A program made the position numbers and the translations under genes. A stretch of DNA of 64,000 nt from an uncultured virus (IMG/VR IMGVR_UViG_3300037466_003572). Its lineage: Duplodnaviria; Heunggongvirae; Uroviricota; Caudoviricetes. Numbering within the stretch: the first letter of the stretch is position 1; every line of letters starts with the position of its first letter. The notes beneath the pieces were generated by a model. That model made no database searches and was not told the DNA's origin. It saw only the letters and a list, made by a program, of their open reading frames with translations. The stretch lies in the IMG/VR virus record IMGVR_UViG_3300037466_003572; one strand, written 5' to 3'. Positions 1 to 64,000 of the stretch are shown here, piece by piece.

Positions 1-1
1 A

Positions 2-103
2 AGTTACGAAAAACACGATCAAAATAAAATACACGAGTTTATGCTTCATTTAGAAAAATATTATGTAATAAACAAGTATTGGATGCATGAATCTTATTTG
101 TAA
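2..103 (+). CDS. partial hypothetical protein (3' end)
   Basis: Open frame from window edge to TAA at 101-103, followed by terminator hairpin. Confidence 0.5.
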   Translation, partial: SYEKHDQNKIHEFMLHLEKYYVINKYWMHESYL

Positions 104-106
104 TTG

Positions 107-128
107 GCGCCTCCGGGCGCTTTTTTTC
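107..128 (+). terminator. intrinsic terminator
   Basis: GCGCC-TCCG-GGCGC then T8. Confidence 0.75.
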
Positions 129-222
129 TTTAAATGGTTAAAACGTGGTGAAATTGTTAATTATTTTTATCCATAAATGATTATTTGAATTATAATATAA
201 TCAGTTAATTGGAGGTGATCGT

Positions 223-435
223 ATGTTTATATTATTTACATATAGAAATAGAGATGATTCAGATGAGTATTTTACTTGGTATGAAAGAGAAGATAGATAT
301 ATTTTAAAAAATGACAACGATGATATACTTGATTTTTTATGGAAAGATTCAGTAGTCAATACAAAATATATGCAGGATATGAAATGGGAATATGAACACA
401 ATGAAGGAATAGAAATTGTTTATAGCAATATATAA
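223..435 (+). CDS. small acidic hypothetical protein (early cassette)
   Basis: GGAGGTG SD, upstream TATAAT, downstream AACCGGA-TAAAA-TCCGGTT-T terminator. Confidence 0.7.
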   Translation: MFILFTYRNRDDSDEYFTWYEREDRYILKNDNDDILDFLWKDSVVNTKYMQDMKWEYEHNEGIEIVYSNI

Positions 436-502
436 CCGGATAAAATCCGGTTTTTTTATTTTATTTCAAGTTTTTCCATTATAATATAATAGAGGTGATA
501 AA

Positions 503-808
503 ATGGAAAATAAACGCGGTTTAAACATTGTAAAACGATTATTAAACGAAATGGATATCGAGGGAATACGATTCGACGATTCAGAAACGGAAATACGAGG
601 AAATTTCAACAGATTCATCATTTACATAAATGTTTATCCAAAAAAGCGTCTAATTAGCGTTTTAACGATAAACAAAGATATGTTCGATACAAAAGACGAG
701 TTCGGTACAATAACGATCGAGAATGCAGCATCCATTGAAATAGATGAAATAATTAATCATCATCGATTAAGATTATTAAAGTTATTCTCCAAAGAGACGG
801 TAAAATAA
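503..808 (+). CDS. hypothetical protein (early cassette)
   Basis: GAGGTG SD, upstream TATAAT, terminator overlapping stop. Confidence 0.7.
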   Translation: MENKRGLNIVKRLLNEMDIEGIRFDDSETEIRGNFNRFIIYINVYPKKRLISVLTINKDMFDTKDEFGTITIENAASIEIDEIINHHRLRLLKLFSKETVK

Positions 809-903
809 AACGCCGTTTTTTTATTTTATTTTCACTAACTTGGATTTTTTCATAGTATAATTTAAGAGTAATATATCATCACAATTAAAAGGGGAAGTTA
901 AAA

Positions 904-1326
904 ATGAGTTTTATCGAGGAATTAAAAAGAGAAATAGAAGAATCAGTAAATGAAGCATGGAAAAATGAAAGAAAATTTAAACGCGGTGAAGTATATGAAT
1001 GTACATTTTGCAATACAACAGGATCGGAACAATCTGGAAAGCGCCCGGTAATGATAATTCAAAATAACATTGGAAATCGATTTTCGAGTACGGTAATAGT
1101 TGCGGTAATGACAACGAAGAGAAAGAATTCTAATTATCCTATGCATGTTAATTTACTCAAACTAGTACATAACGATTTTAAAGACGATAGCACGATTCTA
1201 TTTGAACAGATTCATACGGTTGAAAAATCGAGATTGGAAAGATTCATAACAGATCTTTCAAAGAATCATCATGTAATGAATGAAGTCGATAAAGCCATTC
1301 TATTAAGTTTAGGGATATCCATTTAG
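904..1326 (+). CDS. mazF: PemK/MazF-family endoribonuclease, no adjacent antitoxin
   Basis: KRGEVY...GSEQSGKRPVMIIQNNIGNRFSSTVIVA...ILFEQIHTVEKSRL signature. Confidence 0.88.
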   Translation: MSFIEELKREIEESVNEAWKNERKFKRGEVYECTFCNTTGSEQSGKRPVMIIQNNIGNRFSSTVIVAVMTTKRKNSNYPMHVNLLKLVHNDFKDDSTILFEQIHTVEKSRLERFITDLSKNHHVMNEVDKAILLSLGISI

Positions 1327-1402
1327 GATATTCTTTTTTATTTTCTCCACTTTTTACAAAATAGTGGTATTATTTAAACAGTTAATCATGGAGGTGATTT
1401 TT

Positions 1403-1747
1403 ATGAAGTTAAAAATAGATTTTGTATTTTCAATTGAAAGCACGTGTGGAATAGATTCAAACATCATATTTTATTTAAGATTAAACGGTGATAAAACGCC
1501 TAAAAAAATGTATTATGCAAACGATTCTTATGCAGATGGGCATCGATCGGTATATATTGGTTCGTATGGTAAAAGGACGGAAAAAGCAAGAAAATATCAA
1601 GATTATACATATTACAATCAACGTGAAGTAATAGAAAAATTAATAGAAGAAATGGAAAATTATAAAAATGAAAGAATGGAAAAATCGATCGATATCGTTA
1701 TAAAGCATTTAAAAAGCTATCGTATGGAATTGTTATTCAAAAATTAA
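1403..1747 (+). CDS. hypothetical protein (early cassette)
   Basis: GGAGGTG SD before ATG 1403; hairpin plus T-run after stop. Confidence 0.7.
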   Translation: MKLKIDFVFSIESTCGIDSNIIFYLRLNGDKTPKKMYYANDSYADGHRSVYIGSYGKRTEKARKYQDYTYYNQREVIEKLIEEMENYKNERMEKSIDIVIKHLKSYRMELLFKN

Positions 1748-1882
1748 AAACGGGCATCCATCCCGTTTTTTTCTTTTATATGAAACGTTTATTCAACGTG
1801 TTATTTTCATCAGAAAAAAAATTAACTATTTTTACCTATTTTAAATTATTCGTGTATAATATATGCAAGGAGATGATAAATA

Positions 1883-2137
1883 ATGTTAATTAACATTAAT
1901 GACAAAGAAAATAGTAAAAAATTGGAGTATTTATTCGAAAATTTTATGGAATGGAACGAGGAATTCGAAAATGAATCGAATACCAAAGTTGTAAAGAAAA
2001 CACGATTAGACGGAATCGATGAAATGATTAAAGATTATAACGATATGCAAAATAGTCTTTTCCTGGTCCGAAATGATTATTTTGAACACGAGATCGAAAG
2101 AATCGATGAATCATCCATTACTCCGTCTAAAAGATGA
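1883..2137 (+). CDS. hypothetical protein (early cassette)
   Basis: AAGGAG SD, TATAAT upstream, terminator at about 2167-2193. Confidence 0.65.
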   Translation: MLININDKENSKKLEYLFENFMEWNEEFENESNTKVVKKTRLDGIDEMIKDYNDMQNSLFLVRNDYFEHEIERIDESSITPSKR

Positions 2138-2272
2138 AATTAGAAAGGTTATTATAGTATATACAAAGGATGCATGAAATATGCATCTTTTTTCTTTTAT
2201 TTTTATCTTTTTATTTATTTCCATGGTAAAATATAAATAGGTAAAATAAATAAAATTTATGGAGGTTTTCAA

Positions 2273-2452
2273 ATGGAAAACGAGTATGGATGCAAAGTAA
2301 AAATCAAAAATCAGGTGTTAACGGTAACGATCTTTTCAACTCCGGGAATTAGCTCCAAACGGAAAGCACTAAAACAGAAGCTGATGAATCTACATAATTT
2401 CACGGAATCAGAAATAGAAGCATCAGAAATAGGAAATTTTTATTTAATATAA
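2273..2452 (+). CDS. 59-aa hypothetical protein missed by ORF track
   Basis: GGAGG SD, MENEYGCKVKIK...; bidirectional terminator AAAAACGCGCG-ATTT-TGCGCGTTT follows. Confidence 0.6.
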   Translation: MENEYGCKVKIKNQVLTVTIFSTPGISSKRKALKQKLMNLHNFTESEIEASEIGNFYLI

Positions 2453-2532
2453 GACAATTAAAAACGCGCGATTTTGCGCGTTTGTTTTTTAGCATCGATT
2501 TTTTACATCGCTCCATGCAAAAGAGAGGTTTT

Positions 2533-2970
2533 TCACCTCTTTATGCTTTTCGTCGTTTTCTTCTTACTTTTGTTTTCCATGGTTCGATTCAGACGTATCA
2601 TTTTTGTATTTTCATCGATAATAGTTTTTTGTTCGATTATGTATTCAAAGATATCACGAGAATAGTACATTTCTTTTCGTTTGCTATTTCCTTGGTTTCC
2701 ATGTTTCTCATGCATCAGGATCCAGTACAATAGCGCTGTGATAAACTTGGTCATGTTTAAATTAGAATCTAGAAAGTTTTTATTAATCGTATCGATGATA
2801 TTCGATAAATCCTTTTTTAAGGAAACGGGCAAATAAATTTCAGTTCGTGATTTTTTGATCTTATTCCCGTCTATGTAGTTATCGAAATTGTTTTCTTCAA
2901 TCGTTTTCAATACTGATATGATAACGTCTTCTTGCAATTGATACTTTTTATTCGAGTTTTTATTTGACAT
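2533..2970 (-). CDS. putative ribbon-helix-helix-like DNA-binding protein
   Basis: GGAGGTG SD; RTEIYLPVSLKKDLSNII...NMTKFITALL resembles the RHH strand-helix-helix pattern. Confidence 0.45.
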   Translation of the reverse strand: MSNKNSNKKYQLQEDVIISVLKTIEENNFDNYIDGNKIKKSRTEIYLPVSLKKDLSNIIDTINKNFLDSNLNMTKFITALLYWILMHEKHGNQGNSKRKEMYYSRDIFEYIIEQKTIIDENTKMIRLNRTMENKSKKKTTKSIKR

Positions 2971-3030
2971 TATCCACTCACCTCCTAACTACAATATCAT
3001 TTTAGCATGAAAAAATACTTTTGTGTGAAA

Positions 3031-3130
3031 ATATACGGATATTTTTATAAATTTACGGGAATTCATACAAACATACGGGCATTTAAAAAAGTATACGGGT
3101 CTTTACGAAAGCATCCGGGTGTTTAAAAAA
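3031..3130. repeat. five degenerate direct repeats with 20-bp period
   Basis: atatacggatatttttataa / atttacgggaattcatacaa / acatacgggcatttaaaaaa / gtatacgggtctttacgaaa / gcatccgggtgtttaaaaaa. Confidence 0.75.
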
Positions 3131-3572
3131 GAATAGCATTTTCATAAAAATTAGAAAGTAAATTTTAATAATATTATTTTAAGAACTTCAAAATGAGAGA
3201 AAAATCTCCCCGTCAGAAACTTTTTTATAAAAAGCACATATAAATGCGATTTTCAATGGTCTATAATTTTGCCGGGGCGGCGCGGGGCACGAGAGTGTTT
3301 TTATTTTGTTGTATGCGTTAACTGTGAAAAACAGGTTCACCGATCGCTGCGTTAACTGTTTAACTCTTGCAGAAATGAATCCGGATTAACTAAATAGATA
3401 CTAAAACGGGTAAATTATGAGTCTTTGCTCAATATATCGACAAAAACAAGTCATTTTTAAACTTTAAACCGCAATTCAGATTACTAGGCTAGCGAGAACA
3501 TAAAAATAAAAATAAAAGTATTTATTGACGAGAAATTTAACTATAGTAAAATTAATTATGGGAGGTGTTAGT

Positions 3573-4394
3573 ATGACGAAATTATTTAACAATAGATTAA
3601 ATGAAGTGAAACTTACATATATAAGTAGCATCGAAGAAGTAGAAATGGTCAACGGTAATATCTACATAAGTGAGAACAAATGGTCTTATAAAAGCGACTT
3701 AATCGACGAATTTCCGGAAGCAATTGAAGTGTGGATGGGTGAGTTTTATCTGGACGAAAACCAATTTGGAAAAACGAATTTTGAATTTTTATTTTGCAAT
3801 TTGGGTTTTGGAGTTTGGGTTCACCAACTCAACGAGGGGAAAATCGGTGAAAATATTTACAACGAATATCACAAGATGCTGGGGATCGATTATATAACAA
3901 AAGAACAAGCGGAGCTGCAAGCAATCATAGCGTCAATTGGATTGCTAGAAAAAACCGTTATCATACATAATACATCGCAGCAATTAACGGTATTTCCAAA
4001 TGTGCAATTACTTGGACTAACCAGCCACAAAGCGAAAAAAAGAGCGGAATGGTTTTATGAAGATTTTATGCAGCAAAAAGTAAAAAAGACGCTTCGGATA
4101 TATCCGGATTTAATTATCGAGTATCCACCAAAAACTAAAAACGGAAAAACAGACCTAGAGTTTTACGAACTAGAACTGGGGTTCAACAAGAAAAAACTAT
4201 TCGAAAAATTGTTTAAATTTAGTATATCGCAGCGAATTGTTAATTTTATCATTGCTGATTATGCATACGATTTCAATCGAAGCGTTATCGAGGAGTTCAT
4301 TTTACTACCGCAAATAAAATTTGATAACATTTATATTTGTACATTATCGGAGTTTCGCCGCCAGGGGATATTTGCACTGGAGCGGATTCAATAG
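3573..4394 (+). CDS. hypothetical protein, possible PD-(D/E)XK-fold nuclease
   Basis: TTGACG-N16-TAAAAT promoter, GGAGGTG SD; YPDLII...FYELELG..K motif; terminator at 4395-4424. Confidence 0.5.
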   Translation: MTKLFNNRLNEVKLTYISSIEEVEMVNGNIYISENKWSYKSDLIDEFPEAIEVWMGEFYLDENQFGKTNFEFLFCNLGFGVWVHQLNEGKIGENIYNEYHKMLGIDYITKEQAELQAIIASIGLLEKTVIIHNTSQQLTVFPNVQLLGLTSHKAKKRAEWFYEDFMQQKVKKTLRIYPDLIIEYPPKTKNGKTDLEFYELELGFNKKKLFEKLFKFSISQRIVNFIIADYAYDFNRSVIEEFILLPQIKFDNIYICTLSEFRRQGIFALERIQ

Positions 4395-4431
4395 TCGTCA
4401 GAAATTTTCTGGCGATTTTTTTTTCATGTTT

Positions 4432-4465
4432 TTGTAAATTGCGCACGAGTCGATTGTTATATATA
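4432..4465 (+). promoter_or_regulatory. phage-specific promoter-like motif, copy 1
   Basis: TTGTAAATT-N9-TCGATTGTTATATATA, identical boxes at 12369 and 20161. Confidence 0.75.
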
Positions 4466-4510
4466 ATGAGAGCATCACACGAAGGGCTGCATATCACGGG
4501 AGGTTATTAA

Positions 4511-4777
4511 ATGGAAAACATAAACATTCCATATTCCGTTATTTATGACACGGAATCATTTGACAAAATTTACGAAAAGATGGTATTCATTACAATGTTA
4601 GCAGACAATGAGCTCAGCGTTCTGGAAATGGCAAACATTTGTTTGTGTGCTGAAACATCCGTCAGAAATGCAATTAAATCGCTGGAATCAAAAGGAATAA
4701 TAGAAGTAGAACGCAATAGAACGGGAACCGGAGGAATACCGCTACCAAACAAATATCACATTATTGGGGGAAATTGA
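4511..4777 (+). CDS. winged helix-turn-helix protein
   Basis: SVLEMANICLCAETSVRNAIKSLESKGIIEV HTH pattern; GGAGG SD. Confidence 0.75.
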   Translation: MENINIPYSVIYDTESFDKIYEKMVFITMLADNELSVLEMANICLCAETSVRNAIKSLESKGIIEVERNRTGTGGIPLPNKYHIIGGN

Positions 4778-4778
4778 A

Positions 4779-5147
4779 ATGCCGGTTAATGTAAATCCTA
4801 CAACGACAAATGGAATAAACTTCATAAAAATCCCCCGAGCATTAATAGAAGAAGAAAAATATAGAAAAATGAACAGCACTGAAAAAATTATTTACGGGGT
4901 TTTACTTTATAGAGCAGAAATGACAACACTTAATAAAACAAGCGTTCAACAATTTATCGAAAAAGGAAGCGGCGAAATGTTCATTTATTACACGCAAGAA
5001 GAAATGGCACAATTTATTGGAGTAAGTGAAAGAACCATAAGAACCGCATACAAAAATATAGAAGAAATTGGATTAATAAAAAGAAAAGAGTATTACAACG
5101 GATTAAAACGAATACACAGAATATTTGTTTACTACCCAATACCTTAA
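4779..5147 (+). CDS. RepA_N-like replication initiator domain / wHTH protein
   Basis: FIKIPRALI..EKYRKMNSTEKIIYGVLLYR...IYYTQEEMAQFIGVSERTIR. Confidence 0.7.
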   Translation: MPVNVNPTTTNGINFIKIPRALIEEEKYRKMNSTEKIIYGVLLYRAEMTTLNKTSVQQFIEKGSGEMFIYYTQEEMAQFIGVSERTIRTAYKNIEEIGLIKRKEYYNGLKRIHRIFVYYPIP

Positions 5148-5212
5148 AGGAAGTTAGATTCCTCAAGACCTGGATACAATTTTCCTCTAGAGGGTGAAGC
5201 AATATTCCGATA

Positions 5213-5250
5213 ATAAAGAAGTAAGTTATAAAGAAGTAAGTTATAAAGAA
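5213..5250. repeat. 15-bp tandem repeat x2.5, possible origin element
   Basis: ATAAAGAAGTAAGTT repeated, just downstream of RepA_N-like gene. Confidence 0.6.
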
Positions 5251-5409
5251 TAATCATGATCGCTTCGCTCTGTTTATCGTATTCTAAAGAATACTCAAAC
5301 GTATGCTCTAGCGTTATTCACTTCTTATGTATTTATTGCTAGCAATCTTTCAAAGAAAGAAAAGAAAAGTTCCGCCAAAAGAAAAGAAAGAAATGGAGAC
5401 CATCACACA

Positions 5410-5964
5410 ATGATTCAATTAACGTATCACATCCAACAAAGATACGTGCAGCGCATCATGAATATCCAAAACGAAGAAGAAGCACGTTATTATCTCGCTG
5501 TAAACAATGCAGACGTTATTAAAAAGGTGTACGAGCTATTTCGAGCAGCACGGTTTATCGGAAGACTACCTTATGAAAAACGAAATAACGTAATGTGCGA
5601 TTTTTATATTACTGAAGAACATGTATTATTGATCGTTGAACATCACACACAAACGGCAATGACGCTTTATCCGGTAAAAATAAAAGAGAAGACAATCGAA
5701 AATAAAGATGAAGTCAATCACTATTTAAAGCAAATAAATATTAATGATAATCGCTACGGGGAACTTAATCGCATCAAAGAGTCCACCGATTTACTCAGCC
5801 GCAACTTAGAATATGCCATTGCCCGTAAGAAAGCAGAACTAGAGACGCTCGAAGATGAGCTTAACAAAAGCATCGAACTTAGTAAATCTATTAAATGGGA
5901 AATGACTGAAGCAAAGCGCAAAAGCAAAGATTGCTTAAATCGCCTTCGCTGGGGAATGAATTAA
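5410..5964 (+). CDS. hypothetical protein with C-terminal coiled coil
   Basis: 184-aa ORF, GGAG SD. Confidence 0.75.
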   Translation: MIQLTYHIQQRYVQRIMNIQNEEEARYYLAVNNADVIKKVYELFRAARFIGRLPYEKRNNVMCDFYITEEHVLLIVEHHTQTAMTLYPVKIKEKTIENKDEVNHYLKQININDNRYGELNRIKESTDLLSRNLEYAIARKKAELETLEDELNKSIELSKSIKWEMTEAKRKSKDCLNRLRWGMN

Positions 5965-6040
5965 AAATATTTTTCAAAATTGCCGATAAATACTTTTTTT
6001 ATAAAAACTTTTAAGATAACATTAACTGGAGGACAAACAA

Positions 6041-6448
6041 TTGAGACTCGAACTTAAAATACAACGCGTCAGAAAACACGGAGCAGCATTTAAAATCGCA
6101 GGATATGTTTCTCTAACGGAAATACTCGATAAGCCGATCGCTACCGTTTTTAATAAAACAGACCGGGAACCACTGTTTGAACTTAAGAGAATCTATCACA
6201 ACGGATACTTTGATTTCGACTTCGATGAACACACGTTCGCTATCACTCATGAATACGTATTTAAAATGAGCTCCACAGACGGCTTTAATGACGTCAAGAT
6301 GCGCCGAGAGCTCTTGGACGACCTAAAGGTCCAGCTGAGTAATATCATGCGTCAGATACGCTTAGAGCTCGTCTCAGGCATACATCCATCGGAAACACCG
6401 GAAGAAAGAATCAGAAAGATCGTAACTGGAGAAGATATATTTTGCTAA
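6041..6448 (+). CDS. hypothetical protein, paralog of 6771-7223
   Basis: GGAGG SD; shared ELKIQRVR and RLEL.SGI.PS.T..ERIRK motifs. Confidence 0.75.
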   Translation: MRLELKIQRVRKHGAAFKIAGYVSLTEILDKPIATVFNKTDREPLFELKRIYHNGYFDFDFDEHTFAITHEYVFKMSSTDGFNDVKMRRELLDDLKVQLSNIMRQIRLELVSGIHPSETPEERIRKIVTGEDIFC

Positions 6449-6465
6449 CCTTTAGGAGGAATAAC

Positions 6466-6666
6466 ATGACAGAAGAAAATTTACTAGAATTATTAAAAGA
6501 TACGCACGCCATTTACGTTGAAAGTTTGGACGAGTACCAAGAACTTAAAAAGTACAGCTACGATAAAGCATTCCAGTTCAAACGCGAGCAAGATAAATGG
6601 TATATTGAAACCATTACAATTTATATAGATGCCATTCTAATTTTAAGGGGATGCAAAAATGATTAA
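6466..6666 (+). CDS. hypothetical protein
   Basis: AGGAGG SD before ATG 6466. Confidence 0.65.
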   Translation: MTEENLLELLKDTHAIYVESLDEYQELKKYSYDKAFQFKREQDKWYIETITIYIDAILILRGCKND

Positions 6667-6802
6667 ACAATGCGATAAATGTCATGGGTACTCACATGTT
6701 ACCCACACAATTGAAAAAGATGAAGAAGAATACATTTTATGCGACGACTGCTATAAGGAGGAAAACAAAAATGGAACTAAAAATACAACGAGTACGCCAT
6801 GA
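6659..6802 (+). CDS. 47-aa CxxC...CxxC zinc-finger protein missed by ORF track
   Basis: MIKQCDKCHG...ILCDDCYK; overlaps neighbours in operon fashion. Confidence 0.55.
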   Translation: MIKQCDKCHGYSHVTHTIEKDEEEYILCDDCYKEENKNGTKNTTSTP

Positions 6803-7223
6803 AGGTAATTTATATAAAATTTACGGCAGTGTAAAAGAAGAAACAATTTATGATAATCCGGTAACAATCTATGATCCTGAAGATGGTCCAACATTATATG
6901 CAAATATAGTAAAAGATTCGTATAACGTAGTTTTCGATATCGATTTTGATGATAGAAATTTCGCGATTATAAATGAACACACGTTCTTACTAGACTTTAC
7001 TAGTGGGATGTCAGACGAAAACAAAATATTAAATGAAGTAAAACAGGCGCTACCATTCCTAGTTCAAGAAAAGCGGCTTGAATTAATTTCAGGAATCTAT
7101 CCAAGTATTACAGAAAAAGAAAGAATAAGAAAAGAAATAGATAAATTAATGGACGCTAAACAAAGAGAAGAAGCAACTTGGTCCTACGAAATGATTAAAG
7201 CACTGATTTTGGGAGGGAAATAA
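6771..7223 (+). CDS. hypothetical protein, paralog of 6041-6448
   Basis: AAGGAGG SD before ATG 6771. Confidence 0.75.
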   Translation: MELKIQRVRHEGNLYKIYGSVKEETIYDNPVTIYDPEDGPTLYANIVKDSYNVVFDIDFDDRNFAIINEHTFLLDFTSGMSDENKILNEVKQALPFLVQEKRLELISGIYPSITEKERIRKEIDKLMDAKQREEATWSYEMIKALILGGK

Positions 7224-7225
7224 CC

Positions 7226-7618
7226 ATGACAAAAGAAAAAGCACCAGGCGTTAAAGATTGGCAGAATCGTCCGCTCGATAAATGGACAGCCACCACATTT
7301 CAAACGTATCTTGCAGCGAAAGTTTACGAGAAATACCATGTCACGTACGTACCATATCGCGGTTACGGTGCCGACATCAAATTAATTAAATCAAATATTG
7401 AAGAAATGGGTAATAACCTATTGAAAGAATTAATCGATGAAGCACTAAGAGAATACCAGCCGACTGATAAATACCCATCACTTACTTTCAGCTTTATTCA
7501 CACGTTTCAAAAACCGAGAATATTGCCAAGACTGCAGAAAAAACAACAACAAGCGGCTAAATCAGAGCAGTACAAACAACAAACAGAAATGGAACCAATT
7601 GATTTAGATTGGATATAG
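7226..7618 (+). CDS. hypothetical protein, possible replisome organizer
   Basis: GGAGG SD; position ahead of DnaC-like loader. Confidence 0.55.
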   Translation: MTKEKAPGVKDWQNRPLDKWTATTFQTYLAAKVYEKYHVTYVPYRGYGADIKLIKSNIEEMGNNLLKELIDEALREYQPTDKYPSLTFSFIHTFQKPRILPRLQKKQQQAAKSEQYKQQTEMEPIDLDWI

Positions 7619-7629
7619 GAGTGAAGACA

Positions 7630-8181
7630 TTGGATGCAAAAGATAATGGATTGAAAGAGTTCCTTTCTTTAATGGAAGAAAAATTAATAGTTTACGAAGA
7701 TGGTAAATTATATAAGTTTTTCAATAGGAGTAAGAAAACGAAAATAGAAACTCCTATAGAAATAGGTCATATATTGCCATCAGGTTATCGGCGAATAAGC
7801 GTCAATATAAACGGAAGAAAGAACACAATGTTGGCGCATCGCCTGGTTTATGCTTATTTCAATGGGCTTACAGAATTACCACCAAAATTGGAAGTTAATC
7901 ATATAGACGGAGACAAACTAAATAACAGAATAGAAAATTTAGAATTAATAACTCCGAAAGAAAATGTGAATCATGCATTCAATACAGGTATCCGTCCCTT
8001 AAACAGTGGCGAACACAACCACAATTCAAAACTTAAAAGTTCAGAAGTAGAAGAGATTAGAAGACTTTTACAAAAAGGCGATATAACACAAACAGAAATT
8101 GCAAAAAAGTTTAATTGCAACAGTTCGACCATCTCAAATATAAAAACAAATAAACGTTGGAGGAAACCATCACATGACTAA
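7630..8181 (+). CDS. free-standing HNH endonuclease with C-terminal HTH
   Basis: AHRLVY...VNHIDGDKLNNRIENLELIT..EN; TQTEIAKKFNCNSSTISNIK. Confidence 0.9.
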   Translation: MDAKDNGLKEFLSLMEEKLIVYEDGKLYKFFNRSKKTKIETPIEIGHILPSGYRRISVNINGRKNTMLAHRLVYAYFNGLTELPPKLEVNHIDGDKLNNRIENLELITPKENVNHAFNTGIRPLNSGEHNHNSKLKSSEVEEIRRLLQKGDITQTEIAKKFNCNSSTISNIKTNKRWRKPSHD

Positions 8182-8953
8182 CGAAAATAAATGCCTGTTA
8201 GGTCAAAAATGCAAGCTAGCGGGTAATGAAGAACACTGTCACAATAACTGCAGCCTCTTTATTGGACTACACGGGCGCAGCGGTGATAATGGTCGAAGCG
8301 GATTTTCACGAGTACCGCTTGAGCACCGTTATACAACCGTTACCACATCCCCAGTTAGAATCAAACAACCGAATGCTTATCGCTATATCGATGCATACGC
8401 CAAAAGTTTTATGCGTTACTTTGATAACTCACTGGATGCAAAAGATCGAATTAAATCCATTTATATGTGGAGCGAAAAACCAGGTACCGGTAAAACGACA
8501 ACTGCTATTAGTATATTAAACTCGTTTCTTGCTTATTACTATTTAGAATGTTTACGCCGAACAGAAACACCGGTGCAGCGTCCAACGTACTTTTTATCGA
8601 TGAACTCACTACAAAAAGAGTTTCTGCAGATGAGCCGCCAAGGAGTGCCAATCGAACTTCAGCAAATTGCGGGAGAGAAATATTACAATGAAATGAATTA
8701 CGCAAAACAAGCAGAACTCGTTGTATTTGATGATGTTGGAACACGAAGTGTCAGCGAAGCATTCCGCAATGACATTTTAGATATTATAGATTATCGCCAA
8801 GCACACATGAAACCGAGTATTTTCACATCAAACCTTCCAATTCACGAGCTGCCCGCACTATTCGGTGAAGAACGTCTGTTCGACCGGATTAGGGACCTAT
8901 GCATCGACATTCATTTTGAAGAAATCGAATCTGGAAGGGGAAAACGCTCATGA
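8174..8953 (+). CDS. DnaC/IstB-like AAA+ helicase loader
   Basis: PGTGKTT Walker A, VVFDDVG Walker B, IFTSN, RLFDRI. Confidence 0.85.
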   Translation: MTNENKCLLGQKCKLAGNEEHCHNNCSLFIGLHGRSGDNGRSGFSRVPLEHRYTTVTTSPVRIKQPNAYRYIDAYAKSFMRYFDNSLDAKDRIKSIYMWSEKPGTGKTTTAISILNSFLAYYYLECLRRTETPVQRPTYFLSMNSLQKEFLQMSRQGVPIELQQIAGEKYYNEMNYAKQAELVVFDDVGTRSVSEAFRNDILDIIDYRQAHMKPSIFTSNLPIHELPALFGEERLFDRIRDLCIDIHFEEIESGRGKRS

Positions 8954-9441
8954 TGCCATCATTTGAAATCGGCGAAGAAGTAATGATTATTGACAGAGAA
9001 AATGAAACCGTATCAGGACCTTATACAGTATCCGGAGTATTCCAAGCAAAGCCAGAGTTTTATGTTTATTCTCTTTACGGTCATGAAGGCGTCGTTACCG
9101 AAGATAAATTATGCTGGTATGACCCAATGCTAGTAAGTTATGAAGATTATTTTATCTGGTATATCGATGAAGACGGCACAGACAGTTGGATTGAAGAAAA
9201 TGAACTAATCAACGAAGGAATCGAATGGAAACCGACTTTATTGCTTGATAAACCAAAGGAATATCCATCACTTGATGAATACTTGGATGCGTATAACACA
9301 CTGAACTATTTATCAAAAACCATCAAATCACGAAAATATAAATCAGCGGCAAAAGAATTATTACAGCGATTAAAAGACGGAGAGCGAGAGATTGACCTCG
9401 ATAAATATACACAGTTTATCGACCTTGAGGAGGAAGCATAA
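8950..9441 (+). CDS. hypothetical protein
   Basis: 163-aa ORF translationally coupled to neighbours. Confidence 0.7.
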   Translation: MMPSFEIGEEVMIIDRENETVSGPYTVSGVFQAKPEFYVYSLYGHEGVVTEDKLCWYDPMLVSYEDYFIWYIDEDGTDSWIEENELINEGIEWKPTLLLDKPKEYPSLDEYLDAYNTLNYLSKTIKSRKYKSAAKELLQRLKDGEREIDLDKYTQFIDLEEEA

Positions 9442-10793
9442 TGAATTTTGGAGAAATGTTGATTTCCAAGATTATAGATTACAAGTCGCCTGAAATTTTA
9501 TCAAACTATAAAATTGAACGCCATCACTTTCAAACCGAAGCTGAGCGACAAGCATACGATTTCATTCTTGATTACGTCGAGCACAATAGGCAAGTTCCCG
9601 ACGCAAGAACACTGGCAGCAAATATCAGTGAAGATTTTACGTATTTACCGGATGTGACCGATTCATTTGAATATCTAGCAAGCGGACTCAAATCTTACAG
9701 CGCAAAAGTAAGAGCTGCCAAATTGATTGAAAATGAAATGGCTGCAAAATTCCAAGAACTTGATGGCGTTTCCTTTATTAAATGGATGCAAGAAGAAGCA
9801 AATAAAATAGAACAAGACACCATTGTACAAAAAAGTATTGGAAATAGCCTGTCCAGTATAAAAAATAAGTTCAAAAATGAATATGAGAATCGTAAACTAG
9901 GTAAGACGAACAAAACATTTAATACACCATTCCCGTCTCTTACTCGTGAAGTATCAGGTTGGCAAACTTCAGATATTTTCGGGATTATGGCAGAATCTGG
10001 ACGAGGGAAAACCATGCTTAGTATTGCAATTATTCATGACTTATTAAAACAAGGTGCCAATGTTTTAGTAAAATCATTCGAGGTTAAAATGTATATGTGG
10101 GTGTCTCGTCTGTTTTCTATGATTACCGCAGAAGAAGAGGCGGTATATTCCACTCGGTATAACCAGTACGCAGGACTTGAAAACCGTAAATTATTAACTG
10201 CAACGCTCAGTGAAAATGAAGAAGAAGTTTTATTTAAAATGCTAGATAAAATAGATTCATATTATCCAGGAACATTATACCTCCAGTGCAAAGGTGATGA
10301 TGATTTAACACGTACACTGGACGATTTAGATCGCGAGCTACAGCAAAATCCACAAATAGACGCCGTATTTTTGGATCCATTCTATGGACTGACGGACGTA
10401 TATTCAGGAAAAAACGCAAATAAAACAGCCGGGGGAGCAGCGGAAGCAGCTGCCAACCGGTTTGAAATTATCTGCGGCGTTCATGATGTATGCGGATTTT
10501 ATGCCGTTCAAGCAACCGTAGAAAAACAAAAGCAAGATGAATCCGGTGCGAGAGAATTGAAATTACCGAAGAGGGACCAAGTAAAAACGTCAAAGCGATT
10601 ACTTGATATCGCAACGGTACTCCTTTCGTGGGACAGCGTTGATTCTATTGCACGAATTGGAATCGAAAAAGGTCGTAATGGCGGTGAAGGATTTGAAGTA
10701 GAGTTGATTGCGCTCATGGATGTCGGTGTAATCAAAGAACCACCAAACGGAGAAGACATCTCAAAGCATATCGTAGATACCGATATCTTTTAA
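9441..10793 (+). CDS. dnaB: DnaB-like (SF4) replicative helicase
   Basis: AESGRGKT Walker A, SFEV, VFLDP, EKGRNG. Confidence 0.85.
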   Translation: MNFGEMLISKIIDYKSPEILSNYKIERHHFQTEAERQAYDFILDYVEHNRQVPDARTLAANISEDFTYLPDVTDSFEYLASGLKSYSAKVRAAKLIENEMAAKFQELDGVSFIKWMQEEANKIEQDTIVQKSIGNSLSSIKNKFKNEYENRKLGKTNKTFNTPFPSLTREVSGWQTSDIFGIMAESGRGKTMLSIAIIHDLLKQGANVLVKSFEVKMYMWVSRLFSMITAEEEAVYSTRYNQYAGLENRKLLTATLSENEEEVLFKMLDKIDSYYPGTLYLQCKGDDDLTRTLDDLDRELQQNPQIDAVFLDPFYGLTDVYSGKNANKTAGGAAEAAANRFEIICGVHDVCGFYAVQATVEKQKQDESGARELKLPKRDQVKTSKRLLDIATVLLSWDSVDSIARIGIEKGRNGGEGFEVELIALMDVGVIKEPPNGEDISKHIVDTDIF

Positions 10794-10809
10794 ACTAAAA
10801 AGGAGAAGA

Positions 10810-11265
10810 ATGATGATAAAACTTATCAGATTCGAACAGAACGAGAAAAATGATTATGTTTCGCTCTTTAAAGGAGCAGTACACCGCGGTTATCGTACAG
10901 AGATAACCGGGTGTTGGTATTACAAAGAACATGAGTTCGAGTTCACATTAAAGTACGACGAAGGATATCCAGTAAGATTTTCAGATTTTTACGGAATTCC
11001 AGATTCATTGGAAGATAATTTTGTGGAAGATTTCTCACTATTTTTAGAGAATAATACCATTGAAGTACAAATGAAAACAACGAGCATCGTCGGAAAAGAA
11101 ATCGTTGGAACGATGACAATGAAAGTTCATCCAGTAGATTTACCTATGTTTTATATTAAAAATACATTTCTTGCTAGCGATACAGAAATAGGTTATATTT
11201 TTGATTGCTTTAATGACCATATTATAAGTGAATGGAAGAAAAAAAGATTGGAGACATTAATTTGA
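10810..11265 (+). CDS. hypothetical protein
   Basis: AGGAG SD, 151 aa. Confidence 0.7.
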   Translation: MMIKLIRFEQNEKNDYVSLFKGAVHRGYRTEITGCWYYKEHEFEFTLKYDEGYPVRFSDFYGIPDSLEDNFVEDFSLFLENNTIEVQMKTTSIVGKEIVGTMTMKVHPVDLPMFYIKNTFLASDTEIGYIFDCFNDHIISEWKKKRLETLI

Positions 11266-11359
11266 AGTCATTTATCGATTTTATCGCAAATTTATTTTTC
11301 TATATGGTAGCAACACTTTTAATTGTCGCCGTTATTATGGCAGTATCAGGAGGACACGG

Positions 11360-12331
11360 ATGATTATTCGCGGAAAAGTAGCAGACGTTGATATTAAATA
11401 TGAACTAGAACAATTCGCTTGGCACAGAAGTCAATATGTTGACGGGAAATTACTCGCATGCAGTCCGTTTCGAAACGAAGCAACGCCGTCATGGTTTTGT
11501 AGAATCGAAGATTACCGTGATATTCCTGCTGGAACATGGAGCGATTCCGGAGCAACCGATCATGAATGGTCATCTGGTAGTTTCCCGAGATTACTTGCAT
11601 TCCTCAAAGGGATAACAGAAGAAGAAGCAGAAGATTATCTTCTTGAGACATACGGCAGCTTCACCGAAGGATATGATGAAATCACTTTAAAAGTACCGGA
11701 ACTTAAAATTAACAAGCGTCGTGAATATATTCCATCTTCAAAGCTCGATAGTTTTGAAAAGGATTATTCCTATTTAGTTGGTCGTGGTATCTCGGAGTCA
11801 ATCGCTGCCGATAAACAAATCTATTTTGATAAGCAAAGAAACGCGATAGCAGTGCCCTGGAGAGACGCCGCAGGAAGAATCGTTAATATGAAATACAGAC
11901 GCGTTGATTCAAAGATATTCTGGTATGAAAAGGGGTATACCCCAATTTCAAAATTAATTTATAATATTGATGAGATTTATCGCAAGAACGTACGTACGGC
12001 GATGATTACAGAAGCAGAGATCGATGCACTAACGGCATGCAGCGTCATTCCGGCAGTTGCACTCGGTGGAAGTAATTTCTCGAAAAATAAAGCGGAAATT
12101 TTAATCAAGAGCCCAATTCAACATCTTATTATTGCTACTGATAATGACGGGGTCGGACGAAAAACGGCGCTATTGATAGCGAACAGCTTGAGAGATTATA
12201 TGAAAATATCATTATTCATATTCCCACCAGGAAAAAAGGATATCAACGATCTTACGATTGACGAAATAAATAACGGGATAGAAAACGCGAAACCACTGAA
12301 GCGATTTACAAACTTTAAACGGGCGTTATAA
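11360..12331 (+). CDS. DNA primase (TOPRIM)
   Basis: ACSPFRNEATPS N-terminal domain; ITEAEIDAL, ATDNDGVG, KDIND. Confidence 0.85.
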   Translation: MIIRGKVADVDIKYELEQFAWHRSQYVDGKLLACSPFRNEATPSWFCRIEDYRDIPAGTWSDSGATDHEWSSGSFPRLLAFLKGITEEEAEDYLLETYGSFTEGYDEITLKVPELKINKRREYIPSSKLDSFEKDYSYLVGRGISESIAADKQIYFDKQRNAIAVPWRDAAGRIVNMKYRRVDSKIFWYEKGYTPISKLIYNIDEIYRKNVRTAMITEAEIDALTACSVIPAVALGGSNFSKNKAEILIKSPIQHLIIATDNDGVGRKTALLIANSLRDYMKISLFIFPPGKKDINDLTIDEINNGIENAKPLKRFTNFKRAL

Positions 12332-12368
12332 ACACGCCCAAAATATTTTTTAAAAAACTTTTCAATTC

Positions 12369-12402
12369 TTGTAAATTTTAAGCGTTTCGATTGTTATATA
12401 TA
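12369..12402 (+). promoter_or_regulatory. phage-specific promoter-like motif, copy 2
   Basis: TTGTAAATT-N9-TCGATTGTTATATATA upstream of sigma-like gene. Confidence 0.75.
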
Positions 12403-12531
12403 GTGTAAGGAAAGAAAGTTAAAAAATTGTAAAAATATTTTCAAAAAATGTTCAAAACCTATTTATTTCACTATCAAGATTTAATATAATAGATATATAG
12501 ACAAACCATCACATACTTAGGAGGAAATAAA

Positions 12532-13149
12532 TTGAAAGAAAGTAGAAAATTAGCCATGAACCATCACGCCACGGAGTACATACGCACCGGAGACGTACAA
12601 GCATTCGAAAGTTTGTACAAGGAGTTTTTAGAAGAGTACGGAAGCTGGTTCAAAAAAATCGCGCAAAATGAAGTACGAAGTTGTGACACAGCAAATGTAA
12701 GAGCACATTACGAAGACGCATTACTTTATGCACTGAAAAAACACACGCCAGAGAAAAATTTCACACACTTATTCTTATGGATGGTCAAAAAAAGAAAAAT
12801 TAATATGATTAAAAAACAAAGATTTGAAGATAAAAATACACACACAGAAATAAAAAAAGAGACCGAAGACGCACCGGAAGATCCCATCACAAATCTCCAA
12901 GAAGACTTCAATCTCGAACAACAAACACTCGATACCTTAGCCAATACCGAGCTCACACGATTTTTCTTCGATAATGCACCAGACGCCATCACTCGTCGGA
13001 TACTCGAAGAAATACCGAAACACGAAACATTAAACGGGGTAGCAAAAACAGTAGGATTACAACTTATTCAAGTTCAACGAAAACTAGAAAAGCTGCGAGC
13101 TCTTTACGCAAAAAGCACCTACAAAGATGTAATTTTTTTCGAACAATAA
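12532..13149 (+). CDS. phage RNA polymerase sigma-70-like factor
   Basis: GDVQAFESLY region-2-like start, F..LFLWMVK, C-terminal HTH TLNGVAKTVGL..IQVQRKL. Confidence 0.6.
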   Translation: MKESRKLAMNHHATEYIRTGDVQAFESLYKEFLEEYGSWFKKIAQNEVRSCDTANVRAHYEDALLYALKKHTPEKNFTHLFLWMVKKRKINMIKKQRFEDKNTHTEIKKETEDAPEDPITNLQEDFNLEQQTLDTLANTELTRFFFDNAPDAITRRILEEIPKHETLNGVAKTVGLQLIQVQRKLEKLRALYAKSTYKDVIFFEQ

Positions 13150-13258
13150 AAACTTAGGCACTGCTTTTATTATTCTATTAATAGTATAGCCAAAATATTC
13201 AGTTTTGATACAACTTTGTTGTTAAAATAGTTAACTATTGTTAACCGACTACAAACAC

Positions 13259-13287
13259 ATTTTAGCAAATATCGTGTTCGCTGTCAA
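13259..13287 (-). promoter_or_regulatory. consensus sigma-A promoter, antisense to sigma-like gene
   Basis: minus strand TTGACA-N17-TAAAAT with extended TG. Confidence 0.7.
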
Positions 13288-13324
13288 ACTGTCAATTGTT
13301 TTGGCTCTTGAGGAGACAGGAATT

Positions 13325-13696
13325 ATGAACATTAAACGAGGAGATATCTACATGGTCGACATGGGAACACAGAACAAACAAGGCAGCGAACAAACCGGAA
13401 TCAGACCATGTTGCATTATCCAAAACAATTTAGGAAACAAGAAATCACCAACGACTGTAGTTGCGCTATTAACAAGCAAAGATAAGCGCACAAGTGAAAA
13501 CAAACCGTATCCCATGCACGTACATCTAACGCCGGATGATATCATCGGTGAACTTGACGGCGATAGCATTATTTTATGCGAGCAAGTATATACCATCGAT
13601 AAATCGCGTCTTCGTCGTAAAAAAGGTTATATCGATCCTGCATCAAGTAAAATGAACGATTTAGATGACGCAATCAAAGTTTCACTCGGGCTATAA
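13325..13696 (+). CDS. mazF: second PemK/MazF-family endoribonuclease, no adjacent antitoxin
   Basis: IKRGDIY...GSEQTGIRPCCIIQNNLGNKKSPTTVVA...ILCEQVYTIDKSRL...AIKVSLGL. Confidence 0.9.
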   Translation: MNIKRGDIYMVDMGTQNKQGSEQTGIRPCCIIQNNLGNKKSPTTVVALLTSKDKRTSENKPYPMHVHLTPDDIIGELDGDSIILCEQVYTIDKSRLRRKKGYIDPASSKMNDLDDAIKVSLGL

Positions 13697-13790
13697 TTTA
13701 GCTCCGATAAAGCGGTATGAACTGGCGTGGAATTATCACGGTTCGTATTGTTTTATGGGCGCTAAACCCAATGCATACCAGTAATTACAC
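13697..13790 (+). ncRNA. structured RNA element (long G-U-rich hairpin, possible pseudoknot) in SSB leader
   Basis: TTTAGC..ATAAAGCGGTATGAAC pairs with GTTCGTATTGTTTTAT..GCTAAA using several G-U pairs. Confidence 0.55.
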
Positions 13791-13819
13791 TTTTATTTTA
13801 TGAAAGGGGAAGACAATTT

Positions 13820-14551
13820 ATGTCATTTATTAAAGCACGTGGAGAACAAGCTGCACAAGCTGCTGCAAAGGAAAAACAATCTTACGAGAAATTGCTGAAA
13901 ACTTTTAAGTCCGGTGATTCATACAAAGTACGTATCCCAGGAGCAGACGTATTTGCAATGTACGAATCTCACGGTGTATTCGCTAAAGGCGGACAAGGTA
14001 TTTACACAACACCATGCGTTCACGGAGGAGATTGCCCGTATTGTGCGGCAGTACAAAAGTATTGGGACGCTTATAACGCAGATAACACTGATGAAGATTC
14101 TAAAACAATCGCATCACAATTATCGAAAAAAGAGCGTTATTTAATCGGGTTCATCAATCTTGAGGACAAGTCACCAATTGTATTGGACTTCTCTAAAAAG
14201 CAAGCAAATGCGCTAATTAGTGTTATCAAAAAGAACGTAAAGAAAATCGATAAGTTCGCATTTGAAGTATCAAAATCAGGTACCGGTCAAGGAACAATCG
14301 TATCTCTTGATATTATCGTTGATCCTGATGAAGATTTAACCGATGCACAGCGCAAGAATTTCGAAGATAGCGCCAATATGAAATGGGAAGATGAGTTTTT
14401 CGAAGTATTACCGGTGAAAACAATTGCCGAAGGAATCGAAGATTTACGTAAATTCGGATTCGATATCAGTTTAATTTCAAGTGCTGCACCATCACAACCA
14501 GCAGCAAACGAAACAAATGAAGCATTCCAGGGTCTCGACGAATTATTTTGA
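13820..14551 (+). CDS. gp32-like single-stranded DNA-binding protein
   Basis: His plus PC..GGDCPYC zinc-site pattern, acidic/aromatic C-terminus LDELF, position in replication block. Confidence 0.65.
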   Translation: MSFIKARGEQAAQAAAKEKQSYEKLLKTFKSGDSYKVRIPGADVFAMYESHGVFAKGGQGIYTTPCVHGGDCPYCAAVQKYWDAYNADNTDEDSKTIASQLSKKERYLIGFINLEDKSPIVLDFSKKQANALISVIKKNVKKIDKFAFEVSKSGTGQGTIVSLDIIVDPDEDLTDAQRKNFEDSANMKWEDEFFEVLPVKTIAEGIEDLRKFGFDISLISSAAPSQPAANETNEAFQGLDELF

Positions 14552-14598
14552 TTCGTCGGGTTTACCCGATACCATCACAAATTTGGAGCGTGAAAATA

Positions 14599-14943
14599 TT
14601 GTTATCAGCCATCACAACCGGTCGTATTTCAGAACTTCAAGCCATCATTAATGCATTAAAAGATAATTACCATGTTTGCGAGCCTGTTACCGCATCAAGC
14701 TATGACTTACTTATATCAAAAGACGGCGTTAACTGGACACGAGCACAAACAAAAACACTTTATTACCGTCACGATAAAGAATCGTATGTATGTTTTGCGA
14801 AAAAAGGTAAGAACCAGAAATACGCAATAGATGAAGTAGACGTTTTTCTAGCGGTAAATGATGAAGACGTTTATGTAATTCCTCATAACGGAAACGGTGA
14901 ACATTGGAGTAAAAATCCGGAAACAAAATGGTCGAAATTATAA
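14599..14943 (+). CDS. free-standing PD-(D/E)XK endonuclease (PDDEXK_5-like)
   Basis: G..SEL, SYDLLI, RAQTKT, EVDVFLAV; GGAG SD. Confidence 0.7.
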   Translation: MLSAITTGRISELQAIINALKDNYHVCEPVTASSYDLLISKDGVNWTRAQTKTLYYRHDKESYVCFAKKGKNQKYAIDEVDVFLAVNDEDVYVIPHNGNGEHWSKNPETKWSKL

Positions 14944-14946
14944 GGA

Positions 14947-17133
14947 GTGAACTTCGTGGACTTAAATATTAACTTACATTTTAATCCCGAAGCAGAACGG
15001 GCAACAGCAAAGAAAAAAGCATCAGCAGCGAATGATCGTAAAATTGCATCACTCGAGACAGTTGAAGAAGCGTTTGAGCGTATTTTAAAAATGAAAAATA
15101 CCGATGCCGATAATGAGAAGATTAACGAAGTATATGTAGCACTCATTAAAGGTGAAATCAAACGCGATGCTTCAGCATTAGGTAAAAAGTTATCCAAAGC
15201 GGAAATACTCCGGATGCATAAAGAAATCGCTTTTAGCAAGCGTCATGAAAAAATAAAAGAAATGATTAAAAATAAACCTTCTAATTATATTTTAGTAAAT
15301 ACAGAAAAAGAATTAAATTTACTAAAAATAAAAATAGAAGAATCAGAAATAATCGCCATCGACTGTGAAACATTTAAAGAACCGCTAGACCCGTGGAACG
15401 GTGAAATGGCTGGATTCAGTGTTTCGACAAAGAACGGTACAGACTACCATCACTTTTATGTACCACTTCAACACGAGCAAAAAACGGAATTAACAGTAGA
15501 TGAAATATTTCATACAATTAAAATTCCGCTCGAATCAAAGCCAAACGTAATGCATAACGCACCTTTTGATGCAAAATGGTTTTTCGTTAAATATAAAATA
15601 AATTTAGTGAAAAACTTACACGCAGATACCCGTGTGCTAGGAATGGCATTAAATGAAAACGGAGACCACGGTCTTAAAGAACTTTGTGAGTTATATTTAA
15701 GAATACCTGGGGACAGTTTTCAAAAACTTTTTGGTAAAACACCATTCAATGAAGTTGATCTTGATACTGCGTTAATTTATGCAGCAGGTGATACAGAAAA
15801 GACTTTAAAGTTGTATGAATGGATGATGAATCAATTAAATCGTGATAATTTAAAAAATGTAAAACGACTTGTTTTCGAACTTGAAATGCCTGTTTGTAGA
15901 CAATTCATAAAAAGCGATTTACTTGGTATTCGTTTTGACGTGGAAGCAGCTAGAGGAATGGATAAAAAACTCGAACAAGAAGAGTTATTACTCGAAGCAG
16001 AAATTAAATCCATGCTAGGCGATATAAACATCGGTTCACCTCTTCAACTAAAGAAAGCCTTGTTTGAAGATCTTGGACTAACAAATCCGGATAATGGTTC
16101 AACTGGTGTAAAAATACTGAAAAAAATAAAAAACGAGCATCCGGTAATTGAAAAGATATTAGAAATTCGAGAAGTTTCAAAACTAAGACAAGCATTCACA
16201 CAAAAACTTCCGAAAACAGTAAAACAAGATGGAAAAGTTCATCCGTGGCACAACACTTGGGGAGCCGCAACCGGTCGTTTTACCTGTAAGGATCCTAATA
16301 CACAGCAGATTCCAGCAAAAAGACCTGAAATTCGCCAATTGTTTTTATCAGATGAAAATCGAATTCTAGTTGGAATTGATTACAGCCAAATTGAATTACG
16401 TGTACTTGCTCATTATGCAAAAGATGAAATATTAATTGATGCATTTAAAACGGGCAAAGATTTGCACTCTGCAACAGCTGCACAGGTATTCATGAGCCAC
16501 ATGCCATTTGAAGAAGCGTATGCACAAATTGAAAAGATGAAAGACGTAGACGGCACGCAAGAGCAAAAATACCGTAAAGCAAGTAAAACGGTAAACTTTG
16601 GAATCGTTTATGGAATGAGTGCATCAGGACTTGGCGATCAGCTTGGAATATCGAAAAAAGAAGCACAAGAAGTAATCGACAGCTATTTCAAAGGCTATCC
16701 AGGTATCGCAGGATTTATGGAAACAATGAAAAACTTCGCAAAGAAAAATCAGTATGTGCAAGATTTATTCTATCGTAAAAGAAGATTGCATACCGAACTT
16801 AAAAGCGGTCAAAGTGGGTTAATAGCGTCTGCACTTCGAATGGCTGGAAACTTTCCGATTCAATCAACAGCGTGTGGAATATTGAAAAAAGCAATCGTTG
16901 ATTTAAAACCGGTATTACAAGAAGTAAAAGGAAATATCATCTTGCAAATTCACGATGAACTACTATTCGATTTACCAGAAGATATTTCAAAAGAGGATTT
17001 AATGAAACTAAAAACAACCATGGAAAATACAGTAAAACTCGATGTTCCAATTCGCTGTGATGTTGAAATGTATCCAGAGAAATGGCAACTGAAAGTAAAT
17101 GAAGATAAATGGTTTCAGGAGGAACAACAATGA
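14947..17133 (+). CDS. polA: family A DNA polymerase with 3'-5' exonuclease
   Basis: DCET, HNAPFD, YAAGD exo motifs; DYSQIELR, KTVNFGIVYG, QIHDEL polymerase motifs. Confidence 0.95.
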   Translation: MNFVDLNINLHFNPEAERATAKKKASAANDRKIASLETVEEAFERILKMKNTDADNEKINEVYVALIKGEIKRDASALGKKLSKAEILRMHKEIAFSKRHEKIKEMIKNKPSNYILVNTEKELNLLKIKIEESEIIAIDCETFKEPLDPWNGEMAGFSVSTKNGTDYHHFYVPLQHEQKTELTVDEIFHTIKIPLESKPNVMHNAPFDAKWFFVKYKINLVKNLHADTRVLGMALNENGDHGLKELCELYLRIPGDSFQKLFGKTPFNEVDLDTALIYAAGDTEKTLKLYEWMMNQLNRDNLKNVKRLVFELEMPVCRQFIKSDLLGIRFDVEAARGMDKKLEQEELLLEAEIKSMLGDINIGSPLQLKKALFEDLGLTNPDNGSTGVKILKKIKNEHPVIEKILEIREVSKLRQAFTQKLPKTVKQDGKVHPWHNTWGAATGRFTCKDPNTQQIPAKRPEIRQLFLSDENRILVGIDYSQIELRVLAHYAKDEILIDAFKTGKDLHSATAAQVFMSHMPFEEAYAQIEKMKDVDGTQEQKYRKASKTVNFGIVYGMSASGLGDQLGISKKEAQEVIDSYFKGYPGIAGFMETMKNFAKKNQYVQDLFYRKRRLHTELKSGQSGLIASALRMAGNFPIQSTACGILKKAIVDLKPVLQEVKGNIILQIHDELLFDLPEDISKEDLMKLKTTMENTVKLDVPIRCDVEMYPEKWQLKVNEDKWFQEEQQ

Positions 17134-17498
17134 AGCAAACATTCGAAGCAAAGGTAACAAAAGTAGTAGACGGAGATACATTCGATGCCATCGTAACACA
17201 AACGTTTTTTGACGTAACTTTAACGAAAACAATCCGTGTGCGAATGCTCGGAATCGATGCTCCTGAATTACACGGAAATAAAAATGAAAAAGAAGCAGGT
17301 CTTAAAACAAAAAAGTGGCTTCAAGATCGCATCGAAGGAAAAACAGTTAGACTTGATATCGACAGCACAGATATGTACGACAGATATTTATCGACTGTTT
17401 TTGAAAATAATGAAAACATCAATCAAAAATTAATTGATTTGAAACTTGTAGAAGTATATTCTCCGCAAACTCATAATGACGGAATTCTTGAGGTGTAA
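17130..17498 (+). CDS. thermonuclease (SNase-like)
   Basis: KVVDGDTF, VRMLGIDAPE, DMYDRYL. Confidence 0.9.
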   Translation: MKQTFEAKVTKVVDGDTFDAIVTQTFFDVTLTKTIRVRMLGIDAPELHGNKNEKEAGLKTKKWLQDRIEGKTVRLDIDSTDMYDRYLSTVFENNENINQKLIDLKLVEVYSPQTHNDGILEV

Positions 17499-17500
17499 AT

Positions 17501-17749
17501 ATGAAACTATTAAAATTTCAAACTAAGTCTTGTAGCAAATGTAAAATGCTAGACAACTTTATTCACGAAGCAGAGTTAAGCACCCCGATTGAAGTTATTG
17601 ACGCGGAAGAAAACATTGATGCAGCAATTCATCACGAAGTCATGCAAGTTCCGACGATTATCCTAATCGACGACAACAATAATGCAATTAAACGCCATAC
17701 CGGATTATTATCACCAGACCAACTAAAAGAATTTGTGGAGGAAAATTAA
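17501..17749 (+). CDS. thioredoxin-like protein
   Basis: CSKC active site, VPT cis-Pro motif. Confidence 0.85.
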   Translation: MKLLKFQTKSCSKCKMLDNFIHEAELSTPIEVIDAEENIDAAIHHEVMQVPTIILIDDNNNAIKRHTGLLSPDQLKEFVEEN

Positions 17750-17750
17750 A

Positions 17751-18227
17751 ATGAAATTTAATCGTAAAGCCGTAACAGTAGATGCAGTTGAATTATTATA
17801 TCCAACAACTATCACCACGCCAAAAGGTGTACAACGTGCAAACAAGGGTGATTATTTGGTGAACATGAATGGAGATCAATTCTTAATCGAAAAAACAATT
17901 TTTGAATTAACGTACGATATCGCATCGGAACCGGATACGATCGCACCACTTGAAGTTAGCAATTTAACTGCAAGTAATATTACCGACACAAGCGTTACTT
18001 TTGCGTATACAACTCCTGCTGATGCGGACTTTAAACAAGTTAATGTATATCAAGACGGTGTTCTATTATCATCTCGTATTGCTACAGGAGATGCACAATA
18101 TACAATAACAGGATTAACCGCTTCTACAACTTACACATTCCTGTTTACAACGGTTGATAATGCCGGAAACGAATCAACTGGCGTGACACAATCGATTACA
18201 ACACTAGCAACACCAGTAGCGCCATAA
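17751..18227 (+). CDS. PGDYG-like N-terminal domain fused to fibronectin type III domain
   Basis: RKAVTVDA..ITTPKG...KGDYLV...IFELTYD then DTIAPLEVSNLTASNITDTSVT...YTITGLTASTTYTF..VDNAGNES. Confidence 0.7.
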   Translation: MKFNRKAVTVDAVELLYPTTITTPKGVQRANKGDYLVNMNGDQFLIEKTIFELTYDIASEPDTIAPLEVSNLTASNITDTSVTFAYTTPADADFKQVNVYQDGVLLSSRIATGDAQYTITGLTASTTYTFLFTTVDNAGNESTGVTQSITTLATPVAP

Positions 18228-18268
18228 TACGAGCCCTTCGGGGCTCCATAACTTGGAGATGATGATGA

Positions 18269-19270
18269 ATGAGTTACGCAGAAGAGTTTTTAAAAATGCT
18301 AAACGATTATCATGCCGGAAAAGAAATTTATGATGATGATTTAACGATTGAAATTTTGCAGCAGAGAATCGAAATGACAAAAAATCCGATGACGAAATAT
18401 CCACCACGCGATTTACCATATTTCAGTCCATCATCCGCATCCAGCATGGATTTAGAGCTTTATATGAAACTGCTTAAAAAACCAAAAGATGAAGATAACC
18501 ATCAAATTCATCAAAGACGATGGACGAAACTCGGTACAAAAGTGGGAGATCAAGTCCAGGAAGATATGCACTTTATAGAAAAACACGTAAAGAATGCACC
18601 ATTTCGTTTCATGCGTACAAAAGAAGGACATGCCGCATACGAAGAAGCAGTTAAAATCGCAAGAAAAATCACACACAAAGGTAAATCGTTTTATCTTTTT
18701 GGTAAACCGGACGGGATTCTGATTCATAGGCAAAATCAAGAACTCGTTGGTCTCGAAGTAAAGTCAAAAAGTACAACGTACTCAAAAACCGGCGATTATG
18801 CGATGAAAGAGGCAAGTGCCGATCATGTACTTCAATGCGTAGCATACAGCTTAATGTACTCGACGCCGGATAAACCGCTGAATAAATTTATCATCACGTA
18901 CTGGAATGTGACGAAAAAAGCGTGGAATATGACCGATGAAGAAATCGAAAAGTATCCGGACCTTCGAACATTCGACGTTACCGTAACAGATGAAATGCGT
19001 GAAGCATTATTAGATAAGTTTGTTAGCGTTTTAGAAGCGGCTGAAACCAGAAATAAGCCGGTAATCGATCTTAATAAGTTCACATTCTGCAACTTTAAAA
19101 CAGCCATCGCGAAAGAAATGACAGACGAAGAATTTGAAGACGTGAAACAACAAGCCAAAGAGATTCAAAAAACGAACCTTCCGCAATACAAGAAACAACC
19201 GATTCTCGATGCATTTTTTCAAATAAAAGAAATCAGAGACGCACACATGGAGGAGAAGAAAAATGACTAA
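18269..19270 (+). CDS. PD-(D/E)XK exonuclease (Cas4/RecB-like)
   Basis: FSPSS, GKPDG, LEVKSK, QCVAYS. Confidence 0.7.
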   Translation: MSYAEEFLKMLNDYHAGKEIYDDDLTIEILQQRIEMTKNPMTKYPPRDLPYFSPSSASSMDLELYMKLLKKPKDEDNHQIHQRRWTKLGTKVGDQVQEDMHFIEKHVKNAPFRFMRTKEGHAAYEEAVKIARKITHKGKSFYLFGKPDGILIHRQNQELVGLEVKSKSTTYSKTGDYAMKEASADHVLQCVAYSLMYSTPDKPLNKFIITYWNVTKKAWNMTDEEIEKYPDLRTFDVTVTDEMREALLDKFVSVLEAAETRNKPVIDLNKFTFCNFKTAIAKEMTDEEFEDVKQQAKEIQKTNLPQYKKQPILDAFFQIKEIRDAHMEEKKND

Positions 19271-19616
19271 AAAAATATCTTTCAAAATTGGCGGATGCAC
19301 TTACAAAATTAAAATGCAAAAAGACTTAGTTCGTAATATGAATCTTTTTGGAATGTGCAACACAGCAGACAATACCATCACGGTTGATTCAAATGTCAGC
19401 ATCGATCGCTTAGAACAAACGATTGTGCACGAGTTGCTTCATGCATTACTAACGGAATCCGGATATGTTCCAGATGAGCAAGAAGAAGAATTAGTCGAGC
19501 GTCTTGGGATTACGCTTCATCAGTTTTTACGCGAGAACTTTGCTTTATCGACTGTTTTAGACGACAAAGGGGTTTACGAAGCACGCTACGAGGAGAACGA
19601 AGATGAAGAGTTATAA
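19263..19616 (+). CDS. zinc metallopeptidase-like protein (ImmA/IrrE-like)
   Basis: TIVHELLHA HExxH with downstream EE. Confidence 0.7.
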   Translation: MTKKISFKIGGCTYKIKMQKDLVRNMNLFGMCNTADNTITVDSNVSIDRLEQTIVHELLHALLTESGYVPDEQEEELVERLGITLHQFLRENFALSTVLDDKGVYEARYEENEDEEL

Positions 19617-19974
19617 AATCACCGTTCCCGGCAGGGGAAAACCGAAGGAGAGACCTCGCCTTGTTAAAGGGCGAGTTATCACTCCGAAAACAACGCTTGA
19701 TTACGAGAAAAAGGTAAGAGAATGTGCAAAAGAGCAAAATCCCGGAATGACAATGATCGAAACAAAAAACATCTATTTTAAAATTGTTATTTATATGAAT
19801 AACAAAGTACACGGTGATATAGATAATTATATCAAAAGCGTACAAGACGGATTAAACGGTACAGCCTATAAAGACGATAAGCAAATCAAGCACATCGAAG
19901 GATTCTTATTCTACGATAAAGAAAATCCACGCGTCGAAATCGAAATCATTGAAAGGGATGATACCGGATGCTGA
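19603..19974 (+). CDS. rusA: RusA Holliday junction resolvase
   Basis: PKERPR, GDIDNYIKSVQDGLN, YKDDKQI, PRVEI. Confidence 0.9.
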   Translation: MKSYKITVPGRGKPKERPRLVKGRVITPKTTLDYEKKVRECAKEQNPGMTMIETKNIYFKIVIYMNNKVHGDIDNYIKSVQDGLNGTAYKDDKQIKHIEGFLFYDKENPRVEIEIIERDDTGC

Positions 19975-20160
19975 TAAAAAGTATTGTACTATTGTCGATT
20001 TACGCATTATGGAAAATGGTAAAATGCGGGGTTATTGCCTCGCAAGACCGTGAAGATGGTGGAGGATTCATCGCAGCATTTTGTTATTTTATTATTATCG
20101 CTATTATTATCGGAATTCCATTAATTACACTTATATCTTTTTTATAAAAATAGATATTTT

Positions 20161-20194
20161 TTGTAAATTTTAACGAGTTCGATTGTTATATATA
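20161..20194 (+). promoter_or_regulatory. phage-specific promoter-like motif, copy 3
   Basis: TTGTAAATT-N9-TCGATTGTTATATATA directly upstream of RNR alpha SD. Confidence 0.75.
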
Positions 20195-20219
20195 GTAGAA
20201 CCAATCAGGAGGAAATAGC

Positions 20220-22499
20220 ATGACGGTCATTTTAAAAGACAATGGAAGACGTAAACTTCCTTTTGAGTCAAAACGATTAATTAAATTCATTGAAAAAGCA
20301 GCATCTGATTATCAGCATCTTGATATCGATGAGTTTGTGAATAAAACAATTAAAACCATCTCCGCAAAAGATGAGTACGAAGCAGAAAATATTACAAATC
20401 TTTTAGTGTTAAATGCACTAGATTACGTTGGAGTTGATCCCGGGCAACACCCGGACTGGACGTACCTCGCATCAAGAATCTACTTAAACAGTTTATATAA
20501 AAAAGCAAGCAAAAGCCGCTGTTATGATTCAGCTAAAAAATATGGTGACTTTTATTCACTCTTAAAGCTACTAGGATCCAAAGGAATCTACTCTTCTAAT
20601 CTCCTAAGAGACTACACAAAAGAAGAAATTGATTTTCTATCAGAACACATCGAACCAGAAAAGGACAAGTTATTCACGTATATTGCAACAAGAACACTTG
20701 CTGACCGTTATCTTGCAACAGACCACGATAAAAACGTGTATGAACTGCCGCAAGAGCGATGGATGGTTATCGCGATGGAAATCATGCGAGAAGAATCAAC
20801 GGACCAACGATTACAGCTCGTTTTAGAATCGTACTGGGCGTTATCAAACCTTTATATGACGGTTGCAACCCCAACGCTCGCTAATGCCGGCAAATCATAC
20901 GGACAATTATCCTCATGCTTTATTGATACCGTCGATGACAGCTTACGCAGCATTTATGATTCAAATACTGATGTTGCCACATTAAGTAAAAACGGTGGCG
21001 GAATTGGCGTATATGCCGGGTTTATCAGATCACGTGGTTCCGATATTAAAGGATTTAAGAACGTCAGCAGCGGTACAACACCTTGGATTAAGCAGTTAAA
21101 TAACACCGGCGTCAGCGTCGATCAGCTGGGTACACGTGGTGGAGCGATCGCAATCTACCTTGATGTATTCCATAAAGATATATTTTCTTTCCTTGATTTA
21201 CGATTAAACAACGGGGATGAAAGATTACGTGCGCATGATATCTTCACAGGCGTTTGTATTCCGGATTTATTCATGGAACAAGTTGAAAAACGCGGTGAGT
21301 GGTACCTGTTTGATCCTCATGAAGTAAAACAATTAATGGGTTATTACCTGCAAGATTTCTACGATGAAGAAATCGGCAGCGGAACATTCCGTGATAAATA
21401 TTACGAATGTGTAAATCATCCATTGCTATCTCGTGAACGTGTTAACGCAATCGACATCATGAAAGCAATCATGAAATCACAACTTGAAACTGGTACGCCT
21501 TATATGTTCTACCGCGATGAAGTAAACAGAATGAATCCAAATAATCATGCCGGAATCATCTACTGCTCGAACTTATGTAGCGAGATAACCCAAAATCAAA
21601 ATCCGACAATGGTCGTTGAAGAAAAGTTAACTGAAAATGACGAGTTCATCGTTATCTACAAAAAACCAGGTGATTTTGTCGTATGTAATCTATCAAGCAT
21701 CACACTAGCAAGAGCGTATGACGTACTGGAGAGACTGATTCCGATTCAAGTTCGTATGCTTGATAACGTAATTGATTTAAACCGCGATAGACTAGAAGTG
21801 CTTCAAGCAGTCGCAACAAACCGGAAATATCGCGCTATTGGGCTTGGTCAAAGCGATCTTCACCACTTACTAGCGATTAAAGGAATCAAATGGGAAAGCG
21901 AAGAAGCAGTTCAGTTTAATGACGATTTATACGAAAGAATCGCTTATCTAACAATCGAATCATCAATGAAACTAGCTATCGAAAAGGGCGCATATCCAGC
22001 ATTTGTTGGTTCGGATTGGCAGACCGGTAAGTATTTCGAAAAACGTGGTTATGAAACTAATAAGTGGAAAGATTTATCACTTATGGTGCAAGCGAACGGA
22101 ATACGAAATTCCTACCTTATGGCTACGGCTCCAACGGGCACCACAAGTATCATCAGCGGTGCAACAGCTGGAATCGACCCAATATTCAAGCGCGTGTATT
22201 CCGAAGAGAAAAAAAATTACAAGATTCCGGTAACAGCTCCGGACTTAAGTTCAAAGACTTTTTGGTTTTATAAAAATGCGTATGAGCTAGACCAGCACTG
22301 GAGTATCGCACAAAACGCAGCACGTCAAAAACATGTGGACCAATCGATCAGCTTTAACTTGTACGTCAAGAGCGACATTAAAGCAAAAGATCTGCTTGCG
22401 CTTCACATGGATGCATGGAAATCACGTCTAAAGACGACGTATTACGTCAGGTCAACATCATTAGACGAGCTCGCTGATTGCGAAAGTTGCTCCGCGTAA
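20220..22499 (+). CDS. nrdA: class I ribonucleotide reductase alpha subunit
   Basis: ATPTLANAG, LSSCF, SNLCSEI, VCNLSS, APTGTTS, TYY, C-terminal CESC. Confidence 0.95.
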   Translation: MTVILKDNGRRKLPFESKRLIKFIEKAASDYQHLDIDEFVNKTIKTISAKDEYEAENITNLLVLNALDYVGVDPGQHPDWTYLASRIYLNSLYKKASKSRCYDSAKKYGDFYSLLKLLGSKGIYSSNLLRDYTKEEIDFLSEHIEPEKDKLFTYIATRTLADRYLATDHDKNVYELPQERWMVIAMEIMREESTDQRLQLVLESYWALSNLYMTVATPTLANAGKSYGQLSSCFIDTVDDSLRSIYDSNTDVATLSKNGGGIGVYAGFIRSRGSDIKGFKNVSSGTTPWIKQLNNTGVSVDQLGTRGGAIAIYLDVFHKDIFSFLDLRLNNGDERLRAHDIFTGVCIPDLFMEQVEKRGEWYLFDPHEVKQLMGYYLQDFYDEEIGSGTFRDKYYECVNHPLLSRERVNAIDIMKAIMKSQLETGTPYMFYRDEVNRMNPNNHAGIIYCSNLCSEITQNQNPTMVVEEKLTENDEFIVIYKKPGDFVVCNLSSITLARAYDVLERLIPIQVRMLDNVIDLNRDRLEVLQAVATNRKYRAIGLGQSDLHHLLAIKGIKWESEEAVQFNDDLYERIAYLTIESSMKLAIEKGAYPAFVGSDWQTGKYFEKRGYETNKWKDLSLMVQANGIRNSYLMATAPTGTTSIISGATAGIDPIFKRVYSEEKKNYKIPVTAPDLSSKTFWFYKNAYELDQHWSIAQNAARQKHVDQSISFNLYVKSDIKAKDLLALHMDAWKSRLKTTYYVRSTSLDELADCESCSA

Positions 22500-22575
22500 T
22501 ATGTACGACTGATAGTAACGGGACCGGATTTCTCCGGTTCCCACACTATTAGTATATGAAATTAGGAGTGGGATT

Positions 22576-22818
22576 ATGAGCTACTTAACACAAAAAGCAA
22601 AGTATTACATCGAAACGAATCATGGAATTGCGTTATCACCGGAGAGTATTCAAGCAATCGAATACGTGGAAAAAGCAACAAAAGATTTAATCTATGAAGC
22701 TACTGATTATGAAAAAGTAAAATATTTCAACGAACTTAGACTTTGGGCAGTTCGAAACGGGAAGGACGAAATACTAGAACTTATTGAACGCCTGAAACAA
22801 GGAGAGAGCATCAGATGA
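22576..22818 (+). CDS. hypothetical protein between RNR subunits
   Basis: AGGAG SD, overlaps nrdB start. Confidence 0.65.
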   Translation: MSYLTQKAKYYIETNHGIALSPESIQAIEYVEKATKDLIYEATDYEKVKYFNELRLWAVRNGKDEILELIERLKQGESIR

Positions 22819-23843
22819 AAAAGAGAAAGTTATATGATACTACTGCACCAAACGTATCTACTAAAATTATAAATGGACGTTCTAGTAACGTATTGAATTG
22901 GGATCAAACAAGGTTAGATTTCGCTTACCCGCTATATAAGATTATGCTCGGTAACTTCTGGATAGCATCTGAAATTAATATGACAACCGACGTAAAGAAC
23001 TGGAAAAAAGATTTAACTCCGGATGAAAGAGAATCTTTCAAAAAGATTATTGGATTACTTGCATTTTTAGATTCAGTACAAACCGATTTTGTTGGACGAG
23101 TTGCAGATTACGTAACTGACTCCAGTATCGTTGCACTCTTACAAGTAATCGGATTCCAAGAAGTAATTCATAACGAATCATACTCGTACGTGTTATCTTC
23201 ACTGGTACCAAAACACGAACAAGACGAGATATTCGATTACTGGCGTCATGACAAGGTTTTACTCGAGCGAAATCAATTTATTGCTGACGGGTACGAGGAG
23301 TTTACAAATAATCCATCACCGGATTCATTCCGTAAAGCGTTAGTATACGACGTCATTCTCGAAGGATTATTTTTCTACAGCGCATTCGCTTTCTTTTACA
23401 ACTTAGCACGAAATCAAAAAATGGTATCAACGAGTACAATGTTATCTTATATTAATCGCGACGAGCAGCATCACGTAAGACTATTTGCGAATGTTTACAA
23501 GACACTTCTTGAAGATTATCCGGAACTTGATACGGATGCTAATCGAGCGTGGGCAACCGAAACATTCCGCAAAGCAGCAGCACTCGAAGCTAAATGGGGT
23601 AAATATATTATCGGAAATCGCTTTGAAGGAATCGATGAAGATTCACTCCAAGAGTATATCGAGTTCATGGCGAATAAACGGGCGAATGAAATGGGACTGG
23701 ACAAACCGTTTGAGCACCGGAATAACCCATTCAAATGGATTACCGCGTATGAAAACGCAAATGCATCGAAATCCGACTTCTTTGAACAAAAACCACGAAG
23801 CTATGCGAAAGTATCCGAAGACAATGGATTTGATGACCTTTAA
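22815..23843 (+). CDS. nrdB: class I ribonucleotide reductase beta subunit
   Basis: FLDSVQ, EVIHNESY, LEGLFFYSAF, RDEQHH, DFFE. Confidence 0.95.
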   Translation: MKKRKLYDTTAPNVSTKIINGRSSNVLNWDQTRLDFAYPLYKIMLGNFWIASEINMTTDVKNWKKDLTPDERESFKKIIGLLAFLDSVQTDFVGRVADYVTDSSIVALLQVIGFQEVIHNESYSYVLSSLVPKHEQDEIFDYWRHDKVLLERNQFIADGYEEFTNNPSPDSFRKALVYDVILEGLFFYSAFAFFYNLARNQKMVSTSTMLSYINRDEQHHVRLFANVYKTLLEDYPELDTDANRAWATETFRKAAALEAKWGKYIIGNRFEGIDEDSLQEYIEFMANKRANEMGLDKPFEHRNNPFKWITAYENANASKSDFFEQKPRSYAKVSEDNGFDDL

Positions 23844-23855
23844 GGAGAGAGAAAA

Positions 23856-24095
23856 ATGACATTCAGCGAAGCATTAGAAGAGTTGAAATCAGGAAAGAAA
23901 ATTAAACGAGCACATTGGTGTGGTTATTGGTTTATTGACGACAAAGTAGTTATTTCAGAAGATAATGAAAGCATAGATTCTCCAATGTTTGAGGCTAAAA
24001 TGATTATCGCTAAATTAAAAGATAATGCTGGTTTTGCCCCTGCACAAGCGTACCAAAACGATTTGCTAAGCGAAGACTGGGAAGTGGTTGAGTGA
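23856..24095 (+). CDS. DUF2829 / Tad2-like protein
   Basis: MTFSEALEELKSGKKIKRAHW...QNDLLSEDWEVVE. Confidence 0.75.
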   Translation: MTFSEALEELKSGKKIKRAHWCGYWFIDDKVVISEDNESIDSPMFEAKMIIAKLKDNAGFAPAQAYQNDLLSEDWEVVE

Positions 24096-24493
24096 GCGGA
24101 CTTCAAAAAGAACTCGAACGAATTAAAACGCTGGTTAAACCGCTAAAAATGAGAGTTTTATTCGGAGAACATTTCTCGCTGGCGATTATCTGTACAAGCG
24201 AAGAAGAACGAGTTTATTTAAGTCATAACTTACCAGATTACGAAGATGAAATATTCTACGATGTATTAAACATCAACAATAAAAACAGCTTTCCACCGGC
24301 AGTATACATTCCGTATAACGCCATTATATTCACACTGCAAGCACAAGAAGATTTATTTTACAGCGTAATAGATGATTACTTTAAAAATAAAAATGGACAA
24401 ATCATCACATCACTTCAAGAAATATTTGACCTAATGGACCATGATGACTACACCATTCTAGGAGGATTTAAGAATGTTACCGGAGAACAATAA
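24092..24493 (+). CDS. hypothetical protein
   Basis: ORF coupled to neighbours. Confidence 0.65.
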   Translation: MSGLQKELERIKTLVKPLKMRVLFGEHFSLAIICTSEEERVYLSHNLPDYEDEIFYDVLNINNKNSFPPAVYIPYNAIIFTLQAQEDLFYSVIDDYFKNKNGQIITSLQEIFDLMDHDDYTILGGFKNVTGEQ

Positions 24494-24725
24494 AGAATTT
24501 TTCATTCAACCTAAATCAAGCAGACAAATTAAGCGTGAGTTTAAAAGTTGGTTTTTCAAACAACACACAAAATCACTTACAGATGCCATCATTAACAGCG
24601 ACGAAACAATCATTGCCAATCGCAAAATGGCACGAAGAATGGCACGTTACCAAATTAGACAACGTTTAATCGAGCAGCACAGAACTAGCAAAAAAGATAG
24701 AACGTCAGAAAATAAAGAGCAATAA
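24474..24725 (+). CDS. basic hypothetical protein
   Basis: AGGAGG SD. Confidence 0.6.
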   Translation: MLPENNKEFFIQPKSSRQIKREFKSWFFKQHTKSLTDAIINSDETIIANRKMARRMARYQIRQRLIEQHRTSKKDRTSENKEQ

Positions 24726-24789
24726 AAAAAGCAGGAATCCCTAAACAGATAAAAATATCTTTCAAAATAACACCTCGGAGGTATTTATT

Positions 24790-25008
24790 ATGAATAAAGA
24801 AATCGAAAACCGTTTTACTTTTCATAAAGCGACAGAATCGCAAGGAGAAAAGTACACAACGATAAGAGGATCAGCAAAAGAACTCGCCCTCCTTTTAAAT
24901 GAATTATGTCCAAACTCTCGTGAATTATCCGTAGCGCTAACAAAACTTGATGAAGTAGTTATGTGGGCAAATGCAGCGATAGCAAGAAATGGTGAACGTG
25001 ATGAATAG
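24790..25008 (+). CDS. Acb2/Tad1-like helical hairpin protein
   Basis: IENRFTFH...LCPNSRELSVALTKLDEVVMWANAAIARN; GGAGGT SD. Confidence 0.7.
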   Translation: MNKEIENRFTFHKATESQGEKYTTIRGSAKELALLLNELCPNSRELSVALTKLDEVVMWANAAIARNGERDE

Positions 25009-25158
25009 CATCGGCAAAATCGTTATCTTGCTCGGTGCATCCATTTTAGCGGTAGATTATCTTGATAAACGAAAAAAACAAAAAGAATTTGAAGAATATC
25101 TCCGGGTAATAAACGCATCAGAAAAAACAAAAATCGGGTTTAAAAACGACTAGGAGAG

Positions 25159-25908
25159 ATGACGATGATCGAGAAAAATCCATCATACAAAGAATATCAA
25201 ATGCCGGTTTGGAAATGGTTTCAAGATAAAGGTTTCAACGTACTAGCGGACAAGCATCAATATGCTTATGCACAAAGTTTACTAGCAAGCCCGGACGTTA
25301 TACAAGCTGTGTTCTGCGAGGCAGCGGCAGGAACAGGGAAAACAACGTTAGCTTTGCTTGCCGGAGCATACGAAGTAGAAATGGGAAATTACGATAAAAT
25401 AATTTATGTCAGAAATTACACACCAATTAGGGACCAAGGTTTCCTCCCAGGCTCATTAGAAGAAAAATCACTTCCGCTTTATGCGCCGGCAATTGATGCC
25501 CTTGAACACGTTCAGCCGGGATATTACGAAAGATATTCAGTAGTCAATCCCGTAACCAAACAACAACCGAAAATTGTTTGTACAACAACGGCATTCACTC
25601 GCGGTATTACGTGGAATAACAGTTTTATAGTCATCGATGAAGCACAGAGCTTCGATCTCGAGGAATTACAGGCAGTATACACGCGTGCAAGCGATTCGTG
25701 TAAGATCATCACAACCGGTTCCCTAAGACAAATTGATAATAAAAAATTACGTCGTTACGGCGGATTAACACCGTTTGAAGTATATATGGAGCATTTCCGG
25801 GGAACAAACGTCACTTTCCACAAGCTGCTTACTAATTACCGCGGATGGTTCAGTAATCACTCGGATAACGTAATGGAAACGATAAAAGCGCTACAAGGTG
25901 ATAAGTAA
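25159..25908 (+). CDS. phoH: PhoH-family ATPase
   Basis: AGTGKT, GFLPGSLEEK, RGITW, IVIDEAQ, QID. Confidence 0.9.
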   Translation: MTMIEKNPSYKEYQMPVWKWFQDKGFNVLADKHQYAYAQSLLASPDVIQAVFCEAAAGTGKTTLALLAGAYEVEMGNYDKIIYVRNYTPIRDQGFLPGSLEEKSLPLYAPAIDALEHVQPGYYERYSVVNPVTKQQPKIVCTTTAFTRGITWNNSFIVIDEAQSFDLEELQAVYTRASDSCKIITTGSLRQIDNKKLRRYGGLTPFEVYMEHFRGTNVTFHKLLTNYRGWFSNHSDNVMETIKALQGDK

Positions 25909-26105
25909 TGATTCTCATAATAATCGGATTAAGTTGCGTGGTATTTTCACAATTATTCTTTAATTACTATATTGCCAAAATAGCAACAATGCAAAAAGAT
26001 AAAATTGAAAAATTATCACACGATTTAAAAGTGTACGAAGTGGAACGCCGTGTATTAGCAAACGATATTAAGCTATTAAAAGATCTAGTTCGGAGAGTTC
26101 GATAA
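25908..26105 (+). CDS. small membrane-anchored hypothetical protein
   Basis: N-terminal hydrophobic stretch, coupled ORF. Confidence 0.6.
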   Translation: MILIIIGLSCVVFSQLFFNYYIAKIATMQKDKIEKLSHDLKVYEVERRVLANDIKLLKDLVRRVR

Positions 26106-26488
26106 TGAAGATATTCGACGAGCTGGAAAAAGTTTATAAAGCAAACCGGATCGAACGTTTATTCGACGGTCATCCGGTTATCGCTTTAGTCGTATTTGAA
26201 ACAGCTTATGAAAAATATGAGTTTGATTATCTATTATATCAAAATCAAAAAAGTAAGTACGAAAGTCGTCAAAAAATAAAAGAAGATTTTATCGTAATGC
26301 CCGTTATGGTAAACAAACAAGTACGAGGAATCAGATGGGGTCAATACCGACCGAATGCAGTAGTATTTGTAAATGATGCAAGACAATACGCAAGAGCAAC
26401 GTGGTTAGATTTTGAATTAACATCGGCGCTGGCGCAATACGCTAGCGGCTATCACTTAATAAGGACTGATGACGATGAACAAGAATGA
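26105..26488 (+). CDS. hypothetical protein
   Basis: coupled ORF. Confidence 0.65.
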   Translation: MKIFDELEKVYKANRIERLFDGHPVIALVVFETAYEKYEFDYLLYQNQKSKYESRQKIKEDFIVMPVMVNKQVRGIRWGQYRPNAVVFVNDARQYARATWLDFELTSALAQYASGYHLIRTDDDEQE

Positions 26489-27089
26489 TGAATTAATTAT
26501 AGTAGTTCCAAGAGTTGAGTTATTCAATAATGAAAAAGACGTCTTCCAAGGATTATTCAACGAAGAGTACATGACAGAAATATTTAAACTAAGAATCAAT
26601 TTAAACATGGAAATTATGCGACGTGGCGATGCCGAGAAAAATGAGTGTTTCAAACAACCGATACCATACGCGATTATCAAACGTGGACAAGAAATATTCG
26701 TTTACAAACGTCTATCCGGCGGCGGCGAGTCCAGACTTCACGATAAGTTATCAATCGGTGCTGGCGGTCACATGAATTTCGTGGAAGATGCGAAAGACTT
26801 TAATGAAATACTTGATGAAAATTTATACCGAGAATTAACAGAAGAACTTGATATTAACGGAGAATACGAAATAAAAGTTGCCGGACTCATTAACGATGAT
26901 GAAAATGAGGTTGGACGCGTTCATATCGGATTACTTGTTATTATCGAGCTAGACGAAAACGGCAGTGTCGAAGTACGCGAGACCGAACAACTCGAAGGAC
27001 TTTGGATGACAAAACAACAGTTACTCGAAGAAGAAACGTTTGCAAAACTCGAAAGCTGGTCACAAATCGCAACAAAGTCGGTGCTTTAA
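26469..27089 (+). CDS. NUDIX-family phosphoesterase
   Basis: FKQPIPY, GESRLHDKLSIGAGGH, RELTEEL, VGRVHIG. Confidence 0.8.
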   Translation: MTMNKNDELIIVVPRVELFNNEKDVFQGLFNEEYMTEIFKLRINLNMEIMRRGDAEKNECFKQPIPYAIIKRGQEIFVYKRLSGGGESRLHDKLSIGAGGHMNFVEDAKDFNEILDENLYRELTEELDINGEYEIKVAGLINDDENEVGRVHIGLLVIIELDENGSVEVRETEQLEGLWMTKQQLLEEETFAKLESWSQIATKSVL

Positions 27090-27090
27090 T

Positions 27091-27282
27091 ATGACCGGGA
27101 CGATCATCATCAAACTAACCGAAGGTGACAGCGTTCAGATTATCGCAACGAAAACAGAATATGAATGGTACTGTAATATGCTAAAGCAATCAAACGGAAT
27201 TAAAATAGACAACGACGGAATTGAAATGTTTATACCCTATACTTCTATCAAACTAATAAAGTTCGTACGAGGAGTGAAGTAG
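27091..27282 (+). CDS. hypothetical protein
   Basis: ATG directly after previous stop. Confidence 0.55.
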   Translation: MTGTIIIKLTEGDSVQIIATKTEYEWYCNMLKQSNGIKIDNDGIEMFIPYTSIKLIKFVRGVK

Positions 27283-27423
27283 CAATGGAATCTTGCAATC
27301 ATGAACTCACCACGTTTTACACAAGTGAAGGCGAATACGTTCGCTGCATCAAATGTAATGAAGTATTTATAGCAAATCCATATCTTCGAAATAAATTTAA
27401 GAAATTGCATGAGGTGAAGAAAG

Positions 27424-28056
27424 ATGTTAATTGTAAAACAAAAAGCTGAGTTTTTATGGGCAACTCCAAATATTGCTGAAACTATCGAAGCTGCCACCAG
27501 GACGTGCTACAAATCTGAAGATAAAATAAAGCCCGGTTCCGCTGAAAAATTATACAACCAAGTAGTCAAACAATCCCACCACGACAGTGTTAGCGAACAC
27601 GCCATTATATCACTAAGGATAACAACAGACCGGGCAACACTTGCGCAGTTCACGCGTCACAGATTATTCTCCTACAGCGTGGAATCGCAAAGATACGTGA
27701 ATTACGCAAAAGAGAAGTTCGGAAACGAAATACAAGTCATCCAGCCGTTTAATATTCCGGATAAAACAGAGGTATTTGAAATATGGAGAGAGGCGATGAT
27801 GGACGCAGAAAAATCGTATTTTGCTCTTATCAACCGCAAGGTCAATCCGGAAACAGCTCGGATGGTACTCCCAAACTCAACAAAAGTGGAATTCGTTGTA
27901 ACCGGGAATGTACGAGTATGGCGCAACTTCTTTAGTCTTCGTATGGGATCGCACGCACAAGCGGATATTCGCGATTTAGCAAATAAAATCTATCAGCAAA
28001 TGTTAAATAACAATATACCATCGTTTTTATTCGATGATATTATCGGGGGGCACTAA
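27424..28056 (+). CDS. thyX: FAD-dependent thymidylate synthase
   Basis: RHR-x7-S motif (RHRLFSYSVESQRY), HDSVSEH, ARMVLP, HAQADIR. Confidence 0.95.
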   Translation: MLIVKQKAEFLWATPNIAETIEAATRTCYKSEDKIKPGSAEKLYNQVVKQSHHDSVSEHAIISLRITTDRATLAQFTRHRLFSYSVESQRYVNYAKEKFGNEIQVIQPFNIPDKTEVFEIWREAMMDAEKSYFALINRKVNPETARMVLPNSTKVEFVVTGNVRVWRNFFSLRMGSHAQADIRDLANKIYQQMLNNNIPSFLFDDIIGGH

Positions 28057-28239
28057 ATGAGAAATTATTTCAAATGGTTATTCAATAAAAGAGTATTTTA
28101 TTCCTGGTCGTTTTTCACAGTATTCACCATAGGTGATTTAATTTTTAAAGACGATCCAACAAATGATTTATGCGTATTAATCGGGATTACGCTAGCAACA
28201 GTTTATTTCTATGCCGAGGAGAAGAAAAAGAATGATTAA
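28057..28239 (+). CDS. small membrane protein
   Basis: two hydrophobic segments, coupled ORF. Confidence 0.55.
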   Translation: MRNYFKWLFNKRVFYSWSFFTVFTIGDLIFKDDPTNDLCVLIGITLATVYFYAEEKKKND

Positions 28240-28531
28240 TTTTTTATTAAACTTATTACCGTCGATCGCCGGGATACTGCTCGGCATCTGCTACGTACCT
28301 CAAATCGTTACTACGATTAAAACAAAAGATGTTTCCGGAATGAACTTATGGTTTTGGATTATCTTAGTTATCGCGCTTTTAATGCTTACAACAAACGCAT
28401 TCGTTATTTTCTTAAGTACCAGTGTTTGGGGATATTTTTTGACGGAGTGCTTTAATTCCGGATTAGCAATCGTCATGTTAACTTTAGTAATTAAATATAG
28501 AAAACGACAAAAGAAAGCGAAGATTAAGTAA
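28232..28531 (+). CDS. PQ-loop / SemiSWEET-like membrane protein
   Basis: YVPQIVTTIKTKDVSG, three TM segments. Confidence 0.8.
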   Translation: MINFLLNLLPSIAGILLGICYVPQIVTTIKTKDVSGMNLWFWIILVIALLMLTTNAFVIFLSTSVWGYFLTECFNSGLAIVMLTLVIKYRKRQKKAKIK

Positions 28532-28728
28532 TGCCACTATTTACACTAGAATGCGAAACATGCAACGAGAAACATGAAAAAATCGTTTCATACGCTAAAA
28601 AAGATGAACAAACTTGCCCGGTATGTGGAAACGTGTTAAAACATAAGCCAACATTCCTCACCGTTTCCCACGGGCTACCGAATGGATTCAGCAGTAACCG
28701 AAGACCACCGAAGAAAGAGGTAAAATAA
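28531..28728 (+). CDS. FmdB-like zinc ribbon protein
   Basis: MPLFTLECETC...CPVCG. Confidence 0.75.
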   Translation: MPLFTLECETCNEKHEKIVSYAKKDEQTCPVCGNVLKHKPTFLTVSHGLPNGFSSNRRPPKKEVK

Positions 28729-28731
28729 CAG

Positions 28732-29241
28732 ATGGAAATTTGGAGACAATCTCCGTATTACCCAGAGTATGAAATAAGCAATTTAGGAAACTTACGTCAT
28801 AAAGAAAATAAAAATAATTTGAAGTATTCTATACACAAAAAAGGATACCCACAAATTAACTTAAAAGTTGACGGAAAAAGAGTATGTAGAAAGATACACA
28901 GATTAGTAGCTGAAGCATTTATTCCGAATCCGGAAAGAAAACCTCAAGTTAATCACATTAATGGAGATAAGTTTGATAACCGGGTTGAAAATTTGGAATG
29001 GGTAACTAACGGTGAAAATGGTAAACACGCATATAGAACGGGGTTGAAAATTGCTCCGGTAGGAGAGAATCACCAGAGATCATTATTAACGAACGAACAA
29101 GTAATTTATATATTCCAATCAAGTAAAACAAGGAGAGAATTAGCGGAAAAGTTCAATGTTTCTCTATCGACTATTACTGCAATTTGGAATAAACACAATT
29201 GGTCCACAACAACAGCGGGATTAAGGAGAAATTCAATATGA
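28732..29241 (+). CDS. NUMOD4-HNH homing endonuclease (free-standing)
   Basis: MEIWR..YEISNLG; IHRLVAEAFIPNP..VNHINGDKFDNRVENLEW. Confidence 0.92.
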   Translation: MEIWRQSPYYPEYEISNLGNLRHKENKNNLKYSIHKKGYPQINLKVDGKRVCRKIHRLVAEAFIPNPERKPQVNHINGDKFDNRVENLEWVTNGENGKHAYRTGLKIAPVGENHQRSLLTNEQVIYIFQSSKTRRELAEKFNVSLSTITAIWNKHNWSTTTAGLRRNSI

Positions 29242-29777
29242 AAAAGAAAACGTACCTTGCCGGAGATATGCTGAATAAAGGCGCACAAATGCTACGAGCA
29301 ATAGAGGCAGAAGAACTTCGTAAAATCGATAAAGTAGAACTTTATTCTCCGCAAGAAGATAAATCAGTAAACGATAAGCAAAATGCTGTTCAAGAAGGTC
29401 TTGCAGAACGTATATTCCGCAATGACACGAAAGCAATACTTGATAGCGAAGTAATCGTTGCTGATATTTCTCAAACGCTTGGCACATCGATTGAAATGGG
29501 TCAAATTTGGGGCATTAATTATATGTTAGAACGTTTAGATAAAATTCTAACAAACAGTGACGACGCAAGCGAAGTATCAACAAAAGTAAGTGCATTACTA
29601 AGGGAAATACCACGCAAGACCGTTTACTGGAAAACAGAAGACGTACGTGACCACGAGCATCCAGAAGTTGGATACCGTCGCAGTCATTCATACAATGCGT
29701 ATCTAATCGGATGTTTACTTGCAATCGCAGGTGAACCGAAGACGTTTGATGAGATCATCGAAGAATTACAAAAATAA
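29238..29777 (+). CDS. nucleoside 2-deoxyribosyltransferase-like protein
   Basis: YLAG, YSPQE, IFRND, GTSIEMG. Confidence 0.75.
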   Translation: MKKKTYLAGDMLNKGAQMLRAIEAEELRKIDKVELYSPQEDKSVNDKQNAVQEGLAERIFRNDTKAILDSEVIVADISQTLGTSIEMGQIWGINYMLERLDKILTNSDDASEVSTKVSALLREIPRKTVYWKTEDVRDHEHPEVGYRRSHSYNAYLIGCLLAIAGEPKTFDEIIEELQK

Positions 29778-29797
29778 GCATCACTCAGGAGGTAATC

Positions 29798-30439
29798 ATG
29801 AGACAACGAGAAAAGCGAAAGAGAATAGCAGCATTGGTGATCACATCAACAGCCGTGGTTACGCTATCTCTTTCTCTTACTATTGTTGCCAACAAGGTGA
29901 CAACTATACAAGACCAACTCCAAAAATCCAATGTGAAGGCAGCTACGCTGCTTCGAAAAACGCATCAAATGCAAAAAGAAAATAGTATTAACCAGAAAAA
30001 ACTTATTTCGTTGAAAACCGAAATAAATAAAAAAGATGAACAAATAAATATTTTAAATAAAAATATCAAAAACATCAAAAAAGATAATGAATCACTGAAG
30101 CAAGAAAATAATTCATTATCAAGCCGCGTGATTAACACGAAAACATTCGAAGTAACCGCGTATACCAATTATGCGGAAAGTACCGGGAAGAATCCCGGTG
30201 ATGCTTCGTTTGGTATTACCGCAAGTGGTGAACGTACTATCCAAGGTCGCACTTTAAGCTGCCCGAAACAATACCCGTCAGGAACGAAAATGTTAATTGA
30301 AGATATTGGTGTTCGCGTATGCACTGACACCGGTTCCGCCATCACCGGAAATAGGCTGGATTTATACGTGAATAACTTAAATGACGCAATTCATTTCGGA
30401 CGCAAAAAACTAAAAGTTGAAATATTGGAGGAAGTATAA
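29798..30439 (+). CDS. membrane-anchored coiled-coil protein with 3D (cell-wall lytic) domain
   Basis: TM helix, coiled coil, VTAY..GITASG..DTGSAITGNRLDLY. Confidence 0.85.
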   Translation: MRQREKRKRIAALVITSTAVVTLSLSLTIVANKVTTIQDQLQKSNVKAATLLRKTHQMQKENSINQKKLISLKTEINKKDEQINILNKNIKNIKKDNESLKQENNSLSSRVINTKTFEVTAYTNYAESTGKNPGDASFGITASGERTIQGRTLSCPKQYPSGTKMLIEDIGVRVCTDTGSAITGNRLDLYVNNLNDAIHFGRKKLKVEILEEV

Positions 30440-30649
30440 ATGGATAACTTTGAAAAAGAAGTACAAGCAGAACTCGAAACAGCGATGGAACATGAAATGG
30501 AAGTATATTACCGAATCGTTCATTTTGCTAACTGGCTCGATCAAGGCATCAAGGTAACAGATGACGAGATGCTGAAAAAAGTGTTTGAAAATTATATGAA
30601 AATATTCGGAATCTATTTAAGCACGGAGGAAGAAAACGATGAAGAATAA
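30440..30649 (+). CDS. hypothetical protein
   Basis: GGAGG SD. Confidence 0.6.
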   Translation: MDNFEKEVQAELETAMEHEMEVYYRIVHFANWLDQGIKVTDDEMLKKVFENYMKIFGIYLSTEEENDEE

Positions 30650-30920
30650 CGAGTTTGATTTATTAGTAGACGAGCTTACGAAAGAACTCGCTGAAACGCT
30701 AAAGCGCAAGAATCGTGATTATGGCGATTCTTTCGCAAAGCAATACGCAAAGTATGGAATGGCATCAAGCATGATTCGTATTGAAGATAAAATAAGCAGG
30801 CTAGAGACGTTGGTTAAAAACAATGAGAAAACGAACGTTCAAGACGAAAGTTTAGATGACACTTTACTTGATTTATGCGGTTACTCGTTATTAACGCTTA
30901 TTGAACGAAAGAGGGGCTAA
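30639..30920 (+). CDS. DUF1599 / nucleotide-modification-associated domain 1 protein
   Basis: RKNRDYGDSF...RIEDKISRL...DESLDDTLLDLCGY. Confidence 0.8.
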   Translation: MKNNEFDLLVDELTKELAETLKRKNRDYGDSFAKQYAKYGMASSMIRIEDKISRLETLVKNNEKTNVQDESLDDTLLDLCGYSLLTLIERKRG

Positions 30921-30922
30921 TT

Positions 30923-31306
30923 GTGGGAGCAGTCGGGGTAGATATACACAAAAACGCAAGAGAGATTGATTGCAAATACGCGCTGGATACAACAACCGGA
31001 GTTGAAATATTACTCGCTGATGTACCGTACCTCAAAGAGAGAAGATACATCGAAGGAGATTTCGATGCAGCCGTCATACTAGCGGACCTGGAGAAAGCAT
31101 TCGAGATCGCAGCAAAAGGTAATATACGTGAAGCGTTGACAGCGAAACAACGAAGAATGCTAGAGTTGTACCATATCGAAGGATATAATTTACGTGAAAT
31201 AGGCGAAATGTACGGCGTATCACATCAAAGAATCGATTGGATTTTATCGGTTGCAATCGAGCGCTTAACAAAAGTATTCAGAGATTGGGATTACGGAGAA
31301 TTATAA
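30923..31306 (+). CDS. sigma-70 region 4-like HTH protein
   Basis: LTAKQRRMLELYHIEGYNLREIGEMYGVSHQRI. Confidence 0.75.
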   Translation: MGAVGVDIHKNAREIDCKYALDTTTGVEILLADVPYLKERRYIEGDFDAAVILADLEKAFEIAAKGNIREALTAKQRRMLELYHIEGYNLREIGEMYGVSHQRIDWILSVAIERLTKVFRDWDYGEL

Positions 31307-31339
31307 ACCATCACATTCTATTTAAGGGAGACCATCACA

Positions 31340-31750
31340 TTGTTTAATAAATCAGGAGACTATAAAGCGGAGTTCATTCATCAAGTAGATCTTATCGTAA
31401 AACGACCAAAAAAGGTAATTCGTGAAGAATCAGCATCAGAAGCGCTAAAAAAAGTAGACACCATCATCGAAGCATACGTCAATGATATTGGACTTGTACC
31501 AGACAGTTTTCAGTTATCAAGGTTATCCAATTTTTTAATCTTAAAAAGCGATGAACATTACGTACTAAGCGTAGACCAACAAAAACACAGAAAACGCAAA
31601 GAGTTCCCAATGACGGACACACTAAAAGAAGTGTATGATTCTGAAAAGAAATACAGAGGTAAACCGGTAAGAAAAACAATTAATATGCACACACAAATGG
31701 AAATCGAAATGCAGCGTTATAAAAAACGCCTCGAGGAAGAAAATAAGTGA
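31340..31750 (+). CDS. hypothetical protein
   Basis: GGGAG SD, TTG start. Confidence 0.7.
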   Translation: MFNKSGDYKAEFIHQVDLIVKRPKKVIREESASEALKKVDTIIEAYVNDIGLVPDSFQLSRLSNFLILKSDEHYVLSVDQQKHRKRKEFPMTDTLKEVYDSEKKYRGKPVRKTINMHTQMEIEMQRYKKRLEEENK

Positions 31751-32034
31751 AGAAATTAACGCCGGAAACAAGATTCGAGATTAATCGTATCCAGGCATTA
31801 ACATTTGGGAATATTTATTATAGTTATGAAGAAGCGATATATTCATTCCATATCAATGTTTATAATGAAAGTAATCCTAACGATCGATTATTGCCAGTTG
31901 TTTCACCGCAAGAAGGAGACATTTGGCAACGAATGGACGGTAATACGTATCACATGTACCGAGGGAAATGGGAGAAAATAGAGATACCCGATTGGTACAA
32001 AGAAGAAAATTATCAAACTTATCACGGAGAATAA
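31747..32034 (+). CDS. hypothetical protein
   Basis: coupled ORF; terminator ATCACGGA-GAATAA-TCCGTGAT-T at 32021-32050. Confidence 0.65.
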   Translation: MKKLTPETRFEINRIQALTFGNIYYSYEEAIYSFHINVYNESNPNDRLLPVVSPQEGDIWQRMDGNTYHMYRGKWEKIEIPDWYKEENYQTYHGE

Positions 32035-32183
32035 TCCGTGATTTTTTTTTATTTTTTTTTTGCACAAAAATATATTTTTATGTTAAAATTTAGTTAAGAA
32101 ATAAAATAAAACATAAAAACCTTTATATAATAACTATTTCATTTAATTTAATGAAATACATATATTTTTAAAACGAAAGTGAG

Positions 32184-32540
32184 GTGATTACGATGGGTCA
32201 CATGAGAAAGTACGGCTGGACAATCAAGCAAATTAAGCCAGGAATGTTCTATTTATATACGTGGGAGTTTGACGCAGCAGGAACGATTCGTAAACGTGAG
32301 GAAATGGTTGAGCACATGAAAAACGGCAACGAAAAAGGATATACGAAAAGAGATCTTGGAACAAAAGCATCGCGTTATAAATGGCACTCGCTGGGTAGGC
32401 TTGATTTCGAAAATCCAGAAAAACATAATAAAAAGTTAAATTTATTTTTAGTGGAAAATATGAATCAACTAGATGCAATCAAGGAACGTTATTTCGCGCT
32501 AAAAGCGAAGAATGAAGCGAAGAAATTGGCAGCGGTTTAA
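32184..32540 (+). CDS. hypothetical protein (stand-alone cassette)
   Basis: GAGGTG SD, AT-rich promoter region, terminator after stop. Confidence 0.7.
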   Translation: MITMGHMRKYGWTIKQIKPGMFYLYTWEFDAAGTIRKREEMVEHMKNGNEKGYTKRDLGTKASRYKWHSLGRLDFENPEKHNKKLNLFLVENMNQLDAIKERYFALKAKNEAKKLAAV

Positions 32541-32606
32541 ATCGTTGCCTTTTATTTTATTTATTTTTAACTATTTAAAATAAAATATAGTATAATAAAA
32601 TGGGAG

Positions 32607-32789
32607 GTGATAGAGATGAAGCAAGCAATAAAATTACTAGAAAAAGGAGTACGTATAAAATTAGAATATGGATGTGAAGTATGGAAAGAAGAGAATAAAT
32701 ATTTTTATACAAGTTATTGTATTTTAAATGGGTACGTAAAACATGAAATAACAAAAGGAGCAGCGAAGGAGATCGTACATAATATGTAA
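32607..32789 (+). CDS. small hypothetical protein (stand-alone cassette)
   Basis: TTAACT-N18-TATAAT promoter, GGAGGTG SD. Confidence 0.6.
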   Translation: MIEMKQAIKLLEKGVRIKLEYGCEVWKEENKYFYTSYCILNGYVKHEITKGAAKEIVHNM

Positions 32790-32812
32790 ACCGGGTTTCC
32801 CCGGTTTCTTTT
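32788..32812. terminator. bidirectional terminator between convergent blocks
   Basis: AAACCGGG-TTTC-CCCGGTTT. Confidence 0.75.
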
Positions 32813-34592
32813 AATAGTAAACGACTTTCAAAGTGATGGAACTTGCACCGTTATTCGTAATATAAATACCATCTGAATGATGTTCGACTGTTACGTTATC
32901 ACTATCTTTCATCAGGCGTGAACGGATAAATGTTCCTTGATAAAACTCAAGTTCGTAAACACGAGCATTTGTACCGGACTGAACGCCTACAATGAAAAGA
33001 CGGTAATATTTATAGGTGCCAGGACTTGATAGTTGATAGGTTTGCCAAGTATCACCGACAAATGGCGTAAATACAAAAGTATCGCTTATTTGTGTCCAAG
33101 TGCTTCCGTCATTACTACCTTGAATATAAAAGGTCTTAGGAGCTTGTGAGCTTGTTGCAGCTGCACAATACATTCTAAATCCGTCAATCGTAATAGCATT
33201 TGGGAACATCATTTGAAGCCATGAGTTGTTTTGTGAGTTTGTTAAACTTGCCCAGCTATCACTTGTCGCATTATTAAACGCGAGGTACGGATTCAAGCCA
33301 GAATAAGTTGAAGACGCTGAGACAGTTGTACCGTCAGCGATTGTATTTGCTGTCATCACCGGACTCATTTTTGTTCCTAAATCATTTGCAAGAAAAACTT
33401 GTGGCTGAATCATTAACGCTTTCGCAGTATTTGCAATAGTGACCGTCGCACCTGCTGCAACTGTGACTTGCGTGTAGTATTTCACACCTGATTGTGGACC
33501 GTCTTGAGCAACCCAGCTCGTACCATTAAATACAAGATATTGACCGATTGCTTTCGGTGTTGGATCGGCAATTCCGCCTGTTCCTCCGCCGCCACCGCTA
33601 ATTACACTGCCTTTATACGCAAGTTGTCCAGCGCTGTCAGATAAGTTCGATAAAACGGTCATGTTGCTATGCGTATGAATATTCGAAATATCAACACTTG
33701 ACTCTCCGCCAGATTGAGTGAGTTTGTCAATAACCGCTCTATTTGTATGCGGTATTTTTGAAATATCAACACTTGTTTCAACACCAGTTTGTGTTAAATG
33801 GTCAAGTACCGTCGATTTTGCTTGATAAACAGTATCGTGGTTATGATCAGCCCGCGCAACATAAGAACTTACCCCATTGCCACCGACACCGGACGCAGTA
33901 AAATCTTGGTTAAATGCTGATTTCTTCGTTATAACCGGCTCATATACACCGTTATGATTATGCGTTGTATCCGATTTACCGCTCAAACCGGTAGATATCT
34001 TCGAGGCACTCCAAGTTTTATCCGTTGCAGTGGTTGAAGTATCGTCAATTGTAACGCCAGTTCCGCTAGTTCCGGCACTTGATTGTTCAACGCCATCAAC
34101 CGTTACAACACCGTTTGCTGATACGCCAAGACGTTCTACCTCGGTTTTCTTAGTACCAGAAGTGAATAATCTTGCGTCATTTCCTTCTGTGACACTTCCT
34201 GCAGAGTTTCCAAACGACTTGTTAAACGCTGTGCCATGAGAAGCAATCTTCGGTTCATAAACGGAATCATGGTTGTGTGTTGTATCCGATTTTCCAGCAA
34301 GCTGGTTCGATATTTTAGTAGATGACCATGTTTGACTTGTGCTCGTTCCGGAATCGTTAATACTTGCGCCGCCACCACCACTTACAGCGGTTGATTTCCA
34401 AGTTCCATCCGCTTGTTTCGCGAAGAATTGGTCCACATCTTGAACGAAATAAATATCGTTAACAGCCGCACTCGACGGAAGATCAGCTTGCGTTGCAACT
34501 TGTGGGTACTGAGAGCCACCACCACTTGTTTGAATTTCTTCATGAACAGTTGATTGAATTAATTTTTTTATCGATGGTCTAACAGGCATCAT
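32811..34592 (-). CDS. fibre-like protein with internal repeats and C-terminal discoidin (F5/8 type C)-like domain
   Basis: repeated TWS..KIS..L.GKSDTTHNH; SASS..AFN..W..WLQ..P..F..QGSNDG..W..YKYYRL. Confidence 0.7.
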   Translation of the reverse strand: MMPVRPSIKKLIQSTVHEEIQTSGGGSQYPQVATQADLPSSAAVNDIYFVQDVDQFFAKQADGTWKSTAVSGGGGASINDSGTSTSQTWSSTKISNQLAGKSDTTHNHDSVYEPKIASHGTAFNKSFGNSAGSVTEGNDARLFTSGTKKTEVERLGVSANGVVTVDGVEQSSAGTSGTGVTIDDTSTTATDKTWSASKISTGLSGKSDTTHNHNGVYEPVITKKSAFNQDFTASGVGGNGVSSYVARADHNHDTVYQAKSTVLDHLTQTGVETSVDISKIPHTNRAVIDKLTQSGGESSVDISNIHTHSNMTVLSNLSDSAGQLAYKGSVISGGGGGTGGIADPTPKAIGQYLVFNGTSWVAQDGPQSGVKYYTQVTVAAGATVTIANTAKALMIQPQVFLANDLGTKMSPVMTANTIADGTTVSASSTYSGLNPYLAFNNATSDSWASLTNSQNNSWLQMMFPNAITIDGFRMYCAAATSSQAPKTFYIQGSNDGSTWTQISDTFVFTPFVGDTWQTYQLSSPGTYKYYRLFIVGVQSGTNARVYELEFYQGTFIRSRLMKDSDNVTVEHHSDGIYITNNGASSITLKVVYY

Positions 34593-34601
34593 CGCACCTC
34601 C

Positions 34602-34907
34602 TTAAATGATAAATACAAACACAATTGATTCTGTGCCTGTTTGCGTAGTTGAAATTGTTAGCGAGTTAATGCCGTCTAGTATCGGAGACCAATAATCGCC
34701 GATATCAACAGGAAATGAATCGTTCTCATTAATTTTCATTTCGAACTCGAACGGGGATTTTTTAATCGTTACTCCGTATGCACCCGCAGGAACGCTGACT
34801 GAAAAGTTAGTCAGTACAGCGTCCGTAGGTACATCCACACGCTTTAATGCTGTGATTGCTTCGTTGATTTGTCGTTTATTCGGGTCGACCTTTGCTACAT
34901 AAGCCAT
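34602..34907 (-). CDS. hypothetical beta-rich protein
   Basis: GGAGGT SD, upstream of fibre-like gene. Confidence 0.65.
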   Translation of the reverse strand: MAYVAKVDPNKRQINEAITALKRVDVPTDAVLTNFSVSVPAGAYGVTIKKSPFEFEMKINENDSFPVDIGDYWSPILDGINSLTISTTQTGTESIVFVFII

Positions 34908-34930
34908 GGGATGATTACCTCCAAAAATTT

Positions 34931-35977
34931 TTATTTTACAACAACGTATTTTTCGTTTGCGGTAATATAGTAAACTGCACCGCGAGAATTCTTTACTTTA
35001 TACTGTGGAGAACCGTTTACATCCACTTTTGAAACAATGGTAAATCCTTCTCCGTCTTTCACAATTCCGGCAACATCTTTATCAGACCAAGATGGCTTCG
35101 CGTAAAAACGCAATTGCTCTACTTTACATTCCACGCGTTTACCGACATAACTAGGTACAGGCGGTTTTGGAGCGGGTTTCAAACGGATAATTTGTCCGAT
35201 TTGAAGTTTCGTAGGATCGACTGGATTTAATTTCATTAGATCACTTACGTTTAATCCAAAGCGATTAGCAATTTCACTGAACGTATCGCCTGATTTAATT
35301 TTATACGTATCAGGAACGCTCGGTTTAGATGGCGCTGGTTCCGGAGCTGGAGCCGGTTTTGGCGGTTCTGGAGCTGGTTTTAATTGCGGAACAAAATACT
35401 CAAGCGGTTTATCTCCGTTTAAAATATTAATATCCACGTTACCGTTTATTCCAAGCACTTTTGCGGTTGAGCTGAACTGCCATAGGTCACAAGCGATGTT
35501 CGGTTTTGTATGCGGTTGACCGTCATTTACGCCGTATTTCGCAATCCAAAGAAAATCCGCATCAACTTTATCAAGATTATGAGGCGCATAAAAATACTCG
35601 CCAGTATAAAGACCAACCGGGCGAGAATCGTTTGCTTTAATATAGTCGATAAATGCTTGCGTTGCATCTGCTAGTTCGGATGGATTATCCGTTGTCACTT
35701 CTTCCACGTCAACTACTAGAAAATTAGCATCTTTATCCGCGCGTGCTAAAAAGTCTTTTGCTTCCACTTTCGCGTCTTCAATATTAATAAATCTTGCATA
35801 CGCGTAATGCGCGAACGGGATGCCATTATCTTTACAACCTTGAACGTATTCTTTATATTTGCTATCAACCGTTGAACTTCCATACTGAACGCGAATAATA
35901 ACGAGTTCAACATCTTGCTTAAGTCTACAGAAATCAATGTCGCCTTGCCACTTGGAAATATCAATAATTTTTTTCAT
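34931..35977 (-). CDS. endolysin: GH25 muramidase, Pro-rich linker, LysM, SH3-like cell-wall-binding domain
   Basis: IDISKWQG, VDVE, WQFSS, GNVDIN; YKIKSGDTFSEIA. Confidence 0.92.
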   Translation of the reverse strand: MKKIIDISKWQGDIDFCRLKQDVELVIIRVQYGSSTVDSKYKEYVQGCKDNGIPFAHYAYARFINIEDAKVEAKDFLARADKDANFLVVDVEEVTTDNPSELADATQAFIDYIKANDSRPVGLYTGEYFYAPHNLDKVDADFLWIAKYGVNDGQPHTKPNIACDLWQFSSTAKVLGINGNVDINILNGDKPLEYFVPQLKPAPEPPKPAPAPEPAPSKPSVPDTYKIKSGDTFSEIANRFGLNVSDLMKLNPVDPTKLQIGQIIRLKPAPKPPVPSYVGKRVECKVEQLRFYAKPSWSDKDVAGIVKDGEGFTIVSKVDVNGSPQYKVKNSRGAVYYITANEKYVVVK

Positions 35978-35992
35978 AGCAATTCGTCCACC

Positions 35993-36310
35993 TTATCGTT
36001 TATTTTTTTCGAGCTGTTCGATCTTTTCTTTTAAAATTTTGTTTTCCGCCTTCAACTGTGCGTTTTCAAACTTAACCACATTTATCTCATCCATAAGCTC
36101 TTTAATCTCAATAATCAATTCTTCTCTCTCCCGTTCTAAAACTTCGATACGGTTTTGTAATACGCCCATTTGAGTGAAAACGTTTTGGAATAATTGCTGA
36201 CTGTTCTCGTTGTCTTGTTTTTGTTTTCTTGTTAAAAAATTAAACACAGCAGTAACAGCAATTCCCAAAAATGTAAAGAGTGCCGCTGCCCACGCGTCAA
36301 ATCCAAACAT
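35993..36310 (-). CDS. holin-like protein (TM plus coiled coil)
   Basis: N-terminal TM, adjacent to endolysin. Confidence 0.6.
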   Translation of the reverse strand: MFGFDAWAAALFTFLGIAVTAVFNFLTRKQKQDNENSQQLFQNVFTQMGVLQNRIEVLEREREELIIEIKELMDEINVVKFENAQLKAENKILKEKIEQLEKNKR

Positions 36311-36330
36311 AAATTTTCACCTTCTTAAAA

Positions 36331-36531
36331 TTATTTTTCTTTCTTATCGCTATTAGCGAAAATTCCAATAACAGTACCGATGAGACCGGCAGCAACTAAA
36401 ATTTCGTTAGTCAAATTTTCTGCATCGATCGTCACGCCGTAAACACCAGCGATTGTAGCAACGAGAGAAACAATAGCAGGAACAATGACAACTAAATTTT
36501 TACGCTGAAGTAATTCTGATAATTTTTTCAT
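36331..36531 (-). CDS. putative holin
   Basis: GGAG SD before ATG 36531, two TM segments, charged C-terminus. Confidence 0.7.
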   Translation of the reverse strand: MKKLSELLQRKNLVVIVPAIVSLVATIAGVYGVTIDAENLTNEILVAAGLIGTVIGIFANSDKKEK

Positions 36532-36609
36532 CGCTATCACTCCAAAAATAAAATATCTATATAAAACACCCAAATAAAAAGAGCGAGGAAAATTCCTCGC
36601 CCGTAATCA

Positions 36610-37737
36610 TTAAGATGCAGGTGATGCTTGCCATAGTACCGCAGTTGCACTCGTATTAGTACGCGTTACCCAAATCGTACAACCGGTTGTTGTAATACCG
36701 GAGACACCAACGCCTGTTACCGTTGAACCAGGCACAGTCGTATTTGCCGTAACCATTACAATAGGAGCAGTAGCATAGGCTTTCGGGAACGTCACGTTAA
36801 TACTCGTTGGAGTATTTGCAGCAGATGGCGTTATCGTGACTGAACCATTTTGAATATAGTTTGCAATATTTGTAGAAGAGATCATTTCCGACCAAGCGCT
36901 CCAGGTGCCGTTATTTTTATAACGTTTATAAAACATATCGCCCGTAACAGAATGGAAGTATTGAACACAGTATCCAGTAACACGATATTCAATATGAATA
37001 ACTGTACCCCCACCGCCACCAGAAGGAGCGTTCACCATGGAATAACCACTATAGAAGCCAGTTTTAGTAATCGTGTTTAAATCGCTATTTGAAAATTCAA
37101 CAGAGTTAGAACCAATACCGTAATCGCCAGTTTTTAATATAGCTACACCGTTAAGGTAAGAAACACCGTCTAATACGTGCTGTTTATCATAATCGGCAAC
37201 GTTTATTGAATTGGGTGATTTGCCCGATTTTAACCAGAAAATTCCTTCCCCGTCTGCACTGTCATTCATTACGAGGTTGTTAATTCCAATAAGATCTCCG
37301 TTATTAAAATGTGCTGCATATCCACCACCGGGATTTCCGCCGATGTTTAAATAACTTTGACCACCGATATTCACTTTAAAGCGATCGGAAATCACTTCGT
37401 ACCCGCTAAAATCAGGATCGTTTTTATCCCGTTTCATAATGTCGATTTCTTCCCAGCCGTAAACATTAGTCGTAGTACCATCACCATTATTAATAACGGA
37501 AGTAACCACGCTACGATAAAGTTTTTTCGTTAATTTATTATAAAATAATCTGTCCGGGTAATCGCTAGCAACTGGTTCAACCGAATCTTGGATTACTTTC
37601 GTATTATCAACTTTATCGTTAACGCTTTTAAGTTCCGTGTCAATTGTGGTAAAGTTATCATTCATTTCACTAGTCATGAATCGGTCAGAGGTTGCCCAGC
37701 TGTGCAATCCATAATTAGGAGTCGTATTCGTACTCAT
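36610..37737 (-). CDS. tail fibre protein
   Basis: TPNYGL N-terminus, pyocin-knob-like DLN...TGFY...WSAW, C-terminal VTFPKAY..AP; follows baseplate genes. Confidence 0.8.
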   Translation of the reverse strand: MSTNTTPNYGLHSWATSDRFMTSEMNDNFTTIDTELKSVNDKVDNTKVIQDSVEPVASDYPDRLFYNKLTKKLYRSVVTSVINNGDGTTTNVYGWEEIDIMKRDKNDPDFSGYEVISDRFKVNIGGQSYLNIGGNPGGGYAAHFNNGDLIGINNLVMNDSADGEGIFWLKSGKSPNSINVADYDKQHVLDGVSYLNGVAILKTGDYGIGSNSVEFSNSDLNTITKTGFYSGYSMVNAPSGGGGGTVIHIEYRVTGYCVQYFHSVTGDMFYKRYKNNGTWSAWSEMISSTNIANYIQNGSVTITPSAANTPTSINVTFPKAYATAPIVMVTANTTVPGSTVTGVGVSGITTTGCTIWVTRTNTSATAVLWQASPAS

Positions 37738-37759
37738 TTTATCCCTCCATTAACCGCTA

Positions 37760-38344
37760 TTAAGCAGGCATATTATCAAGGAACGCTGTTTCTAATTCGC
37801 CCCAAGTAAAATTCGTTCCGTCGGATTTCGTCTCAAGTTCGCTCCATGTGTGATTATCCATCTCAGCAAATGTTAAATACGTATAAGCAAAGCTAAGCAC
37901 AAGATGTGCTGGGATAAATTCTCTTAGCGAGGTACGAACAATATCCACATTCGTCGGTACACCGCGCTCCCCAACAAACTTACACATAATTTCATAGTTT
38001 GAAAAGTTTTCCGTAATTTCAACAGAACCATTCACGTAACTTTCCGCTAGATTTTTAATCATATCTTTTGTCACCATACCAGAGCCACGCATTTTTGCTT
38101 TAATTCGTCCGCGTCTTTCATCGTAAGTTAAACTTGAGTCCGTTGGAAGATCATAAATTTTCTCCCAATGGTCAAGTCCCCATGTGGCACGTTCTACAAA
38201 AAATTGAAATAGTATATCTTTTAAATCAAACGCAAGAGCATCCATTTCAGCCGCTTGCGTATTGATTAATTCATTTATGAGTAAAGATTCTTTATAAAAA
38301 TCTGGTAAACTATCCAGCATGACTTGTTTGTGATCTCTAGCCAA
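37760..38344 (-). CDS. baseplate protein XkdU/DUF2313-like
   Basis: QFFVERATWGLDHWE, ERRGRI, IPAHL. Confidence 0.85.
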   Translation of the reverse strand: MARDHKQVMLDSLPDFYKESLLINELINTQAAEMDALAFDLKDILFQFFVERATWGLDHWEKIYDLPTDSSLTYDERRGRIKAKMRGSGMVTKDMIKNLAESYVNGSVEITENFSNYEIMCKFVGERGVPTNVDIVRTSLREFIPAHLVLSFAYTYLTFAEMDNHTWSELETKSDGTNFTWGELETAFLDNMPA

Positions 38345-39395
38345 GTGTTACCACTCCTTTGATCGCAACAGAACCACTTGGAATCGTAATGTTTGCTGTG
38401 CCGCTATTTACCGTTAAGTTGTCGTAATCAAGTACGCCATCAACGTCATAGATTAAGTTAGCAATCTTTGAATATCGCACAACAGGATCGTTGAATGCCA
38501 ATTCTTTTAAATAACCAGCAATCGCACTTTCCACGAGTGGTTGAACGTCGGTCAACGTTTTACCAGTATCAAGCGTTAATGTGACAGATACGTTAATATT
38601 AACAGCCGTTGCTGCTTCCACATGGACATCAGCCCCAATCGGGCGAACCGTTTGGATATAATCATTCACCGAAGTTAATAACGTGCTGTCAGCGGGTTGT
38701 CCATTTGAATCAATGACGATAACTTGTACGGTACCAGCGCCGTATGCAACTGGATTTACTAAACAATCACCAACACCGTTTACGGATTTAGTCCAAATCG
38801 TATAATCGTTTTGGTTTCCACTGGTGGATGGTGCCGTTACTTTATCGTAATATCTATCAAGTAATTCTTGGTCGGATTCCATATCAAGACCGCCGGTAAA
38901 TGCATCGTTTCCCGTTACGGTTACAACGTTTGTTAAATCTCCAGCCACATAACTCAGGAAATTTGCATCAATATTTCCGAATAATCCCTCTAGTTCACAT
39001 TCTGCAGGAAGCGTTCCATTACCGGTTGTGCCATCTAAAACAACATCCGTTGTCGTGATAAAATATAATGGAGGATTTTGCCCGTCAGAAATTTGTGTTC
39101 CAGAAGGAACTGTAATCCCCGGAGTTCCGTTTACATAAACGTTTCCACTTGCTTTTACACCAGGTTTACGAAATACACCAACTTCATTACAACGTAAATC
39201 CAAAAAATAATCGCTCGAAGTATCGGCAAATCCAAGATTTAAAATAGTATCAGCAATTTGATAGAATAATTCAAACTCAACACTACCGGGACTCAGCATA
39301 TCAAAACTCACGCTGCCTTCGGATTTGTCAAGGGATGCGTTCATTCTGTCAAGCATTCTGGCAAGTATTACGTCTCTTGTTTCGTTCTCAAACAT
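38337..39395 (-). CDS. baseplate J-like protein (XkdT)
   Basis: DKSEGS, GG.D.ESD..L..R, SGN..DY..W, GAGTV, RPIGA. Confidence 0.9.
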   Translation of the reverse strand: MFENETRDVILARMLDRMNASLDKSEGSVSFDMLSPGSVEFELFYQIADTILNLGFADTSSDYFLDLRCNEVGVFRKPGVKASGNVYVNGTPGITVPSGTQISDGQNPPLYFITTTDVVLDGTTGNGTLPAECELEGLFGNIDANFLSYVAGDLTNVVTVTGNDAFTGGLDMESDQELLDRYYDKVTAPSTSGNQNDYTIWTKSVNGVGDCLVNPVAYGAGTVQVIVIDSNGQPADSTLLTSVNDYIQTVRPIGADVHVEAATAVNINVSVTLTLDTGKTLTDVQPLVESAIAGYLKELAFNDPVVRYSKIANLIYDVDGVLDYDNLTVNSGTANITIPSGSVAIKGVVTLG

Positions 39396-39796
39396 TAAAT
39401 TGTCACTCCTCCCGTAACGGTGATCCCCGTATAAGTGGAAACCGTGAATTGTACATTTAATTCATCATTCGTTTTATCGAAAACAAAATTTGTCACATCT
39501 TTAATTCTTTCATCAATTAAAAGACAAGTTGTGATTTCATCTTGAAGTGCTTTTGTCAAATAATCATAAGGTAAATCTTCATAAATAATTTCTTCAATAT
39601 CGCTTCCGTAATCACTCGAGTAAATCGAATAGCGATTTCTTGCGGTATTTAAACGCTTGAAAACAGTTTGTTTAATTGCTTCTTCATCATCGATTAATAC
39701 CGGTTCAATATCGCCAGTTTCAAAGTTTAATCGATACGTAAGCGTTGGAGCTTCCAGAACAATCGCGCCGTCACCGGCAATTGGTGATATAGCCAT
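39395..39796 (-). CDS. baseplate wedge XkdS/DUF2634-like
   Basis: EAIKQ..K.L.T.R..Y.IYSSDYG, DERI..V..F. Confidence 0.85.
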   Translation of the reverse strand: MAISPIAGDGAIVLEAPTLTYRLNFETGDIEPVLIDDEEAIKQTVFKRLNTARNRYSIYSSDYGSDIEEIIYEDLPYDYLTKALQDEITTCLLIDERIKDVTNFVFDKTNDELNVQFTVSTYTGITVTGGVTI

Positions 39797-40062
39797 TAAT
39801 ACGACACCACCTTGTCAATAATAATGTAGGTATTTCCGTCTAGTATCGGAATAACCAAAACACGGTCATTTACAGCAACAGTTGTCGCCGAACCGCAAAC
39901 AAGTAAACTATCTTTATCTAAAACTAATTTATCGTTATCAAGACGTATGCTAATTTCAGGAGCGGGAGATAAAACCGTCCCCAGTTCAAATGTATCCCCG
40001 CTTTTTGTAAGACTGCGAATGACATCCACAAGCTGCGTGCCACCGGAACCTTCAAGACGCAT
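39796..40062 (-). CDS. XkdR/DUF2577-like baseplate spike protein
   Basis: LGTVLSPAP, DRVLV, IIDKV; synteny. Confidence 0.75.
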   Translation of the reverse strand: MRLEGSGGTQLVDVIRSLTKSGDTFELGTVLSPAPEISIRLDNDKLVLDKDSLLVCGSATTVAVNDRVLVIPILDGNTYIIIDKVVSY

Positions 40063-40075
40063 ATCTCCACCTCCA

Positions 40076-41155
40076 TTATTTTTTCGTTGTCGTTGTCGTC
40101 GTTTTCTTTGTTGTCGTATCCGTTTTACTCTTTCCGTTTAATTCATCCACTTCATCAGGTGTCAGCGTCTCCAAAGGAAGATCATCCGTTTTACTTAAAG
40201 TGATATCCATTGTGTACTCACCGTTTGGACCGAAGTTATGCGTATCTTGGAGAATATAGTAACCTCCAGTTAAACCAGTTAAAGAATCATACGCATAAAC
40301 ACCTCTACCGGATATGACTTGTTCATACCCAATAGCAGAAACACTGATATCAATTTCCGGTTTATTTTTCTCTTTTAACGTTTTTTCAGCATGACTTTGA
40401 AGTGCGGCGGATTTCATATCGGATACATCTTCAACTTCTTGCATTAAACCATATTTTTTAATGGAATCAGCATCCCTAGCGACACGCGTAATCGATTTTT
40501 TATCGTCAATTGAACCAGACACCGCTTTGATCGAGTTGCGCAGATTTTCAATACTCGTAGTCATTGAAGCGGAAGTCATATTCGAACCAGACTCGATTAC
40601 CCAACGTGAAACGCTTGTGTTGCGCTGTTCTAAATATAGTTTACCTTGCTTAAAATAAATCCAATATTTGCGTCCGGTCATTTGTTTTGTCATGCTAAGA
40701 GATTTTTGAAAAACAGTCCAAAGATCTTCACCGCGAACAATCATATTTTTGATAACAAAACCGGTATCCGCAATATGACCGATAGGAATTCCAAAATCAA
40801 GGCACATTTTATGAACGATACCAGAAGCCGTCATATTTTTAAATACGCGGCTGTCTTGGTTAACCGTTAAATATTTACCTTCGTCATACACGCTAAGCGT
40901 TTGACCACCGGCTTCATTTTTATCCGTTGAAAAAATAATCCCGCGGAATAATTCATTTCCATTATAATAAAAACGAATTTGATGCCCGGGATCAAACTTT
41001 AAAATTTCATGTCTCCAGTTCGATTCATTCACATTAATAACATCCAGTGAAAGTTCACGTGAAGCTGATTTAATATCACCGCTCCATTTAATAGAGGTAA
41101 CGATATCTTCGATATCATAACGGATAGAACCAACATAATATTGAATATTTATCAT
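40076..41155 (-). CDS. baseplate hub XkdQ-like
   Basis: IKWSGD..ASR, LFRG.IF, SIKKYGLMQ; synteny. Confidence 0.85.
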   Translation of the reverse strand: MINIQYYVGSIRYDIEDIVTSIKWSGDIKSASRELSLDVINVNESNWRHEILKFDPGHQIRFYYNGNELFRGIIFSTDKNEAGGQTLSVYDEGKYLTVNQDSRVFKNMTASGIVHKMCLDFGIPIGHIADTGFVIKNMIVRGEDLWTVFQKSLSMTKQMTGRKYWIYFKQGKLYLEQRNTSVSRWVIESGSNMTSASMTTSIENLRNSIKAVSGSIDDKKSITRVARDADSIKKYGLMQEVEDVSDMKSAALQSHAEKTLKEKNKPEIDISVSAIGYEQVISGRGVYAYDSLTGLTGGYYILQDTHNFGPNGEYTMDITLSKTDDLPLETLTPDEVDELNGKSKTDTTTKKTTTTTTKK

Positions 41156-41164
41156 TTACTCACC

Positions 41165-42208
41165 TCATTTACCTGGAAACCAGCTAGGAAACGTATTACT
41201 GTTAGACGCAGCAGATTCTCGTTCCGTACTAGAGAACATCGCCAGGGATTTGCTTCCGTTATAATCCGTTTTGGTTAACGTCGTTTCCGTAGATGCCGTA
41301 TTAACAGAAGTTTTCGCAACTGGTGCACTGTAAGAGAGGCGTCTCGGATCATACAGCTTTTTCGCATCACCGGGAAGTTTTACTTTAGAACCAACCTGAA
41401 GAGATGTTGCTTTAAGACTTGGGTTAAGCAATTGAACTCTACTCACCGTAAGACCATAGGCTTTTGCAATCTCATAAAGTGTATCACCGGAACGAATCGT
41501 AAAATATTGATAACTTGATACCGTATCATCGTCATCTGCCGGTTTTTTCACATCTTTTGTTCCCGGTATAGATAAAACCATTCCCACATAAATACGATTC
41601 GGATTTGAGCCGATTTTACTCTTATTTGCGTTATAAATAACGTTCCATTTGCTACTATCATGGTAAAATTTATAAGCAATGCTAGATAGCGTATCGCCTT
41701 TTTTAACCGTATATTTACCGCCAGGTATTTCAGGAGTTGGACGTTTCGGGTCAACCGGTTTTGTTACTTTTTTCGTAGGATCATATTTTCGTATTTTTGG
41801 AGCACGATATTCTTTTAGTTCAATCGTGTAGTAAATATCTCCGACTTCTCCGCCTTTTTCAGAATAAGTGAAATTACGGATGCTCGCTTTAAAGTAAACG
41901 TTTGTTCCCGTAATGGACACCAATATAGGACGTTTTGTTTTTGCCCAGTGTTCAATTTTTCTTACCGCGTCAATTGGCTTTGGAATCTTTAAATATTCAC
42001 AAAATCCAGAATCGTAATCACGTGGGAAAAAAGAAGAAAGCGAGATTGATTTTAATCCCGCATTTCCCATTTGCGTAACTTCACCAAGATTCACAACTTC
42101 AGAATCATTATGATTAACATCCATTGAAACTTCATAAGACTCGGGATTAACAGGCAATTGAAGCCTGTCGCCCGAACTCATAGAAAGCCAGAACTGCATT
42201 TTACTCAT
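41165..42208 (-). CDS. XkdP-like tail tube initiator with two LysM domains
   Basis: LPVNPE, LSSFFP, GDIYY.IELKEYR; YTVKKGDTL and FTIRSGDTL. Confidence 0.88.
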   Translation of the reverse strand: MSKMQFWLSMSSGDRLQLPVNPESYEVSMDVNHNDSEVVNLGEVTQMGNAGLKSISLSSFFPRDYDSGFCEYLKIPKPIDAVRKIEHWAKTKRPILVSITGTNVYFKASIRNFTYSEKGGEVGDIYYTIELKEYRAPKIRKYDPTKKVTKPVDPKRPTPEIPGGKYTVKKGDTLSSIAYKFYHDSSKWNVIYNANKSKIGSNPNRIYVGMVLSIPGTKDVKKPADDDDTVSSYQYFTIRSGDTLYEIAKAYGLTVSRVQLLNPSLKATSLQVGSKVKLPGDAKKLYDPRRLSYSAPVAKTSVNTASTETTLTKTDYNGSKSLAMFSSTERESAASNSNTFPSWFPGK

Positions 42209-45200
42209 TACCTACCAATCCTTTCGCCTTATTAATTTCATAAGCCAGCGCTTTTGCAATTGCATCGATATCATCATCAGAACGAACACTAAAGTTATTT
42301 CCAGTGATGATAATATGACCGCCACCAGAGCTGCCCATTTTACCACTACGATAAGCATTCGCTTCACCGCGAGGCAAGATTGTTTCATCTTTGTGGACAT
42401 AACGTAATCCGTCTCCCGGTACTCTCCACTCACCGCCGGCTTTTTTAGGAGCGGCAGCTTTAGGAGGAGCTTTCGCTGTTGTTTTTTGACCGCCAACGGC
42501 ATTATTAAATGCAGTTTGAGCAGCGTCAGCAACACGAGAAACCAGACCAGTAATCGCACCAAAGAAGTTAAACACAGGCATTGGAGCACCACTAATTGCA
42601 CCTGCAAGCGCATTAGATGCTGTCGATACAATCCCAAGATCACGAGCGTTCAGCGCACCTACAACTGGAGTTGTATCCGGTATAATCGGATTGCCTTGCA
42701 TAAGGGAGCCGAAAAGTTGTACAATCGCACTTTTAACCGTCTGTGCATCTGCTTGAAGAGATTTAGAAAGTTCACTAGAACTCGTTGCCATTAATTCTTG
42801 TTGCCACTGTTGGATTTGACCGGATAATTTATCATCTTGAGTCTTCAGCGTATCCATTGACATGGTATTTTCATATTGTTTATGAAGATTAGTAATAACA
42901 TCTTTAGAGATTTTTTGACCATGGAGTTTCATTAAGTCAATTTCTTCCCCAATAACTCTATCTTCAAGATCGATACGTTGTTGAATTAATTTTTGAACAT
43001 TTTCCGTTATACCGTCCATCGATTGCAGCTTAGAAATTTTACCACCATTACGAAGCGTATTATAACCGCTTTGATAGCGACGTAAATCTCCTTTTTCGCT
43101 TGCGTTATCAAGCCAGCTATTTCCACGATCTTTCACGTACCCATTCTTTGCGATAAATTCGGAACGACTTGCAAACCCGTTAGTCATATCTTGTTGGATT
43201 TTATCTCCGTTATCAACCGTTTTAAATAAACTTTGTGCAGCGTAAGTGATCGTTGCCGCTTGAACGAGAAAGCTAGCTGTTTTTACAATCCAGTGAGCAC
43301 TAGTACCGCCACCACCTGGAGGAACCGGAGGAATAGGACCGCCGCCTGGAGGTACAGGAGGAGTACCACCCGGAGGAACCGGAGGAGTACCAGAGTTAGC
43401 ACGAATCCATGCACCAGCACCGCGAGTTACAGCACCACCAAGTTTAGTAACAAGTCCAAAAGTAAGCATATTAACAACAGCACCGCTAATGGCAGTTTCT
43501 ATGCCACCACCAAGCCAGTCGCCTTTTTTAAACTTTTCAACAACACTAGCAAGTGCCATCGGAACAACCGTCTTAATCGCAGCACCAAGCGCTTTAATCA
43601 GAAACTCAAAATAACCTTCAAGTGCATCAAATAGTTTTGTACGAATTTCGGTTGCTAGCGGATTATCCGATTGAATCCAATTAATCGCTTTATCAAGACC
43701 AGTGGTTAACACCTTACCGATTTTTTCACCGATATTCATATCTTTCCATTTAAGTTTACCAGAAGCATTTTGAACAGGCTCCATCACGTCTTTTACAAAA
43801 CCTTTGAAACCATCTGCAAATTTCTTACCTTCTGCAGCAATTTTCTTAATGCTGTTTTTATCGAGCATCCAATCTTTTACTTTCGCAAATGTATTACCAA
43901 GTAGTGGTAACAATTCACTAAAGAAAACAATGGAAATCGTATCCCATGCGTTTTTCAGCATCTTCAGTTTTGCAGAAGCGGTATTTAAACGATCTTCCGA
44001 AATCTCAGAAACGTCAGCAAATTTCATTGCATTACGTAAATCTTTCATACGTTTTTTATCTTTACCAACTTCATATAAACCACCGATCGCACGAGCAGCA
44101 TCGGCTCCACCGACAGCATCGAATAATTGTCCACGCTGTTCGTTGTTCATATTCTTAGTTGTTTTATAAACAAGCGCACCCATCTGCTCTAGCGATTTAA
44201 TATTACCTTTATCGTCATAGAACATGTTATGACCTTTTTTATCCATCCAGCCAACTTTCATCATCATTTTCTTTGCTGGACCGGTAGGATTTGTAATCAT
44301 CTGTGAGAACGTCTTGATTGACGTACCGATATCAGAACCACCAACTAGACCGGCACCCTTATTCATCATCGTACCAAATGCAACTAAGTCATCGAATGTC
44401 ATACCCATTTTCGAAGATACACCGGCACCCATCGCGATCATCGATTTAAAATCTTGTGGATCTAGAATCGAGTAGTTAGCAGCACCAGCGATTGTGTTCG
44501 CAATATGCTTATAAGCATCGCCTTGATTCATTTTATCGAACTGCTTAAACGCACCCTTTGCTTGCACCATAAGGTTTGCTGATTCTTCTGGAATCCAGTC
44601 AACAGCTTGCGCTAAATCAAGAGATGTCTTAAGTGCGCCGCCCATCATATCGTTATATGATACACCGGCTTTTGATTGAACGAAACCAGCTTGTGCTACT
44701 TCAGTCGGAGAATAAATGGTTTTCGATGCAATATCGAGTAACTTTTGTTCAAAAGCAGTGCCCATTTTAAATTTATCTTTATCTTTAGGTTCAGAAACGG
44801 AACGGATATTCGCAATCAATTGTTCAAAATCCATTGCATTGCTAAGCGAGCTTACTCCAATACGACCAGCACCATATCCAGCACCAAGAGCAGCATATCC
44901 AAGAGGAGCCATAGCAGTTGAAGCGAAACTAGATACAGAACTTGCAGCACCTCCGACGACCCCGTTAACCGTACCACGCATCACACGATTTCTTGCGTCT
45001 AGTTCACGTTGTGCTTGACGCTGTGCATCACGAACAGCACGATCTGCTTGGCGCTGACGATACGCTTGATCGGCAAGATCGGACCGTCTTTGAATTTCAG
45101 CTAAGTTTTGTTGATGCTCACGCTGTAATCGCTCCATACGACGGTTTTCAAGTTCCATCGCATTATCATGTGCGCGTTGTGCACGAAGGGCGGATTCATT

Positions 45201-45635
45201 TGCTTGCGCTTGGATTTCAGCCATCCGGTTTGCATGACGAACTGCATCTTCACGGATACGTTCATCTGCACGGTGTGATTCAGTCTCCCGTTGATTAGCA
45301 TATCTAGCTGCACTAGCAGCGGATTGACGTTCTAATGCTTCAATACGACGTGTCGCTGATTCCATCGCACGAGTCGTTTCTTGTGCAGAACGTTTTGCGG
45401 ATTGACCAACATTTTTATAACTTTGAGACATACGATTATTTGCGTTAACTGCTTCCCTACTAGCTCGTACAACGTTGCTCGGATTCATCGCTCGTTGCGC
45501 AGCAGCAAGGGTACCCATTTCTTTGGCAGCACTACGCACTTCTTTTCTAAATTTCTCAACGCTTTTTGTAGCGTTCTTCATCGGGGCACTCAGTTTGTCG
45601 ACGAGTGTAAGGGTAGCTTTTAAATCGATCGCCAC
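42201..45635 (-). CDS. tail tape measure protein
   Basis: 1144 aa, helical Ala-rich, TP901-like core, follows chaperone. Confidence 0.9.
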   Translation of the reverse strand: MAIDLKATLTLVDKLSAPMKNATKSVEKFRKEVRSAAKEMGTLAAAQRAMNPSNVVRASREAVNANNRMSQSYKNVGQSAKRSAQETTRAMESATRRIEALERQSAASAARYANQRETESHRADERIREDAVRHANRMAEIQAQANESALRAQRAHDNAMELENRRMERLQREHQQNLAEIQRRSDLADQAYRQRQADRAVRDAQRQAQRELDARNRVMRGTVNGVVGGAASSVSSFASTAMAPLGYAALGAGYGAGRIGVSSLSNAMDFEQLIANIRSVSEPKDKDKFKMGTAFEQKLLDIASKTIYSPTEVAQAGFVQSKAGVSYNDMMGGALKTSLDLAQAVDWIPEESANLMVQAKGAFKQFDKMNQGDAYKHIANTIAGAANYSILDPQDFKSMIAMGAGVSSKMGMTFDDLVAFGTMMNKGAGLVGGSDIGTSIKTFSQMITNPTGPAKKMMMKVGWMDKKGHNMFYDDKGNIKSLEQMGALVYKTTKNMNNEQRGQLFDAVGGADAARAIGGLYEVGKDKKRMKDLRNAMKFADVSEISEDRLNTASAKLKMLKNAWDTISIVFFSELLPLLGNTFAKVKDWMLDKNSIKKIAAEGKKFADGFKGFVKDVMEPVQNASGKLKWKDMNIGEKIGKVLTTGLDKAINWIQSDNPLATEIRTKLFDALEGYFEFLIKALGAAIKTVVPMALASVVEKFKKGDWLGGGIETAISGAVVNMLTFGLVTKLGGAVTRGAGAWIRANSGTPPVPPGGTPPVPPGGGPIPPVPPGGGGTSAHWIVKTASFLVQAATITYAAQSLFKTVDNGDKIQQDMTNGFASRSEFIAKNGYVKDRGNSWLDNASEKGDLRRYQSGYNTLRNGGKISKLQSMDGITENVQKLIQQRIDLEDRVIGEEIDLMKLHGQKISKDVITNLHKQYENTMSMDTLKTQDDKLSGQIQQWQQELMATSSSELSKSLQADAQTVKSAIVQLFGSLMQGNPIIPDTTPVVGALNARDLGIVSTASNALAGAISGAPMPVFNFFGAITGLVSRVADAAQTAFNNAVGGQKTTAKAPPKAAAPKKAGGEWRVPGDGLRYVHKDETILPRGEANAYRSGKMGSSGGGHIIITGNNFSVRSDDDIDAIAKALAYEINKAKGLVGNE

Positions 45636-45653
45636 GATTTAATTCCCCCTTGG

Positions 45654-45860
45654 TTACTTTTTATTTCGGTTCATTTGTTTTATTTGTTCTTGATAATTCG
45701 CTTCATCTTCTTCCAATTGAACAATCATACTAGTGTAAATAAAACGTTTTTCACCGGGAGATAAATTATAAATCTCTCCCGGTAAACGTCCCGTTTTTTG
45801 AAATATCAAATGAAGAAGTCTCGCTTCTGGATCGGGATTATCTCCCGTGATTAGTTTTTT
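45654..45860 (-). CDS. -1 frameshift extension of tail assembly chaperone
   Basis: slippery A AAA AAC at 45860-45854; -1 frame open LITGDNPDPEARLLHLIFQKTGRLPGEIYNL...KK to TAA 45654. Confidence 0.8.
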   Translation of the reverse strand, partial: KKLITGDNPDPEARLLHLIFQKTGRLPGEIYNLSPGEKRFIYTSMIVQLEEDEANYQEQIKQMNRNKK

Positions 45861-46246
45861 ACTTCATCTTCTCCGTCTTCTTCGTCACCAAAACCGCTAA
45901 GCTCCATAATTTCAGCAGAGATTTTTGCAATCTCACCAGGAGTTAACAATTCTTGAATCGCATCGGACGGTGTTCCAAATTTAGCAACAAGTTCAGGAGC
46001 GGCAAAGTTTGGCTCAAGAACGCCTGTTTCGATAATCAGCATAGAAAACTCTTCGTCGTTTAGTTTTGTTTCGCCTTTTTTACCAACAGGATACGTTGCT
46101 CTCTCACGTAGTTTTTGCATTTCTTTGTAAGTTACTGATTGAACTGTAAAGTGTGAATCAAAGCGTTTGATGTACACTTCTTTTGACGGTTTTTCTGCTC
46201 CAATTTCTAATAACGTCTTCAATAAATCTTTTTTCTTTTCACTCAT
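45851..46246 (-). CDS. tail assembly chaperone XkdN-like
   Basis: LLTPGEI..I...I..LSGF...EVKN; synteny. Confidence 0.85.
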   Translation of the reverse strand: MSEKKKDLLKTLLEIGAEKPSKEVYIKRFDSHFTVQSVTYKEMQKLRERATYPVGKKGETKLNDEEFSMLIIETGVLEPNFAAPELVAKFGTPSDAIQELLTPGEIAKISAEIMELSGFGDEEDGEDEVKN

Positions 46247-46345
46247 TCTTTTCAGCCTCCAAAAGGTATAATTATAAAAATTTATGGTATAATAATATTA
46301 AAAGACGGGAGAACATCGTCCCCCGTCGTTTCGGAACCGCTTTGA

Positions 46346-46801
46346 TTACTTGATTGTATCCATCCACTCGAAAGTAGTGAAAGTGAACGGAAGTTCTTCG
46401 GAGATAATTTCACCAACAGAATACTTTAAGATATCAACCTTATCGAAAGAAACGTCTTTCACACGAACACGCATTACTTGACCATCACTTTCCGGGTCTT
46501 GTACTTTAAAGATCAATTCAGTGATGAAAGGTTTTTTGTTATCGTCGATGATCTGAGAGATATTTTGCAAAAGTTCAGTAGTTACTTTGTAACCGGAAAT
46601 ACTTCCAGAACCTTTATATCCTACGATTTTAGTACCAACAGAACGAGTACCAGCTCTACGAATCTCAGTTTTTTCAACCTCCAAAGAGATTTCAGCACTT
46701 TGTGCGTTTGAGATCCAACGTCCATCATAGAAAATCTGGCAGAAAGTGCCCGTCATGATGCGGTTTGCATCCATTGGAGTCATACCGTTTAATCCAGCCA
46801 T
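46346..46801 (-). CDS. tail tube protein XkdM-like
   Basis: GYKGSG, DPES, V.FD, EELPFTF. Confidence 0.88.
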   Translation of the reverse strand: MAGLNGMTPMDANRIMTGTFCQIFYDGRWISNAQSAEISLEVEKTEIRRAGTRSVGTKIVGYKGSGSISGYKVTTELLQNISQIIDDNKKPFITELIFKVQDPESDGQVMRVRVKDVSFDKVDILKYSVGEIISEELPFTFTTFEWMDTIK

Positions 46802-46833
46802 TTTATAACCTCCAGTTTAATATTTTAATAGAA

Positions 46834-47925
46834 TTAAGATACGATTGTTAAGAACACGCGCTCAACAGAGTCAAGTTCAACGAAATTACAATCGATGAAT
46901 AATTGGTCTCCAGTTGATTCGAAATCACTTGAAAGTTTAACAGTAATATCTGTTAATACTTCGTTCGCTTCTAATTGCTCAAGGTAAAGTTTTACCATTG
47001 ATACAGCAAAAGCATAACCGTCGTCGTTTGCGTTGATCTTTCCGATAACTTCGTTTTCGATTAACTTGCCAAGCTCATTAGAAACAACTTGATGAACACG
47101 AGTTCTACGAAGTTTATAAACTTTTGCGTTTCCGTCATCGTCAGTAGAACGAGTAACGATACCACGCTCAAGTCTTACAACTTCCCCGTTATTCACAAGC
47201 GGAAGGGAACCAGCAGCAAGTGCATCTTTTACTTGAGTTACAGTTAAACGAGTTTTTACATCGTCAAACGGAGTAACAGCGAAAGTAATCGATTGGTTAA
47301 GGGGAGTTTTAGCAACAAGTCCAGCAACAAACTGAGCAACTTTATTAGAGCTAAAGTATACGCCAGCTAACATACCGCCAGAAACGATATTTACTGCATA
47401 CTCGTCAGCAAGTCTTACAGATCTAGCATTACCGATTGTGATATCATCGTCATCTGCATCCGCAACGGCACCGAATACAATAGTAAAATGACGACCTTCA
47501 TCACGAGATTTTTGTACCCATTTAAGCGCATCGTCTTGTTCAGCAGAACCGACTTGATCCCCATAAACAAATACATCAAAATCATAAACATCAAGAGCGA
47601 ATCTTGCGTTATCATAAGCGATTTTTTCAGTAACAGTTGTTCCGTCGATTGTTTCAACCGTATAAACAACAACTTTCTCACATCCGCCTTGGAATGCAAG
47701 ATCAATAGGACCAACGTTAGCGTCACCGTATAATGCTTTTGCATCGTCAAGTGAAGTAAATTCGCTCACCTTTTTAGCAGGTGCAGTACCGTAAGTTTCT
47801 AAAGTTAATGCAACAACACCAGCCTTATCCGCATTAGCAACTACCGCCTTAGCAGCATCAACAAAGCGAACATAAAGACCTGGACGTGAGTTTTGGCTCA
47901 TATCACTATTCCATAATCCAGCCAT
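46834..47925 (-). CDS. tail sheath protein XkdK-like
   Basis: RPGLYVRF, VAGL.A...NQSIT, IGKINANDDG, DSVERVF. Confidence 0.85.
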   Translation of the reverse strand: MAGLWNSDMSQNSRPGLYVRFVDAAKAVVANADKAGVVALTLETYGTAPAKKVSEFTSLDDAKALYGDANVGPIDLAFQGGCEKVVVYTVETIDGTTVTEKIAYDNARFALDVYDFDVFVYGDQVGSAEQDDALKWVQKSRDEGRHFTIVFGAVADADDDDITIGNARSVRLADEYAVNIVSGGMLAGVYFSSNKVAQFVAGLVAKTPLNQSITFAVTPFDDVKTRLTVTQVKDALAAGSLPLVNNGEVVRLERGIVTRSTDDDGNAKVYKLRRTRVHQVVSNELGKLIENEVIGKINANDDGYAFAVSMVKLYLEQLEANEVLTDITVKLSSDFESTGDQLFIDCNFVELDSVERVFLTIVS

Positions 47926-47936
47926 TTTTGTACCTC

Positions 47937-48392
47937 CTAATTGTTTTGGTTAATAGTAACTTCATTAATTTTTCCGGAATCAATTTGTGGCTTCACTTCT
48001 CGTGTATCAGCACGCATGACACCGATAATTGCTGAACGATTGTTTTCGTCCACAAAAGGAGCAGAAAAATTGAAGTATCGAACACGAATATAATTATCCG
48101 AATTCTTTACTTGAAGTGCGAGAGATTGATCATGAAGAGATGATTTAATTCTCTCCATTACATCGAGCACATCTAATGTGGAGTCCCCATAATAAATGAG
48201 TTCCCACATGCGAGAATTTAAAAATGTGGCAGCGGTATCAGGCGTTGAATCTGTTCGACTGAATCGAATAAACAGCGTTTTAACAGCGGGATCAGCAGGG
48301 ATATTTTGTCTCTCGATGGAGATTTCCGGAAACTCAACGCTGAAATAATCAACAAACGTTTCAAGTTCATCTAATAGACTCATATTTACCAC
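47937..48392 (-). CDS. tail terminator protein
   Basis: synteny immediately before sheath. Confidence 0.6.
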   Translation of the reverse strand: MVNMSLLDELETFVDYFSVEFPEISIERQNIPADPAVKTLFIRFSRTDSTPDTAATFLNSRMWELIYYGDSTLDVLDVMERIKSSLHDQSLALQVKNSDNYIRVRYFNFSAPFVDENNRSAIIGVMRADTREVKPQIDSGKINEVTINQNN

Positions 48393-48817
48393 CCGATTCC
48401 TTTAAGTTCTCTTCTAATATTTTTTTCTATTTTTACACCCAATAATTTTTCATTTGCTTTTCCGGAAACATCTAGATGCTGACTGACGCCGCTATATTTC
48501 ACATGAGAATCATGCGGTCTAACTTCGTGCCAATAATAAGCATAGTTAAATGTTCCGTAAGTTTTGCTTGGTCTAATTGCATCTGTTCGAATAGTTCCTT
48601 GAAGATCTAAAATGTCACCAATTTGTTTTACGCCATTTGGCTTTATATTTCTTTTCAAATTACCGCTTTTTTCTTGTGCAATTTCACGTGCTTTATCTCC
48701 CCACGTATCAAGTGCTTCTTCGATACCGTCATGCGCGCCAATAGCCGCTGCAGTACGGACCTCTTCGACCATACGACAAAACGTATCGAGTTTTGGAATC
48801 TCAAAACTAGCTTCCAT
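48386..48817 (-). CDS. HK97 gp10-like neck protein
   Basis: SGNLKRNI, FNYAYYWHE. Confidence 0.7.
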   Translation of the reverse strand: MEASFEIPKLDTFCRMVEEVRTAAAIGAHDGIEEALDTWGDKAREIAQEKSGNLKRNIKPNGVKQIGDILDLQGTIRTDAIRPSKTYGTFNYAYYWHEVRPHDSHVKYSGVSQHLDVSGKANEKLLGVKIEKNIRRELKGIGW

Positions 48818-49167
48818 TACTTGCCACCTACTTCAACTACCGTATAAATCGGTCTACCGCTGATATTGCGGATAAATCCGATAGATATCGGCACATAAAT
48901 ATTGGACTTTCCAAGCTCGTTAATAAACTCGATGTCATCGTCTTGTGTAATATCTACGATTCCGGGAATAAACACTTTTGCATAATTCACAATTTCGCGA
49001 TTACGGACATTTCGAACATCTTCTTCCGTTGAAACCATCTTTAAAGAACGTGTACCTTCCACGATACGGCATTTATACTCAACCGGTTCAAGACTAACTT
49101 TACCGCCCCATCCATCACTAGCGATACCTTTTTTGTGAACAATTATTTTATTATAAGTTGGAATCAT
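48817..49167 (-). CDS. head closure protein
   Basis: DGWG motif; synteny. Confidence 0.6.
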   Translation of the reverse strand: MIPTYNKIIVHKKGIASDGWGGKVSLEPVEYKCRIVEGTRSLKMVSTEEDVRNVRNREIVNYAKVFIPGIVDITQDDDIEFINELGKSNIYVPISIGFIRNISGRPIYTVVEVGGK

Positions 49168-49566
49168 CTAGATTCCCGTCCATTTTAATTTCTGTTCAAC
49201 AGATTCGATATTGTTTGCTTTATTGATGAGTTTAACGGCATGTTTTGGAAGGTAGTCTAATAGGTTAATATCGCCTTGTTCTTTGATGCCAGCCGCTTTG
49301 AAGTCAAAGCTACCAAGACCAACAATTGAAAAACTATTGATGCCATGTTTTTGAAGCCTGTTCGTGTCATTAAAAACAATCATCAGTGCGTTTGTGAACT
49401 CGAAAACGGCTTCATCGGGAATGATTAAATCCACGTATTGTTCGACTAGAGCGCGCTCTGCTACGTTTAAAAATCGTTGTTTTCTCGTATCATCTGCAAT
49501 CATCCAGTCATCAATATCGAGGCAATATGACGTAATATAGTTATCCGCCGATTCGATTGACATCAC
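49168..49566 (-). CDS. head-tail adaptor
   Basis: ADNY..W...K...L..A, GINSFS; synteny. Confidence 0.65.
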   Translation of the reverse strand: MMSIESADNYITSYCLDIDDWMIADDTRKQRFLNVAERALVEQYVDLIIPDEAVFEFTNALMIVFNDTNRLQKHGINSFSIVGLGSFDFKAAGIKEQGDINLLDYLPKHAVKLINKANNIESVEQKLKWTGI

Positions 49567-49584
49567 AACGCGTCACCTCTTTTA

Positions 49585-49899
49585 TTATTTTTTGTGAACC
49601 GGACAATAATCTTCACCAGGAAGTGCATCTTTTTTACACTGTTTACCTGAAGTAGTAATTGCAATACATTGTTTTGCTGGTTCTTCATGAACCTCTTCAA
49701 TTTCTTCTACCGGAACTGCTTCAGGAAGAACTTCAACAACCTCAAGCTCTTCAACAAGCTGAACATAAGTAGGACATAATGATTTTAATAGTTCGACTTC
49801 TTCGGGTTTATCCGTTTGGTAATCACCGAAATAATCAAAGCGAATGCTTAAATCATCTTTTGTTACTTTATAAAATTGACTAGACCTAAATTTAAACAC
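49585..49899 (-). CDS. hypothetical protein with C-terminal C3H zinc knuckle
   Basis: QCIAITTSGKQC...YCPVH; follows capsid terminator. Confidence 0.65.
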   Translation of the reverse strand: MFKFRSSQFYKVTKDDLSIRFDYFGDYQTDKPEEVELLKSLCPTYVQLVEELEVVEVLPEAVPVEEIEEVHEEPAKQCIAITTSGKQCKKDALPGEDYCPVHKK

Positions 49900-49977
49900 C
49901 GAATCGACCTCCTTGTGGTGGGTCTATTGACAAATAAAAAAGAAAGACGCCAGGATAATCCCAGCGTCAAACTTTTA

Positions 49978-51090
49978 TTAAGCTACAGTTGGGCTAAGGT
50001 TTTCGATGATAGCGATTTTTTCTTTCGCGTTCTTAACCTTAATACCGATTTCTCCACGAATCTGACGAGCAACGAAGTCAGCACCCGGTTGGTCAGCAGA
50101 AACGTCGTATACCGGACGTAAGCTGTGCATAGAGATGATAGACTTGTCGAATAAAGCAACTTTATTCTTAGGCATGTTAGGATCAACAACCACATAAGCA
50201 AGTCCGCCACCAACTAAGTCAGATTGGAATGCAGAGATTACATGACCAGTAGTTTGGTCTTGACGTACAGTTTGGATAGTGCTTCCTGCTAATTTAGACA
50301 ATTGACGAGCACCAGCAGTGTTAGTCAAGATTGTGTTAGCAGAACCGCCACGTTTGAAGATTTCTTCGAAAGAATCGTTAATCATCTTAGCAGAAAGTTC
50401 TCCGCCAGAAGCGTTTTCTTTGTATGAACCTTCGATTTCAGCGAAATTGAATAATCCACCAGTCATTGAAGGAGTTCCAGCTCCACCTTGGATACGACGA
50501 CCGTAAATAGCGATATCGTTTAATTCACGAGCCATTTCTTTAAGGCGTAATTCAACTTGGTAGTTAAGTTCATTTGTTACGTTATAAGTGTTAACAGCCA
50601 TTTGTGTGTTAGATACAGCAGCATAACGCTCAACGATTTGAGTGTAGTTGTACTGAGTATATCTGTCGTGACCTTCATCTTGTCCAGGTCCAGCGCCTTG
50701 AAGTTGTGGACGAGATACGATACGAATTTCAGCGCCTGATGCAAGATCAGCAGCTAAAGTTCCGTCGAATCCACGAACAACAGTGATAACGTCACCAGCA
50801 ACAGCAGTAACTTTCATATACTCTTCGCCAGCTACTAAAATAGCGTTAACGCGGAATTTAGCACCATCGCCAGCAGCAACATCTAAAGTAGTATCAGCAG
50901 CAAGTGCAGCAGCAGATAAAGTTGCGCGGTTAGAGTTTAAGTTGTCGCTCATCCACTCGTATTTAGTTTGAGTAAGTCTTTCACCGTTTAATCCGATAAG
51001 ACCTAATAGAGTAGGAGCATCTTCGATAATTAATGAAATACCAGATTCAAGTTCACGTACTTGATCTTTAAAGTCATAAGTTAATAGCAT
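49978..51090 (-). CDS. major capsid protein (DUF5309/SU10-like)
   Basis: YEW.SD.L, NYTQI, VS.T, L.YQ, MTGGL; strongly biased codons; followed by terminator. Confidence 0.85.
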   Translation of the reverse strand: MLLTYDFKDQVRELESGISLIIEDAPTLLGLIGLNGERLTQTKYEWMSDNLNSNRATLSAAALAADTTLDVAAGDGAKFRVNAILVAGEEYMKVTAVAGDVITVVRGFDGTLAADLASGAEIRIVSRPQLQGAGPGQDEGHDRYTQYNYTQIVERYAAVSNTQMAVNTYNVTNELNYQVELRLKEMARELNDIAIYGRRIQGGAGTPSMTGGLFNFAEIEGSYKENASGGELSAKMINDSFEEIFKRGGSANTILTNTAGARQLSKLAGSTIQTVRQDQTTGHVISAFQSDLVGGGLAYVVVDPNMPKNKVALFDKSIISMHSLRPVYDVSADQPGADFVARQIRGEIGIKVKNAKEKIAIIENLSPTVA

Positions 51091-51108
51091 GTGTAGTAAC
51101 CTCCATTA

Positions 51109-51840
51109 TTATTTTACTAAGTTTTTAAGTTTGTTCGAAAGCTCAATGACTTTCGCGAAATTTTTGTTTTTCTTTGCTTCTGCTAGTTCTTCTTTTAAAG
51201 TATCAACTTCGCTAGAAGATGTTCCACCAGAAGGATCGCCGACGACACGTGGTTTAGGATCCGGTTTTGCGACCAAATAAGAGCGATTGTCGACAAGTGT
51301 TTTCACAATGTCAGCAACGCCTTGTGGCTTGCCGTTTTCATCGAATTTTACCGCGGATAAATCCTCACCGGCAAGTTTGATCGCATCATCGATGTATGCA
51401 ATATTTTCTTGCGTTGCGAGTTTGATAAATTCGTTGATTACTTTTTCTCTTTTATTTTCTTCTTGTAATCTAGCAAGAAGTTTTTCGTGTTCTTCTGCTT
51501 TCGCTTTTGCTTCAGCGGCTTCAGCATTCGCACGTTCAATTTCGGACATTTGCGCCTTACGGGCTTCTTCTGCCTTTTGATCAGCTTCGGATTTGAAGTT
51601 TTTAAGTTCATCGTAATCTTCAAATTTCTTAAGAGCACGATTTAAACGATCTTGAATAATAGCATCAAGTTGTTCTTGTGTAAACTTCGCTTCTGTTTTT
51701 GGTGCCGGAGTTGGTTCGGGATTACCGCTCCCATTTGGCGTAGGTTCCGGATTTGGCGTTGGCTCGGGAGTTCCCGCTCCGCCGTTTCCACCATCAGCTT
51801 CAAATTTAGGCATTGCATTCATCCAATACTTCATAAACAT
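51109..51840 (-). CDS. capsid scaffolding protein
   Basis: PEPTP low-complexity N-terminus, KFTQEQLDAII..RL, coiled coil; precedes MCP. Confidence 0.85.
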   Translation of the reverse strand: MFMKYWMNAMPKFEADGGNGGAGTPEPTPNPEPTPNGSGNPEPTPAPKTEAKFTQEQLDAIIQDRLNRALKKFEDYDELKNFKSEADQKAEEARKAQMSEIERANAEAAEAKAKAEEHEKLLARLQEENKREKVINEFIKLATQENIAYIDDAIKLAGEDLSAVKFDENGKPQGVADIVKTLVDNRSYLVAKPDPKPRVVGDPSGGTSSSEVDTLKEELAEAKKNKNFAKVIELSNKLKNLVK

Positions 51841-51850
51841 TAATCTTCAT

Positions 51851-51916
51851 CCTCCTCAGTTTTACGTCCCGGTAGACGAGTAAGGTTTCCATGCGTTTTA
51901 CGTCCGCAAGTACGAC
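51851..51916 (-). ncRNA. tandem pseudoknot-like cis element in scaffold leader
   Basis: two copies of GGACGTAAAAC, each closing a CGT/ACG stem whose loop can pair downstream. Confidence 0.5.
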
Positions 51917-52006
51917 CAAAAATAAGAAAAACCGCAAAAAGCGGTAAATAAACTTATCGTTCTATTGTGTAACTTTTGTAGGCTTTTTCAACGACTTTTT
52001 TAAAAA

Positions 52007-52177
52007 TTACACATCATAACCAGCGTTTTGTACAAATTTTTCAACCGTTTTACTGTTTCGTGATCCACTGGATAATGCCGTATCACCAAGTTCCCCTTGT
52101 TTACGTGCTTTCTTTAGTTCAGAATCACTTAAAAATTCTGTGCCACGAATTGGGAGAACGCGGTGCCTGCAATTTGG
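52007..52177 (-). CDS. minor capsid protein, exon 2
   Basis: PNCRHRVLPIRG...GYDV stop; restores HPNCRH with exon 1. Confidence 0.85.
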   Translation of the reverse strand, partial: PNCRHRVLPIRGTEFLSDSELKKARKQGELGDTALSSGSRNSKTVEKFVQNAGYDV

Positions 52178-52651
52178 CTAAAATCTATCAATTTACTATT
52201 TTGATAGCACGGACTATATCACACTCTACTTGAGAGTTTGTGCGCTTCGAATTGGTACCAATCTCCAACCCTACTCTACTAAAAAAGACAACCATTAGGT
52301 TGTCAGTTTGTTCGATAGTCTCTACACTTCTTTATATTTCCAAATAAATCCGCCAGCAGTTTTGCGTTTTGGGAGACCGTTGCACACTTTATCAATCGGA
52401 ATATTTTTTCCAAAGACTCTTTGTGCTTCACGCATCGACGGATATTCTGCTATAAAATTTCCTTCCTTATCGAACTGAAGTACAGGTTTACTCATAGACG
52501 GGTTATTTTTATTAATGCAGACATTTGGAATAAAAAAGCACGGGATTGTCCATTTTTAAGAGGATTTCCCCGTTAGCAGCATAAAGCCACACCCTTTGGT
52601 AAGGTTCACACAATTATTCGATTAGGTTCGCACCTAAAAGCCACCCATTTG
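52178..52651 (-). mobile_element. group I intron (474 nt)
   Basis: exon-1 ends in U, intron ends in G; P1 CCAU/GUGG; P AACGGGGAAA, Q AATCCCGTGC, R GTAGAGACTA, S GATATAGTCC. Confidence 0.9.
52322..52495 (-). pseudogene. intron-encoded homing endonuclease remnant (NUMOD1-like domain only)
   Basis: MSKPVLQFDKEGNFIAEYPSMREAQR...KTAGGFIWKY; no nuclease domain or SD. Confidence 0.75.
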
Positions 52652-53434
52652 ATGGAAAATTTGCCCGCTATTTTTAAGTTCTTGAACGCTTGGGTACGGA
52701 GCATCGATAGAATCATCGAGTTTTACAATTCGACCCTGATGAAAACGACATGCATCTTTTGTGTTTGGTGCAAGTGTTATTTGACCGAGTGTATATCCGC
52801 GATTAATTCCTTCGTTTATACTTGCATCGTTTTGCGCATTCATTAAAGAAGTGTTAGCGATCATATTAATATACTGATCCATTTTCCAATTTCTTCCCAT
52901 CGAATCCGTAATCACATTATCCACTTTATCGCCGTAAAGTGCCTTTAATTGCGTTTTTGTATTTTTTGCGGAATCTAATCCATCTTGACGTTTTTCAAGG
53001 GTCTGTTTTCGCATATTTTCAGATAATATTTCGCGAACAGATTGACGAGCTCGTTTTTGAATATTATCGCCAACGTTATCAAGATTGTTTTGAAGTTCTT
53101 CGATGGCAGCATTAATTAGCGCTTTATTAGATATATTAATAGAAATTTTCGCATCCGGAATATCAATATCCAAATTATCTAGCGCATAAGAAACGCCGTT
53201 AGTGACAGAAATTTTAATCATACGGTCTGCCCAGGAGTGATTAAAAGATTTAATATCTTTTGTTTTACTCTCGATTTCTTTTAATATTTTATCGGTATCT
53301 TTTTTTGAAATACTGCCAGATTGCTGTTTTTGTTTAAGGAGAAGAAGCAGCAAAATAACTGCTTCAACGTAATGGTTATTCTCATCAGCAAGCGCAGTAA
53401 TTTCGTCATCATAATTCATCGTATCTTGATTCAC
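52652..53434 (-). CDS. minor capsid protein, exon 1
   Basis: DSMGRNW, DACRFHQG, YPSV.EL...QIFH; between portal and scaffold. Confidence 0.85.
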
Positions 53435-53437
53435 TTA

Positions 53438-54991
53438 TTACGCCCCCTGGTTATTGAATATAGTAGAATCAACCGTCCCAGTTTGTGAGATCTCATCTTC
53501 ACGGATTTTCTTCGCCATATCTTCAGCGGTAACATCATCAAGTCCATCAAGTGTCTTAAGTGCGGATACCTTATCGATAAGTCCGTTTTGATAACGAAGA
53601 ACCGTATTTTCAACAACTTCTTTATCATTACGAGGAATACCGGTAGATAACTGAATTCTTGGGCGAACAGGTGTATAGGCAATAAAACCTTTAACATAGC
53701 CATTATCCGTTTTGTTTACTTCGTTTTCTAAAACTTGTGCATAATAGAACGCATCTCCTAAAACTTCAACGAGGCTAGAGTTAAGACGGTCAAGTAGCGC
53801 CGATACCGGAGCATAGCGAAGTTTAGTAGTTGAAGAGTCGGTATGAGACGTACCACCACCGGAAACATTCGCATTTGTAATGCTGGAACCGAATAACCAA
53901 CTAGGAAGCTGCGCCATTAAAAAGACGTTATTTAAAAGCATGTCAAGCTCCTGGAAGTTATACTGCAGGTGTGGTTCCCATGTGACATATTTTAAGTCCG
54001 GATCTTCGTTTGAACGTTCCATATAAGCACCACTTAAATTAAGAAGTGCAGAATTGCCTTCAATATGCGGACCCACCAAAATTGGATCTGAGTGTTTGTG
54101 GAGTATCCAATCGATAGCTGTTAAACGGTCTGCGATCGCAACCAAATATTCAGCAATCTTTTCAATAGCACCGGTTCCTCTCCAATCAAGATCGGTTTGC
54201 TTATATGGGAAGTGGAATACAAGCGGTTTTTCAACGCCAGTATAAACTAGATTTTCCTCGCGTCCTGTACCTACTTCGTCGCCAATTGTATAAACCGGAA
54301 CAGAAACGTCATAATATAGATCGTTTACATAATCGAGCTTAAGTTCATAACGTTTGTACTGAACATAAAACGGAATATGACGCTCAACAACAAGATACGG
54401 AATTTCATCTTTTCCGATTTGTACCCACTCGATATTTGCAATATTAACCGCTTTGAAATCTTTTTTAGAACCTTTAGCAAGTTCCGGGAATACCATTTCA
54501 GGACTAAGTGACTGCATCACAATCTCCGGTTTCACCGTATCAGGAATCATCGGTTCAATTCCGAGTGAACGTTGCATCTTAAATAGTTCCGTAAAATCCT
54601 GGCGATAGTTAAAGTAAACTTTTAAAAAGCTATCACCGTGAATCGCACCAGTTACCGTCATTCTGAAAATTAAATTACGAATATTATTCGCTTTTTCAAT
54701 GCGGTCAACCGCTTTTTGCTCCTCTGTATTCACGTCTTTACCGGAATCGATAATCGGTGGTTCGGAAAGTAGCAATTCAGACGGTTTCGTGCAGATAACA
54801 TCCGCTAAATTACAACCTAAATATAGTTTACTAATTTGATCGCGTTGCGGACGATCCTTTAAGAAATCCTGCAGACGATTATATATATCATCTTGTTTTG
54901 CTTCGTAAAATGCCTCCATCGCTTTATAAAGCGCAAGTCTTTCTACTTCTTCTACTGGCGGAAACTGCGCGCCGGTTTCAAATAAAGCCAT
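53438..54991 (-). CDS. portal protein (SPP1 gp6-like)
   Basis: 517 aa after terminase genes; IDWILHKHSDP, YVTWE, IPRN. Confidence 0.85.
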   Translation of the reverse strand: MALFETGAQFPPVEEVERLALYKAMEAFYEAKQDDIYNRLQDFLKDRPQRDQISKLYLGCNLADVICTKPSELLLSEPPIIDSGKDVNTEEQKAVDRIEKANNIRNLIFRMTVTGAIHGDSFLKVYFNYRQDFTELFKMQRSLGIEPMIPDTVKPEIVMQSLSPEMVFPELAKGSKKDFKAVNIANIEWVQIGKDEIPYLVVERHIPFYVQYKRYELKLDYVNDLYYDVSVPVYTIGDEVGTGREENLVYTGVEKPLVFHFPYKQTDLDWRGTGAIEKIAEYLVAIADRLTAIDWILHKHSDPILVGPHIEGNSALLNLSGAYMERSNEDPDLKYVTWEPHLQYNFQELDMLLNNVFLMAQLPSWLFGSSITNANVSGGGTSHTDSSTTKLRYAPVSALLDRLNSSLVEVLGDAFYYAQVLENEVNKTDNGYVKGFIAYTPVRPRIQLSTGIPRNDKEVVENTVLRYQNGLIDKVSALKTLDGLDDVTAEDMAKKIREDEISQTGTVDSTIFNNQGA

Positions 54992-55009
54992 CGTTCATAC
55001 CTCCTAGGG

Positions 55010-55447
55010 TTATTCTTCGTCATCTTCAACTAATTTTTCAAGTTCAGCAATCTCTTGTTCCATTTCTTCATTCGATTTAGTACCATTGCCGATATTAACA
55101 TTAAGATTTTTATCTTCTTTTAATAGACCGCGATATTTAAAATATAATTCAATTCCTTTGAATGATTTATGAGAACGAAGGGCATCTTTAAAGATCGCCA
55201 TTACTTCTGTTTCAAAGTTATTCATAATATCGCGGGTAATCATTGCTTTGTACTCAATAAAATCAGACTCTTGTTGATAACGCCACAGTTGCATGCGTGA
55301 AACACCAACTTCATCTGCAATTTGTTGCTGCGTCCAGCCGAAATATTCCGTATCTTCATCGGCAAGTTGTGACTGAACAAGAAGCCATGCAGCTTTTTGT
55401 TTTTTCGGGCTGAGTGAAGCCTCAAGTTCTTTACGAGATTTAGCCAT
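55010..55447 (-). CDS. HTH protein, probable terminase small subunit
   Basis: GGAGG SD before ATG 55447; TQQQIADEVGVSRMQLWRY; between TerL and portal. Confidence 0.65.
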   Translation of the reverse strand: MAKSRKELEASLSPKKQKAAWLLVQSQLADEDTEYFGWTQQQIADEVGVSRMQLWRYQQESDFIEYKAMITRDIMNNFETEVMAIFKDALRSHKSFKGIELYFKYRGLLKEDKNLNVNIGNGTKSNEEMEQEIAELEKLVEDDEE

Positions 55448-55552
55448 TTTTACTCCTCCGTAAATTAAATTAAAATAAAAAAGAACCGCTCCTGCGCATC
55501 GAACGGTTAATTTCTCAACAAATCCCACCTGCCACCCACCGATTACGGTATT

Positions 55553-57337
55553 TTACATCCAATCGTATTTCACATGAATCTTTGCTTTTGATTTTTTAAA
55601 TCCCATCATGGCAGTAGACAAGCTATCCGGACCATCATCATGAGAGTTTGTGCCGTATTCTTCGTATTGTTTGAGCAATAACGTATGATTACGATTAAAA
55701 AGGAGTGTTCCTTCTTCGATATCTTTTAGAGCGGATTCAATACGGATCTCTTTGCGGGAACGCTGGTGAACGTCTTTTACGCGTGTATATGCCGGATATC
55801 CAGCCGCTTGAAGCGCTTTTTTAAGTTGCTGCGTGAAGAACTCCTGTGCCATTTGGCTTTCAGCAAGTATTGTATCCGGTTGCCAATGAAGCGCAAGATT
55901 CACAATATCGCTCATAAATATATCAGGACTCACACGTTTTAAATAACTATCAGCAACGTAAACAAGCCCGCTAGTTTTATGCTTGGCGAGCACCGTTACT
56001 GCACTGTAATCTCCTTTTGTGAGCGATTTCCCCATCGCGAAGTCAGTTCCAAAAACAATTTGGTATTTACCATTCAGAAAATCAAAATCTTGTGGATTAT
56101 AATAATGAAAATTTTCTTCTGGTCTAAAAATTGCCGTTTCACTGTCAATAGCAGTATTTTGAAACTCGGTTGCAAATGCCCGGGAACCGATTGATGCTTT
56201 TTCCATGAAAAGTTTATGCAGTGGAAATCGACTTGCCCACAAAACTTTTGCGCCGGCATTCATTTCTTCTTTATGCGCTCTATAAAAATCCATAGCTGCA
56301 CGTTCGTTTGGAGATGGCATCGCAACAGTTGCGGTTTCATACGCTTCGATCTCATCTTCGGTTGGCTCATACTTTTTAAATATTTCCGTAAACTCGTCCC
56401 ATAAATCCATTCGCTCTGGAAACTCGATGATCGCCGGGAACTTATTTCGGATAAAGTCTGTACGCTCTGTTAAAACGTAATTAAGCAGTGAATCCGGGTG
56501 AGTCATCGTACCCATGAAAACGGTAGCAGCCGATGTGACATCTCTCGCCGGATACATTTCAGCGTTAAACCAATTTTTGTTCTTTTTACGTAATTCCGCT
56601 GTATTATTTGCCTCGATAGATTCCAAGTCATCTAAAAGTAGCAAATCCGGACGCTGCGAACCATTTCTGATACCACGAATCTGTTTTCCGAGAGATGAAC
56701 AAGCCAGCATTGCTTCGGTAAATGTCACAAACTGGTCAACTGCATCCTTTTTATTTTTATTTTGATCAGGAGATAAAATCTCACCAAAATCATCACGAAG
56801 TTTCAAATTATATTTTAATTGGTTCGCAATCCACTTTAAGAATTTAATCGAACCGGGCAACGTTTCAGATATGATCAATATCATTTTACGTTTTCTAAAA
56901 ACGAGCTCACGTGTTGGAAACGCGTTGCTGAGATAAGCAGATTTCGCATGACCACGACTGGCGCTCCAGCATACGTTTGCCGTTTTATTATAGTTTGATA
57001 TACTGTCCAAGATATTACATATCTTCTGGTGAAACTCCGGTGCATCCGAAATATCAACGTCAGATGTCGGAACCAGGTTATCAGGATTTCCAGGATTCCG
57101 CGCTTCTGAAAAATACTCGTAGAAAAAATACAGCATATCGACTTCTGCACGATGTACACGATTTAATTTCTCTAATTCCGCTTTATCACGTTCCATCATT
57201 TCATAATGATAAGGAGTCGCTTTTCCGGACTTTATTACAACAAGCAATGTTTTTAATTTCTTCTTAACGATTTTAATACGTTCTTCTCGTTCTGTTCGAT
57301 CCAGGAATTTCCCATCGATAAAAGCCAAAATCATCAT
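55553..57337 (-). CDS. terL: terminase large subunit
   Basis: SRGHAKS Walker A, RPDLLLLDDLE Walker B, MGT, GTDFA, GDYSA, HDDGPD. Confidence 0.93.
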   Translation of the reverse strand: MMILAFIDGKFLDRTEREERIKIVKKKLKTLLVVIKSGKATPYHYEMMERDKAELEKLNRVHRAEVDMLYFFYEYFSEARNPGNPDNLVPTSDVDISDAPEFHQKICNILDSISNYNKTANVCWSASRGHAKSAYLSNAFPTRELVFRKRKMILIISETLPGSIKFLKWIANQLKYNLKLRDDFGEILSPDQNKNKKDAVDQFVTFTEAMLACSSLGKQIRGIRNGSQRPDLLLLDDLESIEANNTAELRKKNKNWFNAEMYPARDVTSAATVFMGTMTHPDSLLNYVLTERTDFIRNKFPAIIEFPERMDLWDEFTEIFKKYEPTEDEIEAYETATVAMPSPNERAAMDFYRAHKEEMNAGAKVLWASRFPLHKLFMEKASIGSRAFATEFQNTAIDSETAIFRPEENFHYYNPQDFDFLNGKYQIVFGTDFAMGKSLTKGDYSAVTVLAKHKTSGLVYVADSYLKRVSPDIFMSDIVNLALHWQPDTILAESQMAQEFFTQQLKKALQAAGYPAYTRVKDVHQRSRKEIRIESALKDIEEGTLLFNRNHTLLLKQYEEYGTNSHDDGPDSLSTAMMGFKKSKAKIHVKYDWM

Positions 57338-57462
57338 CCTCCTCGGTTGATCTAATCACCCCAAAATTTTTTATTTTTTTAACAAAAACTTTATTTTCGA
57401 GTTATACTTAATATATAAGAAGATGTATAACTCATAAAAATATAAAATTGGAGGTGATATGT

Positions 57463-58191
57463 ATGAGTTTAACTATGAATGAAATTAAAGAATTAATCGC
57501 TATGGGATTTACACCGGAGCAAATTGCCGCAATGAACGGTGAAAATAAAACTAAAAAAGAACGTAAAGTAAAAAACTTACGTCCAGAAGATAAACAACGT
57601 GAAGGTCAACAGGAAACAAGAGCACTACTTAAAGAAGAAGTAGATTTATTCTTTTCAAAATTAAAAACAGATCAACAACGTTTACTATTTAAAGTAATTA
57701 TCAATATGGCACTAAGAGTAAGCGATGCAATCGATCTTAAAGTAGATCAAATTAGAGGTAAAAACATCGCAAAAGTATACATAAAAAAGCAAAAGTTTAC
57801 TAAAAAAATAAAAATAAACGATGCATTAAAAGAAGCTATCGAACTTTATATTCCAAAAGATGCAAAGGACGATGATTACTTATTTCCATCTCCCGAGAAA
57901 AAAGTTAAAAAGTTTTCAACAGGTAAATACAAGAAAAAAGGTCACATCACCAGAATGACAGCATACAACTGGATGACAAAAGCAGCAAAAGCAGCTGGAC
58001 TTACATTCGATGAAGAATCGATTGCTTGCCATGGTATTCGTAAATACTTCGGTACAGTTGCCAACGAAATGGGAATGACAATTGCAGAAATCCAAGCAGC
58101 ATACGCTCATAAAAGCGCTAGCACAACGATTAGATATCTTGGAATCGATGACAAGAAAGTTAACGCAATGTACGACAGCATCCAAGGATAA
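57463..58191 (+). CDS. tyrosine recombinase, essentially catalytic domain only
   Basis: LRVSD (R), HGIRK (HxxR), AHKS..TT.RY (H,Y); GGAGGTG SD. Confidence 0.88.
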   Translation: MSLTMNEIKELIAMGFTPEQIAAMNGENKTKKERKVKNLRPEDKQREGQQETRALLKEEVDLFFSKLKTDQQRLLFKVIINMALRVSDAIDLKVDQIRGKNIAKVYIKKQKFTKKIKINDALKEAIELYIPKDAKDDDYLFPSPEKKVKKFSTGKYKKKGHITRMTAYNWMTKAAKAAGLTFDEESIACHGIRKYFGTVANEMGMTIAEIQAAYAHKSASTTIRYLGIDDKKVNAMYDSIQG

Positions 58192-58194
58192 ACC

Positions 58195-58220
58195 GAACGG
58201 GGAAAACCCCGTTCTTTTTT
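58195..58220. terminator. intrinsic terminator after recombinase
   Basis: GAACGGGG-AAAA-CCCCGTTC-T6. Confidence 0.8.
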
Positions 58221-58357
58221 ATTTCTTAAGTTCAAGCAACACTTTAATTTCGTTTAACACTTCTTGTATTTCATCGAAAACTTTATAATCGGCTTGTTTT
58301 AGTTTAATCAGCGCTTCTAAATAAGAAAGTAGCGCGTCTAATCGTTCTCTATCCATT

Positions 58358-58966
58358 CTAGTCCCTCCTCGTCAGTTTCTCGTAGCATGCTTTGATTACA
58401 TAAGCGTCCCAAAGTGCGTTGTGCTTCGCAACGAAATCGGGATTAATCAAATTTCCTTCGGTTGAAATATATCCATCCGCGAAATCCTCGCGGTTTACAT
58501 CCGGATCAATATTTTTTGCGTACATCAATGTGCAAATATCAAACGGGATATAAAATACATTTTTAGGTACATCAAACGCGTGTCCAAAAAGATCGCAAAA
58601 CAATACCCAGTCAAACGATAAGCAATCGCTCCACATTTCGATTTGATCGAATTGACTAAGCCATTCCGCGAGCTCGTCAGCTATTTCCAGCGTTGATCCA
58701 CGCATTTCAATATTCCATTGATTTGTCAGGCGAATTTCCGCTTGATGACGTGATCGAACATAATATTCATTTTCGTCGTCTAGTGGTGCTTCAAATAACA
58801 AATTTTTCAATACGTTTTCATCAATCCATTCATCAATCTGACTTTCGTCGTAGTCGTTTGCCTCCGCATAAAATCTTCGTCCATCTTCAGAAACAATTCC
58901 GATTGATATCAGCGTTGTATCTTTGTGAAAACCGGAAAATTCAGTATCAAAAAACAATTTCATCAT
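58358..58966 (-). CDS. DEDDh 3'-5' exoribonuclease (RNase AS/DUF5051-like)
   Basis: FFDTEF, LISIG, FDWV, HNALWDA. Confidence 0.85.
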   Translation of the reverse strand: MMKLFFDTEFSGFHKDTTLISIGIVSEDGRRFYAEANDYDESQIDEWIDENVLKNLLFEAPLDDENEYYVRSRHQAEIRLTNQWNIEMRGSTLEIADELAEWLSQFDQIEMWSDCLSFDWVLFCDLFGHAFDVPKNVFYIPFDICTLMYAKNIDPDVNREDFADGYISTEGNLINPDFVAKHNALWDAYVIKACYEKLTRRD

Positions 58967-58981
58967 CGTTCATCTCCCTGT

Positions 58982-59449
58982 TTATAGCCAGGTCGCACCT
59001 GGAATTAAAGATAATTGTTTAAATAATTCGTTTGGCGTAATATCGCGATCCCATTTAACAAACTCTTTAAGATCGAGCTGTGATAAAATATCGTCAACCG
59101 CTTCGGAACAAATTAACAGCCGCGGATTATTAAATATCTTACGGCTAGTACCGAATAAATTGTTAAACAATATTCCGGCGATCTGTAAATAGTCGTAATC
59201 AATCCCGAGCATCCCTTCAGCTAGCTTAATGACGTGTTCTCGATCAGCATCACTCATTGGTAGTCTGATAATTTCAAAATCATGATAATTCATCGGTACA
59301 ATTTGTGTTTTGCGATTACCCTGCGCTTCGAAAATTTCGTGTTCAGAAACTGCAATAGCCACGTGCGAAAATTGCCCGTGGTCAAAAATCTTTATAGCAT
59401 TCGAGATCCAGTTATGACCGCGAACGAAAACAATATCCCCTGTTTGCAT
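58982..59449 (-). CDS. permuted papain-like NlpC/P60 (YiiX-like) protein
   Basis: GDIVF, FSHVA, YDY, ICSE, TPNEL. Confidence 0.8.
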   Translation of the reverse strand: MQTGDIVFVRGHNWISNAIKIFDHGQFSHVAIAVSEHEIFEAQGNRKTQIVPMNYHDFEIIRLPMSDADREHVIKLAEGMLGIDYDYLQIAGILFNNLFGTSRKIFNNPRLLICSEAVDDILSQLDLKEFVKWDRDITPNELFKQLSLIPGATWL

Positions 59450-59477
59450 GTTAATTCTCCTCTGTGAAAATCGTATT

Positions 59478-59864
59478 CTATAATATTGGTAAAAACAGCT
59501 TTTTCGTGTGTCCGTTATATGGAATTCGTACGGTTTTTAATAATCCTTCCGATTCCAGTATCAAGCACAGCTTTTTCAGCCGATCTTTATGGATACCCGT
59601 ATCGTCTGAAATTTGTTTAACGGATGGAAACGCCCACATATAAAATGAATTATCTGCATTTCCGTTTACATAGCTGGATAAAAATAAAAACAACACGAGA
59701 GAATCACGTGCTGTCGGTCCATCGTATTTATTTCTGAGTTCGGGCAATTTGATGCGTAATAATTCGTGTGGAATCGGTGTATATAATCCCTTATCGAGGA
59801 TTTTATTCTTCGCAACGACCGCAGTTTGAGCCATCATTGCAATTTCATTCATTCGTTCATTCAA
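59478..59864 (-). CDS. winged HTH protein
   Basis: GGGGGTG SD before TTG 59864; AFPSVKQISDDTGI..L...LESEGLL. Confidence 0.75.
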   Translation of the reverse strand: MNERMNEIAMMAQTAVVAKNKILDKGLYTPIPHELLRIKLPELRNKYDGPTARDSLVLFLFLSSYVNGNADNSFYMWAFPSVKQISDDTGIHKDRLKKLCLILESEGLLKTVRIPYNGHTKKLFLPIL

Positions 59865-60167
59865 CGATTTCACCCCCGGGTTTAAAAATATATTCCGGAA
59901 ATTTTTTATTCCGGTATGTACGTAAATATGTGGCGGGTTGGGTAACGATATGGTACCGAAATGTATGAGAAATGGGTGACGAATGGGTGACGAATGGACC
60001 CCAAGATGCAAAAAATAGTAGCGTTTATCTATACACCAGACCACAGATTTTGGCGCGGTAGCTTTGGGGGGTCCGTTCGTTTGTGTCAATGGATGAATAA
60101 AAACAAATTATTTATGAATGATTCAAACGCGCGCGCCGTCTGTGTTTGCGTTGATTCTATATAAAAA

Positions 60168-60195
60168 GTTATACATAATAAATATTATGTATAAT
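60168..60195. other. dif-like symmetric tyrosine-recombinase site
   Basis: GTTATACATAA-TAAATA-TTATGTATAAT, 11-6-11 inverted arms. Confidence 0.7.
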
Positions 60196-61255
60196 ATAAG
60201 CGATGTTTAATGGATGCCGCGCCGTGTATGTGTTTGCGTTCATCAGCAATATAAAAGAAAGATAACAGAATGAAATTAATATTTACATGATTCATTTTAT
60301 AATTCATAGGTAGATTTCAAACGATTCCGGGCGCGTGGTATACATCCCCTATTTTTTCCTCCGTGTCTTTAAAATAAATAGATGCAAATAAAAAGCGTCA
60401 TTCATTCGTTGTTTTCATCCGTTGTTTTCAATCGTTATTTATTCGCGTATATAATTGCGTTGTTTATTCGTTGTTTATTCCGTGTTTGTTTCGTTCATCT
60501 GTTCGCGTGTGTGTTCGTGTGTTTGTATCACTCCAGAACATCCCGCGCGTGTATATATCAACTATAAACGAAAGCAATAAAACAAACGTTTTATAAATGT
60601 TTTAAACGTGTTTTATATTTCCATTTTATCGCGTTACATTTTTATTTTAAAAGATGTTTTCACGATGCGCGCGCCGTGTTTCTTATATCGTATTTTATAC
60701 GATTTCTTTGCGTATTTTTTAACGTTGTTTTTATCGTCTGTTTTTTCATGCTCCATTATATTTTTCTTTTTATATTGTTCTTTTTATATATCGTTCTTTT
60801 TATATTCACTGAAACGGGATTTAATTAATTCCGCTTTACATGATTTAATTAATTCCTGTATATATGAACTATTTATATTTATCGTTCTATTATGTCGTTT
60901 TTAATTCGTTTTTCAACGTCTTTATAAAATGTTTAAAAATTTCGCTTTCATATTTCGTTTTTAAGCCACTTTAAAAAATACGTTTGATATATTTATCACG
61001 GAGAAAAAGAAAACACAATAAAAAAACGGGTGTTTTAATTCCCATTTATTCTTCTTTTATATTCTTCGATACTTTCATTTATCATTTTATTAGTTGATCT
61101 ATTTATAAAATGAATACTAACAAAAAATAAGAATGTAAAAATAATAAAATAAAATATCTCTAACATAATAAAATCACCTCTTTTTAACAACATAATTGAA
61201 ACGGTTAAAAAGTCAACAAAAAAAAAAACGGTGTTTAAACCGTTTTTATTATGTA

Positions 61256-61561
61256 TTATTTAAAAAGTAAATTTAGCCTTATGCCTTTCCAACTATGCGC
61301 CGCTTGAATTTGTTCTTCGTTTACTAATTCAAAATCATGCCCGGATCTTTTTAAATAATTCGTGTGTTTAGATGTTGTTCGAGAATACTTTTCACAATTA
61401 ATCAATAACATATTATCATTTGTAATTTTTGCGATAATTGTACGATAGTTTATTAGAACGATGCATCCATTTTCTTTTCTAACAAATAAATTTTGTGTAT
61501 GATTCATTGATTCGATACCGTTTAAAAAATTATTTAATACTTGTTCATTTGATGTTTTCAT
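61256..61561 (-). CDS. hypothetical early protein
   Basis: AAGGAG SD; Y.T.IA...YSRTTSKH motif typical of small phage early proteins. Confidence 0.7.
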   Translation of the reverse strand: MKTSNEQVLNNFLNGIESMNHTQNLFVRKENGCIVLINYRTIIAKITNDNMLLINCEKYSRTTSKHTNYLKRSGHDFELVNEEQIQAAHSWKGIRLNLLFK

Positions 61562-61682
61562 TTTTTATCATCTCCTTTTTATATGTTAACTATATTTATT
61601 ATAGTGCAAAAAGCAAGTAATAGTTAAAAAAAGATAAATAAAAAACACGCTTTTTAAACGTGTTTTATTTTTTCCGTATGTA

Positions 61683-62021
61683 TTAAATAAAAATCATTTT
61701 ATTATTATATTCAATTCCTATTGATTCCTGTTTTAATTCGTCTTTTAATTTTAATATGAATTCCATTATTTTTAATTCGTTTTCCGGAGTTATCTCTTCG
61801 CAATAAGAATAAACCGCTTGAATATCTTCTATAATTAAACCGTGTTTTTGACTATACCAAGCGCCGCGGATCGATTCAACGGATGCGCCACCAAATTCTA
61901 AAGATAAGATTTTTAAACATTCATTTATATAATATGTACTATCGATTTTTTTGTTTGCGTCTATGGTTGACGGTATGAAAATTTTTATTTTTTGTTCGTA
62001 TCCTGTTTTATTTAATAACAT
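61683..62021 (-). CDS. hypothetical early protein
   Basis: GGAGGTG SD; FGGAS..GAW...LKQESI. Confidence 0.7.
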   Translation of the reverse strand: MLLNKTGYEQKIKIFIPSTIDANKKIDSTYYINECLKILSLEFGGASVESIRGAWYSQKHGLIIEDIQAVYSYCEEITPENELKIMEFILKLKDELKQESIGIEYNNKMIFI

Positions 62022-62124
62022 GAAAAATCACCTCCCATTTAATTTTTATCTTGTTATATATTTATTTTAACATGAATATTTTTAAACGGTTAAAAAGAAA
62101 TAAAAAAACGGTGTTTAAACCGTT

Positions 62125-62514
62125 TTATTTATCAATGTTTTTAGCGTTAAAAATATAATCCCAATTTGAATTATCATAATCCGTTTTTTTCCATGATATC
62201 GCGATTTTATCGCCCGGAGTTACGTGTTTTAATCCCGCTTTTAAAAGATATTCTTTTTCATAATAAATGCCCTCGCCTGTTCCCGTTGCTAAATATCCAT
62301 ATACAAAGCCATTTTTTTCTATTGATTCAATAATAAAATACTCTGTTACTAATTCCGGCGTGTTTAATTCCGCTTTTATAAATTGATTATTATATCTATT
62401 TTGATATGTATCAAATAAAACATAATCTTTTTTTATATATTCCCCATCAAAAGAAGAGGGCGTGTTATTAAAACTTAAACTTGATAAAACATAAAATAAA
62501 AATAAAACATTCAT
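62125..62514 (-). CDS. hypothetical protein with N-terminal signal-like segment
   Basis: GAGGTG SD, hydrophobic N-terminus. Confidence 0.65.
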   Translation of the reverse strand: MNVLFLFYVLSSLSFNNTPSSFDGEYIKKDYVLFDTYQNRYNNQFIKAELNTPELVTEYFIIESIEKNGFVYGYLATGTGEGIYYEKEYLLKAGLKHVTPGDKIAISWKKTDYDNSNWDYIFNAKNIDK

Positions 62515-62708
62515 AATATCACCTCTTTTTTATTTAAAATATTTTGTTTTTGAATTTCCATTTCATAAAATTTAAAAGCATCATTTAAATAATATGTATA
62601 GAAAACGCTTTTTTTATTTAATTGTACAGAATATAAACCTTTTTTTAAAACAATGGAAACGAAAACGCCTTTTTTAATTTGTTGCTTATCGATCGTTTTA
62701 TTAAACAT
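62511..62708 (-). CDS. hypothetical early protein
   Basis: GGAGGTG SD. Confidence 0.6.
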   Translation of the reverse strand: MFNKTIDKQQIKKGVFVSIVLKKGLYSVQLNKKSVFYTYYLNDAFKFYEMEIQKQNILNKKEVIL

Positions 62709-62802
62709 AATACCACCTCCATATGATACATTTTTATTTTAACACAATTATTTTTAAATAGTTAAAAAAGGAGAAAAAAAACCACGCTTTTTAATACGTG
62801 AT

Positions 62803-63072
62803 TTATTTAATTCTTTTTAAATACGGCGCCGGCGTTTTTGGTGTTTCTGTTGTTTGCGTGTTCTGTTCGTTTATTACTTTAAAGAAATATTTTTTATTTT
62901 GGTTAAAAACAATAATTGAAAATACGATATAAATAAAGGTAGATTTTTGATCTATTGACTCATCCCATGCATGGAAACATCCATAAATTAACGATATAAT
63001 AGCGTTTAAACCTAAACCAAGGAAAACAACAAAGGTAAAAAATAGTTTTAATTCTTTTTTGAAATTATTCAT
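62803..63072 (-). CDS. small membrane protein
   Basis: AAGGAG SD, two TM segments. Confidence 0.65.
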   Translation of the reverse strand: MNNFKKELKLFFTFVVFLGLGLNAIISLIYGCFHAWDESIDQKSTFIYIVFSIIVFNQNKKYFFKVINEQNTQTTETPKTPAPYLKRIK

Positions 63073-63137
63073 AATATCAACTCCTTTTTTTCAATATAAT
63101 CGATAAGAGAAAAAAAGCAAGAAAAAAAACGGATTTT

Positions 63138-63302
63138 TTATTTTCCGTTTTTCATTTCTTTTATTTGTCTTTCCATTAATTCTTTATATCCTTTTAAAAT
63201 TTGGCTATTTGGATTATTTTTTAACTGTTCATTTACGGTGTTTAAAAAATTTTCTTTTATCTCGAGTGAACGGTTAATAATTTTTTGAAAGTCATAATTC
63301 AT
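63138..63302 (-). CDS. 54-aa hypothetical protein missed by ORF track
   Basis: GGGAG SD, MNYDFQKII...; terminator overlaps stop. Confidence 0.55.
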   Translation of the reverse strand: MNYDFQKIINRSLEIKENFLNTVNEQLKNNPNSQILKGYKELMERQIKEMKNGK

Positions 63303-63478
63303 TTTTTATCATCTCCCATTTTTAAAAAGTATTTATCTAGTAAATAAGTAATTAAAATAGATAAAATAATACAACTTATATCTATAAACGGATTCCCGGT
63401 CATTTTCATTATCTATCATCTCCTTTTTTATTTGTATAATTGAAACGGTTAAAAAGTCAAGAAAAATAAAAACGGTGT

Positions 63479-64000
63479 TTAAACCGTCTTTATATCGTCA
63501 AAATATTTATATTTTTTATTTTCGTATTCTGTTTTTAAAATCATTGTTTTCTCTATCCATTCCGGCGGCGCTTCAATTGCTTTTTGTTGAAAATTAAAAC
63601 CATCCATATAATAAAAAGCGGCGGTCTGTCCCGGTATTTCAGCGTAAAGCGTTTTCCACGTCTCCACGGGATAGAATAAACGTTGTGTTAAATAGGCGTT
63701 GAATTCCCCGGAGAATGAAAAGGGGCATCCGCAAATTAAATGCGCGTAAATATCGTGAACGGCGCGCCCGGTGTTATTCTGTTTTTGTGTTAAAAATGGG
63801 TGTTTCGATCCTCCACAAAAAATATATATTTTATTTTCTTTTTCAACGCGCGCCCTCATTTCAAAAGCGCTTTTATATTCGTCATTTTCTGTAAAAATAA
63901 CGGGTATATTTATTTTTTCGAAAAGATCCGCGCTTGTCTTTGCGATCAATTCATAATGAAAAGCAATTTTTTCTTTATCTTGTTTATTTTCATCTATTAA
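63479..64000 (-). CDS. partial hypothetical protein with RAVHDxxxH motif
   Basis: frame stays open to window edge; RAVHDIYAH...GE..A...AEIPGQ. Confidence 0.65.
   Translation of the reverse strand, partial: LIDENKQDKEKIAFHYELIAKTSADLFEKINIPVIFTENDEYKSAFEMRARVEKENKIYIFCGGSKHPFLTQKQNNTGRAVHDIYAHLICGCPFSFSGEFNAYLTQRLFYPVETWKTLYAEIPGQTAAFYYMDGFNFQQKAIEAPPEWIEKTMILKTEYENKKYKYFDDIKTV

Follow-up and report, generated by a model that had tools for sequence, protein, structure and literature searches.

This locus raises the question of whether a short word, repeated on one strand of an uncultured, Bacillus-type phage from soil, marks a set of messages for control at the RNA level. The original prediction was made on the window, that is, the whole stretch of 64,000 nucleotides analyzed here. 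It described seven exact copies of the 9-mer ACCATCACA as a strand-specific, non-palindromic motif far above chance. All seven positions and their strand were confirmed, with all seven copies of the whole window on the + strand and the − strand free of them (100 dinucleotide shuffles gave a mean of 0.37 and a maximum of 2), and the earlier estimate of about 0.2 copies per strand was of the right order. Three copies lie in the spacer between the Shine-Dalgarno (SD) sequence and the start codon (genes 5410, 8174, and 31340), as had been described, and the near copies claimed for the leaders of mazF-1, gene 4511, and gene 29798 are all present. The copies and their contexts are as follows.

5399..5407, + strand: ACCATCACA copy 1, spacer between SD GGAG (5395–5398) and ATG 5410 (GGAG-ACCATCACA-CA-ATG); gene 5410 is the first after the RepA_N/DnaD-like initiator gene.
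8166..8174, + strand: copy 2, between SD GGAGG and ATG 8174 of the DnaC-like loader (GGAGG-AA-ACCATCAC-ATG), also occupying the final codons of the HNH gene 7630–8181.
12505..12513, + strand: copy 3, leader of the sigma-like gene 12532–13149, upstream of the SD (14 nt past TATAAT at 12485–12490, 7 nt ahead of the SD).
14488..14496, + strand: copy 4, within gene 13820–14551.
14571..14579, + strand: copy 5, intercistronic, 6 nt ahead of the SD of the PD-(D/E)XK gene 14599–14943, after which polA comes next.
31307..31315, + strand: copy 6, immediately 3′ of the stop of the sigma region-4 gene 30923–31306.
31331..31339, + strand: copy 7, spacer between SD GGGAG and TTG 31340 (GGGAG-ACCATCACA-TTG); the product is a 136-aa protein of unassigned function.
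7475..30345, + strand: eleven further copies of the core CCATCAC, 7 nt each, within early/middle genes, starting at 7475, 9265, 9521, 12561, 12884, 12986, 14609, 15447, 19375, 23313, and 30339.
12532..13149, + strand: gene of 205 aa, called sigma-like by language-model features only, with one motif copy in the leader and the cores at 12561, 12884, and 12986 within the coding sequence.
875..883, + strand: near copy ATCATCACA, mazF-1 leader, 13 nt past TATAAT (856–861).
4471..4479, + strand: near copy AGCATCACA, 3 nt past TATAAT (4462–4467), at the head of a long replication operon beginning with gene 4511; terminator-like sites on this strand lie at 4393–4417 and next at 12321–12339.
29777..29785, + strand: near copy AGCATCACT, which contains CATCAC, leader of gene 29798–30439 (3D-domain protein).

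The 7-mer CCATCAC, and not the 9-mer, is the functional unit. It occurs 22 times on the + strand and once on the − strand of the whole window. In the early half (positions 1–32800), 18 copies were observed against 1.86 expected in the codon-preserving shuffle that had been proposed as a check, with intergenic DNA shuffled as well, and none of 1000 shuffles reached at least 18. When codons alone were shuffled and the intergenic copies were held constant, 6.82 copies were expected. CCATCAC ranks first among early-half 7-mers in a second-order Markov model (Poisson P = 2e-17), and every one of the 18 early copies lies on the sense strand. The 13 intragenic copies, including that at 8167 in the HNH/loader overlap, use frames 0, 1, and 2 five, five, and three times. 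Frame use and the codon-only shuffle together place selection on CCATCAC at the nucleotide level. The word is sharply defined, as its transversion variants are not enriched (18 versus 16.8 expected, summed), while its transition variants are (22 versus 7.6, summed).

The excess ends at the flip of transcription direction. In the late half, the codon shuffle gave no excess on either strand (4 versus 2.83 on +, 1 versus 0.54 on −). The range from 15.5 to 30.3 kb holds only two of the 18 early copies, so CCATCAC is no general mark of early messages. The regional limit bears on a rather unlikely alternative, in which the word is a polar DNA site on one strand: a nick site as in phages T5 and tf, a priming or primosome signal carried by the template of the lagging strand, rightward of an origin near 5.3 kb, an RNA polymerase signal of the ops/RfaH type, or a Chi-like site. 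Such a site would suit a sharp 7-bp word with 22 of its 23 copies on one strand and with copies in both coding and non-coding DNA. One-strand nick consensus words are known in T5 and tf, and the window has two HNH endonuclease genes (7630–8181 and 28732–29241). A signal for replication, packaging, or Chi activity that acts genome-wide would, however, be expected to extend into the late half, and an excess that stops there counts against it. The complement GTGATGG is present at 231 to 903 copies per genome in 201 Bacillales genomes, roughly the base-composition level by our own estimate, and none of them is an outlier with a Chi-like excess of it; the 9-mer is rare in five Bacillales genomes (14 to 46 copies per genome). 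The copies also lack a surrounding two-block promoter pattern, and three of them are too near a start codon for a −10 element.

Placement relative to start codons depends on which set is counted. Six of the seven 9-mers lie at −35 to −1 of a start, a zone that makes up 6.3% of the early half (binomial P = 4e-7), and the positional bias that was to be looked for is present in the 9-mers. For the early-half 7-mers the figure is six of 18 (P = 6e-4). The original description of the motif as placed in initiation regions thus holds for the 9-mers but for only part of the 7-mer set, as 12 of its 18 copies fall outside that zone and 10 have no start within 35 nt. Since intergenic DNA is nearly all initiation region here, the bias toward starts may in part reflect freedom from coding constraint.

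Could the word be a translational operator? In that case, a phage or host protein bound to ACCAUCACA at ribosome-binding sites would repress or activate initiation in the manner of RegA, and the regulon would comprise gene 5410, the DnaC-like loader, the sigma-like gene, the PD-(D/E)XK/polA unit, and gene 31340. The 9-mers within 35 nt upstream of a start, three of them forming the SD-start spacer, and two more core copies just inside genes (12561 at +29 and 14609 at +10 relative to the respective start codons) fit this proposal, as do the unpaired state of the copies in predicted folds and targets with roles in replication and transcription, like those of RegA. A pure initiation repressor, however, needs none of the ten distant copies, and a search of 50 + strand ORFs against Pfam found no RegA-family or other RNA-binding domain. 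An operator is unlikely.

Predicted RNA structure provides a further line of evidence. The mean predicted opening energy was 1.12 kcal/mol for the 18 copies and 2.62 kcal/mol for 70 control words from the same region, G-less and C/A-rich (Mann-Whitney P = 2.8e-4). Relative to flank shuffles, the values were −0.72 for the copies and +0.34 for the controls (P = 0.0025; Wilcoxon P = 0.0056). The intragenic copies at 12884, 12986, 14489, and 15447 have predicted opening energies of about 0 kcal/mol, and the 9-mer at 14488 falls, by prediction, in a 13-nt loop closed by a 6-bp stem (14482–14506; 0.00 kcal/mol). Copies in RNA predicted to be unpaired fit the need of an RNase or repressor target, although accessibility is a prediction and single-stranded DNA would give the same picture, which suits a DNA site equally. 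A strong predicted hairpin (about 14530–14567) ends a few nucleotides before copy 5, and this hairpin-then-motif layout (14530–14579) looks like a processing site.

These observations also bear on the least probable reading, that the word lacks a function and arose incidentally, either because short RBS cassettes were locally duplicated or recombined or through mutational bias. Longer strings common to sub-families of copies (GGAGACCATCACA twice, AAACCATCACAT three times, and CCATCACAA three times) and the limitation of the word to one lineage would be expected from such a history. Against this, 13 intragenic copies are spread over 23 kb in three frames, where the codon-preserving null predicts about two for the early half, the strand is uniform, and the predicted structure at the copies is unusually open; duplication or mutational bias does not predict frames, strand, and openness together.

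Small-RNA targets typically lie in initiation regions and early codons, pair through 7-nt seeds, and are unpaired. The length, location, and open state of CCATCAC would therefore suit pairing of all copies with an RNA that displays GUGAUGG, whether a small RNA of the host or an antisense RNA of the phage. Variants that keep G-U pairing (single C-to-U or A-to-G changes) are enriched, 19 versus 7.0. The best sigma-70-like match in 1–20 kb is on the − strand at 13287–13259 (11 of 12 positions plus TG), and RNA from this site is predicted to show AGUGAUGG as an 8-nt hairpin loop. That loop, however, is the mere complement of the 12986 copy, and its flanks (G..C) mismatch the 9-mer consensus flanks (A..A). 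TGTGATGGT occurs in the window only opposite the copies themselves, and the four GTGATGG on late transcripts are all within late genes. U-to-C transitions, which do not keep pairing, are also in excess (3 versus 0.6), so plain mutational decay accounts equally well for the transition excess. Rfam matched no part of the window to a known RNA family, and one Bacillales 16S rRNA has no complement to CCATCAC. Overall, a base-pairing RNA is improbable.

The only visible sequence-specific RNases in the window are two MazF proteins, and nothing ties either to CCAUCAC. They had been predicted as two antitoxin-less proteins; the ORFs are real, and Pfam, PHROGs, and PADLOC detected no antitoxin beside either gene.

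904..1326, + strand: MazF-1, PemK/MazF family, 140 aa; Pfam PF02452 at 94.7 bits (cut-off 23.1); PHROG 1936.
13325..13696, + strand: MazF-2, PemK/MazF family, 123 aa; Pfam PF02452 at 90.6 bits.

MazF-2 is 44% identical to MazF-1, and its nearest other homologue is at 57%. Both are candidate trans-acting RNases whose link to CCAUCAC we only infer; that one or both cut (A)CCAUCAC(A) and so act as timers of replication and sigma expression, a special case of cleavage, is conjecture and appears doubtful. To its credit, the equivalents of the catalytic Arg and Thr are retained in both ORFs, mazF-2 sits in the middle of the densest CCATCAC cluster, and a near copy stands in the leader of mazF-1 itself. 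Two reports (PMC8634880, PMC10893535) describe MazF sites as long as 7 nt, including that of Haloquadratum MazF (PMC8634880). Elsewhere in the family, an M. tuberculosis MazF is reported to remove the 16S anti-SD (PMC12274833). However, both proteins are nearest to the Staphylococcus/Bacillus MazF/EndoA group (E about 1e-23), to which the closest solved chains to MazF-1 also belong. As far as the accessible text of PMC8634880 goes, that group cuts UACAU, with G18 and P26 reading its U and A. Alignment shows that the equivalents of G18, E20, R25, P26, and T48 are kept in both proteins, while CCAUCAC contains no UAC. On the sense strands of the phage, UACAU is depleted only slightly (27 versus 40 expected and 19 versus 24), which points to neither MazF specificity. 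Among MazF recognition words known to us, partly from excerpted sources, none resembles CCAUCAC.

Relatives provide little information on conservation of the word. A single close relative exists, at 99.5% identity. Those that come next have 50–58% PolA identity and do not share the word: CCATCAC is enriched in none of 44 IMG/VR loci (50–57%), and Bacillus phage Mgbh1 has two copies in 59 kb. Co-occurrence of the word with MazF genes, which the original prediction had looked to, did not hold: the only relative with a MazF homologue (57% to MazF-1) has neither enrichment of CCATCAC nor a comparable word. CCATCAC is restricted to one lineage, and mazF-2 likewise, an agreement that favors the MazF version.

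What the sequence establishes is the excess, its restriction by strand and by region, the sharp definition of the word, the initiation bias, and the predicted accessibility. RNA-level readings of CCAUCAC, all together, are slightly favored over the remainder. The foremost, to which we tentatively give a probability of only roughly 0.3, is that CCAUCAC is an endonucleolytic cleavage or processing site comparable in action to GGAG for T4 RegB; we infer that its reader is an RNase rather than a binding protein. CCAUCAC (ACCAUCACA in non-coding leaders) would be recognized on single-stranded RNA, marking early/middle messages for the replication-loading genes, two sigma-like genes, and the polA unit. 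Cutting between SD and start (genes 5410, 8174, and 31340) would turn translation off, whereas cutting upstream of the SD (genes 12532 and 14599, and the copy at 31307) would separate cistrons. A cut at 14571 would leave the upstream message with a stable hairpin at its end, and intragenic cuts may lead to faster decay.

Compared to known systems, CCATCAC shares features with several. Chi sites (E. coli GCTGGTGG, B. subtilis AGCGG) are likewise polar, over-represented 5- to 8-mers, and GTGATGG is G-rich like Chi; here, however, the excess is regional rather than genome-wide, GTGATGG is not over-represented in the 201 Bacillales genomes, and AGCGG is split evenly between the phage strands (52 on +, 54 on −). 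Coliphage T5 and Pseudomonas phage tf carry strand-specific nick sites with a short consensus. The likeness, read from assembled contigs, is a short consensus present some 10 to 20 times on one DNA strand, far above chance; the differences are that the excess here ends at the transcription flip and that copies cluster at gene starts. MazF/PemK mRNA interferases cut UACAU in B. subtilis and S. aureus (PMC8634880, in the part available). The window encodes two members, and the family cuts single-stranded RNA at words of 3 to 7 nt, which matches the length and unpaired state of CCAUCAC; unlike known examples, these genes are phage-borne, with no antitoxin detected and with the residues that read U and A of UACAU kept.

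Two T4 regulators are close in logic. T4 RegA sites are loose, AU-rich, and limited to initiation regions. In both phages, replication-related early messages share a related sequence that overlaps the initiation region, although CCATCAC is exact and C/A-rich, its copies extend far from starts, and the Pfam search of + strand ORFs found no RegA homologue. T4 RegB is an endoribonuclease that cuts GGAG in the SD regions of early genes. Here, the word is a 7- to 9-mer adjoining the SD rather than the SD itself, many copies are intragenic, the host is a Gram-positive Bacillales-type bacterium, and the system is known from sequence alone, with no RegB-family domain found in the 50 ORFs scanned. Nevertheless, both phages carry a short sense-strand word on their own early messages, concentrated at ribosome-binding sites, and cutting there would disable translation and aid the switch between temporal classes.

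The 7-mer CCATCAC (CCAUCAC in RNA) occurs 18 times in the early half of the genome (1-32800), and all 18 copies lie on the sense strand; the whole window holds 22 copies on the + strand and one on the - strand. In shuffles of the early half that kept all protein sequences and codon usage and permuted each intergenic stretch, the mean count was 1.86 (sd 1.35, largest value 8), and 0 of 1000 shuffles reached 18, so that the excess over a codon-preserving background anticipated by the original prediction was borne out. With a codon-only shuffle that left the intergenic copies fixed, 6.82 copies were expected compared to the 18 observed. CCATCAC is the top over-represented 7-mer of the early half (P=2e-17), and its sub-words CATCAC and CCATCA head the 6-mer ranking. 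The seven copies of the 9-mer form ACCATCACA that had been counted by eye were all confirmed, on the + strand only and against a shuffle expectation of 0.37, as were near copies at 875, at 4471, and in the leader of gene 29798.

The 13 copies within genes are spread over the three reading frames (5, 5, and 3 in frames 0, 1, and 2) and encode Pro-Ser, x-Ile-Thr, or His-His, which argues that the nucleotides, rather than a peptide, are under selection. The word also runs contrary to the composition of its strand, where G exceeds C. Among single-base variants taken together, transversions are close to expectation (18 vs 16.8) and transitions are in excess (22 vs 7.6), and the tolerated changes fall mostly at the ends of the word (TCATCAC, 5 vs 1.8; GCATCAC, 6 vs 1.7; CCATCAT, 6 vs 1.2). 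The flanks show a preference for A at position -1 (12 of 22 copies) and for A or T at position +1 (16 of 22). The functional unit is the 7-mer CCATCAC, and it is sharply defined. The evidence comes from the metagenome DNA of one genome, plus a 99.5% identical contig, and the excess is among the cleanest statistical signals obtainable from a single genome; that the word has no function at all appears highly improbable.

The copies of the 9-mer are placed as follows, with genes named by the position of their start codon:

5399 (+), in the spacer between the Shine-Dalgarno sequence (SD) and the start of gene 5410
8166 (+), in the SD-start spacer of gene 8174 (DnaC-like loader)
12505 (+), upstream of the SD of gene 12532 (sigma-like)
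14488 (+), within gene 13820-14551
14571 (+), upstream of the SD of gene 14599 (PD-(D/E)XK, followed by polA)
31307 (+), immediately 3' of the stop codon of gene 30923-31306 (sigma region 4)
31331 (+), in the SD-start spacer of gene 31340

The positional bias proposed for the 9-mer held up when tested: six of the seven copies lie within -35 to -1 of a start codon (P=4e-7), a zone covering 6.3% of the early half. For the 7-mer, 6/18 copies are in this zone (P=6e-4) and 8/18 are within 35 nt on either side of a start (P=9e-4). Intergenic copies are also enriched (5/18, compared to 11.6% of the sequence; P=0.049), and since intergenic DNA in this genome is almost all initiation region, the start bias may partly reflect freedom from coding constraint. 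Along the genome, 13 of the 18 early copies fall in 5.4-15.5 kb, in a cluster that includes the gene after the initiator, HNH, the loader, the helicase, the sigma-like gene, gene 13820, PD-(D/E)XK, and the start of polA. Around the second sigma-like gene (30.3-31.4 kb) there are three more, the intervening 15 kb of nucleotide-metabolism genes has only two, and no copy is present in the first 5.4 kb. The first sigma-like gene (12532-13149) encodes a 205-aa protein recognized by language-model features alone, and the second (30923-31306) a 127-aa protein with sigma-70 region 4. The layout of the two is reminiscent of the sigma cascade of phage SPO1. Gene 13820-14551 encodes a 243-aa protein of PHROG 6883, a family with no assigned function; its match to a T4 gp32-like DNA-binding protein is weak and below the cut-off (E=0.011), and it may be the single-strand-binding protein of the phage.

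The late half of the genome shows no excess of CCATCAC under the codon-preserving shuffle (4 vs 2.83 on the + strand and 1 vs 0.54 on the - strand), under which its raw 4:1 bias toward the + strand vanishes; the relaxed word and both 6-mers are there at or below expectation. Thus, only the sense strand carries the excess, and only in part of the half that is transcribed rightwards; one DNA strand of the genome as a whole does not have it. Furthermore, structure predictions leave the copies accessible. The mean predicted energy for unpairing the 7 nt in a 147-nt context is 1.12 kcal/mol, compared to 2.10 kcal/mol with shuffled flanks (Wilcoxon P=0.0056), and the mean is 2.62 kcal/mol for 70 control 7-mers from this region that are likewise G-less and C/A-rich (Mann-Whitney P=2.8e-4); a comparison in which copies and controls were each measured against flank shuffles gave P=0.0025. 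For several copies deep within genes the predicted cost of opening is about 0 kcal/mol, the 14488 copy is a predicted hairpin loop, the predicted folds of two leaders, 12470-12580 and 31270-31380, are poorer than those of 199 of 200 shuffles, and a strong predicted hairpin at about 14530-14567 is followed by the word at 14571. Collectively, the uniform sense strand, the stop at the transcription flip, the bias toward initiation regions, and the predicted accessibility point to a word that is read on single-stranded RNA, and we hold the RNA-level readings, taken jointly, to be slightly favored. These energies are predictions, and single-stranded DNA would give the same picture, so that they would suit a polar DNA site equally well. 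Such a site has to be reconciled with an excess that ends where the direction of transcription flips, and we regard it as rather unlikely.

Several known kinds of element were rejected. As a Chi site, GTGATGG (the complement of the word) would be expected to stand out in host genomes, but in 201 Bacillales genomes its count ranges from 231 to 903 per genome, close to our estimate from composition and with no outlier; this survey covered Bacillales at large, the order to which the host of the phage probably belongs, and the reversed word that served as its control is rarer but contains TAG. The 9-mer is rare in five Bacillales genomes, and AGCGG is without skew in the phage. Pairing with 16S rRNA was rejected on the basis of one Bacillales genome (L166), whose 16S gene has no match at 8/9 or more positions even when G-U pairs are counted; its 4.5-kb locus contains a single match of this kind, outside the 16S gene, and none of the places listed for TGTGATGGT in this genome is at its rRNA loci. 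A two-block or -10-only promoter was rejected because the copies share no second block and three of them sit 0-2 nt from a start codon. Rfam returned 0 families in the window.

Of the sigma-70-like promoter matches in 1-20 kb, the best (TTGACA-17-TAAAAT with TG; 13287-13259, -) lies between the sigma-like gene and mazF-2 and is directed leftwards. This match and a terminator-like hairpin at 12952-12927 (-) suggest an antisense RNA of about 300 nt (12915-13252, -) against the 3' part of the sigma-like gene; the candidate RNA folds well (z=-3.76). It displays AGUGAUGG in an 8-nt hairpin loop, as would be fitting if the copies of CCAUCAC were the targets of a pairing RNA. However, this loop is merely the complement of the copy at 12986, and its flanks are unlike the 9-mer consensus. 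In the late half, no ORF-free unit carries the complement, since its four + strand copies of the word are all within late genes. The pairing explanation has very little likelihood.

By analogy with the action of T4 RegB on GGAG, CCAUCAC may be a cleavage or processing word, the mechanism that we favor, albeit with a probability of only about 0.3. If so, the geometry of the sites would gain a function. Cuts in the SD-start spacers of genes 5410, 8174, and 31340 would silence these genes, those upstream of the SD (12505, 14571, and 31307) would uncouple cistrons, and after a cut at 14571 the predicted hairpin at about 14530-14567 would cap the upstream message. Cleavage would also account for the copies within genes, which are superfluous for a pure initiation repressor; for this reason, and because no RegA-family Pfam match was found among 50 ORFs, a RegA-like translational operator seems improbable. 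A recognizable RegB-family endoribonuclease was likewise not found with Pfam (50 + strand ORFs) or PHROGs (35 ORFs), scans that a remote homologue may have escaped.

As candidate readers of the word, the original prediction had named the two MazF proteins of the phage, MazF-1 (904-1326, +) and MazF-2 (13325-13696, +). Both ORFs are genuine members of the PemK/MazF family by their PemK_toxin domains (94.7 and 90.6 bits, compared to a Pfam gathering cut-off of 23.1), and the two are 44% identical. They also proved to be antitoxin-less, as had been claimed: the neighboring genes 503-808, 1403-1747, and 13820-14551 have no match to an antitoxin family in Pfam (E up to 1), PHROGs, or PADLOC. A promoter-like TATAAT is found between 503-808 and mazF-1. 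The equivalents of Arg25 and Thr48 and the Gly18/Glu20/Pro26 loop are kept in both proteins: GSEQ(T/S)G(I/K)RP, as well as the Thr in ..LLT/..VMT, can be aligned to the chains from Bacillus and Staphylococcus. According to PMC8634880, G18 and P26 of B. subtilis MazF contact A and the first U of UACAU, and R25 and T48 are required for activity.

First, in favor of a MazF as the reader, MazF-1 and MazF-2 are the only recognizable sequence-specific RNases among the ORFs scanned. Second, compared to the S. aureus chain, MazF-2 carries inserts of 2, 4, and 2 residues, and these loop differences could permit a changed specificity. Third, MazF-2, like the word, is without a close relative (the next homologue is 57% identical), which is compatible with such a role, if weakly so, and makes MazF-2 the more plausible reader of the two. 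In contrast, the closest solved relatives of both proteins are the S. aureus and Bacillus MazF/EndoA enzymes (E about 1e-23 to 1e-20), so that homology leans towards both being UACAU-type enzymes, and the equivalents of G18 and P26, reported in that paper to read U and A, are kept; CCAUCAC contains no UAC. UACAU itself is only mildly low on the sense strands of the phage (27 vs 40 and 19 vs 24). In addition, the expected co-occurrence of MazF and word failed in the sole MazF-bearing relative (locus L043, whose MazF is 57% identical to MazF-1), which carries no comparable word; its top word is TCATACC (6 vs 0.38), located away from gene starts. Weighing these points, we find it doubtful that MazF-1 and/or MazF-2 reads CCAUCAC, and equally doubtful that an antitoxin-less MazF, most plausibly MazF-2, evolved a 7-nt specificity for CCAUCAC while the word was seeded in replication and sigma messages. 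Were it so, the toxin fold would act as the phage's own enzyme for processing and shut-off, equivalent to RegB but Gram-positive and based on MazF, and would cut between the SD and the start of some genes and would free or stabilize the downstream cistrons of others. A PHROG family of phage MazFs is annotated as 'MazF-like growth inhibitor', and among the titles and abstract openings listed in a literature search, mentions of phage-encoded MazF were at the level of annotation only.

The window represents a nearly complete genome (its own contig is 64,970 bp) of an uncultured siphophage with a GC content of 27-41%, in which no tRNA genes were found. From 1 to about 32.8 kb, the + strand carries immediate-early units and genes for replication, nucleotide metabolism, and sigma-like proteins; from 32.8 to 64 kb, the - strand carries structural and lysis genes. 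Among named phages, Bacillus phage Mgbh1 comes closest (PolA identity 53%), and further PolA relatives in a 5.8-billion-protein collection are at most 59% identical and include prophage-like genes of Peribacillus, Cytobacillus, Paenibacillus, and Virgibacillus. The DNA of the phage is present in at least 11 runs of soil and rhizosphere metagenomes, plus one 99.5% identical contig. No RNA run is listed among them, and the four runs compared with the phage consist of assembled contigs with patchy coverage, which show no usable variants or molecule ends at the sites. Given these runs and the Bacillales-type relatives, the host is probably a soil member of the Bacillales.

Several other features of the genome were observed. 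ThyX, a nucleoside 2-deoxyribosyltransferase-like protein, and a DUF1599 'nucleotide modification associated' protein are closely grouped at 27424-30920, and from this group the phage may modify a DNA base. The ribonucleotide-reductase region (20964-25299) is matched, with a few dozen differences and replaced segments, by a 40-kb contig of metagenome run X10, which indicates a mosaic relative with this module in the same habitat. A 79-aa ORF (23856-24095) matches a Tad2-like (Thoeris anti-defence 2) domain (E=2e-14). On the early sense strand, the next over-represented non-SD 7-mers are CTTGATA (11 vs 1.58) and GAAATGG (21 vs 5.9), and the most depleted 5-mers are words containing GATC (GATCA, 17 vs 54.8 expected; AGATC, TGATC, and GGATC likewise), a depletion that suggests avoidance of a host GATC-specific restriction system. 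Directly 3' of the RepA_N/DnaD-like initiator gene, the length of an A/G-rich tract (5368-5375) differs among metagenome contigs, with 1 to 8 bases missing; the 262-nt gap that includes it (5148-5409) may contain the replication origin.

Searches for relatives of the word system returned little beyond the phage itself. The nearest record (G001; 99.5% identity across 17.4 kb) has lost none of the 13 shared copies, a retention without power since only about 0.4 losses are expected at that divergence. Scans of viral contigs with the DnaC-like loader, PolA, MazF-2, and MazF-1 singly recovered only this near-identical contig, and megablast of 8 kb against phages gave no match. An alignment scan with PolA yielded 77 loci, of which the 44 at 50-57% identity carry 0-3 copies of CCATCAC on the + strand and have no word near P=1e-17 (the best, a G-rich word, reaches 2e-10); the PolA scan of genome contigs returned mainly chromosomal PolI genes. 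Mgbh1 has two 9-mers in 59 kb. The paired pattern ACCATCACA-N5-35-ACCATCACA was found in at least 120 stretches of viral contigs, of which 80 were retrieved, and was dismissed as irrelevant: five loci read from the densest 25 strand rows are coding repeats, mostly of large low-GC contigs. In a full-text literature search with four spellings of the word, no phage or bacterial paper was evident by title.

If CCAUCAC is an RNA signal, it would define a sequence-specified post-transcriptional regulon of about 18 sites in a Bacillales phage, and we know of no such regulon in this group. With defined sites and very few candidate readers, the system is directly testable with cloned parts. An RNA signal would also bear on the role of antitoxin-less phage MazF genes and on the drift of MazF specificity, and a highly specific 7-nt RNA cutter, if true, would be a useful tool. 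If the copies are DNA nicks or priming signals instead, they would provide a new example in a Gram-positive siphophage.

Compared to known systems, the word system would represent a new kind only with a MazF fold as the reader. It resembles the T4 RegB system in that the word, on the sense strand, is concentrated where early messages initiate translation. It differs from RegB/GGAG, and likewise from T4 RegA, in that searches yielded no homologue of RegB or RegA, the word is another one, and the host belongs to another clade. Thus, the system is most like T4 RegB/GGAG or RegA, yet is a member of neither.
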